From a virus (Duplodnaviria > Caudoviricetes), in the IMG/VR virus record IMGVR_UViG_3300030330_005258, positions 1-64,000 of that record: a DNA stretch of 64,000 nt; one strand, given 5' to 3'. How positions within the stretch are numbered: position 1 is the stretch's first letter; each line of letters begins with the position of its first letter. Under the pieces are notes generated by a model. The model was not told where the DNA came from. It worked only from the letters and a program-made list of their open reading frames with translations, and ran no database searches. Made by a program: the position numbers and the translations under genes. Of this stretch, positions 1 to 64,000 are shown in pieces.

Positions 1-723
1 CGCCGCAACCTTCTATCTGACCTTGCGATGTCTACAGGTGCCACGTTTATCACCAGAGAGTCAGGACAGAAGCTACAAACGACTACACTGGACCAGCTTG
101 GCTCAGCCAAGTCAGTCGAGAGCACAAAGGTTGGCACTATTCTTGTCGGCGGCAACTGTGACTATGAAGGCGTAGAGACACGTATCGACAGCCTAAAGGC
201 AGAGATAGCCAACACAGAAGACTTTGCAGAGTGCGAACGCATCCAGGGTCGTATCGTTAGGTTGTCCTCCGGTGTGGCTGTTATCCACGTTGGTGGAGCT
301 ACTCAGGTCGAGATGACAGAAAAGAAGCACCGTATCGAAGATGCCCTTGAGGCTGTGCGTTCTGCACAGGAAGAGGGTGTCATTGGTGGCGGTGGTACCG
401 CACTCTTGCGTGCAAGCAACTCGGTCGCTATCACAACAGACCACGAAGAACAAGCGATTGGTATGACAATAGTTAAGCGCGCCTGCCAAGCACCTTTCCG
501 CCAGATGTGCAGAAACGGAGCAAAGAGTGAAGACCTTTTGCTTGCACATGTTCTTGACCAGCCTGACGATATGGGCTACGATTTCCGCACAGGAACCTTG
601 ACAAACCTATACCAACGTGGTATCTTAGATCCTGTGAGGGTTACCAAGTCTGCGCTGAAGAACGCTGCGTCTTGTGCTGGTACGCTTATCACAACCAACT
701 ATGGGATCATACAGGTATCGTGA
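1..723 (+). CDS. groEL: Chaperonin GroEL, C-terminal part (5' end outside window)
   Basis: Frame is open from base 1 (RRNLLSDLAMSTG). GVAVIHVGGATQVEMTEKKHRIEDAL, EEGVIGGGG and GILDPVRVTKSALKNAAS match GroEL. No GGM tail. Confidence 0.95.
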   Translation, partial: RRNLLSDLAMSTGATFITRESGQKLQTTTLDQLGSAKSVESTKVGTILVGGNCDYEGVETRIDSLKAEIANTEDFAECERIQGRIVRLSSGVAVIHVGGATQVEMTEKKHRIEDALEAVRSAQEEGVIGGGGTALLRASNSVAITTDHEEQAIGMTIVKRACQAPFRQMCRNGAKSEDLLLAHVLDQPDDMGYDFRTGTLTNLYQRGILDPVRVTKSALKNAASCAGTLITTNYGIIQVS

Positions 724-956
724 TGACAAGAGGAGATTTAGTTCACATTCCCCAGGGTGCTTTGCTTTTGAGTAACAAGAGGGCATCTATTCAGGATGGT
801 GAGTTCCTAAAGGTTGAAAAGCCAACTCGTGCGCTTTTTTGGGAGCAAGATCCAAAAGAGCCCAGATGGGCTTCAATTTATTATAAACAAAATGTTTGGG
901 ATATTAGATTGAAAGATGTTTATCCAATTACACAGGAGATGGAAAATGCTAGTTAA
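723..956 (+). CDS. Small GDLV-family (SH3/KOW-like) protein
   Basis: ATG overlaps the groEL stop; MTRGDLVHIP. Confidence 0.65.
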   Translation: MTRGDLVHIPQGALLLSNKRASIQDGEFLKVEKPTRALFWEQDPKEPRWASIYYKQNVWDIRLKDVYPITQEMENAS

Positions 957-1236
957 GTTAACCGAAGTATGTGGAACAGGCGCCGTTACGAGCGGTCGCA
1001 AGTATTCTTTACGAGAAGTGTTCGTCAATCCCGAGCACGTCGTTATGGTGAGAGAAGAACACCAGATTCGTAGTCTAAATGAACAAGGTATGTTAACAGA
1101 GGGGCTTGATAAAAAGCACCGCTTCTCTAAACTCACCATCGACAAGGGAACTACAGGGACAGACATTGTTGTTATAGGCGATCCGACCACAATTGAAACA
1201 ACTCTGAACAAGCGCAGTTACGTGTTGAGGGGATAG
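946..1236 (+). CDS. Hypothetical protein, weakly FlbD/SwrD-like
   Basis: ATG 946 after AGGAG; MLVKLTEV...VFVNPEHVVMVRE pattern. Confidence 0.55.
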   Translation: MLVKLTEVCGTGAVTSGRKYSLREVFVNPEHVVMVREEHQIRSLNEQGMLTEGLDKKHRFSKLTIDKGTTGTDIVVIGDPTTIETTLNKRSYVLRG

Positions 1237-1238
1237 TA

Positions 1239-1610
1239 ATGGGACAACGAGTAAACATTCAGTATTCTGTCGAGCTTGAAGATCTGGAAGGAGAAGTTAA
1301 TAGACTTTTTTCAAATGCCATCGCATATTTGATAGCGTTACCTGATGGCTCTATTAACTTGGGCACCGAAGGTCTTGACAAGGTCGATTCTTTCAGGCAA
1401 AAGTTAGCTAAAGTTGACATTATGCTAGGAGATGTTCAAAACATCATAGAAGGCTATGTTAGGTTCAAGACACAGCCCCCACCCGAACGAGAGACACCCT
1501 TCCAACAAACATCTGACGAATTGGAAGTTGAACAACTAGAACAACAGATAAAAGATTTTAAGGAGTTCATCGTTGCAAACGCCATTAAAGAATCTGAAGA
1601 CGAAGACTAA
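1239..1610 (+). CDS. Hypothetical helical protein
   Basis: ORF packed between neighbours. Confidence 0.7.
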   Translation: MGQRVNIQYSVELEDLEGEVNRLFSNAIAYLIALPDGSINLGTEGLDKVDSFRQKLAKVDIMLGDVQNIIEGYVRFKTQPPPERETPFQQTSDELEVEQLEQQIKDFKEFIVANAIKESEDED

Positions 1611-2304
1611 TTCGGTATCTATATTAAAAGAACTGATACCCAAGGGAACTATCGTAGGGACATATCCATTTTATGATGGTAATGTAGAGTTCCGTTTAGC
1701 GGAATCTGATAGGTTTGTCATTGGCAATACTCAAAGTAGGGCAGTAGCAGAATTTTGGTATTGTGCAGTACAAGACCCCGCAAGGGTTTGTTTAATCGCA
1801 GATAAAATCAGCCCGATGTTAAATGAGGCAACCTTTGATATTTTGAGAAAGCGTTGGTACGCCTATAAAGACCCTTTTGCACGTAGTGCATTGTTTTTTT
1901 TACTGAATCGGTGTTCGTCGCTCGGGATGGTATCTCACGGTGATTTTAGTGTTGAAAATTTTAGCCCAATGGCAACCAGAGATTTGAAAACACTCCAAAC
2001 AAAAAACTTCAGTGTGAGGATTGTTCAAGAATACGAACAAAAAGAGGCAGAAATAAATCTTTTCAGTCCCGGCAAATACCACTTTGACGTTCTAGATATA
2101 GAGGAGCCAAAGGGAATCGAAGAGTCGCAATTTAGACACACAAAAATGCTTAAACAGTTTAGCAAAAAACCAACCATATTTGTTTATGAATATCACCCAC
2201 GCCTTCCAACTATCAAGGGTTATTCAAAAATTCTTATTGATCAATATGGTAGAAAAACAAAAGATGTCTCAACGACAAAGGAAATAATTTTATACAATGT
2301 ATGA
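1573..2304 (+). CDS. Degenerate Dam (D12 adenine methyltransferase)-like protein
   Basis: TTG start after AGGAG. YPFYDGNVEF and ARSALFFLLNR resemble Dam motifs. No DPPY. Confidence 0.55.
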   Translation: MQTPLKNLKTKTNSVSILKELIPKGTIVGTYPFYDGNVEFRLAESDRFVIGNTQSRAVAEFWYCAVQDPARVCLIADKISPMLNEATFDILRKRWYAYKDPFARSALFFLLNRCSSLGMVSHGDFSVENFSPMATRDLKTLQTKNFSVRIVQEYEQKEAEINLFSPGKYHFDVLDIEEPKGIEESQFRHTKMLKQFSKKPTIFVYEYHPRLPTIKGYSKILIDQYGRKTKDVSTTKEIILYNV

Positions 2305-2644
2305 CAAATTAATATTTGCGACAGGGCTTTTTATTCTTGGACAAACGATTACTTGGTTTAGTTCATACTCCCAATTCATATGGGATTGGGCAGCAGAACG
2401 TCCAGCGTTTTTTGGCGTTGTTATGGCAGTACCGGCCGCTCTTTGTTTTATATACGGCATCAGATATGCTTATGATTTTTTTCAAAACGGGTGGGGACCA
2501 AGATTCTATATCTTCTCGCTTTCATTTCTTGTGATGCCCACGCTTTTTTGGTATTTTATGAATGAATCGTTCTTTACATTCAAGAACATCGCATCAACCA
2601 TCCTTGCTTTTGCCATTGTCTATATACAAATGAAGTTTAAGTAA
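2297..2644 (+). CDS. Small multi-pass membrane protein
   Basis: About four hydrophobic segments. Confidence 0.7.
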   Translation: MYDKLIFATGLFILGQTITWFSSYSQFIWDWAAERPAFFGVVMAVPAALCFIYGIRYAYDFFQNGWGPRFYIFSLSFLVMPTLFWYFMNESFFTFKNIASTILAFAIVYIQMKFK

Positions 2645-2666
2645 GTGACGACTATAAAAGATAGAA

Positions 2667-2674
2667 ACTATTTA
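2667..2674 (+). promoter_or_regulatory. ACTANTTA putative late promoter
   Basis: ACTATTTA ending 22 nt before ATG 2696. Confidence 0.5.
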
Positions 2675-2695
2675 TTGGGAAACAGGAGAAAATAG

Positions 2696-5600
2696 ATGTC
2701 TTTTGCGACTGACAAATGGTTTAAGCATTTACGTGAAGAAATACTCACAGAGGGTCTTGGTGACATAGGACTAAGTAGGGATAACGTAAACAGAATTACA
2801 ATGGAAATGTCTGACGCGAGTGAGAAGGCTCGCGTGTGGGTTGGTAATGCCTTGAAAACTTATCGTTTTCGCGGCTATGTGAGTGACCTTAATGTTTCAT
2901 TGGAACGTGCGAGCCGGAATGATTCATATTTCTTGGTTAAAATGATTCAGTTTGCACAAGAGAATGGCGACAGCCTTTCAATCAAAAAAGGTGATAGAAC
3001 TTTTGAAGTCTACAAGGACGTGGTAAGGACTTATCTTACTGAACCGGTGAAACAATGGCCAAAAGTAACGCGCTCGTTTATCAAGCAAAAAAATAAGTTT
3101 CCTGCAACCGAAACTGTGTTTAACCAAGCGACATACCATCTTGAAAGAATTGAGGGGCTTATTTTCCAAGATTTCTTTAACGCCATTGAAAATGTCATAA
3201 TTACTATGAACCAGAACCCCAACAACTACACACTTATCAAGAGCATACCTCCAAGTGATTGGCGTGCCGCAGAAGAAGTTTGTTACGAATATCAGCAAAC
3301 CAGAGAAGACCCGGATCAAATACTACACGTTTTTGAAGACGGATCTTACTGGTATGACTTGCAGACCTCTACTTGTGCAACTGAGGGTGATCGCATGGGA
3401 CATTGTGGTAACGACTCCCGTGGCACGCTATACTCTCTTCGTAAAAGAGACAAGGGCAAAAAAAATTCCAAGTCTTATGTGACCATTGCGTTTAATGAAT
3501 ATGAGAAAACAATATTCCAAATCAAGGGTCGTCAAAATACTTGCCCGCCCGAATCTCTATGGCCACACATCGAAAAGTTTATTGAACTTATGGGCGCTGA
3601 TAAGCTGGAAGAAACTGGCGAATACTCCCAAGAGCCCGAAGACTTTAACAGACTTGGTGATTATCTTTCCAGCGAAACAGGTATCGAGTGGGTCGGCGGA
3701 ATCGAGCAACGATACGAAGATTTCAGAAACGAATGCCAAGAATACCTAATGCAATTTAGGGCAAATGTTGCGGGACCTAGCGAAGTAATGCTGAGTGGCT
3801 TGGAAGTTGAATATACAGACTATGATGACGGGTTTGAGTGGATTGATACTCTGGAATCAATCGTCGTTGAAGTGCCGTTCAAATTGAAAGACAGACACCT
3901 TCACAGGCAAAAGGATGATTTAGGTCTTGCCGCAGAGGAAATACTTGAAGTAATAGAAGAAGAGGATAGAAATGATTTCATTAGTTCTTACAAAGAAAAC
4001 GCGGAAGTATCTTTCATCAGGGCTAATTCAACTGAGGAAGCACTACAAAAATCATATGCTTCTGGTGATCCAGAACAGATGCTTCAGTTAGTAGGCGATG
4101 GCTCAATAACCTACATGATTCTCTCTGATCTTCAAACTCTTTCTAACGATGAGATAATGGCGGATCTTTATAACTCTTCTTCCGATCAATACAGAGATTT
4201 CCTTGATTTGGTTGACGAACTCTACACCGATGTCCGAGATTCCGTAGATGCGATTGAGGACTTGTTTATCAAGAACGGAATTATAGAAGCCCCCTTGGTA
4301 AAGGGCTATAAAGAAACGGTTGCAAAACGATTTAACAATTTCTATATTGCAAACACAACAACAAACGATAGAGATCAGTTTGTTGTTATGGCAAATGGAA
4401 AACTTTTTGACACAACTGTTGATGAAATGGAAACCATAGCAAAGACAGGGCTCGCCCCCGCAAGACAAGCGTTTAATGGTATGCCTCATAGTCTATCACT
4501 TAACAAAAGCCCGGAGGGTTGGTGGAGTAGTCTAAAATTCAGGAAACAAATAGTAGAAGCTCTGGAATCAAAAGAGAGAGAAGCAATCGAATTTGCAAAG
4601 CAACAAATGACATTGGACTATGGCGAACAATACAAAGATAAGATTGATAATTTATGGGGCAAAGTCAAAAAACTCTCGCTTCTAAAGGATATGTTTGCAG
4701 GTTTTCTTGTCAAGGAGAGTAAACCAGACCCCAACACCGCTGGTCGTATCGGAGAGCCAATTCGTATGAGCGAAGATGCCTTCTACTACAAGATTGAAGT
4801 TAATGTTGACGAGAAGACCCTCCCGTTTATTGGACCCTTCTTAGAATACTACGATAACAACTTTGAAATTATAATTGGTGCTTTTGATAAGGTAGTCAAA
4901 GAATACATTTATGGAGCCGCCAAGAGAATGAAGAAGGATGCTGACACAGATGACAACCTGCCTGACCGGTGGGATGCGAACATAACTCGCACAGTAGTCC
5001 AGCAAGAGGCTGTTAATCCGCTTGACGTTAGACTATACGAGATAGACTATGTCATGTCTTATCCTCTTGGACAAGGTTTTGAAATCACAGATATACACAA
5101 CATAGTGCGGGCTATCCCTGATGTGACGACGGTTCGTACCGTGGGCAACGCAAAACGATCTCAAGGCAACCGCTCTGTATCCCTACAGAGACTTAAGTTT
5201 GCATTGAAAGGGCAGAGAAGCCGTATGGATTGGGTGCAGCAAGTCTTGTTACCACAAATTCGTAAGATTGACAGCCGCATTCGTCTGCACAAAGTCGATC
5301 GTGCTGAGTTAATTTCAACGAGTAGAGGACGAGTTAGCGAAAGTTATGGCTACTTTAACTCTACACAAAGACAATCACCCGGCAGAGTAACACCACGACC
5401 CACAATACAAGGCTTGATCGATGATTGGGTGGAGGGCGGCGTGATGTATGATGCGCCCACAAACATCAACTTAACACGTTATAGCGTTATGATGCCGGTG
5501 GAAGATCTAAAGCATCTTTGTGGTCGTGAGGCTCGCAAACATGGACACCATTTTGACGCAGGTTACGAATACTTTATACAAAATGGTCCTCGGGATCCTA

Positions 5601-5725
5601 TTTACTTAGCGATTGGCAAGAACGGGAGAGCAAAAATAACTGGCAATGAAGATGATTTGCGTTATGCTATAAAGGCAGGCGTTGAGGAAGTGCCAGTGTT
5701 TATTTCGTATCAAAGACAAGTATAG
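2696..5725 (+). CDS. 1009-aa multi-module protein: leader, PcfJ-like domain, C-terminal ParB/Srx-like module
   Basis: EGDRMGHCG...LYSLR...YVTI...IFQIKGRQN is PcfJ-like. PIYLAIG...AIKAGVEEVPVFI is ParB-like. N-terminus WFKHLREEILTE. Confidence 0.7.
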   Translation: MSFATDKWFKHLREEILTEGLGDIGLSRDNVNRITMEMSDASEKARVWVGNALKTYRFRGYVSDLNVSLERASRNDSYFLVKMIQFAQENGDSLSIKKGDRTFEVYKDVVRTYLTEPVKQWPKVTRSFIKQKNKFPATETVFNQATYHLERIEGLIFQDFFNAIENVIITMNQNPNNYTLIKSIPPSDWRAAEEVCYEYQQTREDPDQILHVFEDGSYWYDLQTSTCATEGDRMGHCGNDSRGTLYSLRKRDKGKKNSKSYVTIAFNEYEKTIFQIKGRQNTCPPESLWPHIEKFIELMGADKLEETGEYSQEPEDFNRLGDYLSSETGIEWVGGIEQRYEDFRNECQEYLMQFRANVAGPSEVMLSGLEVEYTDYDDGFEWIDTLESIVVEVPFKLKDRHLHRQKDDLGLAAEEILEVIEEEDRNDFISSYKENAEVSFIRANSTEEALQKSYASGDPEQMLQLVGDGSITYMILSDLQTLSNDEIMADLYNSSSDQYRDFLDLVDELYTDVRDSVDAIEDLFIKNGIIEAPLVKGYKETVAKRFNNFYIANTTTNDRDQFVVMANGKLFDTTVDEMETIAKTGLAPARQAFNGMPHSLSLNKSPEGWWSSLKFRKQIVEALESKEREAIEFAKQQMTLDYGEQYKDKIDNLWGKVKKLSLLKDMFAGFLVKESKPDPNTAGRIGEPIRMSEDAFYYKIEVNVDEKTLPFIGPFLEYYDNNFEIIIGAFDKVVKEYIYGAAKRMKKDADTDDNLPDRWDANITRTVVQQEAVNPLDVRLYEIDYVMSYPLGQGFEITDIHNIVRAIPDVTTVRTVGNAKRSQGNRSVSLQRLKFALKGQRSRMDWVQQVLLPQIRKIDSRIRLHKVDRAELISTSRGRVSESYGYFNSTQRQSPGRVTPRPTIQGLIDDWVEGGVMYDAPTNINLTRYSVMMPVEDLKHLCGREARKHGHHFDAGYEYFIQNGPRDPIYLAIGKNGRAKITGNEDDLRYAIKAGVEEVPVFISYQRQV

Positions 5726-5733
5726 GAGACAAT

Positions 5734-6468
5734 ATGAGAAACTTTTTCCAAGGCGTGACATCGGTGGTATTCGGAGTAATCTTTGGGTTGTTTCTTATAA
5801 CTATATTATTTTTACACCCTCAGCCAGAGAACCCACACAGCTATCAAGTTGCTTCAAAACATTACGACATAAGCCAGAAGCAAGCTATCACAAGATCTGT
5901 CAGTTCTGCTGTGCGCGTTGTTTCTATGGACATAACAACTGGTGGTGTTGCCTCTCTTAGCGGAACTTACTTTGAATTTGCGAACAAGTATTATGTTTTA
6001 ACTTCCGCTCATGGCGTATTGGGTGGTTGCGAACTTTTGATGGCGTTTCACTATGATGACCACACCCAATGTCTAAGAATTGTAAAGATTGATCGGGAAG
6101 TGGATTATGTGATTTTTGAGGTTCCCAAGATAGAATCAAGAACTCCCATAAAGGTTCCAAACGCCATCGCAAATTGGAAGAAAAGCTACAATCTCCTTGA
6201 CAAGACTTACTACACAGGTTATCCTAACAGTATAGGTCCAACCACATGGACCGGTAATATCTCTGGCTTCACCGGAGACTACTTAATTATACAAACTTAC
6301 GCTTGGTCTGGTGCTTCCGGTTCTGGTGTATTTGATGAAAGAGGAGAGTTAATCGGATTAATTATGGCATTAGATGTAGGAGCAACAGAATACGGATACC
6401 AAGTTCTCAACAACTTCGTAATTGTAGTTCCAATCTGGCAAGTTGATTTCGGTTCGCTATTGGAGTAA
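5734..6468 (+). CDS. Membrane-anchored trypsin-like serine protease
   Basis: N-terminal TM; VLTSAHG (His), VDY (Asp), GASGSGVFD (Ser). Confidence 0.85.
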   Translation: MRNFFQGVTSVVFGVIFGLFLITILFLHPQPENPHSYQVASKHYDISQKQAITRSVSSAVRVVSMDITTGGVASLSGTYFEFANKYYVLTSAHGVLGGCELLMAFHYDDHTQCLRIVKIDREVDYVIFEVPKIESRTPIKVPNAIANWKKSYNLLDKTYYTGYPNSIGPTTWTGNISGFTGDYLIIQTYAWSGASGSGVFDERGELIGLIMALDVGATEYGYQVLNNFVIVVPIWQVDFGSLLE

Positions 6469-6470
6469 CC

Positions 6471-6701
6471 ATGAGTAAGAAAAAGAAACCTTGCCCTTAC
6501 GAACAGGTAACGGGCAAAATAGATACTATTGACACAAAGTTAGAAAAAACAAAGTGCGAGATAGAAGAACTTATCAGAAGAATGGAAGAGGACCCAGATA
6601 TTTGTCCTGATGTAGAGGATTCTGAAAATGCTCTACAAGAAGCCCTTGATAAGATTTTCATAAATGAATTGTTAAAGCAAAAACCAATAGGAGATGCTTA
6701 A
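6471..6701 (+). CDS. Hypothetical coiled-coil protein
   Basis: GGAG RBS; stop overlaps next ATG. Confidence 0.65.
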   Translation: MSKKKKPCPYEQVTGKIDTIDTKLEKTKCEIEELIRRMEEDPDICPDVEDSENALQEALDKIFINELLKQKPIGDA

Positions 6702-7066
6702 TGTCAGAAGCCGCAGAGGCAGTCAGCACCGAGGTAGAAGACCTCAAGCCCAAGAAGCTGACCAACAAAGCCCCACAGGGCATGACTACGTTCACTGTTT
6801 GCCGCCAGAGCGATGAGACAGGAATCTCAGGCGAGGGGGTTGTCATCGAAGGCTGCGTATTCGCAACTGGACACACTGTCATCCACTGGCTAACACCAGC
6901 ACCAAGAGGAAGTATCGCTTTCTTTGATAATTTTGATGACTTTATCAAGATTCACGTTAGTTCCCATCCCACAAATGGAACAATTATCACCTATGATGAT
7001 GGGCGACAGACTATTTATACTGCGACCGGAGAGGTAAAGAAGAATGAACCGACAGAGGAAACCTGA
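6701..7066 (+). CDS. Hypothetical phage protein
   Basis: Coupled ORF; RQSDETGISGEGVVIEG motif. Confidence 0.7.
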   Translation: MSEAAEAVSTEVEDLKPKKLTNKAPQGMTTFTVCRQSDETGISGEGVVIEGCVFATGHTVIHWLTPAPRGSIAFFDNFDDFIKIHVSSHPTNGTIITYDDGRQTIYTATGEVKKNEPTEET

Positions 7067-7961
7067 TACAAGAAAGCAGCCAGAAACTACTCCATTCAAG
7101 AGTAAGGCACAAAAGGCTTACAAAACACAGCGCCGCAAGAATGACATTTACTCTACAATGAGTGGTCACAAGAACTTGAAGACAGGCGCTCCATATAACC
7201 TAAAGACGAAGCGCGCTGGCACAGACCGGCTGCGCTTTGAAGTGTTGGAAGTTGACCCCGAGGGATTCCCAATCAACGACGAACTGGAGCCCCGCATTTG
7301 GAAGGGCGAAGAGTTGCGTCCGTTTATCAGCAAGAAGTTGATAGAGATCGCAAACGACTTTATCGACGGGCTCCCATTCCCTGTCACAATCCAAGACGTG
7401 CGCTTCACAGGTTCTTTGGCGAACTATAACTGGTCTAAGTATTCTGACATAGACTTGCACATCGTCGTAGATTTTACAGAGCTTGACGAAAACAAGGACT
7501 TGGTTAAGGAAATGTTTGATGCCAAGCGTCTACGTTGGAATGAAAAGCACAACATAACCATCAAGGGCTACGAAGTAGAGCTTTATGTCGAGGATGAAGC
7601 CGAGGAACATTCTTCATCTGGCGTCTATTCAGTTATGAACGAAGAGTGGCTCGACAAACCTGAACGCACAGACACAACTATCGACATAGATACCGCCAAG
7701 AAGAAAGCATCTGACATTGAACAGCAAATAGCCTCTATAAGCGTTATGTTCGACCAAGGGCAGTTCGAAAAAGTTATGCGGCACGTAGACCGCTTGAAAA
7801 AAAAGATACGCACTATGAGGCAGGCAGGACTTGATACAGAGGCTATGGAGTTTAGTCCTGAGAACATAGCGTTCAAACTCCTACGTAGAAACGATCTGCT
7901 TGACACACTAACCAAACTAAAGTATAAAGCCTACGACCAATCCATGACTTTGGATGACTGA
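7044..7961 (+). CDS. Pol-beta-superfamily nucleotidyltransferase
   Basis: FTGSLANYNWSKYSDIDLHIV (GS...DxD) and distal VELYVE. Confidence 0.85.
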   Translation: MNRQRKPDTRKQPETTPFKSKAQKAYKTQRRKNDIYSTMSGHKNLKTGAPYNLKTKRAGTDRLRFEVLEVDPEGFPINDELEPRIWKGEELRPFISKKLIEIANDFIDGLPFPVTIQDVRFTGSLANYNWSKYSDIDLHIVVDFTELDENKDLVKEMFDAKRLRWNEKHNITIKGYEVELYVEDEAEEHSSSGVYSVMNEEWLDKPERTDTTIDIDTAKKKASDIEQQIASISVMFDQGQFEKVMRHVDRLKKKIRTMRQAGLDTEAMEFSPENIAFKLLRRNDLLDTLTKLKYKAYDQSMTLDD

Positions 7962-8191
7962 TGGAATTTTACGACATTACAGAACAAGATAAGCCGCACC
8001 CCGGCGAATACATACTCTATGTGCCATCGCAGGCTATTGTGTTGTGCGGTGCGTATATGGGTGATCGTATAAAGGTTCTGCATAATGGCAGAGTCTTGGA
8101 AGATAAGGTCGAGAACTTTAAGAAGATAAAGATTGGTATGAAAGAAAAGAAGCAGAAGTATTTGTCACGATGTAAAGCGTGTGGTAAATGA
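7961..8191 (+). CDS. Hypothetical protein
   Basis: Coupled ORF; C-terminal CxxC. Confidence 0.65.
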   Translation: MEFYDITEQDKPHPGEYILYVPSQAIVLCGAYMGDRIKVLHNGRVLEDKVENFKKIKIGMKEKKQKYLSRCKACGK

Positions 8192-8451
8192 CCAAGATTT
8201 ATACTTATTGTTTGTTTGACACAGACGACACATTCCACGGCGTCTATTCCTCGCTTGCCGCTGTTTATCGCGATGCGATCCGCCTCGCCAACCGTGGTCA
8301 GAGCAAGGTTATGCTACGCACAGACGACGGATGGGTCGATCCTGACTTGACAAAACTCCGTAACGTGTTATATTCTAAGTGTGACGTGGTGGTCGTGCTG
8401 CAAGGCGGTCGCCACCGAGCCAAGATTCTCAAAACAAAACTCAAGGAGTGA
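8188..8451 (+). CDS. Hypothetical protein
   Basis: Coupled ORF. Confidence 0.65.
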   Translation: MTKIYTYCLFDTDDTFHGVYSSLAAVYRDAIRLANRGQSKVMLRTDDGWVDPDLTKLRNVLYSKCDVVVVLQGGRHRAKILKTKLKE

Positions 8452-8453
8452 CT

Positions 8454-8597
8454 ATGACTGAACGTGACCACAATGCCTTTCTGGCTATGCACGAGCACAT
8501 GGAGTGTGAGAACCCGTTTGACCAAGAAATGGCTTGGAACTGGGATGACTGGGAAGATTGGGAAGACGAGACCAACCCTGAATACTGGGGTGTCTAA
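8454..8597 (+). CDS. 47-aa acidic, Trp-rich protein (not in ORF track)
   Basis: AAGGAG RBS; MTERDHNAFLAMHEHMECENPFDQEMAWNWDDWEDWEDETNPEYWGV; TAA overlaps next ATG. Confidence 0.7.
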   Translation: MTERDHNAFLAMHEHMECENPFDQEMAWNWDDWEDWEDETNPEYWGV

Positions 8598-8851
8598 TGT
8601 ACATGATTTATGGTGTAAACGACTGCCCCCATTGTCTGCGCGCCCAAGCGTTATGTATGGAAAAGGACGTTGACTACGCTTGGGTGATGATGGACTGGTC
8701 AAAGGACTATCGAGAGCACATCAAGAGTGATTGGAAATGGAAGACATACCCAGTCATTACAAGATTGTCTTTTACCGAGCGTACATCATCAGAAGTATTG
8801 GTGGGTGGCTTTGACGAACTACAGTTAGAGTTGCTTTCTCTCGACCAGTAG
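8597..8851 (+). CDS. Glutaredoxin
   Basis: CPHC, TYP, VGGFDEL. Confidence 0.9.
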   Translation: MYMIYGVNDCPHCLRAQALCMEKDVDYAWVMMDWSKDYREHIKSDWKWKTYPVITRLSFTERTSSEVLVGGFDELQLELLSLDQ

Positions 8852-8863
8852 CATACTTACTAT

Positions 8864-9103
8864 GTGGACGACCTCTCCCCCGGCGACCTTGTAAGATGGA
8901 TCATAGATTATAGAGTCTTTGAGGCGCATGATGATGGTGAGGTCTTCCCCGTAGACGCAGTATGGGCATACGGAATAATCATAGAGGTTTCAAGTTACGA
9001 CCCTATGTCAGTCGCGCTGGTGAGACTGGATACAAAAACCCACCAGTTTTTACACATGATACATGACGGTTTCGAGGTCGTCAGCAGAGCCAACGGAGGT
9101 TAA
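8864..9103 (+). CDS. Small GDLV-family protein
   Basis: LSPGDLVRW...GIII...FEVVSRA. Confidence 0.7.
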   Translation: MDDLSPGDLVRWIIDYRVFEAHDDGEVFPVDAVWAYGIIIEVSSYDPMSVALVRLDTKTHQFLHMIHDGFEVVSRANGG

Positions 9104-9574
9104 ATGGCAAAAAAGATTATAGCAGGCTCTCTTGTTAGCACAAAGCGCAAGGTTGAGGGTCTGGGCATTGTTTTGGATAGAGTCCGTGACATGAGTTCTT
9201 ATGCAGAGTTTGATTTGTCGGATGCTTTTATGAAACTATACGACATTAGCCACCCAGAGTATATGTTTGGACCCGGAGACGCATACGTTAGTTATACTTT
9301 GAGGTCTGACTCGATTGAGGCAATTAACGAAACTATCATCAAAAGAAAGCCAGAAGTCGATGAAGCCGCCTTGAAGGCATTTTGGGCACACAATCGTGCT
9401 TACTCAAATGTTGAGGCGCCGAGGAAAAGAAAGAAGCGAGTGTTAACCCCTAAGTTAGATTTCTGTCTCGTTCACTGGACCAAGGCACCATCAGACTATG
9501 ATGATAAGCCCGCCCAGTGGTACATCAGAAGAGGTCCAATCTGGATGGTGACTACATCACTGAAGAACAAATAA
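9104..9574 (+). CDS. Hypothetical protein, possibly expanded GDLV-family
   Basis: GGAGG RBS; AGSLVS...GLGIVL. Confidence 0.65.
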   Translation: MAKKIIAGSLVSTKRKVEGLGIVLDRVRDMSSYAEFDLSDAFMKLYDISHPEYMFGPGDAYVSYTLRSDSIEAINETIIKRKPEVDEAALKAFWAHNRAYSNVEAPRKRKKRVLTPKLDFCLVHWTKAPSDYDDKPAQWYIRRGPIWMVTTSLKNK

Positions 9575-9583
9575 AGTTTTCGC

Positions 9584-9612
9584 TTGACAACCCATGATCG
9601 CCCGGTTATGTT
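9584..9612 (+). promoter_or_regulatory. sigma70-type early promoter
   Basis: TTGACA-17-TATGTT, then AAGGAG. Confidence 0.75.
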
Positions 9613-9630
9613 ACGGGTGAAGGAGACAGA

Positions 9631-10077
9631 ATGTCCAACGCCCCATCGGAGTATGATGCTGGTCCGCCGACCGAGCGGGTTATGGTCTACCGTGGTCGTA
9701 ACTCGCGTTACTTTAACGTCGCCCGCAAGGCTGCGCTATGTTCGGCACAAAGCGACTACAAGCACGGCGCTGTGCTGGTAAAGGGTGGTTCTGTCATCAA
9801 CACCAGTTGTAACAAGAACCGCCGCGTATCGTTTGGTTCTCGTTTCTGCAAGGACCATGATGGCATCGCAACCCTGCACGCAGAGTTGGGCGCCATTCTC
9901 GGACTTGAACGATCTGTAACAGAAGGTGCAACCCTCTATGTTGCGCGTGTTGGCAAGGATGGCGGCTTTCGCCTCTCAAAGCCTTGCTCTATGTGTACTG
10001 CTGCGATGAAGCATGTGGGCATCAAGCGCGTCTATTGGACTATTGACAATCACAACTGCGCCATGGGGAAACTATGA
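9631..10077 (+). CDS. Cytidine/deoxycytidylate deaminase-family protein
   Basis: HGAVLV, LHAE, KPCSMC zinc motifs. Confidence 0.88.
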   Translation: MSNAPSEYDAGPPTERVMVYRGRNSRYFNVARKAALCSAQSDYKHGAVLVKGGSVINTSCNKNRRVSFGSRFCKDHDGIATLHAELGAILGLERSVTEGATLYVARVGKDGGFRLSKPCSMCTAAMKHVGIKRVYWTIDNHNCAMGKL

Positions 10078-10409
10078 GAAAGTGTGGCTACTGCGGCGAA
10101 CCGGGACACAACCGACGAACCTGTCCAAAACTCAAAGCAGACAAAGAGGCAGAACTTGAAGAAGAGGTCGTTGTTACCGAGAAGCCCAAGAAGAAGCGAA
10201 AGCAACGCTGCCGCTCTTGTGGCGAAGAAGACGATCACACAGCAAAGAACTGCCCTTACAAGCCGTTGCCCGCAGACGCAGACATCGGACCAAAAATGAT
10301 GGAGTGTGGCTGTTGGTCTTGGTGGCAGCGTGACGGAGAGTGTCAACTTTGCACAAAGGCAATCTACTTTAAGCAGTTTGACGACGACGAAGAAAAAGAA
10401 GCAGCATAA
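10074..10409 (+). CDS. CCHC zinc-knuckle protein
   Basis: CGYCGEPGHNRRTC and CRSCGEEDDHTAKNC. Confidence 0.8.
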   Translation: MRKCGYCGEPGHNRRTCPKLKADKEAELEEEVVVTEKPKKKRKQRCRSCGEEDDHTAKNCPYKPLPADADIGPKMMECGCWSWWQRDGECQLCTKAIYFKQFDDDEEKEAA

Positions 10410-10421
10410 GGAGAAAGTAGA

Positions 10422-10625
10422 ATGAAAATCAAATCTGTCAAATCTATCTACCTTTCTGAAAAGGAACTCAAAGACGCCATTTGTCAGTGGCTTTGTACAC
10501 ACGGACACCTTGGTTTAGCAAAGCATCTGGAAGACAATTTGTGCGAGTTTGAGTGGTCCCATCAAGATGACGGTGTTCATCTTGCTGTCGATATGGATGG
10601 ACAGTTTGAGGAGAACGAAGAATGA
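10422..10625 (+). CDS. Hypothetical protein
   Basis: AAGGAG RBS. Confidence 0.65.
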   Translation: MKIKSVKSIYLSEKELKDAICQWLCTHGHLGLAKHLEDNLCEFEWSHQDDGVHLAVDMDGQFEENEE

Positions 10626-10813
10626 AAGTAGGCGACCGAGTGAAACTCAAAAGCACGAATTCTTGGGCAAGTCCCGTTGTGGCAGGGGTCATTACGAAAA
10701 TTGACCATCAAGCAAGTTGCTTAAACCACAAGGTATATCTGTCTACTGCCCTCGACGGCATCCATCACGATTGGTATTCGCGTAAAGAACTGATCTCATT
10801 GGAGAACAAATGA
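10622..10813 (+). CDS. Small GDLV-family protein
   Basis: MKVGDRVKLK. Confidence 0.75.
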   Translation: MKVGDRVKLKSTNSWASPVVAGVITKIDHQASCLNHKVYLSTALDGIHHDWYSRKELISLENK

Positions 10814-11406
10814 TTCACATTACAGGCAAGATCCCAAAGAGAGTAGCCATCGCTGTAAGTGGCGGTATTGACTCTATGGCTGTGTTAGACTTCCTACGAA
10901 GGAAGCACGATGTTCTTGTTCTTCACTACAATCACGGTACACCTTATGCTCCAAAGGCAGAGGCTCTTGTTCGTGAGTATTGTGAAAGACACAGCCTTGA
11001 TCTGATGGTTGGCACCTGCCAGAAAGAAATGCCTGCTGGTGTTTCTCACGAAGCGTGGTGGCGAGATCAAAGATACGAGTTTTTCAAGTGGGCAACTGAC
11101 CTGCCTATCATTACGGCACATCATCTTGATGATTGTGTGGAGAACTGGATCTTCACCAGCATGAACGGCAACCCTTTCTTGATCCCAAGCAAGCGTGATC
11201 AGTTTATCCGTCCTTTTCTCACAACAGAGAAGAGAGATTTTACCTTGTGGTGCGTCCGCAAGGACGTCCCGACTATCGCTGACCCCAGCAACGACGACAC
11301 CAAGTATCGCCGCAACTACATTCGTCACACCCTAATGCCGCACGTCTTGGCGATCAACCCCGGCATCAGGAAGACGATCAAGAAAAAAGTCCTTGACAGC
11401 CTGTGA
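10810..11406 (+). CDS. tilS: tRNA(Ile)-lysidine synthase, catalytic domain only
   Basis: PP-loop AVSGGIDSM, HYNHG, TAHHLDDCVE, IRPFL, DPSN, RNYIRH. Confidence 0.88.
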   Translation: MIHITGKIPKRVAIAVSGGIDSMAVLDFLRRKHDVLVLHYNHGTPYAPKAEALVREYCERHSLDLMVGTCQKEMPAGVSHEAWWRDQRYEFFKWATDLPIITAHHLDDCVENWIFTSMNGNPFLIPSKRDQFIRPFLTTEKRDFTLWCVRKDVPTIADPSNDDTKYRRNYIRHTLMPHVLAINPGIRKTIKKKVLDSL

Positions 11407-11421
11407 TCGTCAGGTTACATT
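11393..11421 (+). promoter_or_regulatory. sigma70-type early promoter
   Basis: TTGACA-17-TACATT, then ACAAGAGTAAGGAGA. Confidence 0.8.
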
Positions 11422-11441
11422 ACAAGAGTAAGGAGAGCCAC

Positions 11442-11666
11442 ATGCAAGACGTTGAACACAGAGACTTCCGCCTGCAGTCCAATGGAATGGATGAGGTATT
11501 CGTTGTCGCTACTTCTGGCACCCTTGCCGATCAAATGGCTTGGATTCAAGTTGAGCACAAAAATGGTGAGTTGGTTGTTATTGCGTTTTCCAATAACGGC
11601 GCACACGAGGGCGTTGAACTCGGCAAGATCGACAGGGACGGCGCTCTCGTTTTTTCATCGAAATAA
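11442..11666 (+). CDS. Hypothetical protein
   Basis: ATG 11442 follows the promoter-RBS unit. Confidence 0.65.
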   Translation: MQDVEHRDFRLQSNGMDEVFVVATSGTLADQMAWIQVEHKNGELVVIAFSNNGAHEGVELGKIDRDGALVFSSK

Positions 11667-11669
11667 TCC

Positions 11670-11698
11670 TTGACAGCCTGTAATCGCCGGGCTATATT
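11670..11698 (+). promoter_or_regulatory. sigma70-type promoter, tandem set before tRNAs
   Basis: TTGACA-17-TATATT. Confidence 0.8.
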
Positions 11699-11757
11699 AC
11701 AAGAGTAAGGAGAGAGACGCCCTCGCACTCACCGCGAGAGAACATCAAAAAAAATCC

Positions 11758-11786
11758 TTGACAGACGGTCCCCAGCCGGTTATAAT
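11758..11786 (+). promoter_or_regulatory. Consensus sigma70 promoter with upstream A-tract
   Basis: TTGACA-17-TATAAT. Confidence 0.88.
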
Positions 11787-11833
11787 ATAGGGGTGCGGAG
11801 GGACATAGGAGCCTCCCGAAAGAAAAAAAGTCC

Positions 11834-11861
11834 GTGGCAGCCGCGCCCTCCCGGTTACAAT
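11834..11861 (+). promoter_or_regulatory. sigma70-type promoter directly before first tRNA
   Basis: A-tract, GTGGCA-16-TACAAT. Confidence 0.6.
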
Positions 11862-11874
11862 AGGAGGGATATAA

Positions 11875-11951
11875 GGGGAGATAGCTCAATTGGTCAGAGC
11901 ATCGGTCTCATAAACCGAGGGTTCTGGGTTCAAGTCCCAGTCTCCCTACCA
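11875..11951 (+). tRNA. tRNA with CAT anticodon (Ile2 likely; elongator Met possible)
   Basis: Cloverleaf; anticodon arm TCGGT-CTCATAA-ACCGA; CCA encoded; lacks initiator G-C triplet; tilS nearby. Confidence 0.9.
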
Positions 11952-11964
11952 TCTTTAACATTTT

Positions 11965-12085
11965 AGAAGTGCTATAACCGCCCTGCAAGGCATGGGTGAG
12001 ACACGGGACAAAACAGGAGTTGTATTATTTTATTATTATTCGGGCTTTCCTGTGCCAGTTTCAGGTGCAAATCCTGACACTTCTA
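11965..12085 (+). ncRNA. tRNA-ended structured ncRNA, copy A
   Basis: Acceptor AGAAGTG/CACTTCT-A; T-arm TCAGG-TGCAAAT-CCTGA; shares motifs with 13496-13680. Confidence 0.7.
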
Positions 12086-12089
12086 TTTT

Positions 12090-12165
12090 GGGTCAATAGC
12101 TCAATTGGCAGAGCACCGGGCTTTTAACCCGTAGGTTCTGGGTTCGATTCCCAGTTGACCCACCA
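12090..12165 (+). tRNA. tRNA-Lys(TTT)
   Basis: 76-nt cloverleaf, loop CTTTTAA, CCA. Confidence 0.95.
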
Positions 12166-12223
12166 TCCCAAAGGTGTTGTTCCTACCTCAAAAGGAGCAC
12201 TAACTAAAACAAAAGGAAACTAC

Positions 12224-12430
12224 ATGATCACCACTACCCTCGACAGCACCTTCCTACAGGAAGCAACCTACGACAGCAGCCGCCGTATGCTGACTGTTGT
12301 ATTCAAGAATGGACGCACCTATTCATACCAGAATGTTGACAAGACTGTGTATGATGGGCTTATCAACGCCCGTTCTTCAAGCCGCTTCTTCGGTGCGAAC
12401 ATTCGTGGTCAGTTCACCACTGGCTCCTGA
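12224..12430 (+). CDS. KTSC-domain protein
   Basis: DSTFLQEATYD...LTVVFKNGRTYSYQNV...FFGANIRG. Confidence 0.85.
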   Translation: MITTTLDSTFLQEATYDSSRRMLTVVFKNGRTYSYQNVDKTVYDGLINARSSSRFFGANIRGQFTTGS

Positions 12431-12470
12431 TGGGGTAAAAGCCTTGCCCCCGGCTTTGTAGGGGGCTTTT

Positions 12471-12547
<77 letters not shown>

Positions 12548-12553
12548 CTTTGT

Positions 12554-12627
12554 TGGAGCGTCGTTCAAGGGTAGGACCTTGGTTTTTGGCACCAATGATG
12601 GGGGTTCGAATCCCTCCGCTCCAGCCA
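12554..12627 (+). tRNA. tRNA-Gln(TTG)
   Basis: T1-A72, TTGGT-TTTTGGC-ACCAA, CCA. Confidence 0.92.
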
Positions 12628-12641
12628 GTTTAGTATTTTAA

Positions 12642-12729
12642 GGCGCCATGGTGGAATTGGTATACACAGCAGACTCAAAATCTGCCGGACATTATGTCCT
12701 TGTCGGTTCGAGTCCGACTGGCGCTACCA
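12642..12729 (+). tRNA. tRNA-Leu(CAA)
   Basis: GCAGA-CTCAAAA-TCTGC, long variable arm, CCA. Confidence 0.95.
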
Positions 12730-12750
12730 CTTTTTATACAGGAGACAAAA

Positions 12751-13152
12751 ATGGGAATCTTTATTGTAACAGCGACATCAACTGACGACGATTACAAGCG
12801 ACCCTATGTAAGCAGCGAAACTGCGATGGCTACTTCTCGTGAAGATGCGGTTGTTCGTGCAGTAGAGTTCTACCTTGAACGCCTCGATGGTGGGTATTCT
12901 TTCGACTACCACAGCCCATCAGGATTTAACCAGATCATCGAGAAGCACAGGAACAGCCCTCAGTCTCTATTCTCAGCACTTTACGATTACTTCGAGAGCA
13001 ACCCAGAGGGAATGTTTACTGGCGAGTTTGTCCCAGAAACCCTAAGTGTGACCATCAGCGAAAGTGATCACGCCCCACTTGATACAAAACCAATTCTATC
13101 TATGGTTGACGAGATTACTCGTTACATCAAGGAAGAACTGGAAGAAGGATAA
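12751..13152 (+). CDS. Hypothetical acidic protein
   Basis: AGGAG RBS, ATG 12751 (track start overlaps tRNA-Leu). Confidence 0.7.
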   Translation: MGIFIVTATSTDDDYKRPYVSSETAMATSREDAVVRAVEFYLERLDGGYSFDYHSPSGFNQIIEKHRNSPQSLFSALYDYFESNPEGMFTGEFVPETLSVTISESDHAPLDTKPILSMVDEITRYIKEELEEG

Positions 13153-13167
13153 AAGTTTTTTACTTTT

Positions 13168-13240
13168 GACGGCATAGCTCAGTTGGTAGAGCAGGTGGCT
13201 GTTAACCACCCGGTCGTGGGTTCGAGCCCCTCTGCCGTCG
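13168..13240 (+). tRNA. tRNA-Asn(GTT)
   Basis: GGTGG-CTGTTAA-CCACC; 73 nt; CCA not encoded. Confidence 0.92.
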
Positions 13241-13271
13241 CTTTTTAACTTATAGGCACTTTGAGAGACAA

Positions 13272-13484
13272 ATGAAAAAAATCAGTATTCTACTTTCAAC
13301 TATCTTCCTTACAGGTTGCCCGATTGCTATGGCATCAGAGAAGCCAGATTGCATCATCGATCAATGTGATAAGAATGTTTGTACCATTGAGACACCCGAG
13401 GGAACCATTGAGGTTCCGAAGAAACGGAACTACAAGGAGGGCAAGCCTGTTGTTTGCCCTCTATGGTTGATTGAGCCTACTTGA
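13272..13484 (+). CDS. Small putative lipoprotein
   Basis: MKK, hydrophobic stretch, LTGC lipobox. Confidence 0.65.
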   Translation: MKKISILLSTIFLTGCPIAMASEKPDCIIDQCDKNVCTIETPEGTIEVPKKRNYKEGKPVVCPLWLIEPT

Positions 13485-13495
13485 TAAACGATTTC

Positions 13496-13680
13496 GAGAG
13501 CACTAAGTCTCTTTCGCAACAGTAGGGAGCAATTCCGATCAAAACAAAAGAGAACTCAGAACAAAACAGGTCAGAAGTTTAGCCATCCTCTAAATGGCGT
13601 GAGTTTCTGGTTGGGGTTTATACAGATTATTGGGCTTACCCAGCCTGTGCCAGTTTCGGGTGCGAACCCCGATGCTCTCA
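13496..13680 (+). ncRNA. tRNA-ended structured ncRNA, copy B
   Basis: Acceptor GAGAGCA/TGCTCTC-A(CC); T-arm TCGGG-TGCGAAC-CCCGA; shares motifs with 11965-12085. Confidence 0.7.
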
Positions 13681-13700
13681 CCTTTTTACACGGAGATAGA

Positions 13701-13871
13701 ATGTATCAGTATACAGTATTTGCCACAGTTGCAAAGCAAGAGATTGAACTGAAAACATTTTTTGATGATCTTGACGAGAAGCCAATGGAAAAGGCCAAGG
13801 CTCTTGTCGAAGCGAATAAGGGTAAGTTTCGCTCCATGCGAATCGAAAAACGAATCACCCCGATGCTGTGA
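13701..13871 (+). CDS. Hypothetical protein
   Basis: GGAG RBS; TGA lies inside the GTGAC box. Confidence 0.6.
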   Translation: MYQYTVFATVAKQEIELKTFFDDLDEKPMEKAKALVEANKGKFRSMRIEKRITPML

Positions 13872-13911
13872 CATTCCGTGACTTGACAACCCGCCACCCC
13901 CACGCTATATT
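13868..13911 (+). promoter_or_regulatory. Boxed early promoter
   Basis: GTGACATTCCGTGAC-TTGACA-17-TATATT. Confidence 0.85.
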
Positions 13912-13930
13912 ACAGGTGTGAGGAGAGAGA

Positions 13931-14125
13931 ATGACGCTGTATCGCGAAGGCACATTGTTGAGAGACTGCCTCGGTGCCCTGTGGATGATCACGGGCTATT
14001 GTAGAGACGATTTGTTCAGGCGCAAGCCAAATGCGTATGTCCTCAAGCGGCTGGCAGACTCTTCTATCAGTAAGCCTGAGTTTTGTATTGTCCATCGACA
14101 AATGGAACTGGTTTCGGAGGCATAA
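13931..14125 (+). CDS. Small GDLV-like protein
   Basis: YREGTLLRD...MELVSEA. Confidence 0.6.
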   Translation: MTLYREGTLLRDCLGALWMITGYCRDDLFRRKPNAYVLKRLADSSISKPEFCIVHRQMELVSEA

Positions 14126-14295
14126 TGAAGATAGGAGATTTGGTCAGGCACGCCAGTGAATGGGAAGATTCAAGAGGCATTGTTCTACAGTTTTATCCCG
14201 GCTGGGCAACGTATACCAAAGTTTATTGGCTTAGTCATAAACAGTACGGTTCTCATCCTGCTGATGACTTGGAGGTAATCAGTGAAGGTCGGTGA
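14125..14295 (+). CDS. Small GDLV-family protein
   Basis: MKIGDLVRH...LEVISEGR. Confidence 0.8.
   Translation: MKIGDLVRHASEWEDSRGIVLQFYPGWATYTKVYWLSHKQYGSHPADDLEVISEGR
14269..14295 (+). repeat. 27-nt gene-junction repeat, copy 1 (others at 14417, 17633, 17793, 17959)
   Basis: TTGGAGGTAATCAGTGAAGGTCGGTGA. Confidence 0.85.
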
Positions 14296-14443
14296 TATGG
14301 TAAAGTTTGTTGACGGCAAGATTATCGGTCTTGTTGTCGGCACCACAAATGCACCCGATGTCATTCAAGTCCTCTGGCTGCCCGCCCGCACACCTTCGCC
14401 CGCTCGGATCGATCGTTTGGAGGTAATCAGTGAAGGTGGGTGA
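14282..14443 (+). CDS. Small GDLV-family protein (not in ORF track)
   Basis: GTG start; MKVGDMVKFV...LEVISEGG. Confidence 0.75.
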   Translation: MKVGDMVKFVDGKIIGLVVGTTNAPDVIQVLWLPARTPSPARIDRLEVISEGG

Positions 14444-14627
14444 TTTGGTAAAGTTTCGGAAAGACACTTTCAGCGGTTCGGTCGCTTACGACCGCTACCG
14501 GCAACTTGGTATTATTCTTTCTTTTGACCAAGACGACGATCCGAACGTATTGTGGTTTCATCCAAGTTTTCACGGACAAACAGAACCAAACTTTCGTAAC
14601 CACATTGTAATGCTTTCAGAGTGTTGA
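14430..14627 (+). CDS. Small GDLV-family protein
   Basis: MKVGDLVKFR. Confidence 0.8.
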   Translation: MKVGDLVKFRKDTFSGSVAYDRYRQLGIILSFDQDDDPNVLWFHPSFHGQTEPNFRNHIVMLSEC

Positions 14628-14660
14628 CAAACTATTTACTTCTTCCAAAGGAGTATCCAA

Positions 14661-14744
14661 ATGCAAAGAGACATAATGGCCGACATCGGCATAATCGCTA
14701 CTATTGGTGCTGTCGCAGTTATTCTGGCAATCTTTTTCTACTGA
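14661..14744 (+). CDS. 27-aa membrane peptide
   Basis: ACTATTTA at 14631, AAGGAG RBS; MQRDIMADIGIIATIGAVAVILAIFFY. Confidence 0.55.
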   Translation: MQRDIMADIGIIATIGAVAVILAIFFY

Positions 14745-14753
14745 GAGGTAAAA

Positions 14754-15044
14754 ATGAGAGAAACATACGAAATGGTCCAGTGCGCAGATGGCTTTACCGT
14801 GTCTATTCAAGCCGGTAGCACTTTCTACTGCGAACCAAGATCAAACGCTGTAGGCGCATACGAAAGCGTGGAGCTTGGCTTTCCCAACAGACCTTGTATC
14901 TTTATCAAGGACTACGCAGAAGATCCCGAAAATCCAACCGGCTCAGTTTATGGATACGTTCCGGCGCACGTCGTTCGCAAGATGATTGCTGCACACGGCG
15001 GTATTGTATCCGGTGAGTGCCCACCGCTGGTGGAATCTGGCTGA
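14754..15044 (+). CDS. Hypothetical phage protein
   Basis: GAGG RBS; CADGFTVSIQAG...VELGFP...VYGYVP. Confidence 0.7.
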   Translation: MRETYEMVQCADGFTVSIQAGSTFYCEPRSNAVGAYESVELGFPNRPCIFIKDYAEDPENPTGSVYGYVPAHVVRKMIAAHGGIVSGECPPLVESG

Positions 15045-15874
15045 TGTTCAAGAGTCTGCTATTGGCGGCCATTTTCTCGGCACCCCAGCCGGAGTGGCTG
15101 CCTATAGCACATTCACAAGATCGCTGCGTTGTGCAAAACTGCTCGGTTGAGGTCAAGGCTTCCAAAGTTGGCATCAAGTATGCCAACAAGAAAAAAGTAT
15201 ATTCAACCTCTGTGCATTATGAAGAGGATGTCTTCTACCTTGATTATGTTCTCAGAAAGAGAATCCGAGACTTTCTACAAAAGCACCCAAACCAGCGCAA
15301 GTTTGTTGTGACTGGTTTTACAGATGGCTGCGGCTCACACCAATACAACAAAGAACTATCACGCAAACGAGCGAGCGAAGTTGCACGCTATGTAATCTCG
15401 CTGCGAGACGGCGCCGTTGTCAGTATGCGTTGGGTTGGAGAAGCCACCGGAGAACACACCGTAAGAGCCCGTAGAGTCGATCTAAGCGTCTCCAAAAACA
15501 TACAGGAACCTTTGGTCCCACCCAAAATAATAGCCGATTTCTACCTCATAGATAGTTCGGGCTCGATGGCAGATGAAGGCAGGTGGGCATCTTGGGTTTA
15601 TGCCATTAAGTATTGGAAACCAAGGCACGCGCGAGTATTCGTTTCAACGACAGAGTATGTGACAGGTGGTCGAGAGTTGGCCAACATAAGACCCAACGGA
15701 GGTACAGAGATCTGGTATTCATACTACCAGATTCTTGACAAGATGAAGCCGGGTCAGACTTTGTTAATCATTTCCGACTTTGATTCAGAAGTGAGACTTT
15801 CTACCCGAGAAGCAGAAATGATAGAAAGAAAAGTGCGTGCAAAAGGTGTGCGCGTCCAAGCCATCGACCTGTGA
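15044..15874 (+). CDS. Secreted OmpA-like peptidoglycan-binding domain plus vWA-like domain
   Basis: Signal peptide; GFTDGCGSHQYNKELSRKRA...ARRVDL (OmpA_C); IDSSGSM, GGTE, ISD (MIDAS). Confidence 0.8.
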   Translation: MFKSLLLAAIFSAPQPEWLPIAHSQDRCVVQNCSVEVKASKVGIKYANKKKVYSTSVHYEEDVFYLDYVLRKRIRDFLQKHPNQRKFVVTGFTDGCGSHQYNKELSRKRASEVARYVISLRDGAVVSMRWVGEATGEHTVRARRVDLSVSKNIQEPLVPPKIIADFYLIDSSGSMADEGRWASWVYAIKYWKPRHARVFVSTTEYVTGGRELANIRPNGGTEIWYSYYQILDKMKPGQTLLIISDFDSEVRLSTREAEMIERKVRAKGVRVQAIDL

Positions 15875-15914
15875 CATTTCGTGACTTGACGATCTGAGAT
15901 CCCCCGGATAGATT
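15871..15914 (+). promoter_or_regulatory. Boxed early promoter
   Basis: GTGACATTTCGTGAC-TTGACG-17-TAGATT. Confidence 0.8.
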
Positions 15915-15933
15915 ACAAAGGTAAGGAGAGCCT

Positions 15934-16131
15934 GTGTCATTGGACGACATCAACATCGGTGATTTGGTCAGAGCATAGGGCTGGGAAGAACTCTTGGTCG
16001 TCTCAGACATCTACTTTGATCTGTCCGAACAAACATGGTGCTTTGACGCTTACGGCTTGGAAAGCCGCCAAATGAATGACGGACTTTCTTTTGACTTGGA
16101 AGAACTAACAGTAGTTTCGAGGGCAGCATGA
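15934..16131 (+). pseudogene. GDLV-family gene interrupted by an in-frame TAG
   Basis: MSLDDINIGDLVRA*GWEELLVVSD...LTVVSRAA; TAG at 15976-15978. Confidence 0.7.
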
Positions 16132-16307
16132 AAGTAGGTAACATTGTGAAATGGCACACCGACACCGCGCACTTTGCCATAGTTTCCGGCATTGTCATCG
16201 ACACCTGTATGATTGACGGACTCCCCCACGCCACTGTCTTTTGGTTTGATTTGGGAGTTGAAAATCATCATCCCTACATGAACCTGACCACGATTTCGAG
16301 GGCATAA
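16128..16307 (+). CDS. Small GDLV-family protein (not in ORF track)
   Basis: MKVGNIVKW...LTTISRA. Confidence 0.75.
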   Translation: MKVGNIVKWHTDTAHFAIVSGIVIDTCMIDGLPHATVFWFDLGVENHHPYMNLTTISRA

Positions 16308-16486
16308 TGGAACAGATTTCATTTGTTATTCCTTTTGGCGACACAACTGACCCCGAAAAGGTTGCAAAGAAACTTGCCAAAGAGTTGCAGTTTCGCCAGT
16401 GGTATGTGAAGAGGGCAGATCGCGGCAACGACGAAGGTGTCGCAGCAACAACTTTCACCCTTATGGGTTGGACAACGGAGTGGTAG
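16307..16486 (+). CDS. Hypothetical protein (not in ORF track)
   Basis: MEQISFVIPF...; coupled start. Confidence 0.55.
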   Translation: MEQISFVIPFGDTTDPEKVAKKLAKELQFRQWYVKRADRGNDEGVAATTFTLMGWTTEW

Positions 16487-16487
16487 A

Positions 16488-16787
16488 ATGTTGGTGAAAG
16501 ACTTGAAAGTAGGTGCGATGTATCGACTGCAAGATTTTGTTGGATCGCCACAGAAGTTTAACTTTTGCTATTATCCTGACTTTGAGGACTGCATGGTATC
16601 CATTGTCAATGGTGAGGGTCTCGGCGACAAGTTTGTTTACTTGGGGACCAAGACGCTTGAATACAAGGAGGGCTCCTACAATCGACGCTACAAGAAGAAC
16701 ACATGGCGTCTTGGGTTGTTTGGCGACAAGGTGTTGCCAATCGCACCAGACATTTGGACTTACATTGAGCCAATGGAGGAAACATGA
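16488..16787 (+). CDS. GDLV-like protein
   Basis: MLVKDLKVGAMYRL. Confidence 0.7.
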   Translation: MLVKDLKVGAMYRLQDFVGSPQKFNFCYYPDFEDCMVSIVNGEGLGDKFVYLGTKTLEYKEGSYNRRYKKNTWRLGLFGDKVLPIAPDIWTYIEPMEET

Positions 16788-17047
16788 GAGTATCTGAACT
16801 GAAGGTCGGAGAACTTTACAAGATTCGTTCCGACCGCAAAACACACGTCCTTGTCCGTCGCGGGATGCTTGATGTCCATGTTGGCCATGGACACTTTGAA
16901 GCAGAAGCAAAGATCAGACCCTTCGACCATCTTGTCTATCTTGGCGGCATCGCCGGAAGTAGACGAGTGATGTATCGCGGTGAAAAGTTGCGGGTTTATC
17001 CCAACGTATGGCAGCACATCGTGCCCCTTGAGGATGACATTTCGTGA
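16784..17047 (+). CDS. GDLV-like protein
   Basis: MRVSELKVGELYKI; stop inside second GTGAC box. Confidence 0.7.
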   Translation: MRVSELKVGELYKIRSDRKTHVLVRRGMLDVHVGHGHFEAEAKIRPFDHLVYLGGIAGSRRVMYRGEKLRVYPNVWQHIVPLEDDIS

Positions 17048-17077
17048 CGTGACAGACTGAGATCCCCGTGCTATGTT
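17034..17077 (+). promoter_or_regulatory. Boxed early promoter
   Basis: ATGACATTTCGTGAC-GTGACA-17-TATGTT. Confidence 0.8.
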
Positions 17078-17096
17078 ACAGGGACAAGGAGAAGCC

Positions 17097-17447
17097 ATGC
17101 GTGCTCACATGATTGACTGTGCCGTCTGCGAAGAGACTTTCGACCTTCACTCGCCCGAGAAGAAGCGCGCGGGCGGTCTGCGTAACCATTGTCCCGACTG
17201 CGCGGAGGAAACGGCTGTGCCGTATCTCGCGGTCAATGGTGCCGATGGCAAGATGGCAGGTCTCACGATCCTTGCGTTTGATTCTGCCGAGGACCGAGAA
17301 AAGTATAAGAAGGCTTGGCACAACAATACTGGCATGAACAAGGGCAAGTCCTGTCACCTGTCCACTTCCAACACACCGATGAATGGTATGAAGTTTCGCC
17401 GCGTCGGTGAGAACTTTGGCAACTCCAACCACAAGGGTAAGTTGTAA
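17097..17447 (+). CDS. Zinc-ribbon protein
   Basis: CAVC...CPDC; AAGGAG RBS. Confidence 0.7.
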   Translation: MRAHMIDCAVCEETFDLHSPEKKRAGGLRNHCPDCAEETAVPYLAVNGADGKMAGLTILAFDSAEDREKYKKAWHNNTGMNKGKSCHLSTSNTPMNGMKFRRVGENFGNSNHKGKL

Positions 17448-17659
17448 TGAAGGTTGGTGATCTGATTAGGGTTCAATCCTTTCATGAACATATTTCAAAA
17501 TGTAAACTTTTCATTGTTATGAGAAGAGAAATAAACCCTCTTGGACATGAAATAGTTTGGATTTATCCAGATCCTGAACCTGAGCAGGATTACGATCATA
17601 CCGATGACGACAACTATTACTTCGCTGATGCGTTTGAGGTAGTCAATGAAAGTAGGTGA
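17447..17659 (+). CDS. Small GDLV-family protein
   Basis: MKVGDLIRV...FEVVNESR. Confidence 0.8.
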   Translation: MKVGDLIRVQSFHEHISKCKLFIVMRREINPLGHEIVWIYPDPEPEQDYDHTDDDNYYFADAFEVVNESR

Positions 17660-17819
17660 CATTGTGAGATTCAAGAAAGATGTTCTTGGTCTTGAAAACC
17701 AACGTGGCATTGTTGTTGCCGACAATGGAGGCGCTGTTGATGTTTATTGGTACAAGGGTCCCAAAATGGTCATTACCGACCTCAAAGAGTTTCTGGTGGT
17801 AGTCAATGAAAGTGGGTGA
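17646..17819 (+). CDS. Small GDLV-family protein (not in ORF track)
   Basis: MKVGDIVRF...LVVVNESG. Confidence 0.78.
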   Translation: MKVGDIVRFKKDVLGLENQRGIVVADNGGAVDVYWYKGPKMVITDLKEFLVVVNESG

Positions 17820-17985
17820 TCTGGTAAGAAACAAATGGCACCCCGAAAAGGGTCAAGGAATCATCTTAGGTTGGACGACGTTTGATGCCCGCCCAATGGC
17901 GCGACTCTTTTGGTTTGAGAATAAAACAAGTTATGAAAAGTATCATCTTCGGCATCACTTGGAGGTAATCAGTGAAAGTGGGTGA
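17806..17985 (+). CDS. Small GDLV-family protein (not in ORF track)
   Basis: MKVGDLVRN...LEVISESG. Confidence 0.78.
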   Translation: MKVGDLVRNKWHPEKGQGIILGWTTFDARPMARLFWFENKTSYEKYHLRHHLEVISESG

Positions 17986-18181
17986 TTTGATCCAGTCCTC
18001 TGCTTTTGAGGGACAAAACGGCATCGTCATTGAAACTGACCACGAGAATGACCCTGATGGCTCTTGGTATCATATTGTGTGGTTCAAAGTAAATCGCAAC
18101 TATGGCAGCAGTTTTACAAAAGATTGGGCACGCCACGAATGGTGTCGCAGCCACGAGATTGAACCCCACGACATTTCGTGA
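17972..18181 (+). CDS. Small GDLV-family protein
   Basis: MKVGDLIQS; stop inside second GTGAC box. Confidence 0.8.
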   Translation: MKVGDLIQSSAFEGQNGIVIETDHENDPDGSWYHIVWFKVNRNYGSSFTKDWARHEWCRSHEIEPHDIS

Positions 18182-18211
18182 CTTGACGATCTGCGATCAC
18201 CGGCATACATT
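18168..18211 (+). promoter_or_regulatory. Boxed early promoter
   Basis: ACGACATTTCGTGAC-TTGACG-17-TACATT. Confidence 0.85.
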
Positions 18212-18235
18212 ACAAGAGTAAGAAGGAGAACGCCG

Positions 18236-18586
18236 ATGGGCTACCGGTCTGATGTCATCTTTGCCTGCACCGCTGACGCTGTGCCTGTCCTGCTCGCGGA
18301 GGCTGGCAAAAGCCCAGCCCTCAAAGAGTTGCTGTTTGCCGACGCTGACGAAAAGTTGCTTGGAGACTACGACGGCTATGGTTCCTACCTGTTTCGCTGG
18401 GAGTGTATCAAGTGGTATAATAGCTCCCCATGGGTTCAGGCTTTCGACCAGATGATCGACAAGATTGAAGAAAAGCTGGATCAGGAAGCATACCGGTGGG
18501 TCTGTATCGGTGAAGAGTTGGACGACGTGCAGACCAAGGGATGGGGCTTTGACCACATTTACGTGCGCCGGGAGATTGAATACTAA
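18236..18586 (+). CDS. Hypothetical phage protein
   Basis: MGYRSDV...KWY...IGEELDD; AAGGAG RBS. Confidence 0.75.
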   Translation: MGYRSDVIFACTADAVPVLLAEAGKSPALKELLFADADEKLLGDYDGYGSYLFRWECIKWYNSSPWVQAFDQMIDKIEEKLDQEAYRWVCIGEELDDVQTKGWGFDHIYVRREIEY

Positions 18587-18822
18587 TGGCCAACGGATAC
18601 CAAATGTTTGAAAAGCTGCATCCTGTCGGCGGTCTCTACCGCTGCAAGGATCCTTTTCCCGATGATCCTTGGAAGTTTGGCAAAGTCTATATTCTGACAA
18701 AGTGGGAAGTTCCCGAGGGTCTCTCAGAAAAGTCCCCTCTTCGCAACGCTTACTTTTTTGTTGATGGCAAGGAGCGTTGTGTTGATATTTCTTTCTTTCG
18801 CTATTTGGAGCAAGTAGAATGA
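18586..18822 (+). CDS. Hypothetical protein
   Basis: Coupled ORF. Confidence 0.65.
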   Translation: MANGYQMFEKLHPVGGLYRCKDPFPDDPWKFGKVYILTKWEVPEGLSEKSPLRNAYFFVDGKERCVDISFFRYLEQVE

Positions 18823-19043
18823 AAGTAGGTGATTTGGTGCGACATAACGGCGGTGGTGGAGAACCACCCGCTATTGGCATCATTGTTGGAAGACACCCAG
18901 AATATAACTGGTGGGAGGTTTTGGAACTTTGTGGCGAGTATGTCGGTATCACAGCAGAAGCCGATTCCGAGGGTGACGGCTGGTTCGTTATTTCAGAAAT
19001 GTCCTTGACAGATGACGATCGCCCGGATACATTACAGGAGTAA
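18819..19043 (+). CDS. Small GDLV-family protein
   Basis: MKVGDLVRH; runs through the next promoter. Confidence 0.75.
   Translation: MKVGDLVRHNGGGGEPPAIGIIVGRHPEYNWWEVLELCGEYVGITAEADSEGDGWFVISEMSLTDDDRPDTLQE
19005..19033 (+). promoter_or_regulatory. sigma70-type early promoter
   Basis: TTGACA-17-TACATT, then ACAGGAGTAAGGAGA. Confidence 0.85.
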
Positions 19044-19052
19044 GGAGAGAAA

Positions 19053-19733
19053 ATGAGCGAACTGACCGACCAGCAGATCTTCGACCGACTCGGTGGCATC
19101 AAGGGCTTGCCCACCTGCTCCCAGTGGGCAGAGGGCTTCGCGGATAGCATCCGAGACCAGATCAAGCGCGGACGGACGCTCTCCGAACGCCAGCGGGCAA
19201 CCTGCCGCAAGATTCTCAAAGAGAACAGCAAGGAGGCAAACCGCGAACTTGCCAACTGGGCAAACGAATACGAAATACATCACAAGAAGAAGGCTAAGCA
19301 GATTGCTACCTATTACAGCGTGCAGTCTGGTGGCTACTTTCGTGATCTGGTCAGAGTCATCCTCGCTGACGAAGTGCCCCCGCGTGGCAAGTATCTCAAA
19401 ATGCGTAACAACAAGTACGCAAAGAAGGTTCTTGCCGAGATTGAGCGCAAGCCTCGTTTTAGCACCGAAGATCACATCATCCCAAACTCCAAGTTTCAGG
19501 ATGGGTATTCCTTTAACGTCGCTATGATGTCGTCTCGGAATGGCAAGGGTTACGTCTCTGGCAACGAAAAGAGCAACTTTAAGGCTCGTGGCGGCGTTAT
19601 CATCGACGTTGATGACAAGATTCATTCTGCCGCCAAGGGGGCAAAGCGTTATCTTGTGCTGCCTTTTGGCTCTGCCGAGACTTACTGGGTAGAAGAACGC
19701 TTCTTGAAGAAGAAGGCAAAGGTGAAGAAGTGA
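19053..19733 (+). CDS. Hypothetical basic protein
   Basis: Follows promoter-RBS unit. Confidence 0.75.
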   Translation: MSELTDQQIFDRLGGIKGLPTCSQWAEGFADSIRDQIKRGRTLSERQRATCRKILKENSKEANRELANWANEYEIHHKKKAKQIATYYSVQSGGYFRDLVRVILADEVPPRGKYLKMRNNKYAKKVLAEIERKPRFSTEDHIIPNSKFQDGYSFNVAMMSSRNGKGYVSGNEKSNFKARGGVIIDVDDKIHSAAKGAKRYLVLPFGSAETYWVEERFLKKKAKVKK

Positions 19734-19830
19734 GAGTCACCCCAATCGTTCCCGTCATTCTTATTCCCAAGAAGACGGACAAAGTGGAAAATGACCCACA
19801 ACCTCGCAAGATCAAGAAAAGGGAGAAGAA

Positions 19831-20007
19831 ATGAAATGGACTGCCATTGTTGTCAACAGTGAAGGAGGATTTGACCATTCTTTTTCTTTTGTGAGTTCTC
19901 ACGCCAAAAGGGCTGCTTTTGAGGACGCACAGGAACAGACAGCACTTGAAGTGATCGCGATTGTCCCCGGCGATCATCCCGTCTACAACCCCGTTCTCGA
20001 CGTGTGA
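19831..20007 (+). CDS. Hypothetical protein (not in ORF track)
   Basis: GGGAG RBS; MKWTAIVV...; stop inside GTGAC box. Confidence 0.6.
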   Translation: MKWTAIVVNSEGGFDHSFSFVSSHAKRAAFEDAQEQTALEVIAIVPGDHPVYNPVLDV

Positions 20008-20046
20008 CATTTGGTGACTTGATCTTTCAACGGGATCGGTTACATT
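20004..20046 (+). promoter_or_regulatory. Boxed early promoter
   Basis: GTGACATTTGGTGAC-TTGATC-16-TACATT. Confidence 0.8.
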
Positions 20047-20067
20047 ACAAGAGAACAAGGAGAGCAC

Positions 20068-20895
20068 ATGCGCTGTAGCTACTGCCATCAACGCGGTCAC
20101 AACCGCCGCACCTGCCCGACCCTGACCGCACGGATGAAGGTGCGCCATGACGAACACATCGCGGCGGGACATACCGATACTTGGGCGATTCAAGAATACA
20201 AAGATCGTATCAACCCAAAAGGTACAAAGAAAGCCAACCAGCGATGTGGCTACTGTGGGGAATACGGACACACCCGCCGCAAGTGCGAAAAGCTCCAACA
20301 AGATATGGACTGGTACATTATGCACCACAATGTCTTGGTCAAAGTTGCCCACGACTACATCGTCCAGTCCCCTGTCGGCATCGGCTCTCTTTTTACCTCA
20401 ACAGATCAACGATGGATTGAGGGCGAGTACAAACAAATCAGGGAACACCTTGTTCTTACTGACTTTGAAGTACCAATGGACATCAAACAAGGTGAGTTTT
20501 CCATTCACGCCGTTCTCAAAAATGTCCAGAGTGGTTATAACCACAAGATGGACATTCGCCCCTACGTAAGAAATCCTGCCCACAAGGACAGGTGGGGATA
20601 CGCCCCACAGATGGTGGCTGCTTCTACTGGCATTGTGCCTTCTTCGTGGGTTGCCGACAACTTGGTAGATATTGCCAAGGCAAAGCAGTTGGGTTATTTC
20701 CGCCGCGTCGGCAGAAAGAACGACGACAGGCGAAGCTACCAGTTTGCCCGGAGAGACCAAGCAAAGAGATACCTTGAATCAGCCGGTGCGGACACGGGTT
20801 CGTGGCGATACAGAGAATACATAAGCGAACTGGAGAAACTTGATCCCAAGAACATTCGTGCCAAGATGTTTGAGGACTTCAAAAGTGGGGAGTAA
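20068..20895 (+). CDS. Protein with two CCHC zinc knuckles
   Basis: CSYCHQRGHNRRTC and CGYCGEYGHTRRKC. Confidence 0.8.
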   Translation: MRCSYCHQRGHNRRTCPTLTARMKVRHDEHIAAGHTDTWAIQEYKDRINPKGTKKANQRCGYCGEYGHTRRKCEKLQQDMDWYIMHHNVLVKVAHDYIVQSPVGIGSLFTSTDQRWIEGEYKQIREHLVLTDFEVPMDIKQGEFSIHAVLKNVQSGYNHKMDIRPYVRNPAHKDRWGYAPQMVAASTGIVPSSWVADNLVDIAKAKQLGYFRRVGRKNDDRRSYQFARRDQAKRYLESAGADTGSWRYREYISELEKLDPKNIRAKMFEDFKSGE

Positions 20896-20981
20896 GATCC
20901 GCGCTCTGGCTTTCGCCCCCTTGTATGCAGCAGGGTGGGCGATCGTCGCTGGTGCCGTTGTGATGCGTGCTCTCACGGTCG

Positions 20982-21034
20982 GTGACAAACCGAGACAAGA
21001 AAAGAGTGGCGAAGTTCCGCCACCGGGTTACATT
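20982..21034 (+). promoter_or_regulatory. Boxed early promoter, boxes shifted upstream
   Basis: GTGACAAACCGAGAC...GTGGCG-17-TACATT. Confidence 0.7.
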
Positions 21035-21056
21035 ACAGAAGCAACAGGGAGCCACG

Positions 21057-21311
21057 ATGGGCGCACGATTCACGATTGTCCTCGACACGGATGACCCACA
21101 GGGTCTTCGCGATGCCTTGGAGATCGCCACCATTCTGAACAGGAACCACGGCACTCTCGGTGGCAACCCTTCCGCCAAGGCAAAGATCGGAAAGATCGCA
21201 CTGATCAAGATGGTCCGAGAAGTGGCAAGGAACGTGGAAGAAGGAAAGTTGTCATCTTCTCTTCGTGACTCCAAGCGGTTCGTTGACGGAAAGTGGCAAC
21301 TTTTGCTGTGA
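21057..21311 (+). CDS. Protein with ribosomal bL12 (L7/L12) C-terminal-like motif
   Basis: KIALIKMVREVA...SLRDSKRFVD resembles the bL12 K..VIK.VR...GLKEAKDLVE pattern. Confidence 0.6.
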   Translation: MGARFTIVLDTDDPQGLRDALEIATILNRNHGTLGGNPSAKAKIGKIALIKMVREVARNVEEGKLSSSLRDSKRFVDGKWQLLL

Positions 21312-21350
21312 CATTTCGTGACTTGACAATCTGACCTGATCGGTTACATT
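21308..21350 (+). promoter_or_regulatory. Boxed early promoter
   Basis: GTGACATTTCGTGAC-TTGACA-16-TACATT. Confidence 0.85.
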
Positions 21351-21405
21351 ACAAGGGTGAGAGGGGCGATGGTCGCTCCCCCCGAAAGAAAATCAAAAAA
21401 ACTAC

Positions 21406-21433
21406 TTGACAACCGGACCCAACCGGTTATATT
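21406..21433 (+). promoter_or_regulatory. Tandem sigma70 promoter with A-tract
   Basis: TTGACA-16-TATATT. Confidence 0.8.
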
Positions 21434-21494
21434 ACAAGAGAACGGGCGGCGACTGCCCTCCAAATGTCGCACGAAGCCAGACCGGAGTTTTCAC

Positions 21495-22577
21495 ATGGCT
21501 TTCGATTTCGCAACCTTCCTTTCCACCGTCCCCGCCATCCTTGATGCGCGACTGCCGGTCCTTGTCCGTGGTCGCCACGGCGTCGGCAAGTCCGAGGTCG
21601 TCTACATGATCGCCAAGCAGCGCGGGCTTCCCGTTGTCGAGCGTCGTGCATCCCAGATGACCGAAGGCGATCTGCTCGGTCTGCCCGACACCGCCGACCT
21701 TTCCGATGGTCGCAAGGCTACGACGTGGAACGCTCCCGACTGGCTTGTGACAGCCTGCACCGAGCCCGTGGTCCTCTTTCTCGATGAGGTTGACCGGGCT
21801 ACGATGGAGGTCCGTCAGGGTCTCTTCGAGTTGACTGACAGCCGCAAGATCAACGGGTGGCACCTGCACCCTGAGACCCTGATCGTCGCTGCCGTCAACG
21901 GCGGTGAGCACGGCAGCCAGTACCAAGTGGGCGAGATGGACCCTGCCGAGCTTGACCGGTGGACCGTCTTCGATGTCGAGCCGTCCGTAGAAGACTGGCT
22001 GGGCTGGGCTTCTGGCAAGGTCGATGGTGTCCTGTGGGATTTCGTCAACGGCAACCGCCAGCACCTTGAGCATACCGACGACTACGAGCCGAACAAGGTC
22101 TACCCGTCGCGGCGCTCGTGGGTCCGGTTCGCTCGCACCGTCGAGCCGCTCGCCCTCTTCGCAGAAGACGGGAACCGCGATCTGCTGCTCAACCTCGCCA
22201 CCGGCTTCGTCGGGTTCGAGGCTGCCGTCGCCCTGCGCGATTTCGTCCAGAAGTACGAGTATCAGGTCAGCATCGAAGACCTGCTTGACCACGGCGCCTT
22301 CGACAAGATCGAGAAGTGGGGCATCAACGACCATGCTGCCATGGTCGAGAAGATGGAGCACGCCTCCACCTTCAGCGAGTCTCTGTCTGACACGCAGGTC
22401 ACCAACCTCGCGACGTGGTTCGTTACCATGCCCTCCGAGATCTGCATGAAGTTGTGGTCTGCCATCGGTGATGCCGAGGACGAGAACGGCACCAACGCCA
22501 TCCGTCTCCACAAGGCGTCCGCCGCCGATGGCACCCGTGTGAGCGAACACATGGTCAAGATCCTCCGTGGGTCCTGA
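21495..22577 (+). CDS. MoxR-like AAA+ ATPase
   Basis: Walker A GRHGVGKS, Walker B LFLDE, AAVN sensor, DPAELDRW, PSRRSW. Confidence 0.9.
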   Translation: MAFDFATFLSTVPAILDARLPVLVRGRHGVGKSEVVYMIAKQRGLPVVERRASQMTEGDLLGLPDTADLSDGRKATTWNAPDWLVTACTEPVVLFLDEVDRATMEVRQGLFELTDSRKINGWHLHPETLIVAAVNGGEHGSQYQVGEMDPAELDRWTVFDVEPSVEDWLGWASGKVDGVLWDFVNGNRQHLEHTDDYEPNKVYPSRRSWVRFARTVEPLALFAEDGNRDLLLNLATGFVGFEAAVALRDFVQKYEYQVSIEDLLDHGAFDKIEKWGINDHAAMVEKMEHASTFSESLSDTQVTNLATWFVTMPSEICMKLWSAIGDAEDENGTNAIRLHKASAADGTRVSEHMVKILRGS

Positions 22578-22579
22578 TC

Positions 22580-22786
22580 ATGGAGTCCGCCCTACGGGTC
22601 GGTGATCTGGTCACCCCTGCTCGTGTTCCTCCTGCTTTTCGTGAGAAGCACGGGTTTGGGGTGGTTACCAAGGTCCTCACCGAATCGCTGAACAAGAAGT
22701 ACACAACTTACGAAGTAAAGTTCGTAAAGTCCCTGAAAGCATTTCGGTTCAGTTACGATGCTCTGAGGCATTATGGCCAAGATTGA
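22580..22786 (+). CDS. Small GDLV-family protein
   Basis: LRVGDLVTP. Confidence 0.72.
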   Translation: MESALRVGDLVTPARVPPAFREKHGFGVVTKVLTESLNKKYTTYEVKFVKSLKAFRFSYDALRHYGQD

Positions 22787-23015
22787 CAAACTCAAAGAAG
22801 GTGATCTTGTTGTAAGCAGGGCAAACAAAAAGCCCTACATTGTGCTGGAGATCCAAAAATACCATAAAAGGGTATACGGCTCAGGTTCGCCCGGTTCCAT
22901 GCGTAAAAAGTTTTTACTACTTTTTCCAGATGGACGACAAAGGTGGAAGATTGACACCGCACTGAAAGTAGAGTATTATCTGCCCGGCGATCCGTGGTTC
23001 GATGACATTCGTTGA
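22773..23015 (+). CDS. Small GDLV-family protein
   Basis: LKEGDLVVS; stop inside box. Confidence 0.72.
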   Translation: MAKIDKLKEGDLVVSRANKKPYIVLEIQKYHKRVYGSGSPGSMRKKFLLLFPDGRQRWKIDTALKVEYYLPGDPWFDDIR

Positions 23016-23055
23016 CAAAAAACCGCTTGCCTGTCTCCGGGTGAGCGGTTACATT
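23002..23055 (+). promoter_or_regulatory. Boxed early promoter, boxes shifted upstream
   Basis: ATGACATTCGTTGAC...TTGCCT-17-TACATT. Confidence 0.75.
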
Positions 23056-23074
23056 ACAAGAGTAAGGAGAGAAC

Positions 23075-24301
23075 ATGCCTGACAAGCCTTTCGACCTCAA
23101 CCTCCACACGGCGCGTCTGCTCATGCGCGAGCCGTTCTTCGCCGCCCTGTCTCGCCGGATTGACAAGATCCGTACCGACAGCGTGCCGACTGCTGGCGTC
23201 CGTGTCAACCCCACCAGCGCCCAGTTTGAGTTGTTCTACAACCCCAAGTTCATGGGTGCTTTGAAGGACGAGCACAAGTTGGGTGTTTTGATGCACGAGT
23301 TCTATCACATTGTTTTCGAGCATGTGACGACTCGCAAGCCAGAAGGCGGCATCAGGCGCATCGACAACATCGCGATGGACCTTGCGATCAATGGTCTTTC
23401 CGAGATGTCTGGAAAGTTGCCCTGTGAGGCTGATCCCGGTCCCGTGCTCACCGAGGGCGGCGAGCCGATGAAGGGCTGTTTGCCCGGTGAGGGCAAGTTT
23501 GCCCATCTTCCTGCCAATATGACTTACGAGTGGTATCTCGCTGAGTTGGAAAAGATGGAAGAAGAGGCGCAACAGAACGGCGAAGGCTCTCCGTTCGGCG
23601 AGGATGACGACTTCGATGTCCACGAGGGTTTCGGCGAGGGCGGTGGCAACGCACAAGCCAACGAGATCGCCAAGGAGCGCATCAAGGAAGCGATCCGCAA
23701 GGCAGCAGAAGAAGCCGACAAGGCTGGTTCATGGGGCTCTGTGTCCTCTGCTATGCGGAAGACCATCAAGGAGCGGTTGGCTACCAAAGTTGACTGGAAG
23801 AAGATGCTTCGCTACTTTGTGCGTACTTCCCAGCGTGCAGACAAGAGGTCTACTCCGCGTCGTCTCAACAAGCGGTTTCCAAAGATTCATCCCGGTAAGC
23901 GTGTCCGCCGTCAGGCAAAGATCGCTATTTCCATCGACCAGTCTGGTTCTGTGGATGATGGGATGCTCGCTGCGTTCTACTCCGAGTTGGACAACCTCGC
24001 ACAGTTTGCCGAGTTTACGGTGATCCCGTTTGATACCGAGGTCGCCACCGACAAGGTGTATGTGTGGAAGAAGGGCGAGCGCCGCAAGGCTGAACGTGTC
24101 CTGCATGGCGGAACCTGCTTCGATGCTCCTACCAAGTTTGTCAATGATGGCAAGTTTGACGGGCACATCGTTCTGACCGACATGATGGCACCCAAGCCTA
24201 TTGCCTCAAAGTGCCAGCGTATGTGGATGACTACCGCAGAATACGCGCGTAACCCGTACTTCACCACTTCCGAGGTCGTGGTGTCCATTGACCGCAAGTG
24301 A
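23075..24301 (+). CDS. DUF2201-type metallopeptidase plus vWA-like protein
   Basis: GVLMHEFYH (HExxH), NIAMDLAIN, IDQSGSV, GGTCF, LTD. Confidence 0.88.
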   Translation: MPDKPFDLNLHTARLLMREPFFAALSRRIDKIRTDSVPTAGVRVNPTSAQFELFYNPKFMGALKDEHKLGVLMHEFYHIVFEHVTTRKPEGGIRRIDNIAMDLAINGLSEMSGKLPCEADPGPVLTEGGEPMKGCLPGEGKFAHLPANMTYEWYLAELEKMEEEAQQNGEGSPFGEDDDFDVHEGFGEGGGNAQANEIAKERIKEAIRKAAEEADKAGSWGSVSSAMRKTIKERLATKVDWKKMLRYFVRTSQRADKRSTPRRLNKRFPKIHPGKRVRRQAKIAISIDQSGSVDDGMLAAFYSELDNLAQFAEFTVIPFDTEVATDKVYVWKKGERRKAERVLHGGTCFDAPTKFVNDGKFDGHIVLTDMMAPKPIASKCQRMWMTTAEYARNPYFTTSEVVVSIDRK

Positions 24302-24351
24302 CAAACGGTGACAGGATCGGGGTGGCGCAAGTCGCCCCGGTCGGTTACATT
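24298..24351 (+). promoter_or_regulatory. Boxed early promoter, boxes shifted upstream
   Basis: GTGACAAACGGTGAC, weak -35, CGGT-TACATT-ACAGGAGTAAGGAGA. Confidence 0.75.
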
Positions 24352-24370
24352 ACAGGAGTAAGGAGAGAAG

Positions 24371-24595
24371 ATGACACCTGACGCCCTGCCCATCGGCTCG
24401 ATTGTCCGTTGTGACTACTACGGGCGCGGTATCATCATCGACGCCTCGCCGGGTCACCCGTCCGGCACCATGTTGTACCACGTTCGGTGGGACAAGTCGA
24501 TCGAATGGAAAGAGTCCCCAAACTACAAGGCTGAAATCTACCAGTCTTGTTGGGTTGACGACATTGACGTTGAAATCATTTCGGAGGCAAAATGA
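24371..24595 (+). CDS. Small GDLV-family protein
   Basis: LPIGSIVRC...VEIISEAK. Confidence 0.72.
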   Translation: MTPDALPIGSIVRCDYYGRGIIIDASPGHPSGTMLYHVRWDKSIEWKESPNYKAEIYQSCWVDDIDVEIISEAK

Positions 24596-24702
24596 AGCCC
24601 ACACACTTCTGTCGTCATTGTGGATGCCACGGCTGGTCTCCTCGCTGGTTTTCCGGTCGCTGCCCAAAGTGCGGTGCTTCCACTCCTCCCAAGAAATGGT
24701 GA
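24592..24702 (+). CDS. 36-aa RadA/Sms-type C4 zinc ribbon (not in ORF track)
   Basis: GGAGG RBS; MKPTHFCRHCGCHGWSPRWFSGRCPKCGASTPPKKW. Confidence 0.65.
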   Translation: MKPTHFCRHCGCHGWSPRWFSGRCPKCGASTPPKKW

Positions 24703-24706
24703 ACAA

Positions 24707-24907
24707 GTGACTGACGAAGAAAGAATCCTAAATGCTTTTGTCAAGCACTGGGGACTTACTTTGGAGGAGGCCCAAGAAGAGTTGGCAAAAGCAAAGGCGG
24801 ACGCCAAGAAGAAGGCAGAACGCCGAGAGGCTGAAAAGCAGTCACTTTGGAGCACCGACAAGGATTGGGACTACTACCCGACCCTCCCAGAAAAGAAGGA
24901 ACAATGA
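24707..24907 (+). CDS. Hypothetical helical protein
   Basis: GTG start; start position uncertain. Confidence 0.5.
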   Translation: MTDEERILNAFVKHWGLTLEEAQEELAKAKADAKKKAERREAEKQSLWSTDKDWDYYPTLPEKKEQ

Positions 24908-25095
24908 AGCACCCTTTCCAAGTTGGTGATCTTGTGCGGAGCCGAAACAACCGCACAAACTTCGCCATCGTCACAAAAGCACGTAAAAACTGCAAAGACC
25001 TCTATGTTGACGTGGTTTGGCTCCGCGCCGGAGCGCCCACCGCATCGTGGTATTGCTTCAGCAGATTCACCCTTGTTTCGAGAGCAGAACAATGA
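24904..25095 (+). CDS. Small GDLV-family protein
   Basis: MKHPFQVGDLVRS...LVSRAEQ. Confidence 0.75.
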   Translation: MKHPFQVGDLVRSRNNRTNFAIVTKARKNCKDLYVDVVWLRAGAPTASWYCFSRFTLVSRAEQ

Positions 25096-25280
25096 AAGAA
25101 GGAACACTCGTCCAGCACCCTTCTCGGGGTAAAGCCTTTGTGACCGAGATTCTGGAGGCTAACGCTTTTGAGCCCATTCGAGTCCGCTGGTTGAATGCCT
25201 ACACTCACGTAACAGGCAAAAAAGTAACAACTTCCGTCATCTGGCAACACGAAATCACCATCATTTCAGAAGGAGAGTAA
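25092..25280 (+). CDS. Small GDLV-family protein
   Basis: MKEGTLVQH...TIISEGE. Confidence 0.72.
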   Translation: MKEGTLVQHPSRGKAFVTEILEANAFEPIRVRWLNAYTHVTGKKVTTSVIWQHEITIISEGE

Positions 25281-25281
25281 A

Positions 25282-25473
25282 ATGAGACCCATTTTCAAGA
25301 CCATCGCAAAAGACATCATTGTCCTGTCCGCACAGGCTGTAGCGTTTCGGCTGGCAGCACCGCAGGATCAGCAGCAGGACGTGATCTTCGCTGCCGTCCC
25401 TACCAAGGGACCGCCGACGATCAAGGCGCTTCCCGGCGAGAATCAGCCACAGGCGCGCAAGGTCGGATTCTGA
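25282..25473 (+). CDS. Hypothetical protein
   Basis: AAGGAG RBS; stop at box. Confidence 0.6.
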   Translation: MRPIFKTIAKDIIVLSAQAVAFRLAAPQDQQQDVIFAAVPTKGPPTIKALPGENQPQARKVGF

Positions 25474-25514
25474 GACATTTCGTTACTTGACTTTTTCGCC
25501 TAAGCGGTTACATT
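25472..25514 (+). promoter_or_regulatory. Boxed early promoter
   Basis: GAGACATTTCGTTAC-TTGACT-16-TACATT. Confidence 0.8.
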
Positions 25515-25536
25515 ACAAGAGTACCAAGGAGGCATC

Positions 25537-25692
25537 ATGCCAGAACTCGACACCAAGATCCACCGCACCGCTGAAACCCTTGATCGCCTGATGGCTGCCC
25601 TTGTGGCTGCTGGCACGGCAAAGATGGACCCAACCGCAGGGCAAGCGATCCTGCTTCTCTTCTGCGCTGGTCAGGAACCAGCAGAAGCATGA
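25537..25692 (+). CDS. Hypothetical protein (not in ORF track)
   Basis: AAGGAGG RBS; MPELDTKIHR... Confidence 0.65.
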   Translation: MPELDTKIHRTAETLDRLMAALVAAGTAKMDPTAGQAILLLFCAGQEPAEA

Positions 25693-25805
25693 AACTGACC
25701 GAGAAACAGCAGCAGCAGGTCTTTGTTATCGTTTTGTGCCTCGATGGACTTGTTTGCTGTATTCTGGCAGCGGCACTTTTCAACTACTTTGGATGGACAC
25801 TGTGA
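25689..25805 (+). CDS. Small membrane protein (not in ORF track)
   Basis: ATGA overlap; single TM. Confidence 0.55.
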   Translation: MKLTEKQQQQVFVIVLCLDGLVCCILAAALFNYFGWTL

Positions 25806-25819
25806 AAGATACCAAGAAG

Positions 25820-26005
25820 ATGAGCACCTATGACGCTGTGATGATTGCCGAGGGAGTCTATGAAGGCGACACCGCCCAGATGCAAGAAGCGTGGCAGATT
25901 CTCGTGGATACGGGTCTCGCATGGTCCCTACAAGGTTGGTTCGGTCGCGAGGCTACCCGCCTGATCGAAGCCGGCGTCATTCAGCCCTTTCCGCGCCCCT
26001 CCTGA
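25820..26005 (+). CDS. Hypothetical phage protein
   Basis: AWQILVDTGLAWSLQGWFGREATRLIEAG; start uncertain. Confidence 0.65.
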   Translation: MSTYDAVMIAEGVYEGDTAQMQEAWQILVDTGLAWSLQGWFGREATRLIEAGVIQPFPRPS

Positions 26006-26029
26006 CTATTTAGTCAAAAGGAGCCCTCG

Positions 26030-26173
26030 ATGGCAAAACGCACCAAAACGAAGAAGCCAAAACGTCGCAACATTATCGCTGTTGCGGCTCGTTCGCGTTC
26101 TGGTGCTGGTCGCCATCCTGACCGGAAGAAAAGGGCCAACAAGCGAGCCTGCCGAGGAAAGGTGCCAGAATGA
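26030..26173 (+). CDS. 47-aa very basic protein (not in ORF track)
   Basis: ACTATTTA at 26005, AAGGAG RBS; MAKRTKTKKPKRRNIIAVAARSRSGAGRHPDRKKRANK... Confidence 0.7.
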   Translation: MAKRTKTKKPKRRNIIAVAARSRSGAGRHPDRKKRANKRACRGKVPE

Positions 26174-26448
26174 CGAAACGAGTGACTTTGCAGCCCGGCG
26201 ATCTTGTCTGCTACAATGTAGGAGGCGCAAAAGAGACCAGTTTGGCTCACGTTGTGGAGGTTCGGCACCCAAAGCAGCGCCAAACGCTTGCTCTCATTGC
26301 CGGTGATATGGAAGACCGACAAGGCTCCATTTTCGTCCTCTGGATCAAAGTGGGTGAATACAAGCCCCGCTCGTGGGATTACGACGTAAAGCCGGGAAAG
26401 GTGGTAAAACACCCCTATACATCTGCTTTTGAAAAGGTGCGAGAATGA
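26170..26448 (+). CDS. GDLV-family protein
   Basis: LQPGDLVCY. Confidence 0.7.
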   Translation: MTKRVTLQPGDLVCYNVGGAKETSLAHVVEVRHPKQRQTLALIAGDMEDRQGSIFVLWIKVGEYKPRSWDYDVKPGKVVKHPYTSAFEKVRE

Positions 26449-26561
26449 ACAAGAAAGAAATCATCATCGACGGCATTTGTGCCATTTTGGGCGGTCTCGC
26501 CTTTTATGTAGCATTTTGCATGGCAGCGATTCTGGATCAGATTCACGCCGTAGGGCTGTGA
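26445..26561 (+). CDS. Small membrane protein (not in ORF track)
   Basis: ATGA overlap; stop inside GTGAC box. Confidence 0.55.
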   Translation: MNKKEIIIDGICAILGGLAFYVAFCMAAILDQIHAVGL

Positions 26562-26600
26562 CATTTGGTGACTTGACAAATCGCCCCAACGGGTTACATT
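26558..26600 (+). promoter_or_regulatory. Boxed early promoter
   Basis: GTGACATTTGGTGAC-TTGACA-16-TACATT. Confidence 0.85.
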
Positions 26601-26621
26601 ACAGGAGTAAGGAGAGAAAAG

Positions 26622-26855
26622 ATGCCAACGCACGAACGAGAGCGAACCGACCACATGAGCCGCGAAGAGATCGAGTATGAGGTCCGAACGCGCCCCACCC
26701 ACAGGATCGAGGTATGGGAGACCGTCCCGGTGTGGGAACAAGACAGCGGAGCCAACGACGAGGGCTACTGCTACGAGCACTGTGGCGCCTGCGGTCGTGT
26801 CACCGAGCACGACGACTGTGGCACCTGCCTTGACCAGTCCTGTGACATTTGGTGA
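26622..26855 (+). CDS. Small acidic Cys-rich protein
   Basis: CGAC...H...C; stop inside second box. Confidence 0.65.
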   Translation: MPTHERERTDHMSREEIEYEVRTRPTHRIEVWETVPVWEQDSGANDEGYCYEHCGACGRVTEHDDCGTCLDQSCDIW

Positions 26856-26884
26856 CTGGACAAATCCACAAAACCGGTTACATT
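26842..26884 (+). promoter_or_regulatory. Boxed early promoter
   Basis: GTGACATTTGGTGAC-TGGACA-16-TACATT. Confidence 0.8.
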
Positions 26885-26906
26885 ATAGAAGAACCAAGGA
26901 GAGAAG

Positions 26907-27176
26907 ATGAGAAACCAAGACGTGATCCGTTCCTTCGCATGGGGCAAGCGCGCCGCCGCTGGCAACCTTCAGACTGACGGGCGCTCGCTCTGGTCGTATG
27001 ACCTGAAGATCGCCCACCGCACGCCGGAAGGCGTCGTGGTCGGGGACTTCACCGCACCGGGTGGCGACTTCCACTCGGTCACCACCAGCAAGCACGTCGG
27101 CATGGCAAAGCGCGAAGCGCACACGATCATGCTGCCGGAACTCTTCACCGATCTCTATTCTGATATGCCCTTCTGA
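26907..27176 (+). CDS. Hypothetical phage protein
   Basis: LWSYDLKIA...SVTTSKHV; AAGGAG RBS. Confidence 0.72.
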   Translation: MRNQDVIRSFAWGKRAAAGNLQTDGRSLWSYDLKIAHRTPEGVVVGDFTAPGGDFHSVTTSKHVGMAKREAHTIMLPELFTDLYSDMPF

Positions 27177-27187
27177 GGAGGTTTCCC

Positions 27188-27394
27188 GTGGGTGAACTTG
27201 TTTCCCTTTGCCGATACCGCGCAGAAAAGCGCCAAGAAGCAGAAGCAGCCGCACAAGCGGAACTCGATGCGCTCCGCGAGATCGTGGACGCATGGATCGA
27301 ATACATGGGCGAGCCCGAGAGCGCGCCAATCATGGTCCCTCTCGACCAGCAACTCGATCCTGTGACATTTGATGACTTGACGATCTGGACCTGA
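27188..27394 (+). CDS. Hypothetical protein
   Basis: GGAGG RBS; reads through the boxes. Confidence 0.6.
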   Translation: MGELVSLCRYRAEKRQEAEAAAQAELDALREIVDAWIEYMGEPESAPIMVPLDQQLDPVTFDDLTIWT

Positions 27395-27405
27395 CCGGAT
27401 ACATT
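27362..27405 (+). promoter_or_regulatory. Boxed early promoter
   Basis: GTGACATTTGATGAC-TTGACG-17-TACATT. Confidence 0.82.
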
Positions 27406-27429
27406 ATAGAAGAACCAAGGAGAGAACCC

Positions 27430-27684
27430 ATGCCCATCCCTTCCGAGTACGTTTCCCGTGGAGTCCGCATCCCCCGTGACGAGGGCGTCTTCCACTTCCA
27501 CCGACGCCGCGACGGACACGGAGACGGTTGCGTCGTCCGCACATGGAAGATCGAGGGCAAGTCCCAAAAGGACGTGATCACCCGCGACTGCATGGGACTC
27601 GACCACGCCGAATGTCTCGTGGATGACCACTTGGAAGAGATGGCGTACCTTCTCGACGCCGCCTGCGCCGAGTTCGGATTCTGA
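27430..27684 (+). CDS. Hypothetical protein
   Basis: Follows promoter-RBS; stop at box. Confidence 0.68.
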   Translation: MPIPSEYVSRGVRIPRDEGVFHFHRRRDGHGDGCVVRTWKIEGKSQKDVITRDCMGLDHAECLVDDHLEEMAYLLDAACAEFGF

Positions 27685-27725
27685 GACATTTGGTGACTTG
27701 ACATTTTCCCGAAACAGGTTACATT
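27683..27725 (+). promoter_or_regulatory. Boxed early promoter
   Basis: GAGACATTTGGTGAC-TTGACA-16-TACATT. Confidence 0.85.
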
Positions 27726-27778
27726 ATAGGGGTGAGAGGGAGATAGGCTCCCGCGCTCCTCACTCCTCTGGAGAGTAC

Positions 27779-28009
27779 ATGAAGAAGAAGACCGACGCCC
27801 GCCGCTACCGCTACAGCCTTCACGGCGACATCAAGATCGACACCCGCTCGAACCGCCAGCCCCGTAAGGCTGTCGGCTACATCGCCGAGCGCGTTCGCTC
27901 CGGTGGTCGTGTGTGGCGCGAGCACAAGGACGGGTCGATCTCGTGGCTCTGCGATACGGTCCTCTTCTCGACCGCTGAAAGCATGGTGGCGGACTTCGCG
28001 ACCGGCTGA
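27779..28009 (+). CDS. Hypothetical protein
   Basis: GGAG RBS, ATG 27779; stop at box. Confidence 0.65.
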   Translation: MKKKTDARRYRYSLHGDIKIDTRSNRQPRKAVGYIAERVRSGGRVWREHKDGSISWLCDTVLFSTAESMVADFATG

Positions 28010-28060
28010 GACAAACGGTGACAAAGATCACCTTGACATTTTCCCCCAACGTGATACATT
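28008..28060 (+). promoter_or_regulatory. Boxed early promoter, boxes shifted upstream
   Basis: GAGACAAACGGTGAC-N10-TTGACA-16-TACATT. Confidence 0.82.
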
Positions 28061-28139
28061 ATAGATGTGAGAGGGAGATACGCTCTCGCTCACTTTTCCC
28101 CCGGCTCGACCGAGCCACCCCAAGACCCGGAGTCCTACC

Positions 28140-28553
28140 ATGGCTAACCTCTTCGTCCTGAACCTTGATGGTACTATCGCCCCTGTCGCCGCCGACAAGA
28201 ACTGCAACGCGCTGATCGCGCACGCCGTCTCCATCCTCGCGGGCGACTCCGAGGTCCCGACCGCTCCTGAGCCCATCGACGTGGACGCTGCGGTCGCTGC
28301 CCTTTTCAGCAAGGTCGCCACGGGTGCCCTCACTCCTGCCGAGGGCATGGCGGCTGCGAAGGCGGTAGAGAAGGAAGCCGAGGCGGCTGCGAAGGCTGCG
28401 AAGGCTGACCCGCCTGTCCTGCTGCTCGCTGGCACCCCTGCGACCGCTGCCGAGGTCAAACGCGCGTTCCGTGGTGCGGAGAGCGGCACCACCGTCGAGG
28501 TTGCTTCGCTCGACAACGAGCGCGTCGGCACGATCACCATGTTCCGGGTCTGA
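28140..28553 (+). CDS. Ala-rich hypothetical protein
   Basis: GGAG RBS; strongly GC-biased third positions. Confidence 0.72.
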   Translation: MANLFVLNLDGTIAPVAADKNCNALIAHAVSILAGDSEVPTAPEPIDVDAAVAALFSKVATGALTPAEGMAAAKAVEKEAEAAAKAAKADPPVLLLAGTPATAAEVKRAFRGAESGTTVEVASLDNERVGTITMFRV

Positions 28554-28616
28554 GCCCGGTAGGTGGCACGGTGCGGTGAGGTCTCGCCCTGCTGCCCGCG
28601 CCGCCTGAAAGCCACA

Positions 28617-28644
28617 ACCCTCCGAGAGCCAAACAAAGATAAAG
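28617..28644 (+). repeat. ACCYTCCGAGARCC + A-rich repeat, copy 1 (others at 28980, 29506)
   Basis: Direct comparison of the three copies. Confidence 0.7.
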
Positions 28645-28975
28645 AGGTCACCGATATGAAAATCCCCACCTTCATAGCGCCGACAGCCGTGACGGGCTTG
28701 TATTGGTCACGGATATGATTCTCAGCGGGTAAGACTGAACGCACCGCCAACCCTAATCCGATGGTACACCGGCTAAAGTGTGCCACCCTTAACCGGAAGC
28801 CAGTAAGACCGCGCCCACGGAGACACTGGAGAGCAAGAGCGAAGGGATGGGCGTCCCTTGCGAGCAGCGCGGGTTGCACGGATCGCATCGAAAGTCATAG
28901 CGCGCACTCTTCCAAAGGAGGCGTAAACGACAAGTAGGCACCGTCTCTGTGGGTTCGACTCCCGCCTTCCGTACC
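28645..28975 (+). ncRNA. Candidate structured ncRNA ending in a tRNA-like T-arm and acceptor
   Basis: T-arm GTGGG-TTCGACT-CCCGC, then CTTCCGT-ACC; several hairpins; no good + ORF; 5' end uncertain. Confidence 0.5.
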
Positions 28976-29049
28976 CTTTACCTTCCGAGAACCAAAAGAA
29001 AACAAAAGCCCCCGCCCATATAGGGCACAACCCGACCGGAGAATGCAAC

Positions 29050-29499
29050 ATGCTTCCAACCCCAGCCCAAATGTCCGCCGTTGACCCCCGCGCAAGCCGC
29101 CTCCTCTATCATATCCGCAAGCATATGCAACGCGACGGAATCCGAGGCGCAACCGAACAGACCATCGCGCTGCGCATCGGGCGCTGGGGCGACCTTGCCA
29201 ACTGGTTCGAACCTCTGATCAAGAGCCGCCCGTCCCGTGAACATACGGTCAAGGAAGCGAATCGCACCATGTATGCGACCGGTTGGCAAATCAAGAAGGC
29301 GTCGATCCGGCGCGTTACCCAACTGGGCAACTGGAGCGAGAACGAGCACCTGCACCTGCAAATGGACTTCGATCCTGCACGGATGACCCCCGACGCCGTC
29401 GCTGCCCGCGAGGAAGAAGAACGCCGTGCCGCCATCTCTGAACTGGAAGCCGAGATGGAAGCCCTGCGTGAGAGGATGGAAGCGATCCGCGCTGCCTAA
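29050..29499 (+). CDS. Hypothetical protein with C-terminal coiled coil
   Basis: GGAG RBS. Confidence 0.68.
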   Translation: MLPTPAQMSAVDPRASRLLYHIRKHMQRDGIRGATEQTIALRIGRWGDLANWFEPLIKSRPSREHTVKEANRTMYATGWQIKKASIRRVTQLGNWSENEHLHLQMDFDPARMTPDAVAAREEEERRAAISELEAEMEALRERMEAIRAA

Positions 29500-29553
29500 G
29501 CGCCTACCTTCCGAGAACCCAAAGAAAAGAAAACATAGAGAGAGGATAGAACC

Positions 29554-29643
29554 ATGCTTGCAGTAATCCTACTCCTTACATGGTATGCATGTTTCGCCTC
29601 TGCCATTGTAGCAGGATGGAAAGAACCCACCTTTGATGCATAG
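29554..29643 (+). CDS. 29-aa membrane peptide
   Basis: GAGGA RBS; hydrophobic. Confidence 0.45.
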   Translation: MLAVILLLTWYACFASAIVAGWKEPTFDA

Positions 29644-29802
29644 TGCATAGGGTTCGTGTTTGATCTTTGACATTTTGTATATGTTTGGTGAGAGCCTTGG
29701 ATGGTTCTGTCTGCGGCGTGTCCTGCGGTGAGGGTCTGATCAGATCCCATCGCAGGCACATTGTCAAGGACAGAAATCGTCCGCATTTCGAGCAGGATCC
29801 CC

Positions 29803-29831
29803 TTGACAGGCGCACCCTGACGGGTTACATT
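29803..29831 (+). promoter_or_regulatory. sigma70-type early promoter
   Basis: TTGACA-17-TACATT. Confidence 0.82.
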
Positions 29832-29879
29832 ATAGGTGTTGGGGGAAGGAACCCCCGCGCCTCACGCTCTGGAGAGCCC

Positions 29880-30095
29880 TTGTACCGTACCGCCCGCATC
29901 ACGTTCACCAGTAACAGTTTCTCCTTCGCCCGCTGCCAGAAGGGCAAGCATCACACCACGGACGGCTCCATCTGGTACGATGAGAGCACGACGGCAGAAG
30001 AGGCTGCCCGTGAGGTTCGGAACGCTCTGCGCCGGAACCTCCGCGGTGAGCACGCTCGCGTCGTCTCGTGGGAACTGGTCCCGCTCGCTTCCTGA
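29880..30095 (+). CDS. Hypothetical protein
   Basis: TTG start after CGCTCTGGAGAGCC leader. Confidence 0.55.
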   Translation: MYRTARITFTSNSFSFARCQKGKHHTTDGSIWYDESTTAEEAAREVRNALRRNLRGEHARVVSWELVPLAS

Positions 30096-30138
30096 GCACC
30101 TGACAGCAACCCCAACACCCCAACGCTCTGGAGAGCCT

Positions 30139-30390
30139 ATGCCCATGCCATTCGAAAACCTTCGCACCTTCCTCCGCACCTGCCCGGATGCCACCATCAC
30201 CAAGATCGACCACCCGTCTGAATCCATCTTCTTCACCGAGAAGGGGCGTCAGTGGGTGATGATCTTCGATGGCGAGAAGGTCGATGGTGTCTGGGATATG
30301 ACGCCTGCCGACGACAACTGGGATGAGATCGTGCAGGACCAGCAGGAGCGTCGGTCTGTCGGTGCGTGCTTCGGTGGCTGGAAAGCCTGA
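30139..30390 (+). CDS. Hypothetical protein
   Basis: ATG after CGCTCTGGAGAGCC leader. Confidence 0.65.
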   Translation: MPMPFENLRTFLRTCPDATITKIDHPSESIFFTEKGRQWVMIFDGEKVDGVWDMTPADDNWDEIVQDQQERRSVGACFGGWKA

Positions 30391-30451
30391 TTTTGAGAAC
30401 CCCCATAAACAGGGCATTCTATAACAGGTGCCCTTGGGGGAACTAAACCTT

Positions 30452-30501
30452 TGTCAGCACTTGTCTCAGGTGCTTGCAAGATCCTCAGAACTGGTTATAT
30501 T
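30452..30501 (+). promoter_or_regulatory. Early promoter with inverted box pair
   Basis: TGTCA and TGTCT 10 bp apart; TTGCAA-16-TATATT. Confidence 0.65.
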
Positions 30502-30552
30502 ATATGTGTGAGGGGGCGTTGTGCCCGCTCCGCTTCTCGCTCTGGAGCCTCT

Positions 30553-31131
30553 ATGTCCTACGCAAACCCCGTCGCTGACCACTTCTCCTCCTTCTTCCTT
30601 GGCAATCAGGTCTGTCGCCCCGCTATGTACAGCGGCTCCGCGATGATCATCAACCTGTCCGCCCTGTACGTCCAGCGGTTCGAGCCCATGGAGCGCCCGA
30701 AGCACCGGCAGGACGTTGGCCAGCGTACCAAGTTCTGGGCGGCTGACACCTGCTACGACGTGCACCCGCTCGTGCTCTGGATTCTCTGCGCCGCGTTCCA
30801 TCATGCCGAGGGTCGTGGAAAGTCCCTGTACTACTACCACCAGAACAACGCCTGTGCGTCCTTCGGTTCCTACTCGACTGGTACGCCCCTGTCCCGTGCG
30901 TTGATGCAGGCTCGTCGTTGCATGGGCGACACCCGTGAAGGCTGGGGCAACTTCCGTGACGCTGACCCGATGGTCAACGCGCTGGCAGAGGTGGACGGCT
31001 GGGTTCCGACTGAGGCTGAACTGATCGCCCTGCGCCGTGGGTCGTGGTCGTGGGGCTTCGACTGGGACCGCTTCTGCCCCCACCTGCCTGCGCCTGACGG
31101 CTGGGCTGGCAAGTCCGGCACCATGCTCTGA
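30553..31131 (+). CDS. Hypothetical protein
   Basis: ATG after CGCTCTGGAG leader. Confidence 0.7.
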   Translation: MSYANPVADHFSSFFLGNQVCRPAMYSGSAMIINLSALYVQRFEPMERPKHRQDVGQRTKFWAADTCYDVHPLVLWILCAAFHHAEGRGKSLYYYHQNNACASFGSYSTGTPLSRALMQARRCMGDTREGWGNFRDADPMVNALAEVDGWVPTEAELIALRRGSWSWGFDWDRFCPHLPAPDGWAGKSGTML

Positions 31132-31181
31132 GCCCTTCCCCTCTCCCGGTTTGCTCCCCTCCCCAAGACAAGGAAAACAAT

Positions 31182-31490
31182 ATGTCTGACCTCGATGGAA
31201 CCCTGTCCGCTATCACTCTCGAACTCCTGAACCTCCCCGGCGGCCCACAGCGCTGCACCATCACCGCCGATGGTTGTACCTACTTCGTCCGCGACACGAT
31301 CAACGTCTTCGGTCCTCGTGGTCCCTTCTCGTCTACGGTCTGGATGAAAGACCGTCGCACCACTCGCGACGGCTGCCCGATGACCCCGCGCCAGATGGTT
31401 GTGCTGTCGGCAAGCATGGAGCGGTGTGGCTGGCAGGAGATCGCCATCGCCTATCACGGGATGCCGAGCGTCGGTCGCATCCAGCGCTGA
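31182..31490 (+). CDS. Hypothetical protein
   Basis: AAGGA RBS. Confidence 0.65.
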   Translation: MSDLDGTLSAITLELLNLPGGPQRCTITADGCTYFVRDTINVFGPRGPFSSTVWMKDRRTTRDGCPMTPRQMVVLSASMERCGWQEIAIAYHGMPSVGRIQR

Positions 31491-31648
31491 AAGCGTGCGC
31501 GCGTTTGTGCGTTAAGTTTGCGTTGGGTCCCCCCTCCCCCTCCCCCCCGGAGGGTATGTCCTATATAGGGATAACGCAGACTCGGGCGGGCGAGGTACGT
31601 TCAGAATAGCCGCCAAAAATTTCCAGATATAAACCCCAGGAGTAAAAA

Positions 31649-31831
31649 ATGATAGTTGGAGACCTAGTAAAATACAATTACAATGTCAAAGATCAACGCG
31701 ACAAAGGCGTTTGGTTAGTGGTAGCAGTAGAAGTAGACGAAACATTCGGCGAACTTATAACCTTGAAACAGGGAAATGAGCAAAGACTTGCACATTCCAG
31801 CCACCTAGACAAGATTTCATCTTCCAGATAA
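31649..31831 (+). CDS. Small GDLV-family protein
   Basis: MIVGDLVKY. Confidence 0.75.
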   Translation: MIVGDLVKYNYNVKDQRDKGVWLVVAVEVDETFGELITLKQGNEQRLAHSSHLDKISSSR

Positions 31832-31936
31832 CGGGTTCCAAAAATATTCGCCGGTAAATTTTCCCAGATTTACACCCAAGACCAAAACACACACTATTTA
31901 CAAGCGTAGCCCACAAAGGTCAAGGATTCAAAACAC

Positions 31937-32254
31937 ATGAAAATCACACAAAAGAGACTAAGGCAACTAATCAAGGAAGAATTTGAGGCAATGCAGGAGC
32001 CCGAACCCGAGGTCGAAGTTGATCCCGAGGAAGCCATCGCCGAGCTTGCCGAAGACATGGAGCAAGCAGTTACCGAATTGCATCGAAAGCTTGAGGAATT
32101 AGAGCCTCAAATTCGCAAAGTCTTTCAAGAAGTACCCGGTCGAGTGCTAAATAGGAAAAACAAGGCAGATGCCTTGGAGTCCATAGACGATATGGATCTC
32201 GATACCATCATGAGATTTCTTAACTACATCACGGGCAGATACAACCCATTCTAA
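31937..32254 (+). CDS. Leader-bearing acidic helical protein
   Basis: MKITQKRLRQLIKEE; ACTATTTA at 31893. Confidence 0.75.
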   Translation: MKITQKRLRQLIKEEFEAMQEPEPEVEVDPEEAIAELAEDMEQAVTELHRKLEELEPQIRKVFQEVPGRVLNRKNKADALESIDDMDLDTIMRFLNYITGRYNPF

Positions 32255-32272
32255 AGGGGAATAAACTCCTAA

Positions 32273-32479
32273 ATGCCGAGAATACCTAAGCCCCCGCCTA
32301 AATTCAAGGTCGGGGATTTAGTTTATCTAGCATATGATACATTTAGCATTTATGGCATGGGTATAATACTGGCAAAGCACTCCCACGGAGATTGGGAGGT
32401 CTACTGGTTTGGCGAAAGAGGATTATTTATCGAACATCCGATGGATATAAGGCATGTTACCTTGCCGGAAGACGACTGA
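32273..32479 (+). CDS. Small GDLV-family protein
   Basis: FKVGDLVYL. Confidence 0.75.
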   Translation: MPRIPKPPPKFKVGDLVYLAYDTFSIYGMGIILAKHSHGDWEVYWFGERGLFIEHPMDIRHVTLPEDD

Positions 32480-32490
32480 CCGGTTATATT
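32462..32490 (+). promoter_or_regulatory. sigma70-type promoter
   Basis: TTGCCG-17-TATATT with the usual CGGT before -10. Confidence 0.65.
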
Positions 32491-32514
32491 ATAGACGTAA
32501 CACTGGAGAGTAAA

Positions 32515-32838
32515 ATGTTTCGTCATGCGATGGCAATGCTACCAATTCTAGCCCTATCCGCCTGCGTGCGCGTGGGGTTTGACACCGGGACTTGGGAAGA
32601 TTCACAGGAATGGTGGTTATGCGACCACGTAGAATCTCAGTATTCTGCGCTGGTAATTGCTGAAACCACTACCCCCGAGCCATGGTCGTCTATCGAGTTT
32701 ATGGTATACGATGATGATCAGTTCCATGCACTTAATTTATTTGACTATGGTGGTGGTTTATGGCGTGTAGAAGCAAATCTGCTTGAACTTGACTGTTACT
32801 CAGACGATCTTGGAGGCGATTTTGTCTACCACGAGTGA
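32515..32838 (+). CDS. Putative lipoprotein
   Basis: LSAC lipobox. Confidence 0.6.
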   Translation: MFRHAMAMLPILALSACVRVGFDTGTWEDSQEWWLCDHVESQYSALVIAETTTPEPWSSIEFMVYDDDQFHALNLFDYGGGLWRVEANLLELDCYSDDLGGDFVYHE

Positions 32839-33247
32839 ATCCCGTCCATCTTGGGACACGATCTGGATGGAAATGGCACATTCTATCGCACGTCGGTCGT
32901 ATGATCCCAAATACAAAGTTGGCGCGATCGTAGTGAGCGCCGACAACACATCCGTGTTGGCTCTGGGCTATAATGGCAACTTTGCTGGCGGACCCAATTG
33001 TCGTGATTCTCACGAACGTGGCAAATCTGGTCTAATTCACGCGGAAGTTAACGCCCTTTTGAAGATGGATTACCATAACCACAAGCGAAAAGTCATGTAT
33101 GTCACCCATTCCCCGTGTATTATGTGCGCAAAGGCCATAATCAATGCTGGAATTGACGAAGTTGTCTACGCCCGTAGGTATGATTATGAGAATAGCGTGG
33201 CTTTGCTCACAAGTGCGGGTGTAACTGTGAGGTATTGCGGTGAATAA
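32822..33247 (+). CDS. dCMP deaminase (ComEB/T4 cd-like)
   Basis: KVGAIVV, GYNG, IHAEVNAL, THSPCIMC; TTG start after GGAGG. Confidence 0.9.
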   Translation: MSTTSESRPSWDTIWMEMAHSIARRSYDPKYKVGAIVVSADNTSVLALGYNGNFAGGPNCRDSHERGKSGLIHAEVNALLKMDYHNHKRKVMYVTHSPCIMCAKAIINAGIDEVVYARRYDYENSVALLTSAGVTVRYCGE

Positions 33248-33761
33248 ACCATCCTATGTTGACTTTGAGCCCAAAACCTATGCGTGGAAGGCTGACATTG
33301 ACTATCGCAAACACCCCGAATTGTATCGGATTGGTCGAGGGCAACAAGGCGTACTCACTTGCGAACCCTACAAGGGTGAGATATTGCCACATTGGCGGTT
33401 TAGGACGCCGGAAATAGCCCTACAATCAGCACAAAAAATTTATGCGATGTTCTTATCGTATGTAAAAATCGGTGACTTTGTGGGGGCTGATATGGCGAAA
33501 AAGTTCTTGCATATGGGCTACACTCGGTCTCGTAGGTATGCCAATCATGCTAGTGGGCGAAAGTGGGCGAAGGTAGAGCCTTCTTGTGGAGGTAGTGCGG
33601 AAGCAACATGGAAAGTTTTACCGCGAGAAAAAGATTCGCGAAATAACGACAAGGCGAAAAGTGCTGAAAATTTTTACGCGTTTTGGAAGTTAGCAAGAGA
33701 GAATGCCGACTATTTAAGGATGCGTAAGGAGCACAAGCAACTTTATGAGACTACTAATTGA
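33240..33761 (+). CDS. DUF4385-like protein
   Basis: YRIGRGQQGVLTCEPYK...WRFRTP...DFVGADMAKKFLHMGYTRSRRYANH. Confidence 0.8.
   Translation: MNKPSYVDFEPKTYAWKADIDYRKHPELYRIGRGQQGVLTCEPYKGEILPHWRFRTPEIALQSAQKIYAMFLSYVKIGDFVGADMAKKFLHMGYTRSRRYANHASGRKWAKVEPSCGGSAEATWKVLPREKDSRNNDKAKSAENFYAFWKLARENADYLRMRKEHKQLYETTN
33709..33716 (+). promoter_or_regulatory. ACTANTTA putative late promoter
   Basis: ACTATTTA before the leader-gene cluster at 33745. Confidence 0.5.
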
Positions 33762-34257
33762 AAACTGGCGACGCTTCCTAAAAGAAGACAAAACATCTTG
33801 CCCGCCGCCAACGCAAGACCTTGACCTAAATACGAAAAACAGAGATAGATGCCGCGAAGAAGCAGATTATGGACCTATGAACCCATTAAAAGAAAGCATG
33901 GGATATTGGAAAATGGCTGCCGAAAAGTGGGCAGGTGCTACACCCGAGGAAGCTATGGGGCAACGATGTGGCAATTGTGTCGCATTCGATGTGTCACCAA
34001 GAATGAAAGAATGCCTTCCAATCTCGACCGAACAAGTCGATCCTATGAGTATGATCGATGAACAACTAAAAGACAAGATGCTAGATGATTTCCCTGGATT
34101 TCCAGAAGAAGGTGCTGCTCTAGGTTTTGGCTATTGCCATATGTGGAAGTTTAAGTGTCACAGTGCCAGAGCCTGCAATACGTGGGCTGGTGGTGGACCA
34201 ATAGACACCGATGCAAAATCAGTTGAGACACAAACAGGGAAAAAAGAAGAAAAATGA
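33745..34257 (+). CDS. Leader-bearing Cys-rich protein
   Basis: MRLLIENWRRFLKE; RCGNC...GYC...C...C. Confidence 0.78.
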   Translation: MRLLIENWRRFLKEDKTSCPPPTQDLDLNTKNRDRCREEADYGPMNPLKESMGYWKMAAEKWAGATPEEAMGQRCGNCVAFDVSPRMKECLPISTEQVDPMSMIDEQLKDKMLDDFPGFPEEGAALGFGYCHMWKFKCHSARACNTWAGGGPIDTDAKSVETQTGKKEEK

Positions 34258-34754
34258 AACTCTTAATGGAAAACTGGCAGGAGTATCTTGAAGAGGAAGA
34301 GATACTAATGGAAAAGTGTTGGCCCGGCTATGAAAAGAAGGGTATGAAGAAGATGTTTGGTAAAATGTATCCAAACTGCGTCAAAAAGAAAAAGAGCAAA
34401 AAGAAAAATGAAGAAGTAGAACTAAGCGAAGCAGACCCCAAGAAGGGCACGGGTAAGAAGCCAAAAGGTTCTGGTCGTCGTCTATATACAGATGAGGACC
34501 CAAGTGATACAGTTTCTGTTAAGTTCTCGACCGTTCAAGACATCAAGGACACACTATCCAAGGCTTCGTTCAAGTCAAAGTCTCACAAGCGCCAATCTCA
34601 GATAATCAACCTTATCCACCAGAGAGCACGAGCGGCATATCAAAACGCCAAAGATCCAGAGGTCAAGGCTAGACTTAAGAAATCTTTTGAGTATGCCAAG
34701 AAGCGAAAAGAGGCTTCTAAACGTAAAACTCAGCGAATGAATAAAAAGAAATGA
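34254..34754 (+). CDS. Leader-bearing basic modular protein
   Basis: MKLLMENWQEYLEE; CWPGYEKKG...PNCVKK module; LSE-ADP second module. Confidence 0.78.
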   Translation: MKLLMENWQEYLEEEEILMEKCWPGYEKKGMKKMFGKMYPNCVKKKKSKKKNEEVELSEADPKKGTGKKPKGSGRRLYTDEDPSDTVSVKFSTVQDIKDTLSKASFKSKSHKRQSQIINLIHQRARAAYQNAKDPEVKARLKKSFEYAKKRKEASKRKTQRMNKKK

Positions 34755-35338
34755 AGTTAATACTTGAAAACTTTCGTCAATATCTTGACGCAGATGAGGA
34801 TACACTTACTGGGCTCTCGTTTCAAGAAATGTCCCAGGCACTTAACTCCTCTATGGGGAAAGCCAAGCTAGCCCTTACTGATTCTCCGCTCCAAGACAGG
34901 ACTTACGAACAGGGTAGCAGAATGAAACCCAATGGACTTTGGTATGCCAAAGGCAACTCTTGGATGGAATTTGTGAGAACAGAAATGGCCGATATAATAG
35001 AAGATGCCAAATATGTCTATGCTATTGGTTTTGATAAAAGCAAAGTTCTTAGTATAACCTCGGGTAGACAAGCAGAGCGTGTCACATATATGTTTAAGGA
35101 TCACGAACTTTCCCGTAAAGCGAATATAAGCATTGTTGATTGGGACAGAATAACAAAGATAGGCAAAGCTGGGGTTGAATTTATACCTTATGAGAGAGGA
35201 TACTTTTCCGCAGACTACTCTATGGTTTGGTATTCGGGAATTGATGTTCCGTCTGGATGTATCTGGGACACTAGCATACTTACTACTAAACAAGTTGTCG
35301 CTGAATTGAAAGAAGATGGCTGGGAAGTGTATAGATGA
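34751..35338 (+). CDS. Leader-bearing protein, possible ADP-ribosyltransferase-like fold
   Basis: MKLILENFRQYL; KPNGLWYA...VDWDRI...SGCIWD. Confidence 0.65.
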   Translation: MKLILENFRQYLDADEDTLTGLSFQEMSQALNSSMGKAKLALTDSPLQDRTYEQGSRMKPNGLWYAKGNSWMEFVRTEMADIIEDAKYVYAIGFDKSKVLSITSGRQAERVTYMFKDHELSRKANISIVDWDRITKIGKAGVEFIPYERGYFSADYSMVWYSGIDVPSGCIWDTSILTTKQVVAELKEDGWEVYR

Positions 35339-35895
35339 AACTACTAATTGAAAATTGGCGCAAGTTCTTGACCGAAGAACAAGGCCAATACATTGGAACT
35401 ATTGACGATGTAGGCAGAGACCTTTATCGCATCTCCAAACGCTATGGAGACAAGGGCGACAACTACGAACGCTTCCAGAAGGGAACCAAGGTTATAAGGT
35501 CCCGTGATCGGTCCGCTGATGACAATGAGCCCTATCTAAATTCTGATGGTAACCCAGAGCATAGGATTTATTTTTTCGGCTCTGGCGATGACGCCAAGGC
35601 TGCTATGATGTCCGACACACAAGAGTTGGAAGCGATTGTTGGTGACTTCTCTGACGAAGACAAAGAAAAAGGCATCAACGAGAACCTGCTGTTAGTGCGT
35701 ATTCCTATGAATCAAGTTCCAAAAGAGGTTGAGTTCTTCACCGATTACGAGTTGGAAGGAACTCCCTACGATGCTATTTATGGTGCGTATCCGGATGGTC
35801 GTGCTTGGACTCTCGCACCCAAAGCAACAGACATTCAGTTAGCGACCGATCTACTTAATTACGAAGAGGATGATTACTACTATGAAGATTACTAA
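35335..35895 (+). CDS. Leader-bearing protein, possible ADP-ribosyltransferase-like fold
   Basis: MKLLIENWRKFLTEE; LYRIS...RIYFF...LVRIP. Confidence 0.65.
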   Translation: MKLLIENWRKFLTEEQGQYIGTIDDVGRDLYRISKRYGDKGDNYERFQKGTKVIRSRDRSADDNEPYLNSDGNPEHRIYFFGSGDDAKAAMMSDTQELEAIVGDFSDEDKEKGINENLLLVRIPMNQVPKEVEFFTDYELEGTPYDAIYGAYPDGRAWTLAPKATDIQLATDLLNYEEDDYYYEDY

Positions 35896-36238
35896 AGCAA
35901 GACTAAAGCAGATTATTAAAGAAGAGCTTGAGAGTGTTGTTGAAGAGCAAACAAGTGGCAATTTGTCAAATATCTACAAGTTATGTCCTCCAAATACAGA
36001 GTGTAAACCGGATACCCAGAAAACAAATTGGTGGGGTTCTCGTGGTAATCTTAATGAAGAACTCACCCGTCAAGACAAGTCCGATGTAAAGAAGATGGTC
36101 AAGGACGAACTTGAAAAACTCCTCAAGAAGAAGGAGATGAAGGACCAGATCTCCGAACTCACAAAGAAAATTCTCAAGAAGCTTTACAAGGATCTTTCAT
36201 TAGAGCACCCCTATATCATTGACCGCATCAAAATTTGA
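35882..36238 (+). CDS. Leader-bearing helical protein
   Basis: MKITKARLKQIIKEE; internal LNE-E. Confidence 0.75.
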   Translation: MKITKARLKQIIKEELESVVEEQTSGNLSNIYKLCPPNTECKPDTQKTNWWGSRGNLNEELTRQDKSDVKKMVKDELEKLLKKKEMKDQISELTKKILKKLYKDLSLEHPYIIDRIKI

Positions 36239-36247
36239 TGTTATATT
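36219..36247 (+). promoter_or_regulatory. sigma70-type promoter
   Basis: TTGACC-17-TATATT. Confidence 0.6.
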
Positions 36248-36253
36248 ATAGAT

Positions 36254-36457
36254 GTGAAGTCAATCAACGCCGACCCATTCGCTGCACAGTATCCTCAAGC
36301 CAGCATTGGGGACTGGGTTTATTATCCCAAAACCAAAATTTGTGGCCTAGTTATAGGGGTTGACAACCAAACTGGTTTTATGCAAGTTCATGATTTCAAA
36401 ACTATGAATTTGCGGTGGGTAACCATGAACAATTTTGGTCAATATAAGGTTTTATGA
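36254..36457 (+). CDS. GDLV-like protein
   Basis: ASIGDWVYY...GLVIG. Confidence 0.62.
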   Translation: MKSINADPFAAQYPQASIGDWVYYPKTKICGLVIGVDNQTGFMQVHDFKTMNLRWVTMNNFGQYKVL

Positions 36458-36648
36458 GTGAAGGTGATCTAGTTAGACTTAAAACACGATATCCGATTTG
36501 GCTGTATTCGTTTGGTCTCACCGATGGGGACCTAGGAATAGTTGCTAAAATTGGGGAAGAGGATACCTTGGTTTATTGGCTAAGAATCAGAAAGCAAGGT
36601 TCTGTAAAGAATAACCTATTAGAACTCGTCGAGTTGGAGACAAAATGA
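36454..36648 (+). CDS. Small GDLV-family protein
   Basis: MSEGDLVRL...LELVE. Confidence 0.72.
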   Translation: MSEGDLVRLKTRYPIWLYSFGLTDGDLGIVAKIGEEDTLVYWLRIRKQGSVKNNLLELVELETK

Positions 36649-36944
36649 AAGAAAAAATTATTGTAGCCCTTTTTATGATTGGGGCTATCGGCGCATCAAT
36701 CACCATGAACCAAAAGTTAAATCATATCGACAACGAAGTCGAAAGAGTAAAGGTAGAATCAATTGTTTCATCTGGTAAGGCGATCTACCTGCCCGGAAGC
36801 GTATGCGTCATTAAGGCTACTTCTGATATAGACAAGACAAAAATGCGCCAATTTGCGGCTGCTTGTATCAAGTCTCACGAAGACTGGCTGCTAATCAATA
36901 ACGGCAACGCTATTTATAGTGATGCCAAGCAAGAAGTACCATAG
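36645..36944 (+). CDS. Protein with N-terminal TM or signal peptide
   Basis: Hydrophobic N-terminus. Confidence 0.65.
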   Translation: MKEKIIVALFMIGAIGASITMNQKLNHIDNEVERVKVESIVSSGKAIYLPGSVCVIKATSDIDKTKMRQFAAACIKSHEDWLLINNGNAIYSDAKQEVP

Positions 36945-37185
36945 CAGCGATTTAGGAATAGGATCATTAGTCCGAGATGTTCAGACTGGCGACCTAGGGC
37001 TACTTGTCGAAAGAGTTGACCTATTTGAAAATATAGAGGGTCACGAACCAATCTGGGTCTGGGCAATGACTTGGACTGGTCCTGCCACAGACTCACACAA
37101 TCGTCACATACCTTTTATCGAAGAGGCAATCATTGGGCTCCTAAATGGTGGTGTTTGGGAATTAAAGGACAATGAGACCGATTGA
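36919..37185 (+). CDS. GDLV-like protein
   Basis: LGIGSLVRD...GLLVER. Confidence 0.65.
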   Translation: MMPSKKYHSSDLGIGSLVRDVQTGDLGLLVERVDLFENIEGHEPIWVWAMTWTGPATDSHNRHIPFIEEAIIGLLNGGVWELKDNETD

Positions 37186-37450
37186 GGAGTTGCGTGATGA
37201 AGCCTCACATGTTATATTACATGTGGGTGACATGATTTACGATGTCCGCACGAAGTCCCGAGGGTTCCTGAGACAAAGAGAAAGAAAGATTGATATTATC
37301 GAAGACGACATTTATGTGTGGAGTATTTTTTGGTTTTCCCAGGACGAAGAAAGTGAATATAACAATCTAGAATTTATGGAAGAAGAGGGACTAAGATTAT
37401 CAATCGTTATTGGAACAATAGAATTATTTAGCATCAAACAAGGAGGATAG
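37172..37450 (+). CDS. GDLV-like protein, similar to the previous ORF
   Basis: LHVGDMIYD...VWSIFW. Confidence 0.65.
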   Translation: MRPIEELRDEASHVILHVGDMIYDVRTKSRGFLRQRERKIDIIEDDIYVWSIFWFSQDEESEYNNLEFMEEEGLRLSIVIGTIELFSIKQGG

Positions 37451-37900
37451 ATGCCCAGTTGGAACGCTTACAAGGTCTTTGCCAGTGGTAAGAGAGCAAA
37501 GATGCCTTACACAACATTTGATTCAGAAGATTCAAAACATTTTTATGAGAGTATCTTACCAACTCTCACACCAAAGTTACAAAAGTCAAATTGGCTTATA
37601 TTAAACACAGAAGAGCCACAAGAGAGACAGGCAGAGGCAATAGACGAAGCTAAGGTCAAGTTTGAGAAGGACAAGATTAGATTGTTGGGAACACTTGCGG
37701 CTCAAAAATATCCAAAGTTTGCAAAGAAGAAAGTCGAAGCTTGTTTATCAATGTGTCCAGAGACTGGATGGAAATGGGCTTGGTGTGTTGTAGAGTGTGC
37801 CAGCCATCGGCACCTTGGCGAATTGTCTGAAAGATTTGATACCCGTGCAGGGGCAGATAGTTGGATCAGGGAGCAACTTGAATGTATGGAGCAGGCGTAA
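37451..37900 (+). CDS. Hypothetical protein
   Basis: AGGAGG RBS. Confidence 0.7.
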   Translation: MPSWNAYKVFASGKRAKMPYTTFDSEDSKHFYESILPTLTPKLQKSNWLILNTEEPQERQAEAIDEAKVKFEKDKIRLLGTLAAQKYPKFAKKKVEACLSMCPETGWKWAWCVVECASHRHLGELSERFDTRAGADSWIREQLECMEQA

Positions 37901-38097
37901 AGCACAAGATTGGAGATTTAGTTAGAATAAAAAAATGGCACCCCGATGGTCAAACTAAATGGGGCTTGGGCATCATAACTCAACGTCCAGAGAACAAACA
38001 AAAAAGTTTATTTATAAAAGTATACATTTTTAAACTTAAACGAGAGGAGTGGATTGCACCAGCGGAAATGGACATAATCTCTAACATAGACGAATAA
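37882..38097 (+). CDS. Small GDLV-family protein
   Basis: HKIGDLVRI...MDIISN. Confidence 0.72.
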   Translation: MYGAGVKHKIGDLVRIKKWHPDGQTKWGLGIITQRPENKQKSLFIKVYIFKLKREEWIAPAEMDIISNIDE

Positions 38098-38126
38098 CTC
38101 TCTATTTATTATAGAGGGTCATTGTA

Positions 38127-38294
38127 ATGAAGCAGACCAATAGTTTTGTCGATACCATGTCACTGACGTGTGTATTGATAAACGTTGGTCTGTTTTTATT
38201 TGCTTGGTATGATGAACAACCCGAATTGACGATGCTCGCACTATTTAATGTTACTTGCTTTTTAGTGTATTTTCTTATCTCGGGACGTAAATAA
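38127..38294 (+). CDS. Small two-TM membrane protein (not in ORF track)
   Basis: MKQTNSF...; TAA overlaps next ATG. Confidence 0.55.
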   Translation: MKQTNSFVDTMSLTCVLINVGLFLFAWYDEQPELTMLALFNVTCFLVYFLISGRK

Positions 38295-39478
38295 TGTATC
38301 AAAAATTTTGGAAGCAATTCCTCACAGAACAAAACGCAGACGCCACTTATCAATTTGTGCCGGATTCAGGACAAACGGTTGCTGATGTGCCTTCGCCACC
38401 TGCGTTGCCCACCATGGCGCCGGACGAACCAACAAGACGTGAGCCACGAGAGTCAACGGGCTTTAAAGCTTTTCTTAAATCAAAGGGTCTACAATACCGC
38501 GAGCACCTTGGCTCTGGGCAAGATGGTTTCGTAGTCAGGGCTTTTAACGTAGAGACAGGGCAGATGCTTGCTATTAAGTTTGTCAATGCTGCCAGAACAA
38601 GCATGGAGACAGCTAGAAGAGAAGTTAGAAATTATGAATTTGTAAAAAGAAATAGAGAGTCTCTTGGTGAAGATGCCAAATATCTGCCAGTTGTATATGA
38701 TGCAGAAATGGCTGGTGTCCCGGCTATGGGTGAAACCATGGATGGTAGACTGGTCGTTCATGGTGTTATCTACATGGAAGAGCTTGAGCCACTACCAGCA
38801 CAAGTTGCTAAAAACCTGTTTGCAGTGGGTGGAACAACGCCAGTAACAATGGCAGCAAAAGAAAAAAGAGACAGGAGGCTGTTTAAAAATCCCAAACTTG
38901 TTTCTTCGCTCTTGAATGTAGCCTGGAGTTTGACTGATCCTTCGACCACAAGTGGTTTTATGAGTATGGAAGCGCAATTTGCAGCAGAAAAAAGAATTAT
39001 TAGAGATTTTTTTAAGGATGAATATGACCCTGAACAGATAGAGCAAGACCCATACGTGCAATATTCTAGATTTGGAAAGCAGGCTAAAGCTCTTGCAAGT
39101 TTGTATATTAAAATCACTTATGAAGAAATGTTAAAAAATCCTGAAGATGAAACTGACCTGCCAATTGTTAGAGACTATGAATCTACAATCAAAGAGGACC
39201 TGTTGGATTCGTTTACCAAGGCTTACATAAAACCATTAGTAACTGGTGCGGCAGGAAGACAACTACGACACGCATCCGGTTTGCGCGGCTTTGACGACTT
39301 CTATGGTATGGAGAAAGATTTTGAAGAAGCCTTTCCAGAAACAGCCGGTGTTCGCGCAGCTATGAAAAAGTTTGCAGGACGCGACTTCAAGCCCTTTGAC
39401 GTTCACGCTAACAACGTAATGATGCGACCCAAAACAAATGATATTGTTATTGTTGATCTTGGAAGGTTCAATATCTAG
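38294..39478 (+). CDS. Leader-bearing Ser/Thr protein kinase-like protein
   Basis: MYQKFWKQFLTEQ; LGSGQDGFV, AIKFV, REV, DVHANNVM, VDLG. Confidence 0.85.
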   Translation: MYQKFWKQFLTEQNADATYQFVPDSGQTVADVPSPPALPTMAPDEPTRREPRESTGFKAFLKSKGLQYREHLGSGQDGFVVRAFNVETGQMLAIKFVNAARTSMETARREVRNYEFVKRNRESLGEDAKYLPVVYDAEMAGVPAMGETMDGRLVVHGVIYMEELEPLPAQVAKNLFAVGGTTPVTMAAKEKRDRRLFKNPKLVSSLLNVAWSLTDPSTTSGFMSMEAQFAAEKRIIRDFFKDEYDPEQIEQDPYVQYSRFGKQAKALASLYIKITYEEMLKNPEDETDLPIVRDYESTIKEDLLDSFTKAYIKPLVTGAAGRQLRHASGLRGFDDFYGMEKDFEEAFPETAGVRAAMKKFAGRDFKPFDVHANNVMMRPKTNDIVIVDLGRFNI

Positions 39479-39486
39479 TACAACCA

Positions 39487-39822
39487 ATGTATGAATACAA
39501 CGCGATATGCACAAGAGTTGTTGATGGTGATACAATAGATGCCAGAATAGACCTTGGGTTTAGTATATGGTTGGATTGCAGGATACGATTGGAAGGCATA
39601 GACGCTCCTGAGACCCGTACAAAAAACTTGGACGAGAAGATACAAGGGTTTAGAACTAAAGAGTTTTTAAAGACAATTGTAGATGGGGCTGGTGGTCATT
39701 TTGTTTTGAAGTCTCATGGTGTAGGCAAGTATGGAAGATGCATAGGAACTATTTACGTTGGCGGCGAGAATATAAATGAAAGACTACTCGCGGAAGGTTA
39801 CGCCAAGAGGTATGAAAAATGA
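39487..39822 (+). CDS. Thermonuclease (SNase)-like protein
   Basis: VVDGDTI, IRLEGIDAPE, KYGR, INERLLAEGYA. Confidence 0.88.
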   Translation: MYEYNAICTRVVDGDTIDARIDLGFSIWLDCRIRLEGIDAPETRTKNLDEKIQGFRTKEFLKTIVDGAGGHFVLKSHGVGKYGRCIGTIYVGGENINERLLAEGYAKRYEK

Positions 39823-40073
39823 TTTTATTATTTGTTCTCGCGATGAGCGCGATGGCAGAGGAACCCGAAGATAGGTCGGAAAAACTATACAAAAGCTTTT
39901 GTGTTAATTGTCACGGAGAGAGCGTGGAAAAGGTGCCCCTAAACCCCGACAGCACCACAGAACAGAGGGTCAATACAATAAACTATGGTGTGTCAAGTAT
40001 GCCACCATACAATTGGATGCTACAAGAAGGCGAAGCAGAAAAACTAGTTAAGTATATGGAAGGTATTAAATGA
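39819..40073 (+). CDS. Small class I cytochrome c
   Basis: Signal peptide; CVNCH haem motif; distal MPP. Confidence 0.8.
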   Translation: MILLFVLAMSAMAEEPEDRSEKLYKSFCVNCHGESVEKVPLNPDSTTEQRVNTINYGVSSMPPYNWMLQEGEAEKLVKYMEGIK

Positions 40074-42133
40074 AATTTCAGGCAAGATGGCGTAGATTCC
40101 TTACCGAAGGCGGAAATGTCTTCAAGGGTGAGCGCGTTGGCGCAATCCCTTTGGAGTTTATCGAGCCTACGCTTGAGCGATATTATGAAGAGCTTGGTCG
40201 TCTATTCCCACAACAGACAGCGTTCTTCCAAACTATTGAGCCGCTTGGGTCAGTTGGCAAAAAAGCAAAGTCCGGCGATATCGATTTAGCTATTGATGTG
40301 TCGGAGCTTGCCCCAAGTCGCAAGATTGATGACCAAATGCTACAAAGTTGGGAGTTAGACCCACAGGTGTGGGCGGATACACGCGCAAGATTCGCAAAAC
40401 GTGCAAGAAACGCCACAGACGAAGAGCTTGACCTACGTGCGTTCTTATATGAGTTAGCCAAGTACATCGGAGAGAACTCACAACTAATCAAGACAGACTT
40501 AAAAAAGGTTACTTCTGGTGGTATGTTTTCACTCTTTCCTCAGATCTCGGACTCTGGAGAGCAACAAGAGATTGGAATCCAAGTTGATTGGATGCTTGGC
40601 AATAAAGACTGGCTAAGGTTTGCTTACTTCTCGGACGTTCCGTCCGAAGACCAAGAAATGCTGAAGGGTTTACACAGAACTCAGTTGATTGTTGCTCTTC
40701 TCGGAGTGAAGGACTACTCGTTCCAGCACGCGAAGGGTGTATACCGGAAGGGCACCAAGGAAAAGGTTGTTACAAGCCCCCAGGAAACCCTAGAGCTTAT
40801 CGAAAAATTATATGGGACTCCTATATCGATTGAAGAATTACGTAACTTCAGCAGCCTATACGGCTGGATTGAAGCTAATTTGTCTGACGAGGACAAAGTA
40901 GAAGTTTATCGCTACTATCTGAAGATACTTGATAGTACAAGAGGTAACAAAGACCCCGCAACTGGTGAGTCATGTGGGCATATTCCAACAGAGTTGGAAG
41001 ATTTCTGGCGTCAGAACCAAGATACTATACCTCTCAGTGGCAAATTCTTGTGTAAAGACCAGAAAGCAAGGCTTATGGGCGATGAGATGCTTGAAGAAGC
41101 AGCAACACCACGCATCGCAAACCTTGGAAACGACGACATCATCGCACTAATCGACTTGATTCTGAGTGAAGAGTCGGTGTTGGAGGTGTCAGAGAAGATT
41201 GCAGGACAAAACCTGTCTGTAAAGGTTGAAAACGGTCAGGTGTATACAAAGTACAAGAACCAGCCAGAGTATAGAGAGGCGTATGAGCCGTTCAAGTCCA
41301 TCTTTGCAGCGCATGATGGCGATGGAGAATACGTTTTTGAGATGATTTCTCCAGACAACCGACCAGATTACGTCAATTATTTGACCGACAGCACCATTTT
41401 TGTGGACTTTTCTGGGCGGCTTACCGATGAAATGGCAAAGAAACTGTCAAATGAGTCGAATACCTTCATGACCAAGAAACAAATACGTCGCAATCAGTTC
41501 GATGTGACCCCAGAGCAGCGTCAAGAGTTGGTTGGTTTGCGGTCGAGAGCAGAACAAAGACTAAGAAAGCGAGACAAACAGGAGATTGCAGACCGTATCA
41601 AGGCAATCATCCTTTCTCCAAACGTGCAGAGTGTCCTTGGCGGGGGTGTTGAGGGTCTATATGTTACCGGTGGGTCAAAAAACTTTAAGATTCCAAGCCC
41701 AACTTACCAGAATTTGCAAAAACTACAGGTTGGTATCTATGCTGTGCTCTCCGGCAGAACAAGAATACCCAAAAAAGAAGTGCGCCAACGTGTGATTGAT
41801 GGCGACCAAAACGATAAAATAGTACAGGACTTGCGTAGATTCCTGTCATTTGCTCAAAATGATATACCAGCGGGCTACAGAATGTTTGTCAGCCCTGAAG
41901 AAGCCATGAATCTGTTGTCAAAAATGGATACTCCCGAGGGTAGAAAGCAAGTATACGTGTTTCTCAACAAAAGAATCAAGAAAAAGGGCGATTGGTACAC
42001 TCCAGAGCAACTTGAAGAAGCCAAGAAATGGTCGAGAAAGTACAAAAGCAGCATAAACTGCTCTAACCCAAAAGGTTTTAGCCAGAAACAGTATTGTAAA
42101 AGACAAAGCCGAGGCGGGAAGTATAAATCTTGA
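40070..42133 (+). CDS. Leader-bearing multi-domain protein: nucleotidyltransferase, ligase-like domain, small basic module
   Basis: MKFQARWRRFLTE; LGSVGKK..SGDIDL; SEKIAGQN, FEMI, EGLYV, FKI; KWSRKYKSSINC module. Confidence 0.75.
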   Translation: MKFQARWRRFLTEGGNVFKGERVGAIPLEFIEPTLERYYEELGRLFPQQTAFFQTIEPLGSVGKKAKSGDIDLAIDVSELAPSRKIDDQMLQSWELDPQVWADTRARFAKRARNATDEELDLRAFLYELAKYIGENSQLIKTDLKKVTSGGMFSLFPQISDSGEQQEIGIQVDWMLGNKDWLRFAYFSDVPSEDQEMLKGLHRTQLIVALLGVKDYSFQHAKGVYRKGTKEKVVTSPQETLELIEKLYGTPISIEELRNFSSLYGWIEANLSDEDKVEVYRYYLKILDSTRGNKDPATGESCGHIPTELEDFWRQNQDTIPLSGKFLCKDQKARLMGDEMLEEAATPRIANLGNDDIIALIDLILSEESVLEVSEKIAGQNLSVKVENGQVYTKYKNQPEYREAYEPFKSIFAAHDGDGEYVFEMISPDNRPDYVNYLTDSTIFVDFSGRLTDEMAKKLSNESNTFMTKKQIRRNQFDVTPEQRQELVGLRSRAEQRLRKRDKQEIADRIKAIILSPNVQSVLGGGVEGLYVTGGSKNFKIPSPTYQNLQKLQVGIYAVLSGRTRIPKKEVRQRVIDGDQNDKIVQDLRRFLSFAQNDIPAGYRMFVSPEEAMNLLSKMDTPEGRKQVYVFLNKRIKKKGDWYTPEQLEEAKKWSRKYKSSINCSNPKGFSQKQYCKRQSRGGKYKS

Positions 42134-42162
42134 CTATTTAAGGTTGCGTGGAGGGCTCACCA

Positions 42163-42471
42163 ATGCCTGAAAATTATAATCAACTAGTTTTAGCTCAGTT
42201 ACAGTCTCTATCTCAAGCAATTGAGGCTCTCCGTGGCGATCTCCAGCTTGTTCGTCAAGAGATTACCGAGTTAAAAGCCAAAGAAGACAAGGTCGTGGAG
42301 CTTCGCGAGTGGAAGCAGAAGGTTGATGAAGTTGCATCACCCACTCAACTAGCAAAATTTGTCCAAGACATCCAAGATCTTAACAATTTCAAGACAAAAG
42401 CCGTCACAATCTTTGCAGTTGTGCAGTTTGCGATGGGTGCAATACTATTTGCTCTAAATTTTATTGATTGA
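42163..42471 (+). CDS. Coiled-coil protein with C-terminal TM
   Basis: Heptad pattern, hydrophobic tail; ACTATTTA at 42133. Confidence 0.7.
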   Translation: MPENYNQLVLAQLQSLSQAIEALRGDLQLVRQEITELKAKEDKVVELREWKQKVDEVASPTQLAKFVQDIQDLNNFKTKAVTIFAVVQFAMGAILFALNFID

Positions 42472-42495
42472 CAGACTTAAATGTAATGTTATATT
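42468..42495 (+). promoter_or_regulatory. sigma70-type promoter
   Basis: TTGACA-16-TATATT. Confidence 0.65.
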
Positions 42496-42512
42496 AACAT
42501 TATGGAGTTACA

Positions 42513-42782
42513 ATGATAAAATTAGGTGACTTTGTGGGTCAAATGCATCCAGATAAGACAATGATCTTAAAGAGAGGCATTGTGGTCGAGTCTTTAAGAG
42601 ACTCTTATGTTGTGCAATGGCTCTCGTTTAACAAACTTTTTTGGATGGAATTTAAAGGTGAAGTGTTTGCAGAGCTTAATAAGCGCTATTTACTAACGAA
42701 GATGTCATATCATCGCAATAATCGTGAAGCTGACATCATTATATTAAGCAAAGCAGGTGAAAATGGCGTGGGAGAAACTTGA
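42513..42782 (+). CDS. GDLV-like protein
   Basis: MIKLGDFVG...GIVVE...VQW...IILSKA. Confidence 0.68.
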   Translation: MIKLGDFVGQMHPDKTMILKRGIVVESLRDSYVVQWLSFNKLFWMEFKGEVFAELNKRYLLTKMSYHRNNREADIIILSKAGENGVGET

Positions 42783-43050
42783 TTCCGCTAGAATTGAACA
42801 AATAATAAGACAAATAACAGGAAAAAAGCTCGACAAATCAACAGATATGGTTGCGCCAGCCATTATCAAAGGCTCAGGTATTGTTTATTTGTGGGCACCC
42901 GTCAAAAAAACACTGATAAAGGTCAATAGAGGCGTATCTGTTCACATAGTAAGCTATGATATGGACGAAAAAGATAGAATTCTCATTTATGACGGCTATA
43001 ATCTGCTTGCCATACACCCAGATGACCTTGATGAGATAGGATTTAACTAA
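42763..43050 (+). CDS. Hypothetical protein
   Basis: Coupled ORF. Confidence 0.65.
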   Translation: MAWEKLDSARIEQIIRQITGKKLDKSTDMVAPAIIKGSGIVYLWAPVKKTLIKVNRGVSVHIVSYDMDEKDRILIYDGYNLLAIHPDDLDEIGFN

Positions 43051-43051
43051 A

Positions 43052-43204
43052 TTGACAGTAACAATAACAAAATTTTGGAAATCTTTGCTTACAATTATTA
43101 CTTTTTGGGTATTTTATGCCTTTTTTGGCTTTGAAGTGACAGTTGTTACCCTATTGGCAGGCATTTTGGGCAATTTTTGGTCAAATTCCGACATTTTGGT
43201 GTAA
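43052..43204 (+). CDS. Small membrane protein (not in ORF track)
   Basis: TTG start; hydrophobic 50 aa. Confidence 0.45.
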   Translation: MTVTITKFWKSLLTIITFWVFYAFFGFEVTVVTLLAGILGNFWSNSDILV

Positions 43205-43238
43205 AAAGTCGCTTTTTTACCCTATTTATCGATGAAAA

Positions 43239-43514
43239 ATGGAAAAAAAGAGCAATTTCGGCGAAATATCGGCTAAAAACATCAAAATAGGCGATATTGT
43301 CGCCTGGAACAAGTGGAATCTAGACAAATCTGGGTGGATTCAGCATCTTGGAGTCGTTTTAGAGGTCAAAAACGCTATTGTTAGCAACAGAATGGTGTGC
43401 GTAACCCTTGTTATGCCACTAAAAGAGCCCAAAATACCCCTCGAATTGTTCACTTTTTCCCTTAAATTGGTGTCCTCGGCAGAGGAAAAAGAGGCAAAAA
43501 ATGGACATAATTGA
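43239..43514 (+). CDS. GDLV-family protein
   Basis: IKIGDIVAW...GVVLE...LKLVSSA. Confidence 0.7.
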   Translation: MEKKSNFGEISAKNIKIGDIVAWNKWNLDKSGWIQHLGVVLEVKNAIVSNRMVCVTLVMPLKEPKIPLELFTFSLKLVSSAEEKEAKNGHN

Positions 43515-43833
43515 CCATATTGGCATAAGAGTAGACGATCTGAAAGAGGCTGAAACATGGTATTTGAAGCGTTTGAAGGCAGAAGTGACCTTTAGGAGCG
43601 ATAAATACATTCGTTTGAAGGTGGCAAACACCAATATTGCCCTAATTGATAAGTTATACTACCCATATCCGCATGTGGCAATCCTCGTAGACAATCAAGA
43701 TGAGCTTCCACAGTTCGGACTGCGAATCAAACATCGTGATGGTACCATAGGCGTATATGTCGAAGACCCGTTTGGGAACTATTTAGAATATATTTGGTAT
43801 TCTCAAGACCAAGGTGAGACATTCCTAAAATGA
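43501..43833 (+). CDS. VOC/glyoxalase-family protein
   Basis: IDHIGIRVDDL..A..WY, HVAI, YVEDPFGNYLE. Confidence 0.88.
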   Translation: MDIIDHIGIRVDDLKEAETWYLKRLKAEVTFRSDKYIRLKVANTNIALIDKLYYPYPHVAILVDNQDELPQFGLRIKHRDGTIGVYVEDPFGNYLEYIWYSQDQGETFLK

Positions 43834-44876
43834 AAAGCACACTACAGCCATTAGTAGACCAGTTTATGCCCTACGCACAGAAACGCATGGGTTTTAACAA
43901 GCTGCCTCGTATCTTTTTGCGTGATGACCCGCACAATGCACAAAACCCTCTTGGCAAAACTGCTTACTATGACCCAGCACAAATGTCAGTGACTCTATAC
44001 GTCACTGGGCGTCATCCAAAAGACGTTATGCGGTCTTTATCTCATGAGTTGATTCACCACACGCAGAATTGTAATGGACAGTTTGATGGTGCTTCTGAAA
44101 TGGGTGAGGGGTATGCACAGAACGATGAACATTTGCGTGAAATGGAACGACAAGCCTATGAACAAGGTAATTTAGTATTTAGGGATTGGGAAGATAGCAT
44201 AAAGGGCACTATTTATAATGAATCTTTGCAGAAAGGAGCAAAAAAGAAAATGTCATTGAAAGATTGGAAAAACAACGAGCTAAGAACCGTACTATCAGAG
44301 AGATGGGGGTTTTCTTTTAATCTCCTTAGTGAATCTCAAGAGGAAGAGCCTGTCGATGAAGCTAAGATCCCCGTAACAAAGAAAACTGACTCACCAGATT
44401 TTCATATTCGTCGCGAACTAAAAATGAATCCCGATGCCACTCGTCAAGAACTAGTCGATGCAGTGATGGAAAATATCCCAATGTCTAGAGAAAAATCTGA
44501 GGCAGCAGTTGACAAGCATTTATCCGGTGAAAAAGACATTGAAGAAGGCGCAGCATCCAGTGGTCGTGTAGTCACACCAGATCGTGGTGGTGAAGACCGC
44601 AGAGCTAATGACGAGCGCAAGCGTCCAATGGAGGAAGCAGAAAAGCCCGATTTTCCCGATGTGGACGGCGACGGCGACAGAGAAGAGCCCATTTCTAAGG
44701 CTTCCAAGGAAAAGAAAGATGATAAGGGTGGCGACAAGGAAGAGAAGTCCGACAAGGATGTTTCCAAAGTACCCCCACAGCTTCGCAAGCACGTCAAAGG
44801 CAAGATGGATGAACAAAAGATTCGTCGTATTATCCGCAAGCTAGTCAAAGAAGCAATGGCAAAGAAGGCCAAGTGA
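43830..44876 (+). CDS. HExxH metallopeptidase-like domain fused to an acidic modular protein (internal start at 44250)
   Basis: RSLSHELIHH; second half has many xxE-E/A junctions and DVDGDGD. Confidence 0.72.
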   Translation: MKSTLQPLVDQFMPYAQKRMGFNKLPRIFLRDDPHNAQNPLGKTAYYDPAQMSVTLYVTGRHPKDVMRSLSHELIHHTQNCNGQFDGASEMGEGYAQNDEHLREMERQAYEQGNLVFRDWEDSIKGTIYNESLQKGAKKKMSLKDWKNNELRTVLSERWGFSFNLLSESQEEEPVDEAKIPVTKKTDSPDFHIRRELKMNPDATRQELVDAVMENIPMSREKSEAAVDKHLSGEKDIEEGAASSGRVVTPDRGGEDRRANDERKRPMEEAEKPDFPDVDGDGDREEPISKASKEKKDDKGGDKEEKSDKDVSKVPPQLRKHVKGKMDEQKIRRIIRKLVKEAMAKKAK

Positions 44877-45118
44877 AGATGTCAAAATGGCATGACTTTC
44901 TAGATGGTGTCGAGAGAAAACAAGACCTTAACAGCCTACTTGAACAGCTTGGCACTGATTTGAAGCTTATTAAGCCGCATACTTTAAATGAGGAGGTCAG
45001 ACTATCAACCATAGATGGGTTACTAATAGAAATTCGCCTCAAAGCAAGAAGACTAGAACAAGAAAATAAAGTGTTACTTAACAAGATTGCAATTCTTGAG
45101 GAAGACTTAGACCTATAG
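44873..45118 (+). CDS. Coiled-coil protein with leader-like N-terminus
   Basis: MSKWHDFLD. Confidence 0.65.
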   Translation: MKMSKWHDFLDGVERKQDLNSLLEQLGTDLKLIKPHTLNEEVRLSTIDGLLIEIRLKARRLEQENKVLLNKIAILEEDLDL

Positions 45119-45127
45119 GAGACTTTT

Positions 45128-45919
45128 ATGTCTGATCTCTATAACAGCATAGAAGAACTCATGCTTGAGTTGGAAGATGAAGATGGCGACCCCGTTGGAG
45201 GTCGCACTCTTGCTATTGTGCCTGGGGCATTCAAGCCTCCACATCTTGGGCACCTATCGATGGTCAAGCAGTATGCTTCTGAGGCAGATGAAGTAGTTGT
45301 TCTTATTTCTTCTCCTCTCAAAGCAAGCAGGGGTGTTGGCGGCAAGCCCATCACTGCACAGCAATCCAAGCAGATTTGGGAAATGCTACTCGCAGACCAA
45401 GGGTTATCCAATGTTCGTGTTGAGATTTCACCCAAACCATCGCCTATCACGGCGACATACGAGTATATTGGTGATGATGGTCCCTTAGAGCCCGGTATAA
45501 GACTTATTCTTGGCGCTAGCCAGAAGGGTGGTGATTTCAAGCGCTGGAAGGCGGCTACTAAATACGTCAAAGACGGAGTTGAGCTTCTACCACCAGAAGA
45601 AACTGCTGTAGTGCCAGCAAATAGACCCTCTGGAGAGCCATATAGCGCCACAGACGCCCGTAAAATGTTAGAACAGGGTGATGCTGCCGACGAGTTTTTT
45701 GGAGACGGTATGGGTGTCAGGGTGCGGACTATACTGGGTCTTGATGCATCGTTGGAAGAGATGTCAGCCATGGGTGGTGGCGCTGTGGCAGGATATGCCA
45801 TGCCGCTTGGTGCGAAGAAAAGAAAGAAGATTAAAAAGATCAAACATACACCGTATAATGAGATAGAATTATACAAAGAAGTTTTGAAACTACTTAAGAA
45901 AGAAGGTATCATCAAATGA
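45128..45919 (+). CDS. Cytidylyltransferase-like (HIGH-motif) protein
   Basis: PGAFKPPHLGH and YSATDAR. Confidence 0.82.
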   Translation: MSDLYNSIEELMLELEDEDGDPVGGRTLAIVPGAFKPPHLGHLSMVKQYASEADEVVVLISSPLKASRGVGGKPITAQQSKQIWEMLLADQGLSNVRVEISPKPSPITATYEYIGDDGPLEPGIRLILGASQKGGDFKRWKAATKYVKDGVELLPPEETAVVPANRPSGEPYSATDARKMLEQGDAADEFFGDGMGVRVRTILGLDASLEEMSAMGGGAVAGYAMPLGAKKRKKIKKIKHTPYNEIELYKEVLKLLKKEGIIK

Positions 45920-46692
45920 AAACTCCAGAAGATTTGCTTAGAGAGAATGTAAGAGCTTTGATCTCTCTTGTCAAGAAGAAAAACAAAAATACTCAAACCG
46001 AGGAACAGCAACTAAGAGCTATAATTCGTGAGTTCTTGCAGTATGAGCTTAAAGAAGCCAAAACTCCCGACGCAGCCGATCCAGCGCCACATCAATCTAC
46101 TGGTATTAATGTACTTGAGGATCTGCTCAAGAAGATTATTCCTCAAATAGAAGACGATTACAAGCTTCTTACAACTTCTGAAGAACAGCGTGAGTCATAC
46201 CGATCACACATTATCGATGCTGTGGTAAAGACTCTTACTCCCGTTGAGCTAAACAACGACGCAGCAGGCGACGGACCGCAAGGTGAACTTGACGAGGATA
46301 TTGATATTGAAATCTCCGACGATGATGAAGAAGATGATATGTTTATTGATATCAATCCCGAAGAGCCCAAAGAAGAAGAGGAAGAAGAAGATCCAAGGGA
46401 CGCTTTCGGTATCGAAGGTAAGGATACCACGGGTCGGAACATGGCGTATACAACTTTCAAGAAAATAGAATCACAAATCATCGATGCATACGATATGCTC
46501 TCTAATGCTGAAGATCAGGAATTGTTCTTTGACTATCTGATCGCAAACTTAAAACTGTACTTTGACAAGTTTGAAGCTGAAATACAACCAAGCGTTGAAG
46601 AGCCAACTAACCAAGAATATGATTCTGCAAAAGAAGAAGAGCCTGCTGGCGGGGGTGATGAAGGCGGGGATACCTTGGATCTGGAAATTTAA
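45916..46692 (+). CDS. Acidic leader-bearing protein
   Basis: LLRENVRAL...EQQLRAIIREFL..ELKE; ACTACTTA at 45889. Confidence 0.75.
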   Translation: MKTPEDLLRENVRALISLVKKKNKNTQTEEQQLRAIIREFLQYELKEAKTPDAADPAPHQSTGINVLEDLLKKIIPQIEDDYKLLTTSEEQRESYRSHIIDAVVKTLTPVELNNDAAGDGPQGELDEDIDIEISDDDEEDDMFIDINPEEPKEEEEEEDPRDAFGIEGKDTTGRNMAYTTFKKIESQIIDAYDMLSNAEDQELFFDYLIANLKLYFDKFEAEIQPSVEEPTNQEYDSAKEEEPAGGGDEGGDTLDLEI

Positions 46693-46693
46693 T

Positions 46694-46722
46694 TTGACAC
46701 TTTGTGCTTGGCCTGTTATGAT
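46694..46722 (+). promoter_or_regulatory. sigma70-type promoter
   Basis: TTGACA-17-TATGAT. Confidence 0.7.
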
Positions 46723-46728
46723 CTTTAT

Positions 46729-47076
46729 ATGAAGAAGAGAAGATCAAAGTATAAACATAAGAGTATAATTAATAATTTATTAAATAATAATATTATAAAT
46801 GAAAGCAATCTGACTTTTATAGATTCTATGTCTCTGGAAGATTTAATTGCTGTAAAATTAGAACTCTCAGCAAGATATATTAATAACAAACTTTATGCTT
46901 TCAACCTGTTGTCAAATACAAACAAACTAGTTAAAGAAGCAATAATCAAATTTGCTATCAGTGCTACTGACTCTAAGATGGATGCTGCCAGATTTCTTGG
47001 TATAGATTATGAAGGCTTACACCGACTAGTTAGAGAGTATAACCTTCAGGAATACTTTGATGAAATTAATAATTGA
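46729..47076 (+). CDS. Protein with C-terminal Fis-type HTH
   Basis: SKMDAARFLGIDYEGLHRLVREYNL. Confidence 0.72.
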   Translation: MKKRRSKYKHKSIINNLLNNNIINESNLTFIDSMSLEDLIAVKLELSARYINNKLYAFNLLSNTNKLVKEAIIKFAISATDSKMDAARFLGIDYEGLHRLVREYNLQEYFDEINN

Positions 47077-47839
47077 AAGCTGGCGGCAATATATTACTGA
47101 GCAATCTGTAGATATTACAGACCATAATTTTAAAATAATGTTAGATCTTTATCAGGGAGCTACGGGAAGAAAACTTAGTGATAGCCAACATAATAAATAT
47201 AGATTTTTTTGGCGTCAATTTACTGTAAATGAAAGAGATATCTTGATTTATATATCTGCGGCTGCCACAATGGTTCCTCAACTGCTGCAAAACAAAATCA
47301 AACGCCTTTTGGGTGCAGGCTCCCAAGGTATTGTTTTTGAGCTTGATAATGGAAGAGCACTAAAATTATATAAGGGCGCTTATCGCGAAACTCAAGATGA
47401 TTTCTATGGTGCTGAATCTGGAAAGATCTTTTCTGGTGGTGGTAAAATCACAACTCTCCCAATCTTTGATAAAGGTGAAACCGAATACGGATTAAAATAT
47501 GTTGAAATGGCAAAAGTTTTGCCTTTTGATCTTTTCTTGAAAAGAACTGGACGAAAAGAGCTTGACGATAATATCTGGTATGCCCTTCAGCAAATCGCCG
47601 AAATGTCTTTAAAAGACAAAAACTCTGAAGCATATGCCGAAAGAGTCGATGAATTTAAAGAAAATGGCAGCTACCAAAATCTTACAGAACCTGAAATGGA
47701 TTCAATGATAGAAATGGTAAATTATGCTGTTTTTAACTATGGCGAAGATTACACTGATGATTTATATGACGAAAATTTCGGTGTTTTAGAACAAACAATG
47801 TCATCAAAAAAACCAATATTTGTGTTGTTTGATCCATGA
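47060..47839 (+). CDS. Leader-bearing kinase-like protein
   Basis: MKLIIESWRQYITE; LGAGSQGIVF, ALKLY, DLYDENFG, LFDP. Confidence 0.75.
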   Translation: MKLIIESWRQYITEQSVDITDHNFKIMLDLYQGATGRKLSDSQHNKYRFFWRQFTVNERDILIYISAAATMVPQLLQNKIKRLLGAGSQGIVFELDNGRALKLYKGAYRETQDDFYGAESGKIFSGGGKITTLPIFDKGETEYGLKYVEMAKVLPFDLFLKRTGRKELDDNIWYALQQIAEMSLKDKNSEAYAERVDEFKENGSYQNLTEPEMDSMIEMVNYAVFNYGEDYTDDLYDENFGVLEQTMSSKKPIFVLFDP

Positions 47840-47852
47840 TGGAGAATTTAAA

Positions 47853-48545
47853 ATGAAATTAATAATTGAAAACTTTAGAAAGTTCTTGGCAGAACAAAAT
47901 TTTATTTCTGATATTCCACTAGAACAAGATGAAGAAGGGAACATAATTCTTTATCATGTCTCCGGTGCTGAAGATATTGAAGAATTAGATCCTGACGTTG
48001 CTGCAAAGAATCTCAAGAATTATACTACTGCCGAATATAGAACCTGGGACAGACCCAGAGTTTTCTTTTTTACTCGTCTCGGACAAGAAGACACAGGAAT
48101 TGGACAGATACAGGGTATCCCTTATCGCGTTAGGTTGAAGCCAAACCAATTGTATCCAATTATGGAAGACCCAGCAGGGCTGTCTTCAAAACAAGAGCAA
48201 CAGAATTGGATGGAAGAGAACGTTCCAGAGTTTGCTGAAAGAGCACAAGAGGCAGAAAAGTGTTCTAATTCTGAGCGTTATGGACAATACCACATTTGTT
48301 CTAAGACACCTGATTCGGACGGATTATACTTTACGGACGAACGTTTTGCAGGTAAAAAGTTTCTTGTAGATAATCCCAAATTTCATCATCTCAAACCAAA
48401 TACATACGAAATGGTTGCACAACTTGCAGAAGAGCGTTATAATAGTATAGGGTTTATTTACCCACAAAGTGGCGAAAAAGATAACCAGATTGTTGTTTTG
48501 TGGCGTAAAGTTCCAGCAGAAAAACTAGATAAAGACTTTTATTAG
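47853..48545 (+). CDS. Leader-bearing protein, possible ADP-ribosyltransferase-like fold
   Basis: MKLIIENFRKFLAE; ILYHVS...RVFFFT...PYRVRL. Confidence 0.68.
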   Translation: MKLIIENFRKFLAEQNFISDIPLEQDEEGNIILYHVSGAEDIEELDPDVAAKNLKNYTTAEYRTWDRPRVFFFTRLGQEDTGIGQIQGIPYRVRLKPNQLYPIMEDPAGLSSKQEQQNWMEENVPEFAERAQEAEKCSNSERYGQYHICSKTPDSDGLYFTDERFAGKKFLVDNPKFHHLKPNTYEMVAQLAEERYNSIGFIYPQSGEKDNQIVVLWRKVPAEKLDKDFY

Positions 48546-48553
48546 GAGTTAAA

Positions 48554-48805
48554 ATGCACGTTGGAAAAACTGTTTGGGCACCATACGGAAATACTGGTTT
48601 CCGCTGCGGCACAGTCGTAGAGGAACAAATGTGTGATGGTTGGAAATATGTTAAAGTTGATTGGGTTGACGATCACGAATTTAAAATGGATCGTCAAAGA
48701 CTAATTGACTTGCGCGGAAAGGATTGTCGTTCCGACTGGAGCAGGATAGATAAAGTAAATGTGTTTGATAAAGAAACAATGATTGAAAAAATAAATAAAT
48801 TATAA
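48554..48805 (+). CDS. GDLV-like protein
   Basis: MHVGKTVWA...GTVVE...VKVDW. Confidence 0.68.
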   Translation: MHVGKTVWAPYGNTGFRCGTVVEEQMCDGWKYVKVDWVDDHEFKMDRQRLIDLRGKDCRSDWSRIDKVNVFDKETMIEKINKL

Positions 48806-48826
48806 GAATGGTGTTCTGCCCTGACC

Positions 48827-48942
48827 GGCTCGGCGGGGATAATATGGTAATTAGGTCCATACCTATCACGACCTATCGGCTTCTAAACCCGTAGTTAAAA
48901 TGTAGGTTAGCTGCGGTGAGCAAGAGACCCGCAACCGAGTCA
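48827..48942 (+). ncRNA. Candidate structured ncRNA with tRNA-like closing stem
   Basis: GGCTCGG/CCGAGTC-ACC; internal stems ACCTAT/GTAGGT and TGCGG/CCGCA; intergenic. Confidence 0.4.
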
Positions 48943-48958
48943 CCCTTTGGAGATTTGT

Positions 48959-49162
48959 ATGCATAGGTTTCGTGTTGATGAGTGGGTAATGTACCACCAA
49001 TTCCCTGCTGCTGATGCCGAGTGGTTGAGAAAAGGAAAGAGGGCAGTCATACTGGAGCATCTGGAAAACGGTAAATACAGAATTTATATAGATGATCCCG
49101 ACCTTGATGAACAGTGGAGAATAAAAAAGGTAAATGAAGCAGTTCTTAAACCTATTGACTAA
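48959..49162 (+). CDS. GDLV-like protein
   Basis: FRVDEWVMY...AVILE...YRIYI. Confidence 0.62.
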   Translation: MHRFRVDEWVMYHQFPAADAEWLRKGKRAVILEHLENGKYRIYIDDPDLDEQWRIKKVNEAVLKPID

Positions 49163-49209
49163 TTACTTTCGGGCGTGCCCTGTCTGTGGATGCGACCCGT
49201 GTGATTGTT

Positions 49210-50148
49210 ATGATCAGGATTATTAGTTTATTATTTTTATTTATCTTTGCCGCTTCTTGCGGTCCTGATTACTCTGTTATAACGAAAGAAAACATAGAAG
49301 TAATCCAAGAAGAACAGATACAAATACAAATAGAAGCACCTGAAACCGAAGTCGTAATTGACTTCTTTGAACAACCGGAAAGACCAGAAAACCTAGACGT
49401 CTTAGTTGTTCTTGATACTTCCTGTTCTATGTCAGATAATTTTGAGAACGTATCAATAGGCTTGGACATCTTGAGAGGAGACATCGAACTTCTCACTTAC
49501 GACTATCAAATGGCTTTCATCAACAGTACGTTGAGGGAGCCATATTTTGCTGGTGTTATTGGTCCCGACACTACATCAATGGAAATATATCTCGCCCCTT
49601 ATAGCCTCGGTGTAGACAACGGCAGCGAAGCTCCTTTTACAAGTCTTTATAACTTTACCACAACCCCGGAAGGGTTGGAATTTTTAAGACCAAATGTCGC
49701 CAAGCTGTATATATTTGTCTCTGATGAACCAGAACAAAGCATAATGCCGGTGTCTTTGTTTAAAGAGTGGATGGATGAATACCACGAAGACGTAATTTAT
49801 GATGTCATAGTCATAGGGATAAACGAACAGAGCGATTGTGATTCATATTATGAGCCAGATCCAGATGATGAAAATAGATTTTTAATTTTTGCCAATTATT
49901 ACAATAAAATGATTATTGATATATGTGGCGACTTTCAATTAGCTTTAGCAGAAAACAGCTTTTTGGTCAAACCCATAACTTATATGGCACTATCTAGATT
50001 TCCAATAGAAGAATCAATTGTTGTTTATCAAAATGGTATTAAAGAAGAAGATTGGTACTATTTAGCATCTACCAACACTGTATATTTTGAGTTTGAAATC
50101 CTTGAAGGTGCAGCGATAAAAATTGGTTATGAGACATTAACAAATTAA
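49210..50148 (+). CDS. Acidic lipoprotein with vWA-like domain
   Basis: AASC lipobox; VVLDTSCSM; FVSDE. Confidence 0.78.
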   Translation: MIRIISLLFLFIFAASCGPDYSVITKENIEVIQEEQIQIQIEAPETEVVIDFFEQPERPENLDVLVVLDTSCSMSDNFENVSIGLDILRGDIELLTYDYQMAFINSTLREPYFAGVIGPDTTSMEIYLAPYSLGVDNGSEAPFTSLYNFTTTPEGLEFLRPNVAKLYIFVSDEPEQSIMPVSLFKEWMDEYHEDVIYDVIVIGINEQSDCDSYYEPDPDDENRFLIFANYYNKMIIDICGDFQLALAENSFLVKPITYMALSRFPIEESIVVYQNGIKEEDWYYLASTNTVYFEFEILEGAAIKIGYETLTN

Positions 50149-50787
50149 ATGATTACAGCAATGGGCGATGTAATGCGCGAAGCCTACAAGCGCAACTGGA
50201 TTACTACTCGTGACGGAAACTGTGCTGTCAGAATAAAAGGTTCTAACACAATATATCTAACGCCGTCTGGTATTAGAAAAACACTTATTTGTCCAGAGAT
50301 GATCGTTAGATTGACTCTTGGGGAAGAAATGCAGTTCAGCAGCAGTATGAATCTTCAGGTAACAGGTGAGTGGGATATGCATTACAGAATATTAAAAGAC
50401 GCCAAGCTTAGTACAAGCTCTGTGCATCTTCATCCACCGAATATAGTTGCTGCAATGTACGCAGGGTGGGACTTAGAAGAAATGGTTAAGCCATTTCCAG
50501 AAGTTTTTCGTTATACTCGTGTGGGACATAATGTTGCGGCTTGGCAGGCTCTATCAAAAGAGCTTGCGCAACACACCGCTCAAAATCTTGGTATTGAGGA
50601 CGGAATAAGAAAATTTGATATCGTTGGGCAAAAGAACCATGGCGTCACAGCCGTGGGCAAAAATCCTTGGGAAGCGTTTGAGCACATAGAAAGAGTTGAA
50701 CACATTTGTCAGATTGTGTTAGCATCAGGTGTGAACCCCCCAGGGAAGAAAAATGGAAAATTTGAAAAACTGTTTGGTGCTTTTTGA
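50149..50787 (+). CDS. Class II aldolase/adducin-family protein
   Basis: DGNCAVR, LTPSG, EWDMH, HLH, NHGVTAVG. Confidence 0.88.
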   Translation: MITAMGDVMREAYKRNWITTRDGNCAVRIKGSNTIYLTPSGIRKTLICPEMIVRLTLGEEMQFSSSMNLQVTGEWDMHYRILKDAKLSTSSVHLHPPNIVAAMYAGWDLEEMVKPFPEVFRYTRVGHNVAAWQALSKELAQHTAQNLGIEDGIRKFDIVGQKNHGVTAVGKNPWEAFEHIERVEHICQIVLASGVNPPGKKNGKFEKLFGAF

Positions 50788-51577
50788 TGTTGATGGGACA
50801 TTAACTGAAGCAAGACAACGTATTAATAAAAATATGCTCGCAAGTTTGCGAGAGTTGTCTTTTAACACAGAGATAGGTTTGTTAACCGGCTCGGGTCTTG
50901 ATTACATTAAAGAACAATTGTGGCCATTGTTGGCAGACCCAGAACTAAGCCTTAATTGTCACATACTTCCCTGCAATGGCATTGAATATTATATTCCAAA
51001 TCCAGAATCACCCGGCAATTTTATTGAAATACACCGAAACAATATGGAAGCCAAGTTGGGTTTTGAAACTTTCCAATTTATCATGAAAACAATCATGAAG
51101 ATTCAGTCGCAGATAGCTGAATCAGATTACGATATTTCTTTTACAGGGCACCACATTCAAAACCGTGGCTCCACTCTAAACTGGTCGCCGATTGGTCGCA
51201 ACGCTCAGCATGGTGACCGACAGCAATTCAAAGCAATGGACAAAATTTATGGTATTAGAAGTCTTGCTATTCATAAATTTAGAGAAACTATGTTGCACCA
51301 TGGTATACACGATGTTACAATAAAGTTGGGCGGCGATACATCATTTGATATTTACCCCCGAGGCTGGGATAAAAGATACGCACTAAAGCATTTTCCAGAG
51401 ACTGATTGGGACGTATTTTTTGTTGGTGATAGGTGCCATCCTGACGGAAATGATTTTGAAATATATCAACATCTCTCGCCCCTTGGAAGATCCTTTGAAA
51501 CAAGTGGTCCCGAAGAAACTATAGAGATTATTGATGTACATCTGTACAAACAGCTTGGAAACCCAAGTAACTATTAA
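50753..51577 (+). CDS. Eukaryotic-type (HAD) phosphomannomutase
   Basis: LFDVDGTLT, NWSPIGRN, GGDTSFDIYPRGWDKRYAL, FVGD...GNDFEI. Confidence 0.88.
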   Translation: MENLKNCLVLFDVDGTLTEARQRINKNMLASLRELSFNTEIGLLTGSGLDYIKEQLWPLLADPELSLNCHILPCNGIEYYIPNPESPGNFIEIHRNNMEAKLGFETFQFIMKTIMKIQSQIAESDYDISFTGHHIQNRGSTLNWSPIGRNAQHGDRQQFKAMDKIYGIRSLAIHKFRETMLHHGIHDVTIKLGGDTSFDIYPRGWDKRYALKHFPETDWDVFFVGDRCHPDGNDFEIYQHLSPLGRSFETSGPEETIEIIDVHLYKQLGNPSNY

Positions 51578-51612
51578 AACTTGAATTATATAGTTCCTAT
51601 TTATTAGGAGTC

Positions 51613-52119
51613 ATGTCCAAAGAGTTCAATATGAAAACCCTAAAACTTGATTCCACCTATAGACCAATAGGTGTTATTGACTGTCTTGAAGCACTTGTGA
51701 TGTGTATTGTTGGGAAGGCGACAGCAGTTGAGGAGTACGAAGAACAAATATCTTCTCCGTCCGTCACTTTTAATCTGCCATCGGTGATAGTGCTAAAAAC
51801 AGTAGTTAAATTTATCAGTCGTGGTGTAAAACCCTCCAGAAAGAATATACTTTGGAGAGACAATGGGCAATGTCAGTATTGTGGTATAATTGAGGCACAA
51901 AAGGATATGACCATTGATCACATTGTTCCTCGTTGTCGTGGTGGCGAAAATACTTGGACAAACTTGGTAACTTGTTGCAAAAAGTGTAATCAAAAAAAGA
52001 GAGACCGAACACCACAAGAAGCAGATATGAAACTTCGCAAAAAACCAGTTAAACCAAAAACATCGCTACTTAGATATACAAACGAGATTGTTCCTATATG
52101 GAATATATACTTGTGGTAA
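51613..52119 (+). CDS. HNH endonuclease
   Basis: CQYCG, TIDHIVPRCRGG, NLVTCCKKCN. Confidence 0.9.
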   Translation: MSKEFNMKTLKLDSTYRPIGVIDCLEALVMCIVGKATAVEEYEEQISSPSVTFNLPSVIVLKTVVKFISRGVKPSRKNILWRDNGQCQYCGIIEAQKDMTIDHIVPRCRGGENTWTNLVTCCKKCNQKKRDRTPQEADMKLRKKPVKPKTSLLRYTNEIVPIWNIYLW

Positions 52120-52226
52120 CCGCAGCATCGTCGGCAATAACGGTGGGAGGCTGCCTGATCCAAACGTCGGCAGAGGTTTTCGGTCATCCTACATTCTAGA
52201 TACAAAACCGATCTTCCTTTGGCTAT

Positions 52227-52234
52227 ACTATTTA
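52227..52234 (+). promoter_or_regulatory. ACTANTTA putative late promoter
   Basis: ACTATTTA ending 21 nt before ATG 52255. Confidence 0.5.
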
Positions 52235-52254
52235 CAGCAGTCATAGGAGACTAA

Positions 52255-53583
52255 ATGGCTAAGAAAAACTATGTCCTTGATACTAGTGTGTACCTAACAG
52301 ACGCTGATGCACTATTCAAGTTTGACAATCACGACATCTTCATCCCTCTCAAGGTTCTTGAAGAAATCGATAAGCACAAGAAGCGTCAAGATTCTGTTGG
52401 AATCAACGCTCGAAAGATCATTAGAACGCTTGACGAACTGCGTGCAAAAGGTAATCTACAAAAGGGCGCAAGACTCGGTAAGGGTAAGGGCGTTCTTAAG
52501 GCTGTCTCTTATGAAGTTTTAAAAGATGTTGTCTTTCCTTCTGATCTCGACCTAAGCATACCCGATCACATGATCATTGCAACCGCGACGGCGGTGCGCC
52601 AAGAGTCCACCCGCAAGACTTGCGTTGTGTCTCGTGACATTAACATGCGCGTCATCTGTGATTCAATTGGTATGCCATCCGAAGACTACACAACAGAGCG
52701 CGTTGTACATTCTTCAGACGAACTCTACTCTGGTTTGGCTGTACATCTTGTAGATGATCAGGTAATCGATCGCTTCTATGACGACGAAGATATTTTGATC
52801 GGAGAGGACGAAGTAGAAGGAGAATGGCACCCAAACCAGTATGTGCTTATGGTATCCAATGCCAATGAGAAAAAAACATGTTTAGGGCGCTTCTATACCC
52901 ATTTTCAGCCCATAAAAAAAATAGTCCACTCCAAGATACCTGATTGGAAAATATCATCAAGAAACAAGGAGCAGGCGTTCGCAATTGACCTTCTTATGGA
53001 TCCGTCTGTAAAGGTTGTGTCACTTGTTGGGCGTGCTGGTTCTGGTAAGACTCTGTGTGCGATTGCTGCCGGACTGCAACAGACGATTGGTCTGAGGGAA
53101 AATCCATATGATCGGATGATTGTCTCGCGCCCCGTTCAGCCACTTGGCAAGGACATTGGTTTCTTGCCTGGAACGATGGAAGAAAAGATGCTTCCTTGGC
53201 TGATGCCCATCCAAGATAACCTTCAGTTTTTGGTTGGAGGCAACAGAAACACGCTCCAGATGTACATGGACCAAGGCAAGATTGAAATCGAAGCACTAAC
53301 CTACATACGCGGACGCTCCATCGCAAACGCTTTTATTATAATAGATGAAGCACAAAACTTAACAGCACACGAAATTAAGACTATAATGACTCGTGTGGGT
53401 GAAGGAACCAAAATTGTGCTTACAGGTGACATAGAACAAATTGATAACGTGTATGTGAACGAGACCTCTAACGGTCTTGCACATGCGGTTGAGAAGTTTA
53501 AGGAATATCCTATCGCTGGGCATGTCACCTTCACAAAGGGCGAGCGGTCCGAAGTTGCCACACTTGCGTCAAAGGTATTGTAA
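52255..53583 (+). CDS. phoH: PIN-PhoH protein (PhoH2/YlaK type)
   Basis: YVLDTSV PIN domain; GRAGSGKT; GFLPG; YIRGRS; IIDEAQN. Confidence 0.92.
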   Translation: MAKKNYVLDTSVYLTDADALFKFDNHDIFIPLKVLEEIDKHKKRQDSVGINARKIIRTLDELRAKGNLQKGARLGKGKGVLKAVSYEVLKDVVFPSDLDLSIPDHMIIATATAVRQESTRKTCVVSRDINMRVICDSIGMPSEDYTTERVVHSSDELYSGLAVHLVDDQVIDRFYDDEDILIGEDEVEGEWHPNQYVLMVSNANEKKTCLGRFYTHFQPIKKIVHSKIPDWKISSRNKEQAFAIDLLMDPSVKVVSLVGRAGSGKTLCAIAAGLQQTIGLRENPYDRMIVSRPVQPLGKDIGFLPGTMEEKMLPWLMPIQDNLQFLVGGNRNTLQMYMDQGKIEIEALTYIRGRSIANAFIIIDEAQNLTAHEIKTIMTRVGEGTKIVLTGDIEQIDNVYVNETSNGLAHAVEKFKEYPIAGHVTFTKGERSEVATLASKVL

Positions 53584-54023
53584 TGTTTATCCAAATCATT
53601 CTAGGAATCTTTGCAGCTTCGTTTATTGAGTGGATAGTTCACAAACACATCTTACATGAGCTAGGAAAAAAGAAAGTATCAATTTTTTCTTTTCACTGGG
53701 GTGTCCACCACGCCCATGCTAGAAGAAATAATTTTCTTGATAGCAACATATCTGCTAGGGAAGCATTCGGGGTTTTTAGCCTTTGTGTTCTTGCATTACC
53801 AATTTTATTCTTGCTTCCTTTCATGTATTATGTTATGTTATTACATGCTGCTGCCTATTATGTTTTACATACGGTAGCACATCGATATCCAAGCTTTGCT
53901 AAAAAGTGGATGCCTTGGCACTATGATCATCACATGGGCAAGAACCAAAACATGAACTGGTGTGTCGTTCACCCGCTAGCAGACTGGATTATGAAAACAA
54001 GGATAAAATATGACTACGAGTAA
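53583..54023 (+). CDS. Fatty acid hydroxylase/sterol desaturase-like membrane protein
   Basis: HKHILH, HWGVHH, HTVAH and HYDHH His boxes; TMs. Confidence 0.8.
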   Translation: MFIQIILGIFAASFIEWIVHKHILHELGKKKVSIFSFHWGVHHAHARRNNFLDSNISAREAFGVFSLCVLALPILFLLPFMYYVMLLHAAAYYVLHTVAHRYPSFAKKWMPWHYDHHMGKNQNMNWCVVHPLADWIMKTRIKYDYE

Positions 54024-54306
54024 TAATGAAGTCTCCGTTGGAGACAATGTAAATGTCGGAGCAAACGTTGTAGTTGCTGCCGAAAACCCTCTAAAGCAAA
54101 TGTTGCTGGAATACGTTGGCAATAAGTATGCGACAGAAGAGGACGAAGGTGAGTTTGAAGTCACAGTCCAAATGATTGTAGACACGCTTGCACATGAATT
54201 CCCAGAGTTCGTCATGATTATGGCAGAAGAGAACTGGGTGAGAGGATATCAACAAGGAATAGACGATGCCACTAAGTTACCTCCAACAACGCCAACAGAT
54301 GCTTGA
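54010..54306 (+). CDS. Hypothetical protein
   Basis: Coupled ORF. Confidence 0.65.
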   Translation: MTTSNNEVSVGDNVNVGANVVVAAENPLKQMLLEYVGNKYATEEDEGEFEVTVQMIVDTLAHEFPEFVMIMAEENWVRGYQQGIDDATKLPPTTPTDA

Positions 54307-54955
54307 GCAATCAAATAATTTTTATACACCCTCGGGCATTCATGTCTATACCAAAGACGAAATGATGAATGACCTTGTTGATTTGGAGGGGGTTGTTTCA
54401 AAATTAGAAGCGACCCTCCCAGATCATCTAAGGGATGGTGTGGAAATGATCATTGTTGGTCAGTTTGATGAGTTTGCTGAAAGAGACATAAACGCATTCT
54501 ACAAGGATGGCGCCCTATATGTCTCTAATTTTCAAACCGATAACGACGACTTACTTGATGATTTAATTCATGAGACAGCACACTCTGTTGAAGAACAATA
54601 TGGAATGGAAATATACGCAGATCAAAAAATAAAAAATGAGTTTTTGAGAAAGCGAGAACACTTATACAATATCTTGTCAAAAATGAATATGGCGACAGAC
54701 AAACAGAGATTCATGGATACTGAATACGAACAGGAATTTGATGAATACCTCTTTAATGATGTAGGCTATGATAAATTGTCTGAGATATTAAAGGGTGTTG
54801 TTGTAACTCCCTACGCTATGACTTCGTTGCGAGAGTATTTCGCAACAGCATTTACAGAGTTTTACTTCCAGCCTGACTCTCATAATTACATAAAGAAGGT
54901 ATCTCCAGAGCTTTACAGAAAGCTCGCCATGTTACACCAAGAAGGAGACACTTGA
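54266..54955 (+). CDS. Zincin-like metallopeptidase
   Basis: LIHETAH and distal REYFA. Confidence 0.72.
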   Translation: MPLSYLQQRQQMLEQSNNFYTPSGIHVYTKDEMMNDLVDLEGVVSKLEATLPDHLRDGVEMIIVGQFDEFAERDINAFYKDGALYVSNFQTDNDDLLDDLIHETAHSVEEQYGMEIYADQKIKNEFLRKREHLYNILSKMNMATDKQRFMDTEYEQEFDEYLFNDVGYDKLSEILKGVVVTPYAMTSLREYFATAFTEFYFQPDSHNYIKKVSPELYRKLAMLHQEGDT

Positions 54956-54980
54956 CATTTGCACCAGAGGGTGTTATATT
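54952..54980 (+). promoter_or_regulatory. sigma70-type promoter
   Basis: TTGACA-17-TATATT. Confidence 0.72.
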
Positions 54981-54999
54981 AGGGGTATAGGAGATTACT

Positions 55000-55758
55000 A
55001 TGCCCCATATTTCGTTCTCGGCATTAAAAGATTGGAACACCTGCGCTTGGTATCACAAGCTAACGCGCATTGACAAGGTAAAAGGCTTCACTGGCAACGC
55101 CTTCACAGCATTTGGAAATGCCATCCATGATGTCTGTGAGAAGAAGCTGCTCAAAGAAGAGATTGAAGAGGAAGACTATTTCCTCAAAAGGTTTGAACAT
55201 TTTCTTGGGACTCTTGATGAAGAGCCAGATCAGAAGCTCGTATCGGACATGCGCTCACAAGGCAAAGCCATTCTGCCTGAGATTGAAGATGCGCTTGAAG
55301 ATTACTTCGGAGAGTATGAAGTACTTGGCTCCGAGATTCCACTTGATGAACCAATTGAAGGTGAAGACAAATTTATTTTCAAGGGCTACATCGACGGCGT
55401 TATTGCCACTCCCGATGGTAAGATTCATATCTTCGACTGGAAGACTTGTTCTTGGGGCTGGGATGCCAAGCGCCGTAGTGCCCCAATGACTACTTACCAG
55501 CTTACCCTTTACAAGTATTTCTTTGCTCGTAAGATGGAAATTGATCCAAAGAATATTGAGACGCACTTCGCCCTGCTCAAGAGAACATCGAAGAAAGATA
55601 AAGTTGAATTTTTCAGAGTAACGTCTGGTCCGAGAAAGACTGAGAACGCTACAAAACTTTTGAAAAAAGCACTATACAATATCAAGAACAAGAGATACAT
55701 TAAGAACAGACTTTCTTGTAAGTTTTGTGAATTTAACAAAACAGAGCATTGTATGTAG
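55000..55758 (+). CDS. PD-(D/E)XK (RecB/Cas4-like) exonuclease
   Basis: GNAIH, GYIDG, DWKT, QLTLY, C-terminal CKFC...C. Confidence 0.88.
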   Translation: MPHISFSALKDWNTCAWYHKLTRIDKVKGFTGNAFTAFGNAIHDVCEKKLLKEEIEEEDYFLKRFEHFLGTLDEEPDQKLVSDMRSQGKAILPEIEDALEDYFGEYEVLGSEIPLDEPIEGEDKFIFKGYIDGVIATPDGKIHIFDWKTCSWGWDAKRRSAPMTTYQLTLYKYFFARKMEIDPKNIETHFALLKRTSKKDKVEFFRVTSGPRKTENATKLLKKALYNIKNKRYIKNRLSCKFCEFNKTEHCM

Positions 55759-55766
55759 AGGAATTG

Positions 55767-57035
55767 ATGACAAAGAAAAAGATTTTGGTCCTGTCGGACC
55801 ACCCGCTATCACCATCTGGTGTTGGCTCACAAACAAAGTATGTAATTGAAGCCCTCCTAAAGACCGGACGCTATCAATTCATTTGCCTTGGCGGGGCGAT
55901 GAAGCACAAAGATTATACACCGCAAAAGGTTGATCCCTGGGGTGATGATTTTCGTATTTTCCCTGTCGATGGATACGGTAATCATGAAATTATTCGTTCT
56001 GTTTTGCAAAAAGAGCGCCCCGACGCACTCTGGTTTATGACCGACCCTCGCTTTTATGGTTGGCTTTGGGAAATTGAAAATGAGATTCGTGCAAATATCC
56101 CAATGATTTATTATCATGTTTGGGACAACTTTCCTCCTCCTTACTTCAACGCGGACTTTTATAATTCCAATGATGTGGTTGCCTGCATATCCAAGGTCAC
56201 ACACGAAATTGTTAAATCTGTAGCACCAGAAGTTGACTCCGTTTATTTGCCACATGCAGTAAACGAGTTGTTCTTTTGTCCTGCAAAGTCAGAGGAAGAT
56301 AAAGCCGTTGTTAATAACCTGAGAGCAGATCTAACAAGGCAAAATAAAAATAAAAAAATATTCTTTTGGAACAATCGAAATGCTAGAAGAAAACAAAGTG
56401 GTACTCTAATATGGTGGTTCAAAGAATGGCTTGATAAGGTTGGTCATGATAAAGCCATGTTGCTTATGCATACTGACGCAAAGGACCCACACGGGCAAGA
56501 CCTTCCTCATATAATAAATCATCTAGGTTTACATCAAGGACAAGTATTGTTATCAACCACCAAGGTGGCTCCACAACAATTAGCAAATTTGTATAGAGCA
56601 GCGGACTATACGATTAATATATCTGATGCCGAAGGATTCGGTTTGGCAACTCTTGAGTCTTTATCATGTGGCACACCAATAATTGTCAATATGACAGGCG
56701 GTTTGCAAGAACAAGTTACTGATGGTAAAAACTTTTTTGGTTTTGCAATAAATCCTTCATCAAAAACTGTCATTGGCTCATTGCAAGTTCCTTACATTTA
56801 TGAAGATAGAATTTCACAAACAGATTTTGAAAAATCTTTAACTAAAGCGCTAAGATTGCCATCAAAAAAATATCGTCAAATGTCTGCGGCTGGACGAAGG
56901 CACGTCCTAAAATCATACAATTTTGAAAAGTTTGAAAAGTCTTGGGTTGATTTGATGGATAAGGTTATAGAAGAAAATGGCTCTTGGGAAAATAGAAAAC
57001 AATATAAAAATTGGCATCTTATGGAGGTAGCATGA
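55767..57035 (+). CDS. GT-B (GT4-like) glycosyltransferase
   Basis: NRNARRK; EGFGLATLESLSCGTP. Confidence 0.88.
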   Translation: MTKKKILVLSDHPLSPSGVGSQTKYVIEALLKTGRYQFICLGGAMKHKDYTPQKVDPWGDDFRIFPVDGYGNHEIIRSVLQKERPDALWFMTDPRFYGWLWEIENEIRANIPMIYYHVWDNFPPPYFNADFYNSNDVVACISKVTHEIVKSVAPEVDSVYLPHAVNELFFCPAKSEEDKAVVNNLRADLTRQNKNKKIFFWNNRNARRKQSGTLIWWFKEWLDKVGHDKAMLLMHTDAKDPHGQDLPHIINHLGLHQGQVLLSTTKVAPQQLANLYRAADYTINISDAEGFGLATLESLSCGTPIIVNMTGGLQEQVTDGKNFFGFAINPSSKTVIGSLQVPYIYEDRISQTDFEKSLTKALRLPSKKYRQMSAAGRRHVLKSYNFEKFEKSWVDLMDKVIEENGSWENRKQYKNWHLMEVA

Positions 57036-58276
57036 GAAAAAAGATACTGTTAAAAGGACCGTTACTGACCCGCTCCGGCTATGGCGAACAGGCAAGATTT
57101 GCACTACGCTCTCTAAGGTCCAGAGAAGATTTATTTGATATTTTTATCCAACCACTACAGTGGGGGCAAACTTCTTGGACAAACGAAGTAAACGAAGAAA
57201 GACTTTGGATTGACCAAACAATTGAAAAAACAATAGCCTATATTCAGCAAGGGGGCACCTTCGATATGTCTCTACAGGTTACAATTCCAAATGAGTTTCA
57301 AAAAATTGCACACTACAACATTGGTTATACAGCGGGCATTGAAACAACAAAGGCAGCCCCACAGTGGCTTGTAAAATGCAATGAAATGGATAAAATTATA
57401 ACGATATCAAGTTTTTCAAAAAGTGTTCTGGACTCAACTGAATACCAAGCACAAGTCAAGGAGACTGGAGAAAATGTCATTGTTAGAACTGAAACTGATG
57501 TAGAATTTGTTAATTATCCAGTTAAGGTTTATGATGAATTACCAGAACTAGATCTGGACATTACAACTTCTTTCAACTTTCTCACTGTAGCCCAGTTTGG
57601 TCCAAGAAAAAACCTACAAAATACCATAAAATGGTTTGTAGAAGAATTTAGAAATGATGATGTTGGATTAGTTGTTAAATCAAATATTGCAAAAAACTCG
57701 TTAATAGATCGAAATACACTCAAAGGCAATATTTCTTCCTTACTACAGTCATTGGGCGATAGACAGTGTAAAGTCTACTTGTTACATGGAGATATGACTG
57801 ATGAAGAAATGCACTCTCTGTATAAAAACGAAAAGATTAATGCATTTGTTTCTCTCCCACATGGTGAGGGGTTTGGGCTTCCTCTATTTGAGGCAGCATA
57901 CTCTGAACTTCCTGTAGTTACGGTAGGCTGGTCTGGACAAATGGACTTTCTTGTAGATGAGCAGGGTCAAGAACAATTTTATAATGTTGCCTTTGATCTA
58001 CAACAAGTTCAAAAAGAGGTTGTTTGGGACGGCGTCATAGTGGCGGACAGTATGTGGGCATATGCTCGCGAAGGCTCTGCAAAGCAACAGATGAGGCTTT
58101 GTTACGAGCATGGAATTGCGGGAACAACAAAGTGGGATAATTCTCGAATTACAGAGCGCTTTTCTAGCGAAAAGATGTATAGTAAATTTGTCAGCGCCAC
58201 GGGCATACATAATTTTGTGAGCGATGATAATGTTGATGAGTGGCTGGATAGTTTAGGAATCGAAGAGTATGAATGA
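57032..58276 (+). CDS. GT-B (GT4-like) glycosyltransferase
   Basis: SGYG; RKN; GEGFGLPLFEAA. Confidence 0.88.
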   Translation: MRKKILLKGPLLTRSGYGEQARFALRSLRSREDLFDIFIQPLQWGQTSWTNEVNEERLWIDQTIEKTIAYIQQGGTFDMSLQVTIPNEFQKIAHYNIGYTAGIETTKAAPQWLVKCNEMDKIITISSFSKSVLDSTEYQAQVKETGENVIVRTETDVEFVNYPVKVYDELPELDLDITTSFNFLTVAQFGPRKNLQNTIKWFVEEFRNDDVGLVVKSNIAKNSLIDRNTLKGNISSLLQSLGDRQCKVYLLHGDMTDEEMHSLYKNEKINAFVSLPHGEGFGLPLFEAAYSELPVVTVGWSGQMDFLVDEQGQEQFYNVAFDLQQVQKEVVWDGVIVADSMWAYAREGSAKQQMRLCYEHGIAGTTKWDNSRITERFSSEKMYSKFVSATGIHNFVSDDNVDEWLDSLGIEEYE

Positions 58277-59114
58277 AATTGTTTATATAGCTGACTCGAT
58301 GTATCCAGAATTCATTGGCGGCGGCGAATTAAACGATTATGAACTTTGTGAAATTTTAAAAAACAATGTTAATGTTCAAAAAATAAAATCTTCAAATGTT
58401 ACAACTGATTTTTTATCAAAAAATGAAGACTGCTTTTTTATATTATCAAATTTTTTATTATTGAATAAAAATTGTTATAATTTCATACTAAACAATTTAA
58501 AATATGTTATTTATGAACATGACCATAAATATTTGAGGTCTAGAAATCCAGCAGAATATATTAATTATCAAGCTCCGCAATCAGAGATAGTAAACAAACA
58601 GCTTTACATAAATGCAATAGCGGTATTGTGCCAAAGCTCTTTTCATAAAAATATAATAGAAAAGAACACCGGCTTAAAAAACGTTGTAAATTTGTCTGGA
58701 AATTTATGGAGTATGGCAACCCTTGACGTTCTAGAGAAAAATAGCTTGAAACCAAAGCATGATTTAGTTTCTATAATGAAAAGCAATAACTGGCATAAAA
58801 ATACTTCAGATGCTATCTCATACTGCGCAGCCAAAAAACTAAATTACGAATTAATCCATGCCGCTCCATATGAAAAGTTTTTAAACAATTTGTCAAACAA
58901 CAACAAGCTAGTATTCTTCCCAAAGACTCCAGAAACTTTATCAAGAATTTGTGTAGAAGCGAGAATGATGGGAATGTCAGTAGTAACAAACAAGAATGTT
59001 GGTGCTTCATATGAAGATTGGTTTTCTCTGAAAGGTAAAAAAATGATAGATTTTATGAAAAATAAAAGAATTGAAATTAGTCAAGTTATTAAGGATCTGA
59101 TAAGTGAAAAATAA
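58269..59114 (+). CDS. Glycosyltransferase-like protein
   Basis: GGGE; ETLSRICVEARMMG. Confidence 0.72.
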   Translation: MNEIVYIADSMYPEFIGGGELNDYELCEILKNNVNVQKIKSSNVTTDFLSKNEDCFFILSNFLLLNKNCYNFILNNLKYVIYEHDHKYLRSRNPAEYINYQAPQSEIVNKQLYINAIAVLCQSSFHKNIIEKNTGLKNVVNLSGNLWSMATLDVLEKNSLKPKHDLVSIMKSNNWHKNTSDAISYCAAKKLNYELIHAAPYEKFLNNLSNNNKLVFFPKTPETLSRICVEARMMGMSVVTNKNVGASYEDWFSLKGKKMIDFMKNKRIEISQVIKDLISEK

Positions 59115-59853
59115 ATTTTTAATTGTAATGCCTTTTTACAACGCCCAGAAGTGGGTATCAAAAAGCATTAAAAGCGTAAAGTTGCAAAATTATGACAACT
59201 TTCATTGCATTGTCGCGGATGATTGTTCAACAGACCAATCTTACGAGATTTGTAAACAATCAATTGGTAATGACAATAGGTTTACACTTATCAGGAGCGA
59301 GACTAATTTAGGTCCACTTGGAAACGCCTATGAAGCAGCCATGAATCACGGAAAGAACAAAGACGATATTATTGTAATATTAGATGGTGATGATTTTTTT
59401 TATAGCCCCAATACTTTGCAAATTTTAAATGATGCGTACAATGCTAATGATTGCTGGATGACATATGGTAGTTATATTAACCTATCAAATAAAAATGTTG
59501 GTAAATTTTCAAGACAACTACCACAGAAAGTAATTAAAGAGAATTTATTCAGGAATTATGAGTGGTGTACATCACACTTGAGAAGTTATAAACTTGGTTT
59601 ACTACAAAGTGTCAGAAGACAAGATCTTTTAGATGAAGAGGGGAGATACATTCGCGCCGCTGGTGACTTGGCATTAATGTTCCCATTGCTGGAGATGAGT
59701 TCTGAGCGTTCACAATTTATAAAAGATATTCTTTATATCTGGAACGACTTAAACGAAATGAACGAACATAAAACCAAAAGGGAACTACAAATAAAAAGCG
59801 AGCTATACATTAGAAACATGACAAAGTATAATAGAATTGAGGAATTAGTATGA
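59104..59853 (+). CDS. GT2 glycosyltransferase
   Basis: VMPFYN, DDCSTD, LDGDD. Confidence 0.9.
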   Translation: MKNKFLIVMPFYNAQKWVSKSIKSVKLQNYDNFHCIVADDCSTDQSYEICKQSIGNDNRFTLIRSETNLGPLGNAYEAAMNHGKNKDDIIVILDGDDFFYSPNTLQILNDAYNANDCWMTYGSYINLSNKNVGKFSRQLPQKVIKENLFRNYEWCTSHLRSYKLGLLQSVRRQDLLDEEGRYIRAAGDLALMFPLLEMSSERSQFIKDILYIWNDLNEMNEHKTKRELQIKSELYIRNMTKYNRIEELV

Positions 59854-60707
59854 CAATTGAAAAAAACAAACTCTACTTGGTTACTGGTGCAACAGGTTTT
59901 CTTGGGCAGACATTGGTTGAGAAAATCATAGCCCTCGGAGGGCGCGTTAGGGCTTTTAGTAGAAACGAAGGGAAGCTAATAACTTTAAAGCAAGCATTCC
60001 CAAGTGTTGAAATATACACAGGTGATATATCAGATAAGTTTGAAACTAGACAAGCGATGGCTGGCGTGGATGGAGTTTTTCATCTTGCCGCATCTAAGCA
60101 CGTTGGTCTCGCCGAGACATACAGCAGAGAATGCACAAAAACTAATGTTATTGGTAGCCTTAACATTCTGGAAGAATCATTAGATAGCAAGCTTGATTTT
60201 GTAATCGGAATTAGTACAGACAAAGCAGCCCAAGTTAGTGGCGTTTACGGAGCCTCTAAGTTGCTTATGGAAAGACTATTTCTTCAGTTTGAAAGAGTCA
60301 ATCCAGGCACAAGTTATAGAATTGTTAGATATGGAAATGTCCTTTATTCCACAGGCTCTGTTCTCTGCAAGTGGAAAGATTTATTATTGCAAGGAAAGCA
60401 GGTTATTGTGACTGACCCCGCCGCAACAAGGTTTTTTTGGACCCGCGACCAAGCAGTTGAATTAATTTTTTCTTGTCTTGAGAAGGCGCCTAGTGCCCAT
60501 CCTTGGGTACCACAAATGAGATCAATGACAATAGGTGATTTATTGACAGCCATGTCCACAAAATATTTACCAGAAGGCTGCGCTCTTGATATAAAACAAA
60601 TAGGTTTACAGCCCGGCGAGAACTTACATGAAAAGATAATGGAAGAAGGACCCGCTTCAAATGAAGTTGAACGATTTTCCATAGATGAAATAATGGAGAT
60701 TATCTAA
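59850..60707 (+). CDS. NDP-sugar 4,6-dehydratase (PseB/CapD-like SDR)
   Basis: TGATGFLG, HLAASKHV, STDKA, YGASK, RYGNV, PGENLHE. Confidence 0.88.
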   Translation: MTIEKNKLYLVTGATGFLGQTLVEKIIALGGRVRAFSRNEGKLITLKQAFPSVEIYTGDISDKFETRQAMAGVDGVFHLAASKHVGLAETYSRECTKTNVIGSLNILEESLDSKLDFVIGISTDKAAQVSGVYGASKLLMERLFLQFERVNPGTSYRIVRYGNVLYSTGSVLCKWKDLLLQGKQVIVTDPAATRFFWTRDQAVELIFSCLEKAPSAHPWVPQMRSMTIGDLLTAMSTKYLPEGCALDIKQIGLQPGENLHEKIMEEGPASNEVERFSIDEIMEII

Positions 60708-62299
60708 TGAAAATAGCCGGTCTTTGTTCTGGGCATGACTGCTCATTTGCAGTTTTGGAAGATGGGGTGCCTGTTATTCATGCAGAGCTTGAGAGGTACT
60801 TGAGAGTAAAAGAGCCACTCGGTGACTCACTTGAATTTCTTTTTGACACATATCCAGAGTTTAACGATATAAAACACTTCACTCATTGTGTGGATACTTG
60901 GAATGGTGGTATAAGAAATAGATACCCTTCTACATTCAAAAATATGCAAAATATCTTAAACAAAAACTCTGGTAAATTTTATGAACCGGGTCACCATGAG
61001 TCGCACGCTGCTAACGCGTTTTTTTCTAGCAATTTTGATGACGCCTTGATCGTGACGATTGACGGCGGCGGTAGGGATTATGATAAAAACGGAAATGTAA
61101 TCATAACAACTTTTACAATTTGGAAAGGCGAAGGAAACAAGATTAAGCCAATTATCATAATCCCAATAGAAAAACTCAATCTTGGTGTAATGTGGCAATT
61201 ATGCACGACAAATATTTTTGGTTTATCAGGAGGGTACCCAAAGGGAAATCAAGCTGGTTCCGTAATGGCAATGGCTGTAATGGGAGACCCGTCAGAGCAT
61301 TATAGTTACTTTAAAATGTATGGCGGTAATATACAACACACGAATTTTGACTTTGAAAGATTTAGGAAGCTAGCAAATGAATCAGAAGAACAAAGGTTTA
61401 ATATTGCAGCATCATTACAAAAAGTAACGGAAGATATAGTCAGATCTATCATACTCAAGTATGCAAAAAAGTATCCTTCAAAAAATCTTTGCCTATCTGG
61501 TGGGGTTGTATTAAATTCTGTGATGTCTGGCAAAATGTTTGACTGGTTTAAGGATATGTATGATGATATATATATGTGCCCAGTGCCATATGATGCAGGT
61601 CTTGCAATTGGTGCAGCACAGTGGCTATGGCATCAAGAACTAGACAACCCTCGAATATCTTGGGACAAAAATGCCACCCCATATCTTGGAGAGCTTTATA
61701 ATAAAAATGATGTAATCTCGGCAATTGAAAAATTCGATGATAGAGTAATATCACATCAAGCTGATGATCAATCAGTGTTAGAGAAGCTCGCCGATCAAAA
61801 AATTGTTTCTGTATTCACGGGTGGTTCAGAATCTGGTCGCCGCGCTCTTGGCAACAGAAGTATTTTGGCAGACCCAAGATCTCCAAATATGAAGGATATT
61901 ATAAATGAAAAAGTCAAGCATAGGCAATGGTATAGACCGTTTGCGCCTGCCATATTAAGAGAGCGAGTCACAGACTGGTTTGTAAGAGATATTGAAAGCC
62001 CTTATATGGGTTTTGTAATAAAATTTAAAAACGATGTAATTGACAAAGTTCCAGCAGTAGTACACCACGACGGCTCAGGTAGGCTTCAGACTGTAAGAGA
62101 AACTGATAATAAATGGTTCTACAACTTTTTAAAGAAATGGGAGGACCTTACAGAAGTGCCAATACTATTAAACACTAGTTTTAATGATAGAGAACCGATT
62201 GTCGAAACGCCAGAAGATGCAATAAAATGTTTCTTAAAGACCGACATAGATTATTTGTATTTTTGTGATTACAATATTGTTTTAGAAAAGAAGGTGTAA
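60707..62299 (+). CDS. O-carbamoyltransferase (NodU/CmcH family)
   Basis: GHD, HHESHA, DGGG, ALGNRSILADP, RPFAP, LLNTSFN. Confidence 0.92.
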   Translation: MKIAGLCSGHDCSFAVLEDGVPVIHAELERYLRVKEPLGDSLEFLFDTYPEFNDIKHFTHCVDTWNGGIRNRYPSTFKNMQNILNKNSGKFYEPGHHESHAANAFFSSNFDDALIVTIDGGGRDYDKNGNVIITTFTIWKGEGNKIKPIIIIPIEKLNLGVMWQLCTTNIFGLSGGYPKGNQAGSVMAMAVMGDPSEHYSYFKMYGGNIQHTNFDFERFRKLANESEEQRFNIAASLQKVTEDIVRSIILKYAKKYPSKNLCLSGGVVLNSVMSGKMFDWFKDMYDDIYMCPVPYDAGLAIGAAQWLWHQELDNPRISWDKNATPYLGELYNKNDVISAIEKFDDRVISHQADDQSVLEKLADQKIVSVFTGGSESGRRALGNRSILADPRSPNMKDIINEKVKHRQWYRPFAPAILRERVTDWFVRDIESPYMGFVIKFKNDVIDKVPAVVHHDGSGRLQTVRETDNKWFYNFLKKWEDLTEVPILLNTSFNDREPIVETPEDAIKCFLKTDIDYLYFCDYNIVLEKKV

Positions 62300-62300
62300 T

Positions 62301-64000
62301 GTGACAATTCCTACAATCTTTATTCCTATATGTGATCAAAATTTGTGGATATTAAAAATATATTCACATTTGTTTAAAAAGTTTTGGGGTGACGAGCAAC
62401 CGGTGGTTGTTCTTGGATTTGGAAAGCCTGATTTTGAATTACCAAAAAACTTCACATTTGTTTCACTAGCAGAGAAACAAGAGGGCGGTGCGTCTAAGTG
62501 GACAAGATACCTCTATAATTATTTTTCTTCGATTGAAGATGAACATGTGATTTTTACATTAGAAGACTTCTTCCCAATCCAGAAACCGAATATAGAGGTT
62601 TTAAATTCTCTGTATAGCTTTGCTAAAAAACATGACATAGGGAGATGTGATATAACTTGGGATTCTTATGTTAATATTTTCGATAAAAATAATATCGCTA
62701 CCAGAAGCAAGAGTTATAAAGTATTAGCAAAGAATGATGATTTTGTTATTTTAGATATTCCAAAAAATGCCCCATATAGGATCTCAACCCAGCCATCCAT
62801 TTGGCAAAGACAGTATTTGCTAAATTTTTTGAACAACGACTGGTCGCCCTGGGATTTTGAAATACGTGGGACACATGAATCTTCCAAGTCAGATAAAAAA
62901 ATAATCGCTATTGCGGATTCAACATTTGTAAACTATCCCACCAAATGGATTCACAAAGGTGCTGTCTCAAGATACCACGAAGGAAAAATTAATGTTCTTG
63001 GCTTAGATATCAAGACAATCAAAGAATTAATTGACTTAGACCTAGTTCAGCAAGAGAATCTTCAATGGGGTCAATGGAATGGAAGCGTGCCGACCTTTGA
63101 TGAATTAGGTGGCTTTGATTTTCACCCAGTTAAGATGCCCGCACACGAAGCTTCCGCAACGAATTGGAAAGAATATCAAAACATCTACAATCCTGATAAA
63201 GAAATCGTAAACCTGTTTGATAACACCTTTTCTCATACTAAAGACTTATGGGGATATATAACTGCAACCGGCGTCAAGATGTGGGGTAAGCCCCAGAAGA
63301 TAGAATTTATTAAAAATAAAATGAACTATGATGGTATAACTTTTTTTGTGGACGATTACATATCAAATATCAATCTTGTTAAAGCGGTAAATAGTAAATA
63401 TAAAGTTGCTTGGTTGCTAGAGCCAAAAGAGTTAAAGCCAAATCCATACATGGCTGTTGAACATCACTCAGACGAATTTGATCTTGTCATAACCCACGAC
63501 AGCCAGCTAATACAGCGATTTAAAAATTGTAAGCATATTCAACAAGCTGAATGTAGAGTCGCTCATGAAGATTGGGGCATTCACAAAAAAGACAAAATGG
63601 TCTCTTTAATAGCAGCTAACAAAAAAATGATGGAAGGTCATCGATTTAGGTTTACTGTCGCGGAAAAACTACACGCAAAGCACAACTTTGATCTTTACGG
63701 CGCTGCTTTCAATAATAGATTTGAAAACAAAACTGATGCCTTAAAAGATTACTATTTTTCAATTACAATCCACAATACAATACAAGATAATTTTTTTACT
63801 GATGGTATTGTTGATTGCTTTGCACTTGGAACTATCCCTATATTTAGAGGTTGCCCCAACATAGGCAAGTTTTTTAACAAAGATGGCATAATATGCTTTA
63901 ATACAATAGATGAATTGGATGTCATATTAACTAACTTGACAGAAAAAGATTACTATGATAGGATAGAGGCAGTTAAAGAAAACTATGAAATATCTAAAAG
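62301..64000 (+). CDS. Glycosyltransferase fusion with C-terminal GT10 fucosyltransferase-like domain (runs off window)
   Basis: Open from GTG 62301; YYFSITIHN...FFTDGIVDCFALGTIPIFRG..NIGKFFN. Confidence 0.75.
   Translation, partial: MTIPTIFIPICDQNLWILKIYSHLFKKFWGDEQPVVVLGFGKPDFELPKNFTFVSLAEKQEGGASKWTRYLYNYFSSIEDEHVIFTLEDFFPIQKPNIEVLNSLYSFAKKHDIGRCDITWDSYVNIFDKNNIATRSKSYKVLAKNDDFVILDIPKNAPYRISTQPSIWQRQYLLNFLNNDWSPWDFEIRGTHESSKSDKKIIAIADSTFVNYPTKWIHKGAVSRYHEGKINVLGLDIKTIKELIDLDLVQQENLQWGQWNGSVPTFDELGGFDFHPVKMPAHEASATNWKEYQNIYNPDKEIVNLFDNTFSHTKDLWGYITATGVKMWGKPQKIEFIKNKMNYDGITFFVDDYISNINLVKAVNSKYKVAWLLEPKELKPNPYMAVEHHSDEFDLVITHDSQLIQRFKNCKHIQQAECRVAHEDWGIHKKDKMVSLIAANKKMMEGHRFRFTVAEKLHAKHNFDLYGAAFNNRFENKTDALKDYYFSITIHNTIQDNFFTDGIVDCFALGTIPIFRGCPNIGKFFNKDGIICFNTIDELDVILTNLTEKDYYDRIEAVKENYEISK

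Follow-up and report, generated by a model that had tools for sequence, protein, structure and literature searches.

Early promoters with helically phased GTGAC boxes in an uncultured marine T4-related phage and a putative tandem regulator

Introduction

Promoter-early stem-loop cassettes (PeSLs) were described in the T4-type coliphages RB49 and phi1 (Arbiol et al. 2010, PMC2839356). As in the PeSLs, strong sigma70-type promoters are reiterated among small ORFan genes of a hyperplastic region in the DNA analysed here (the window, a stretch of 64,000 nucleotides); a G/C-rich stem-loop covers the -35 and spacer in three of its 15 sites, and some gene gains and losses involve promoter-plus-gene units. 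The window differs from the PeSLs in that the upstream part of its promoters is a phased GTGAC pair and not an AT-rich tract, in that 12 of the 15 sites have no significant stem-loop 5' of the -10, and in that synteny breaks are not enriched at its cassettes.

The T4 early "uber" promoters (Hinton 2010, PMC2988021) are likewise host-type early promoters with extra information 5' of the -35, clustered before small early genes. T4 uses A/T-rich UP elements and TGn, whereas the window has a G/C-containing direct repeat and an extended -10 GGT; no AsiA or MotA was found in the phage genomes of the window's clade.

Direct repeats are also bound by bacterial response regulators. The PhoP box, a direct repeat of hexamers spaced by N5, takes a head-to-tail dimer in fixed phasing, which touches the alpha-CTD or sigma (PMC3335776), and CenR sites such as TGGCGCAGGCGTGAC lie 5' of the -35 when activating (PMC9275681). 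Like the boxes of this OmpR/PhoB family, those of the window are two direct half-sites of 5-6 bp with a 10-11-bp period, at or just 5' of the -35; their layouts are few, fixed and phased, and the -35s, as at activated promoters, are imperfect. The window sites are on a phage genome, 15 in 14 kb, and their regulator is putative.

Spo0A boxes occur at phi29 early promoters. CtrA boxes occur in alphaproteobacterial phages (PMC9437464). Such sites of host master regulators in phage promoters make the phage programme follow the state of the host, as may be the case here. Binding to those sites is known, and in most cases lytic growth is delayed or repressed, whereas for the window binding is presumed and activation is favoured.

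Results

Boxed and unboxed promoters

The window comes from an uncultured marine T4-related phage (nearest cultured capsid relative: 37% identity only), and the boxed array lies in its hyperplastic early region. A sequence-only reading of the window had proposed 15 promoters preceded by two boxes; all 15 were re-checked and exist where it had placed them (Table 1). In the compact register (n = 11), the -35 start is preceded by box 1 at exactly 15 nt and by box 2 at exactly 5 nt; in the shifted register (n = 4), box 1 is at 24-25 nt. The compact register would also suit a sigma-occluding repressor. The spacers are 16-17 nt long, and TACATT is the -10 in 11 of the 15.

With up to one mismatch allowed, GTGACNNNNNGTGAC, i.e. 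GTGAC-N5-GTGAC, had 17 matches in the window against 2.9 +/- 1.7 expected from 100 dinucleotide shuffles, none of which reached 17; 13 of the matches are on the + strand between 13868 and 28022. Over the whole 154.6-kb contig, a looser pattern matched 13 times on the + strand (11 inside the block) and twice on the - strand. Conservation among the compact sites begins sharply 2 nt 5' of box 1 (CTGTGACATTTSGTGAC). Information content per position is 1.6-1.8 bits across boxes and inter-box stretch; it is 1.5 for the -35 and drops to 0.7 for the spacer and to 0.4 for the 30 nt of upstream sequence. Selection acts on the boxes, whose conservation exceeds that of the -35 and, by a wide margin, that of the spacer.

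One further, inverted pair had been listed at 30452. It is a single case where about 0.6 such pairs would be expected at random, its phase differs from that of the direct sites, and the stem AGCAC...GTGCT is the better reading; the pair is probably a chance match or a hairpin and not one of the class.

The core TTGACA-N16/17-TACATT with an AGGAG ribosome site is present in 23 copies, all on one strand, between 11.4 and 32.5 kb, and at least eight further promoters in the block have this core without boxes. Six of the unboxed promoters (11416, 11693, 11781, 19028, 21428, and 29826) have a perfect TTGACA; a stretch of 64-73% A+T precedes the -35 in all but the last. The unboxed promoters at 30496 and 32485 have weaker -35 hexamers. 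In the window and its closest relative (G001) combined, a perfect TTGACA is found in nine of 21 boxed promoters versus 18 of 20 unboxed ones (Fisher p = 0.0025), and two boxed promoters have no recognisable -35 at all.

Table 1. Promoters of the early block in the window.
Feature	Coordinates	Strand	Box 1/box 2	-35	-10	Remarks
Boxed, compact	13868..13914	+	GTGAC/GTGAC	TTGACA at 13883	TATATT at 13906	First gene begins 13931; orthologous to G001 promoter at 38993, sharing a rare ATTCC inter-box
Boxed, compact	15871..15917	+	GTGAC/GTGAC	TTGACG	TAGATT	TGA of box 1 is the stop of the upstream OmpA-like gene
Boxed, compact	17034..17080	+	ATGAC/GTGAC	GTGACA	TATGTT	Gene start 17097
Boxed, compact	18168..18214	+	ACGAC/GTGAC	TTGACG	TACATT	Gene start 18236
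Boxed, compact	20004..20049	+	GTGAC/GTGAC	TTGATC	TACATT	Zinc-finger protein gene behind it, 20068-20895; whole promoter kept in G001
Boxed, box 1 at 24 nt	20982..21037	+	GTGAC/GAGAC	No good -35 (GTGGCG)		Stem-loop GTGGCG..CGCCAC between box 2 and -10; -10.5 kcal/mol, z -2.3
Boxed, compact	21308..21353	+	GTGAC/GTGAC	TTGACA		Unboxed promoter 21406-21436 is 83 bp 3'; MoxR-like AAA ATPase gene after both
Boxed, box 1 at 25 nt	23002..23058	+	ATGAC/TTGAC	TTGCCT		Strong stem-loop across -35 and spacer, -20.5 kcal/mol, z -5.3; drives VWA/DUF2201 gene 23075-24301
Boxed, box 1 at 25 nt	24298..24354	+	GTGAC/GTGAC	No good -35		Third TTGAC 10 nt farther upstream; strong stem-loop, -23.8 kcal/mol, z -5.6
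Boxed, compact	25472..25517	+	GAGAC/GTTAC			Upstream stop as cTGAgac; G001 orthologue has a 21-bp insert separating boxes from -35
Boxed, compact	26558..26603	+	GTGAC/GTGAC	TTGACA		
Boxed, compact	26842..26887	+	GTGAC/GTGAC	TGGACA		
Boxed, compact	27362..27408	+	GTGAC/ATGAC	TTGACG		
Boxed, compact	27683..27728	+	GAGAC/GTGAC	TTGACA		Leader hairpin follows
Boxed, box 1 at 25 nt	28008..28063	+	GAGAC/GTGAC	TTGACA		AAAGATCACC between box 2 and -35; no stem-loop
Unboxed (three)	11393..11789	+		TTGACA	At 11416, 11693, 11781	64-73% A+T upstream; the last two face a tRNA cluster
Unboxed	19005..19036	+		TTGACA		64% A+T upstream
Unboxed	21406..21436	+		TTGACA		68% A+T upstream
Unboxed	29803..29834	+		TTGACA		41% A+T upstream; leader hairpin
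Behind inverted pair TGTCA-N5-TGTCT	30452..30504	+		TTGCAA	TATATT	

The block is a dense + strand array of small, mostly unannotated genes with host-type promoters; the annotated ones encode a MoxR-like ATPase, a VWA/DUF2201 protein, an OmpA-like protein, and a zinc-finger protein. A TGA inside or adjoining a box ends the upstream gene at 12 of the 15 sites, not at 13 as first counted, with the stop at offset +1 in five cases, +11 in four, and -1 (as cTGAGAC) in three. The sequence-only reading had cautioned that this is partly automatic. The overlap is real but mostly explained by TGAs internal to the boxes together with tight gene packing; the upstream genes stop there because the region is packed without spacers.

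Box type, spacing and phasing in relatives

The usual form in the clade is YTGACA-N5-YTGACA-N9-TTGAC, that is, two extra direct-repeat boxes resembling the -35 and located 5' of a normal -35 and -10. These three-box promoters also lie on one strand of a hyperplastic early block around MoxR/VWA genes, and their upstream genes also stop on box TGAs. Judged by sequence comparison, the window phage is a carrier of the rarer G allele of this clade-wide promoter, with GTGAC and 10 bp where most relatives have YTGACA and 11 bp. Eleven of its 15 sites have box 2 directly against the -35, at 5 bp, where the usual form has 15 bp; its -10 is TACATT, and its block is unusually GC-rich.

Among 544 unique promoters from 81 loci, the distance from box 2 to the -35 is 5, 15, or 25/26, and 35 of 40 non-canonical pairs are in phase. 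Paralogues and relatives among these promoters do not count as independent, which inflates the numbers here and in the covariation comparison; independent events number roughly 3-5. Between orthologous promoters in the window and in G001 there are indels of 11 or 21 bp (25 versus 36 at P23002 and P24298, 15 versus 36 at P25472); helical phasing, as read from these comparisons, is kept even between orthologues.

YTGACA boxes with 11/15 spacing were found in 201 unique promoters from about 55 loci. A spacing of 10 with G-type boxes was found only in the window, L012, L031, L034, and L081, which the VWA tree puts in two to three separate positions. The orthologous promoter preceding the VWA gene is 11/15 in six T-type loci, 10/15 in L034, L031, and the window, and 10/26 in L012. 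The comparison reveals a concerted, genome-wide switch of box type and spacing in what appear to be two or three lineages.

In L034 (VWA protein 69% identical) there are 10 GTGAC-N5-GTGAC sites, four at 15 and six at 25, with TATAAT, GATAAT, and TATACT as -10s. With the same two registers and other -10s, the boxes appear to be independent of the core promoter. A/T-rich tracts replace the boxes at the same position in outgroup loci (e.g., L086) and in L027, although L027 falls within the boxed clade; boxes and A/T-rich UP-like tracts thus seem interchangeable in the relatives.

Gene gain and loss

The sequence-only reading had also suggested that the repeat may be a recombination joint. In a tally by hand against G001, breakpoints fell at 12 of 16 promoter junctions and at 16 of 22 informative promoter-less gene junctions, which gives the joint no specific support; about half of the indels (about eight of 15 events) are single genes without a promoter. 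Some differences are whole promoter-plus-gene units: G001 has three extra units at 51.6-52.6 kb and a duplicated promoter and zinc-finger gene at 44.1-45.1 kb. The window gene 27430-27684 is swapped between two conserved promoters. The stem-loops at three of the shifted sites make these PeSL-like.

Discussion

Our best explanation, about evenly balanced between right and wrong, is that these elements are sigma70-type early promoters, read by the host primary-sigma RNA polymerase, with a 17-bp docking module, CTGTGACATTTSGTGAC, for a head-to-tail regulator that recruits polymerase. Both the promoter reading and the earlier idea of a tandem-binding protein gain from the comparative evidence: phasing kept through indels, box and spacing changing together genome-wide, and weaker boxed -35s. 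Together with the interchange with A/T tracts, these observations point to a head-to-tail dimer that would help to recruit RNA polymerase.

The boxes probably dock a putative two-part DNA-binding protein. Two copies of one protein would sit head to tail on the module, one helical turn apart and on the same DNA face as polymerase; the bound protein would recruit or position polymerase and so compensate for imperfect -35 hexamers, much as OmpR/PhoB-family response regulators act at direct-repeat boxes. By analogy, the most likely reader is a regulator of this kind that the host contains constitutively. No Trans_reg_C domain was found in the phage genomes of the clade, and there was no DNA-binding Pfam domain among the scanned clade-specific or head-tagged proteins. 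The CenR half-site GTGAC/TGAC is the same word as the window boxes (PMC9275681); the window spacing is one base shorter, TGA-N7-TGA against the published TGA-N8-TGA, which only the T-type relatives match. The sequences themselves show the promoter anatomy, selection on the boxes, their phasing and the concerted allele switches, whereas protein binding, activation over repression, and the identity of the reader are what we infer.

An unlikely alternative is that the boxes are read by a small phage zinc-binding protein with a sigma70 region 4.2-like helix-turn-helix, a free -35-reading domain that would recruit polymerase or later block the -35 and end early expression. Every complete relative encodes this protein, as a frame of 83-105 aa with PF04545 at 26-41 bits, above the Pfam cut-off (G001, G002, G003, G012, G005, G008, and G006). 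It has five invariant cysteines, its best solved-structure sequence matches are all rpoD region 4 (with the alignment extending into the sigma70 C-terminal tail), and the boxes resemble a -35 (TTGACA in most relatives, GTGACA in the window). At the recognition helix, three boxed genomes have SFAR and boxed G012 has SFVR; the two unboxed genomes in the alignment have SIVR. However, the protein occurs in unboxed genomes too, and its presence therefore does not track the boxes. Sigma70 reads the -35 with R584 and E585, whose equivalents here are F/I and A/V, and the G-type copy in G001 has no change fitting the G/T or 10/11 switch. Matches in the PDB have weak E-values (0.05-0.9), the structural model is poor (pLDDT 62) with no significant Foldseek match, and the gene lies outside the window phage's contig. 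T4 gp33 and gp55 have clamp-binding C-terminal tails; the tails SDYLF, NLELF, and ILSCF resemble these, so the protein may instead be a late-transcription co-activator.

It is quite unlikely that the boxes are an operator through which a phage or host repressor turns the early block off. T4-type phages must shut off early transcription, this clade lacks AsiA and MotA, and a protein bound at the abutting box 2 of the 11 compact sites could exclude sigma region 4. Yet the -35s of boxed promoters are weaker, not stronger, two have none that is recognisable, boxes also stand at 15 and 26 bp, too far for any occlusion, and UP-like tracts substitute for boxes in relatives.

Equally doubtful is a reading with no extra protein, in which the boxes are contacted by the polymerase alpha C-terminal domains, perhaps modified by an injected phage enzyme, or by sigma region 4. 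Contacts of the alpha-CTD are helically phased as well. The boxes are at the UP-element position, alternating with A/T tracts, and in T4, early promoters have further conserved positions and respond to alpha modified by Alt (PMC2988021). But the alpha-CTD reads A/T-rich minor grooves and not GTGAC, GAC is the best-conserved part of the box while sigma region 4 reads TTG best, each holoenzyme has a single region 4, and if the polymerase is conserved, it is hard to see why close relatives would have switched both box sequence and spacing genome-wide.

Very unlikely, finally, is a PeSL-like mobile scaffold for recombination and gene ends, its boxes providing stop codons and homology for gene gain and loss with no transcription role: it accommodates the stops within boxes, the promoter-plus-gene differences, and the three stem-loops, as in PeSLs (PMC2839356), but breakpoints are no commoner at promoters, many indels carry no promoter, and neither helical phasing nor the 10-versus-11 covariation nor the weaker -35s would follow from it.

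The block may plausibly be a host-takeover regulon, as the sequence-only reading had suggested. New here are the joint switches of box and spacing, the restriction of distances to phased ones, the weaker -35s of boxed promoters, and the apparent interchange of boxes with A/T-rich tracts.

Boxed promoters in the early gene block

We re-checked the motif coordinates and confirmed all 15 elements that the sequence-only reading had placed in the window, together with their split into 11 compact sites, with box 1 starting 15 nt before the -35, and four shifted sites, with box 1 at 24-25 nt. The compact sites read (G/A)(T/A/C)GAC-N5-(G/A)T(G/T)AC followed directly by the -35, and their box 2 starts 5 nt before it. 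The elements are strong sigma70-like promoters in intergenic positions (TTGACA-like -35, a spacer of 16-17 nt, and a -10 that is TACATT in 11 of 15), followed by an AGGAG ribosome site. A -35 is present in 13 of the boxed promoters; the other two have no recognisable one. The bases preceding the -10 are GGT (G at -14 only).

Allowing for up to one mismatch, GTGAC-N5-GTGAC occurs 17 times in the window versus 2.9 +/- 1.7 times in dinucleotide shuffles, and 13 of these matches are on the plus strand between 13868 and 28022. Outside the block, the contig (154.6 kb in total) has box-pair matches at chance level only. Conservation in the compact sites sets in two bases before box 1. The whole 15-mer carries 1.6-1.8 bits per position, compared to 1.5 for the -35, 0.7 for the spacer, and 0.4 for the 30 nt upstream; the unit under selection is therefore CTGTGACATTTSGTGAC and not merely two pentamers. 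A 20-mer searched exactly in IMG/VR had three single, unrelated matches, and the loose pattern RWGAC-N5-DWKAC was not above its control over 18 records.

The upstream gene does stop on a TGA in or touching a box, at 12 rather than the 13 of 15 sites counted before: five stops are at offset +1 relative to the box, four at +11, and three at -1 (box 1 GAGAC, stop cTGAgac). The caveat attached to that count holds, in that two of the three frames meet a TGA supplied by the boxes; the third frame, which has none, is not used by any gene. The single inverted pair proposed at 30452 is probably a chance match or a hairpin: base composition alone would yield about 0.6 such pairs, the phase differs from that of the direct sites, and the sequence forms the stem AGCAC...GTGCT.

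The block also contains at least eight unboxed promoters with the same core. Six have a perfect TTGACA -35 (11416, 11693, 11781, 19028, 21428, and 29826), and all of these except 29826 (41% A+T) have a stretch of 64-73% A+T upstream of the -35. At 21308-21500 the two kinds occur in tandem: the boxed P21308 reads into a leader with a short hairpin, and 83 bp downstream comes an unboxed promoter (68% A+T upstream). This pair precedes a MoxR-like AAA ATPase gene and then a VWA/DUF2201 gene, an order also kept in G001, the closest relative.

A stable stem-loop lies between box 2 and the -10 in three of the four shifted sites (see table); in the other 12 boxed sites, no stem-loop before the -10 is significant. 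After 21308, 27683, and 28008, the leaders form hairpins that fold no better than shuffles. Similar leaders follow four promoters (27720-27780, 28055-28140, 29826-29885, and 30496-30555), with the pattern GUGAGAGGGAGA..loop..CUC(C/U)C..CUCAC, the next start codon 55-85 nt on, and fold energies no better than shuffles. They may be a 5' stabiliser or a small RNA.

The source contig, rated 64% complete, encodes a T4-type major capsid protein (Pfam Gp23) whose closest cultured relatives, in Microcystis phage Mel-JY01 and Rhodothermus phage RM378, are 34-37% identical. No host was inferred because the nearest of these, from the Microcystis phage, is just 37% identical. There was no DNA-level match to cultured phages, and a host search with the phage S21 gene across 185,000 genomes returned a single uninformative match. 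All genes surrounding the promoter array are on the plus strand. Six tRNA genes lie at the start of the block, and an Rfam scan of 9-34 kb returned nothing else. The GC content rises from 47-50% at 8-20 kb to 54-59% at 20-32 kb, compared to mostly 34-47% elsewhere in the window. The GC-rich block begins beside a TilS-like gene (10810-11406, PP-loop family) and the six tRNAs, which are for A/U-ending codons. On one reading, the early genes are tuned to the tRNA pool of a GC-richer host, and later genes rely on the phage tRNAs.

Coordinates and designs of features in the window and in related phages (G, genomes; L, loci around VWA/DUF2201 relatives; L012 is in G001). Spacings are given as box-to-box bp / box 2-to--35 distance.
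Feature	Location	Description
Stem-loop	P20982	-10.5 kcal/mol, z -2.3
Stem-loop	P23002	-20.5 kcal/mol, z -5.3
Stem-loop	P24298	-23.8 kcal/mol, z -5.6
Region 4-like gene	G001:18396-18686 (L195:1366-1653)	Orthologues in G002, G003, G012, G005, G006, G008
Promoter-plus-gene difference	G001, 51.6-52.6 kb	Three extra units in G001
Promoter-plus-gene difference	G001, 44.1-45.1 kb	Duplicated promoter and zinc-finger gene in G001
Promoter-plus-gene difference	Window, 27430-27684	Window gene replaced between two conserved promoters
Promoter-plus-gene difference	P13868	Promoter conserved, both flanks non-homologous
Promoter before VWA gene	Six T-type loci	TTGAC-N6-TTGAC-N10-TTG (11/15)
Promoter before VWA gene	L034, L031, window	10/15
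Promoter before VWA gene	L012	10/26
Promoter before VWA gene	L086, L072	A/T tract

Box types among related phages

For the VWA/DUF2201 protein (23075-24301), viral contigs contain 189 relatives. Of 80 loci fetched, about 55 have promoters of the form YTGACA-N5-YTGACA-N9-TTGAC in the same block, with 201 unique cases of the 11/15 design. These relatives, like the window, carry two direct-repeat -35-like boxes, in phase, upstream of a -35 and -10 near the MoxR/VWA genes. The window element is a compact G-type variant (GTGAC boxes 10 bp apart) of a clade-wide three-box early promoter, from whose usual T-type form (YTGACA boxes 11 bp apart) it differs in box word, spacing, and register. Distant relatives (VWA proteins 53-59% identical) mostly have A/T tracts where the boxes would be. 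L027 (genome G015) falls inside the boxed clade on the VWA tree, yet all its early promoters have long A/T tracts and none has boxes, a case in which UP-like sequence has naturally taken the place of the boxes.

G-type boxes at 10-bp spacing were found only in the window, its 90% relative L012, L031, L034, and L081. On the VWA tree, a quick maximum likelihood search with one gene, they occupy at least two and probably three separate places: the window with L012, L031 with L034, and L081 beside the T-type L069. Each genome uses one spacing across all its boxed promoters. Such a genome-wide switch of word and spacing together would be expected if the trans-acting reader changed. In L034 there are ten perfect GTGAC-N5-GTGAC sites, four of them compact and six one turn further up, and the -10 hexamers that follow (TATAAT, GATAAT, and TATACT) differ from those of the window, which shows that conservation of the boxes does not depend on the core promoter.

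Six promoters of G001 (40428, 44210, 45745, 47467, 48782, and 49628) have a conserved module, AAAGATCGTAGC(N9), inserted between box 2 and the -35. The insert shifts the boxes about two turns upstream, and the boxes there are degenerate (nnGAC). A third upstream type in G001, CTTTCCTTCCACTTTCCCC, occurs at 51885, 52117, and 52542.

Phasing of the boxes and candidate readers

In a set of 544 unique promoters, the distance from the start of box 2 to the -35 is 5, 15, or 25/26 nt. Of the 40 pairs that do not belong to the canonical 11/15 class, 35 take these values; the p-value for this phasing is nominally tiny and inflated by relatedness, and we count about three to five events as independent. 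Between the window and G001, indels in orthologous promoters preserve the phase and place box 1 at 25 versus 36 nt (P23002 and P24298) and at 15 versus 36 nt (P25472). In the window and G001 combined, the -35 is a perfect TTGACA in 9 of 21 boxed versus 18 of 20 unboxed promoters (Fisher p = 0.0025), a count for which 21029, 24346, and G001 45213 were placed in the boxed class by hand and three non-promoter matches were removed. The boxes sit at the UP-element position, where they alternate with A/T tracts in evolution.

Taken together, the phasing, the concerted alleles, the weaker -35s of boxed promoters, and the UP-like position point to an activator-type contact on one helix face. As judged from these sequence patterns, such a contact would fit better than a repressor or a pure recombination scaffold, both of which would account for them less well. 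The best-supported mechanism, to which we give about an even chance, is docking at phased sites: two copies of a protein, bound head to tail as a dimer on the boxes, would assist the recruitment of polymerase. The tandem-binding regulator proposed earlier is to this extent upheld by phasing, concerted alleles, and compensation, although no reader emerged among the proteins examined.

By analogy, a first guess for this reader would be a host OmpR-family regulator. Sites of the OmpR/PhoB family resemble the boxes in having two half-sites in direct repeat, 10-11 bp start to start, at a fixed, helically phased place at or upstream of the -35. In the PhoP box, two hexamers in direct repeat with a five-base gap are bound by a head-to-tail dimer; the box occurs in a few fixed architectures with contacts to alpha-CTD or sigma (PMC3335776). 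CenR, an essential alphaproteobacterial regulator, has sites such as TGACGCAGCTGTGAA and TGGCGCAGGCGTGAC, which lie upstream of the -35 where CenR activates (PMC9275681). These share the half-site word of the phage boxes. The CenR motif TGA-N8-TGA is matched by the T-type relatives and not by the window (TGA-N7-TGA).

The most interesting alternative to a host OmpR-family reader is a phage protein of about 80-96 aa, present in every complete relative, in which five invariant cysteines precede a helix-turn-helix whose match to sigma70 region 4 is above the Pfam cut-off. The best sequence matches among solved structures are all to rpoD region 4, with the alignment extending into the sigma70 C-terminal tail, at weak E-values of 0.05-0.9. 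The counterpart of its gene lies outside the contig, in the region preceding the contig start (window base 1 corresponds to G001 position 23891). The -35-like boxes might be read in trans by this small zinc-binding protein, which carries a free-standing copy of sigma70 region 4.2. A free -35-reading domain alongside -35-like boxes is suggestive, but we consider this reading improbable: the gene is also present in unboxed genomes, and the positions with which sigma70 reads bases (R584 and E585) are hydrophobic in the phage protein. The C-terminal tails (e.g., SDYLF, NLELF, and ILSCF) also count against it, since they resemble the sliding-clamp tails of T4 gp33 and gp55, and the structure model is poor (pLDDT 62) with no significant fold match. 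The protein may be a late-transcription co-activator still resembling sigma region 4, or it may be the box reader. In the latter case, it would represent a viral system with a sigma domain in trans, tethering or gating host polymerase at phage early promoters, and box word and spacing would co-evolve with a phage protein and not with the host.

Other candidates fared worse. No Trans_reg_C or GerE domain was found in five phage records (three complete), nor was AsiA or MotA (MotCF), a search for which the control genomes could not give matches for these phage families. The 47 ORFs restricted to boxed genomes include no DNA-binding domain (those named by Pfam are Dam methylase, thioredoxin, tubulin, and S21), and no gene is convincingly common to only the G-type lineages. 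The head-tagged proteins of the window that were scanned for an injected activator have no DNA-binding domain. The gene at 20068-20895 encodes an early protein with zinc-finger matches (PF16588) and a CxxC...H...C start; its duplication in G001 includes its own promoter. It was rejected as reader because boxed and unboxed relatives keep it alike. A Pho box shares its core TGTCA only on the opposite strand and differs in spacing and position, and a CRP-like site fails because it would need an inverted second half. A phage-type Dam methylase (PF05869; G001:15657-16136 and relatives) occurs in 5 of 5 complete boxed and 0 of 5 complete unboxed genomes; the link is probably phylogenetic, since unboxed G015 also has the enzyme. 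GATC can be seen by eye in numerous window promoter spacers (e.g., 15871, 18168, 27362, and 28008) and in the AAAGATCGTAGC module of G001.

Gene turnover and comparison to known promoter classes

G001 and the window align collinearly (65-94% DNA identity) apart from numerous small differences. Promoter-plus-gene differences (see table) are about equalled in number by promoter-less single-gene differences, e.g., at 16488-16787 and 18236-18586. In a hand tally, breakpoints relative to G001 fall at 12 of 16 promoter junctions and at 16 of 22 informative plain junctions. Turnover throughout the block involves individual genes, and the boxed promoters do not appear to be favoured joints. The suggestion that the repeat serves as a recombination joint is not specifically supported; any joining at the boxes would be a by-product at most.

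At least nine small genes open with MKVGD(L/I/M)V (starts at 14125, 14282, 14430, 16128, 17447, 17646, 17806, 17972, and 18819) and have the common junction TTTGGAGGTAATCA G/ATG AAAGTGGGTGAT. They are a tandemly amplified small-gene family, whose conserved junctions could be the recombination substrate behind the promoter-less gene indels.

The likeness to PeSLs, the promoter-early stem-loop cassettes of T4-type coliphages, is partial. Shared is a strong promoter. A significant stem-loop occurs in three of 15 sites; these three, P20982, P23002, and P24298, match a PeSL subclass whose stem-loop covers the -35 (PMC2839356). However, the 15 boxed sites carry CTGTGACATTTSGTGAC (41-68% A+T) in place of the AT-rich part of a PeSL, a stretch (64-73%) present here only in five unboxed promoters. 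Genes are gained, lost, and exchanged preferentially at PeSLs, which also form mini-circles; in the hand tally against G001, breakpoints are about as frequent at promoter as at plain junctions. Unlike T4 middle promoters, in which a MotA box at -30 replaces the -35, the boxed promoters keep a -35 (13 of 15), and AsiA/MotCF were not found in the five records. They also differ from T4 early "uber" promoters (A/T-rich UP, TGn) in having the box pair upstream and GGT before the -10. A narrow keyword search found no published description of the element, which is weak evidence of absence.

Implications

The same boxes, kept in phase at 5, 15, and 26 bp from the -35, are a natural counterpart of the classical promoter-spacing experiment. 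The 17-bp module is short enough for direct use as bait for the reader. Between close relatives, the two alleles (GTGAC at 10 bp and YTGACA at 11 bp) are exchanged genome-wide, and the box allele could therefore mark the reader, and perhaps the host, used by a phage. If the boxes dock a regulator, the first wave of expression in abundant uncultured ocean phages would depend on a specific protein and not on promoter strength alone.

What the first reader, a model, noticed from the sequence alone, without database searches (positions are those of the whole stretch)
14269..17985. Self-chaining 27-nt gene junction that does five jobs at once
Seen: TTGGAGGTAATCAGTGAA(G/A)GT(C/G)GGTGA at 14269, 14417 and 17959, with variants at 17633 and 17793. 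It encodes the last strand of one gene (LEVISEG), a Shine-Dalgarno (GGAGGT), the next start codon, the next N-terminus (MKVGD) and the upstream stop, with a fixed 14-nt overlap. A second junction type, (G/A)TTTCG(GA/AG)GGCA..ATG, occurs at 14111, 16114, 16293 and 24578. Sequences between junctions are very divergent. Inference: stackable coupled modules whose constant joints allow array expansion and shuffling of variable small domains.
Basis: partly seen in the sequence, partly recalled or inferred. Interest (0 to 1): 0.75.

Follow-up and report, generated by a model that had tools for sequence, protein, structure and literature searches.

The report
Shufflable overlapping mini-gene array in phage
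An uncultured marine T4-like phage chains tiny genes for one uncatalogued barrel-shaped protein family through a shared 14-base overlap that ends one gene and starts the next, and related phages carry whole genes added, lost, swapped or reordered at that overlap; what the proteins do is unknown.

Summary
The 27-nt junction sits exactly at 14269, 14417 and 17959, with variants at 17633 and 17793. The second junction sits at 14111, 16114, 16293 and 24578. All are far above chance.

The genes belong to an uncatalogued family of 53-74 aa proteins with an SH3/KOW-like fold (N-terminus MKVGDLV, C-terminus LEVISESR). There are about 15 copies in this T4-like phage, 12-29 in four other phage records, and 631 metagenomic cluster representatives. 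They lie in short operons behind sigma70-like promoters.

Across 25 loci, 67 of 87 distinct family-to-family junctions have exactly the 14-nt overlap. Codon choice goes beyond what dual coding needs:
- GAG, which builds the ribosome-binding site, is used in 63 of 67 junctions against 42% inside the genes.
- GGT is kept even where no gene overlaps.
- GTG starts occur almost only at overlapped positions.

Close relatives carry different cassette orders, each seen in at least two independent assemblies. The sequence switches fall inside the junction. One cassette is nearly identical (5/180 differences, 4 in the junctions) between genomes that are otherwise 73-84% identical.

It works like the PeSL cassettes of T4-type phages, but inside coding sequence. 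This scan reported the same architecture earlier on other DNA. I found no paper describing it. Protein function is untested.

The parts
13878..13913 (+). sigma70-like promoter cassette heading the operon that holds array A
   Evidence: GTGACTTGAC-N17-TATATT found by the motif and promoter scans
13931..14125 (+). first small gene of the operon; it ends ...ELVSEA with a type-2 junction (14111-14122) and a TAATG stop/start overlap
   Evidence: orthogroup 2 in relatives
14125..14295 (+). cassette A1, family member (56 aa)
   Evidence: HMM E=1e-19; profile match
14269..14295 (+). type-1 junction A1/A2: tail of A1, GGAGGT, GTG start at 14282, MKVGD, TGA
14282..14443 (+). cassette A2 (53 aa); replaced by a second A1 copy in L021-L026
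14417..14443 (+). type-1 junction A2/A3
14430..14627 (+). cassette A3 (65 aa), last of array A
15934..16131 (+). small gene with a GDLVR motif and a type-2 tail, interrupted by TAG at 15976-15978 where relatives have TGG
16128..16307 (+). family member (59 aa, MKVGN...); type-2 junctions upstream (16114) and downstream (16293)
17044..17079 (+). sigma70-like promoter cassette heading the operon that holds array B
17447..17659 (+). cassette B1 (70 aa)
   Evidence: its slot is occupied by B2 in L017 and by By in L018
17633..17659 (+). type-1 junction variant B1/B2 (ATG start at 17646)
17646..17819 (+). cassette B2 (57 aa); absent from L018/L020 and placed before B1' in L017/L019
17793..17819 (+). 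type-1 junction variant B2/B3 (ATG start at 17806)
17806..17985 (+). cassette B3 (59 aa); folded model is an SH3/KOW-like barrel; differs from the L021 copy at 5 of 180 nt
17959..17985 (+). type-1 junction B3/B4 (GTG start at 17972)
17972..18181 (+). cassette B4 (69 aa), last of array B; its stop lies inside the next promoter cassette; absent from L021/L022/L024
18819..19043 (+). cassette C1 (74 aa); joined directly to B3 in L021/L022/L024 through a chimeric junction
24371..24595 (+). small gene ending ...EIISEAK with a type-2 junction at 24578; below the family HMM threshold (E=1.1)
10622..10813 (+). outlying family member
24901..25095 (+). outlying family member
32273..32479 (+). outlying family member
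36454..36648 (+). outlying family member
37882..38097 (+). outlying family member

Best explanation
The stretch holds two arrays (A1-A3 and B1-B4) plus scattered copies of an uncatalogued family of 53-74 aa SH3/KOW-like beta-barrel proteins. They lie in the early, hyperplastic region of an uncultured marine T4-like phage.

Anatomy (shown). Family members share only their first strand (MKVGDLV), a Gly, a Trp and their last strand (LEVISE). The DNA for 'last strand + first strand' is one about 30-nt unit. In it, the Leu-Glu-Val codons form GGAGGT, the Ser or Asn codon carries the next gene's GTG or ATG, and the next gene's Gly-Asp codons (GGT GA) form the upstream stop.

Function 1 (inferred). 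The unit couples translation along the chain. Ribosomes finishing one cassette terminate 11 nt past the next start, just downstream of a strong ribosome-binding site. This would explain why weak GTG starts are tolerated only at overlapped positions.

Function 2 (inferred from comparative data). Because every cassette carries the same unit at both ends, homologous recombination between any two junctions always regenerates two intact, coupled genes. This holds within a genome or between co-infecting relatives. Whole cassettes can therefore be deleted, duplicated, replaced, moved or exchanged.

It works like the PeSL promoter/terminator cassettes of T4-type phages, but the joint is coding and translational rather than intergenic and transcriptional.

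Protein role (speculative). The proteins are most likely early-expressed binders whose variable loops target different host or defence components.
For: - The junctions lie at the stated coordinates, far above chance.
- The family was defined by iterated HMM: 14-15 members in this record, all on the + strand between 10.6 and 38 kb, and 12-29 members in four other phage records.
- 631 cluster representatives match among 1.8 billion proteins, mostly 50-65 aa. There is no Pfam or PHROG family.
- AlphaFold2 gives pLDDT 95.5 and a five-strand barrel. The best structural match is the Spt5 KOW domain (Z 8.6), followed by NusG KOW, R67 DHFR, NdhS and Tudor domains.
- The record encodes a T4 gp23-type capsid protein. 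Sigma70-like promoters head each operon.
- Of 87 distinct family-to-family junctions in 25 loci, 67 have exactly the 14-nt overlap.
- Codon choice points to selection at the DNA level: GAG in 63 of 67 junctions against 42% internally (p=2e-19); Leu third base G in 51 of 67 against 36%; Gly4 GGT in 41 of 56 non-overlapped starts against 33% at a conserved internal Gly; GTG starts in 38 of 84 overlapped against 5 of 64 non-overlapped positions (p=4e-7).
- Cassette order differs among close relatives, and the sequence switches lie in the junction.
- The L021 B3|C1 junction is a chimera of the window's B3|B4 and x|C1 junctions.
- B3 differs from the L021 copy at 5 of 180 nt, 4 of them in the junctions, while flanking synteny is 73-84% identical.
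- Each alternative order is seen in at least two independent assemblies.
- dN/dS is 0.13-0.39 for most ortholog pairs, so these are real constrained genes.
Against: - No measurement shows coupling or recombination at the junction.
- Every cassette carries the conserved ends, so a switch point 'in the junction' would also be seen after illegitimate recombination at gene borders followed by selection for intact genes.
- The homology is short (about 27-45 nt) for efficient homologous recombination.
- The KOW-like 'GD-V' start is structurally favoured in many small barrels, so part of the N-terminal conservation is protein-level.
- A preference for AAA as second codon could reflect initiation efficiency alone.
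- Adjacent cassettes are no more similar than distant ones (0.192 against 0.182, p=0.10), so recent array expansion is rare.
- The function of the proteins is entirely inferred.
Confidence: 0.72

Rival explanations
1. This is an ordinary old paralog array. The junction is conserved only because the first and last beta-strands and the inherited overlap are constrained at the protein level. Cassette differences arise by illegitimate recombination, with selection keeping only events at gene borders.
For: The KOW-like N-terminal motif is common in small barrels. The paralog cores are ancient, at about 19% identity, and adjacency carries no similarity signal. The variable positions inside the 14-nt overlap are the synonymous sites of MKVGD.
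Against: Synonymous sites are conserved beyond protein need: GAG in 63 of 67 junctions, and GGT at 73% where nothing overlaps against 33% at a conserved internal Gly. The exact 14-nt geometry is regenerated in 67 of 87 junctions. A chimeric junction exists, and a near-identical B3 cassette has its differences concentrated in the junctions. Illegitimate events would rarely rebuild the joint precisely.
Confidence: 0.17
2. The differing cassette orders are metagenome assembly chimeras formed at the repeated junction.
For: All relatives are metagenomic contigs, and the junction is a repeat shared by co-occurring strains.
Against: Each alternative order recurs in independent samples and assemblers. 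L021, L022, L023 and L024 come from different ENA assemblies. L017 (NCBI) agrees with L019 (ENA). L018 agrees with L020, from two sequencing runs. The repeat is only 27-45 nt.
Confidence: 0.04
3. The junction is a recoding site at which ribosomes shift frame, so that the cassettes are made as a chain of fused domains.
For: In-frame two-module fusions exist elsewhere (P0023 127 aa, P0070, P0125). An AGG codon precedes the TGA in many junctions.
Against: A +1 shift at the stop would skip MKVG of the next module. The ribosome-binding site lies about 17 nt upstream of the stop, far from the spacing known for RF2-type frameshifting (established knowledge). There is no slippery sequence. Every cassette has its own start codon and ribosome-binding site.
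Confidence: 0.03
4. The conserved nucleotides form an RNA structure, such as a processing or regulatory element.
For: Nucleotide conservation exceeds the amino-acid requirement.
Against: Folding 80 nt around each of the five window junctions gives energies no lower than shuffled sequence (z from -0.7 to +1.5), with no common structure.
Confidence: 0.03

Closest known systems
PeSL (promoter-early stem-loop) cassettes of T4-type phages (Arbiol et al. 2010, PMC2839356; Comeau et al. 2014, PMC4122927)
   Same: Both are short conserved repeats that flank small non-essential ORFs in hyperplastic regions of T4-like genomes. Indels and replacements between close relatives map to both. Both bring an expression signal with the gene, and both target exchanges to acceptable sites. 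The same window also carries repeated promoter cassettes.
   Different: The PeSL is intergenic, about 100 bp, and made of a sigma70 promoter plus a terminator hairpin. The junction here is about 27-45 nt and lies wholly inside two overlapping coding sequences. It carries a ribosome-binding site, a start and a stop rather than a promoter and terminator, and it joins paralogs of a single family. No terminator enrichment was found.
Short conserved boundary sequences model of phage mosaicism (as summarised in Pope et al. 2011, PMC3029335, their refs 21 and 22; the Island3 gp67/gp68 example of about 50 bp)
   Same: Homologous recombination at short shared sequences at gene borders yields module exchange without broken genes.
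   Different: That paper notes such sequences cannot be found at most mosaic boundaries. Here the boundary sequence is systematic: it is present at 67 of 87 family junctions and in at least 119 viral contig stretches.
KOW / SH3-like small beta-barrel domains (Spt5 and NusG KOW, Tudor, R67 DHFR, NdhS)
   Same: Five-strand barrel fold and a 'GD-V...G-G-IV' start resembling the KOW motif.
   Different: No member reaches any Pfam model, and the best profile E-value against NusG chains in the PDB is 0.16. These are stand-alone 53-74 aa proteins found in multi-copy arrays in phages.
Translational coupling through overlapping stop/start codons (ATGA and TAATG types; established knowledge)
   Same: The upstream stop lies next to or after the downstream start, with a ribosome-binding site inside the upstream gene. 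The type-2 junctions here are the classical 1-nt and 4-nt overlaps.
   Different: The type-1 overlap is a fixed 14 nt. Its sequence is conserved across a whole gene family and many phages, and it fixes the last four residues of the upstream protein as a by-product.
Integron gene cassettes
   Same: Both are arrays of small promoterless genes whose order and content vary and which are bounded by a repeated joint.
   Different: Integrons use attC sites and a site-specific integrase. No such recombinase or structured site is evident here, and the joint is coding sequence.

Membership tests
PeSL cassette (T4-type phages) | Contains a strong sigma70-like early promoter | tested here: not met
   The junction holds no promoter. 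Promoter-like cassettes lie elsewhere, at 13878, 15881, 17044 and 18178.
PeSL cassette (T4-type phages) | Contains a stem-loop terminator | tested here: not met
   No stable fold at the junctions. Terminator-like sites are not enriched (20 against 18.9 expected).
PeSL cassette (T4-type phages) | Indels and replacements between close relatives map to the repeat | tested here: met
   HSP ends and explicit junction alignments.
Conserved boundary sequence at mosaic joints | The same short sequence is present at both ends of exchanged modules | tested here: met
   Junction consensus from 67 junctions; all cassette borders listed.
Conserved boundary sequence at mosaic joints | Recombination actually occurs within it | not testable with these tools
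   Only indirect evidence: a chimeric junction in L021 and the B3 differences concentrated in the junctions.
KOW domain (Pfam PF00467) | Matches the family HMM above threshold | tested here: not met
   No KOW hit for 10 window members at E<=1 or for 99 relatives at E<=0.01.
SH3-like small beta-barrel fold | Five-strand barrel similar to solved SH3, KOW or Tudor domains | tested here: met
   pLDDT 95.5. Spt5 KOW: Z 8.6, rmsd 2.2 over 57 residues. Many KOW and Tudor rows at Z 6-7.5. Such Z values may reflect only a common fold.
Translationally coupled overlapping genes | Stop of the upstream gene overlaps or abuts the start of the downstream gene, with a ribosome-binding site in the upstream coding sequence | tested here: met
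   14-nt overlap with GGAGGT 5 nt before the start.
Translationally coupled overlapping genes | Downstream translation depends on upstream translation | not testable with these tools
   Inferred only. GTG starts are enriched at overlapped positions (38/84 against 5/64).
Integron | attC-type structured site and an IntI integrase | not tested
   No integrase search was run. The junction shows no structure.

The most novel reading that the evidence does not exclude
The dual-coding junction is a selected, portable swap site. It makes this protein family a phage-borne cassette library. Co-infecting T4-like phages exchange single SH3-like binder genes through about 30 nt of coding homology. This continually re-assorts a repertoire of early host-takeover or counter-defence binders, so the system acts as a recombinase-independent, translation-level counterpart of integrons. 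In this reading, the extreme conservation of the proteins' two terminal strands is driven as much by this DNA-level role as by protein folding.
Probability: 0.3. Interest if true: 0.8.

Novelty: new variant of a known kind. Interest (0 to 1): 0.6.

Why it matters
Phage genomes are mosaics, and how intact genes get exchanged has long been debated. Conserved boundary sequences were proposed decades ago but are rarely found (PMC3029335). Here the boundary sequence is systematic. It is shared by a whole gene family in at least about a hundred uncultured phage contigs, and close relatives show cassette loss, replacement, reordering and one very recent transfer at it. That gives a concrete, testable case: measure rearrangement with native against synonymously scrambled junctions. 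It also shows how one about 30-nt unit can serve two proteins, a ribosome-binding site, a start, a stop and recombination homology at once. In addition, it flags a large uncatalogued family of small early phage proteins (up to 29 copies per record, 631 cluster representatives). These are candidates for host-takeover or counter-defence binders and natural small-scaffold libraries.

Tried and rejected
- Pfam and PHROG scans of 10 window members and Pfam scans of 99 relatives found no family; only stray weak hits to DUF1918, DUF2098, MSSS and PWWP.
- blastn of the region and tblastn of three members against 50,697 GenBank phage records gave no match, so no cultured carrier was found at that sensitivity.
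- The search for related loci with the paralog alignment failed because the alignment is too divergent. A single member worked.
- A profile search of PDB sequences found nothing significant.
- Foldseek against the PDB gave only generic small-barrel hits with E>0.03. BFVD returned only uncharacterised phage proteins. The ESM Atlas gave only unnamed viral clusters.
- RNA structure at the junction: none.
- Recent local tandem duplication as the main driver: not supported. Adjacent and non-adjacent core identities are 0.192 and 0.182 (p=0.10), and the only clear recent duplicate is in L006, at 157 of about 185 nt identical.
- Frameshift fusion: rejected on geometry.
- TAG recoding to explain the in-frame TAG at 15976: rejected, because relatives have TGG there.
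- Literature searches for the terminal motifs and for tandem SH3-like phage arrays found nothing relevant.


Full report
**What is there.** The window is the first 64 kb of a 154,577-bp IMG/VR virus record that CheckV rates 64% complete. The record encodes a T4 gp23-type major capsid protein, so it is a T4-like phage. Six tRNA genes lie just upstream of the finding.

The reported 27-mer occurs exactly at 14269, 14417 and 17959, with none expected by chance. The two variants at 17633 and 17793 are visible in the sequence. The second motif occurs at the four stated places against 0.05 expected.

Reading the frames confirms the 'five jobs':
- The upstream gene ends L-E-V-I-S-E-(G/S)-(R/G)-stop.
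- The Leu-Glu-Val codons spell GGAGGT, 5 nt before the next start.
- The Ser codon AGT (or Asn AAT) carries the G or A of GTG or ATG.
- The next gene begins M-K-V-G-D.
- Its Gly-Asp codons GGT GA supply the upstream TGA, which gives a 14-nt overlap.

**The genes.** An iterated HMM built from the obvious copies finds 14 members in the record. A profile of 99 relatives finds 15. All are on the + strand between 10.6 and 38 kb. They are 53-74 aa long and share MKVGDLV, one Gly, one Trp and the LEVISE tail. The rest is about 19% identical.

No Pfam or PHROG model matches. AlphaFold2 gives a confident five-strand barrel with pLDDT 95.5. Its nearest solved folds are KOW, Tudor and other SH3-like domains. 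Spt5 KOW scores Z 8.6, and many others score 6-7.5. This defines a fold class, not a function.

A profile search of 1.8 billion cluster representatives finds 631 relatives at E<=0.001, mostly 50-65 aa. Of 139 short ones, 85 start MKVGD and 58 end in the (S/N)(E/A)(S/G)(R/G) tail. Four other phage records hold 12, 29, 20 and 19 copies, and one of them is a complete 196-kb T4-like genome.

Most ortholog pairs have dN/dS of 0.13-0.39, so these are real, constrained genes. B2, B3 and B4 score 0.6-0.9 against L017 and L018. The genes are short, so these estimates are noisy.

Sigma70-like promoter cassettes head each short operon, at 13878, 15881, 17044 and 18178. Promoter-like sites are enriched (29 against 11.8 expected), which fits early expression.

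**The junction across the family.** In 25 loci I found 87 distinct family-to-family junctions, and 67 have exactly the 14-nt overlap. The tail 'ESR' is simply MKVGD read in the other frame. Cassettes that end an array have unrelated tails.

Several synonymous choices exceed what the two proteins need:
- The Glu codon in the ribosome-binding site is GAG in 63 of 67 junctions, against 42% inside the genes (p=2e-19).
- The preceding Leu codon ends in G in 51 of 67, against 36%.
- Gly4 is GGT in 41 of 56 starts where no upstream ORF overlaps. An equally conserved internal Gly uses GGT in only 33% of cases.
- GTG starts make up 38 of 84 overlapped starts but only 5 of 64 non-overlapped ones (p=4e-7). 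The weaker start appears where it lets the upstream protein end in Ser and where coupling can compensate.

No RNA structure explains the conservation.

**Relatives.** Contigs encoding near-identical cassettes come from Tara Oceans and other marine assemblies. Orthogroup maps give the following orders:

| Locus | Cassette order |
|---|---|
| Window, array B | [116-aa gene]-B1-B2-B3-B4-...-C1 |
| L017 and L019 | [116-aa gene]-B2-B1'-(an A2-like cassette)-B3-B4 |
| L018 and L020 | [116-aa gene]-By-B1-B3-B4 |
| L021, L022 and L024 | Bz-B3-C1 |
| Window, array A | A1-A2-A3 |
| L017, array A | A0-A1-A2-A3 |
| L021-L026, array A | A1-A1copy-A3 |

Each order is seen in at least two independent assemblies, which argues against assembly chimeras.

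The same upstream 116-aa gene is followed by three different cassettes. In each case the switch is at the ATGAARGTNGGTGA. blastn segments end in or overlap at the junctions. For example, L018 positions 691-796 and 765-1842 match the window at 17554-17659 and 17789-18838, and L021 positions 11031-11225 and 11209-12126 match 17795-17989 and 18820-19734.

In L021, the B3|C1 joint has the GTG and upstream side of the window's B3|B4 joint and the downstream side of the window's C1 start. That is what a crossover inside the junction would give.

B3 differs between the window and L021 at 5 of 180 nt, four of them in its two junctions. The neighbouring syntenic DNA is 73-84% identical. This points to a very recent transfer of one cassette.

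**Interpretation.** The anatomy and the comparative pattern are shown. Translational coupling and recombination at the joint are inferred.

The best reading is that the joint couples translation along the chain. Because it is identical at both ends of every cassette, it also lets homologous recombination delete, duplicate, replace, move or exchange whole genes while always rebuilding a working joint.

This works like the PeSL cassettes of T4-type phages (PMC2839356, PMC4122927). It is also a systematic instance of the 'short conserved boundary sequences' idea, which has rarely been observed (PMC3029335). It is not a PeSL, however. It has no promoter and no terminator hairpin, and it lies inside coding sequence.

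Adjacent cassettes are no more alike than distant ones. The visible dynamics are therefore shuffling of old cassettes rather than recent amplification, apart from one duplicate pair in L006.

The type-2 junction is the same C-terminal strand, (V/I)-S-(E/R)-A, with the ribosome-binding site moved to the Ser-Glu/Arg-Ala codons and a classical 1- or 4-nt overlap. It leads into family and non-family genes alike.

**Function of the proteins.** This is unknown. The early operons, the conserved scaffold with variable loops, the multi-copy state and the cassette turnover suggest a repertoire of small binders for host takeover or counter-defence. I put this at roughly one in three.

**Prior notes and literature.** This scan had already reported the same 14-nt-overlap SH3-like cassette arrays on other DNA (e1-5318884, e1-5817671, e1-5726614, e1-5856066). 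My tests here were independent of those notes and agree with them. I found no paper describing the family or the junction.

Noticed in passing
window 15934-16131 (TAG at 15976-15978): A small cassette-like gene with a GDLVR motif and a type-2 tail has an in-frame TAG where L021 and L017 have TGG (Trp). It is either a nonsense-mutated copy or a sequencing error, not recoding. Its 5' end also differs from relatives: it starts right after a promoter cassette instead of overlapping an upstream gene.
   Followed up: yes
window 17037-17049 and 18169-18181: The last genes of two operons (16784-17047 ending ...EDDIS, and 17972-18181 ending ...PHDIS) take their final codons and TGA from the GACATTTCGTGAC box of the next promoter cassette. 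Relatives end ...PRDIS. This is a third kind of shared gene-end joint.
   Followed up: partly
window 13878, 15881, 17044, 18178, 21318, 26568: A repeated sigma70-like promoter cassette (GTGACNTGAC-N16-18-TANNTTAC) occurs 6 times exactly against 0 expected, with about 60-nt similarity between copies and to relatives (e.g. 21308-21365 is 96.6% identical to L021). It resembles a PeSL but shows no terminator hairpin.
   Followed up: partly
window 17806-17985 vs L021:11042-11221: Cassette B3 is 97% identical (5 of 180 nt differ, one of them in the core) between two phages whose flanking genes are 73-84% identical. This indicates recent lateral transfer of a single 180-nt gene.
   Followed up: yes
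proteins P0004, P0005, P0011, P0015, P0056, P0118: Long proteins (550-1500 aa) carry 5-14 tandem repeats of a similar 'GD(R/L)V(R/K)V...W' small-barrel unit. P0023, P0070 and P0125 are two-module in-frame fusions. Covalently chained versions of the module therefore exist elsewhere.
   Followed up: no
L006 (IMGVR_UViG_3300025082_000009) 7500-16400: This is the largest array seen: about 25 family cassettes in 9 kb (29 in the 58.7-kb record). It includes one recent tandem duplicate pair at 11969 and 12141, with 80% core identity.
   Followed up: partly
window 14662-14745 and 15017-15874: Array A is followed in the same operon by a short ORF starting at 14662 that looks like a transmembrane peptide by eye (untested), and then by a 285-aa protein with an OmpA-like domain. 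This gene order is conserved in relatives.
   Followed up: no
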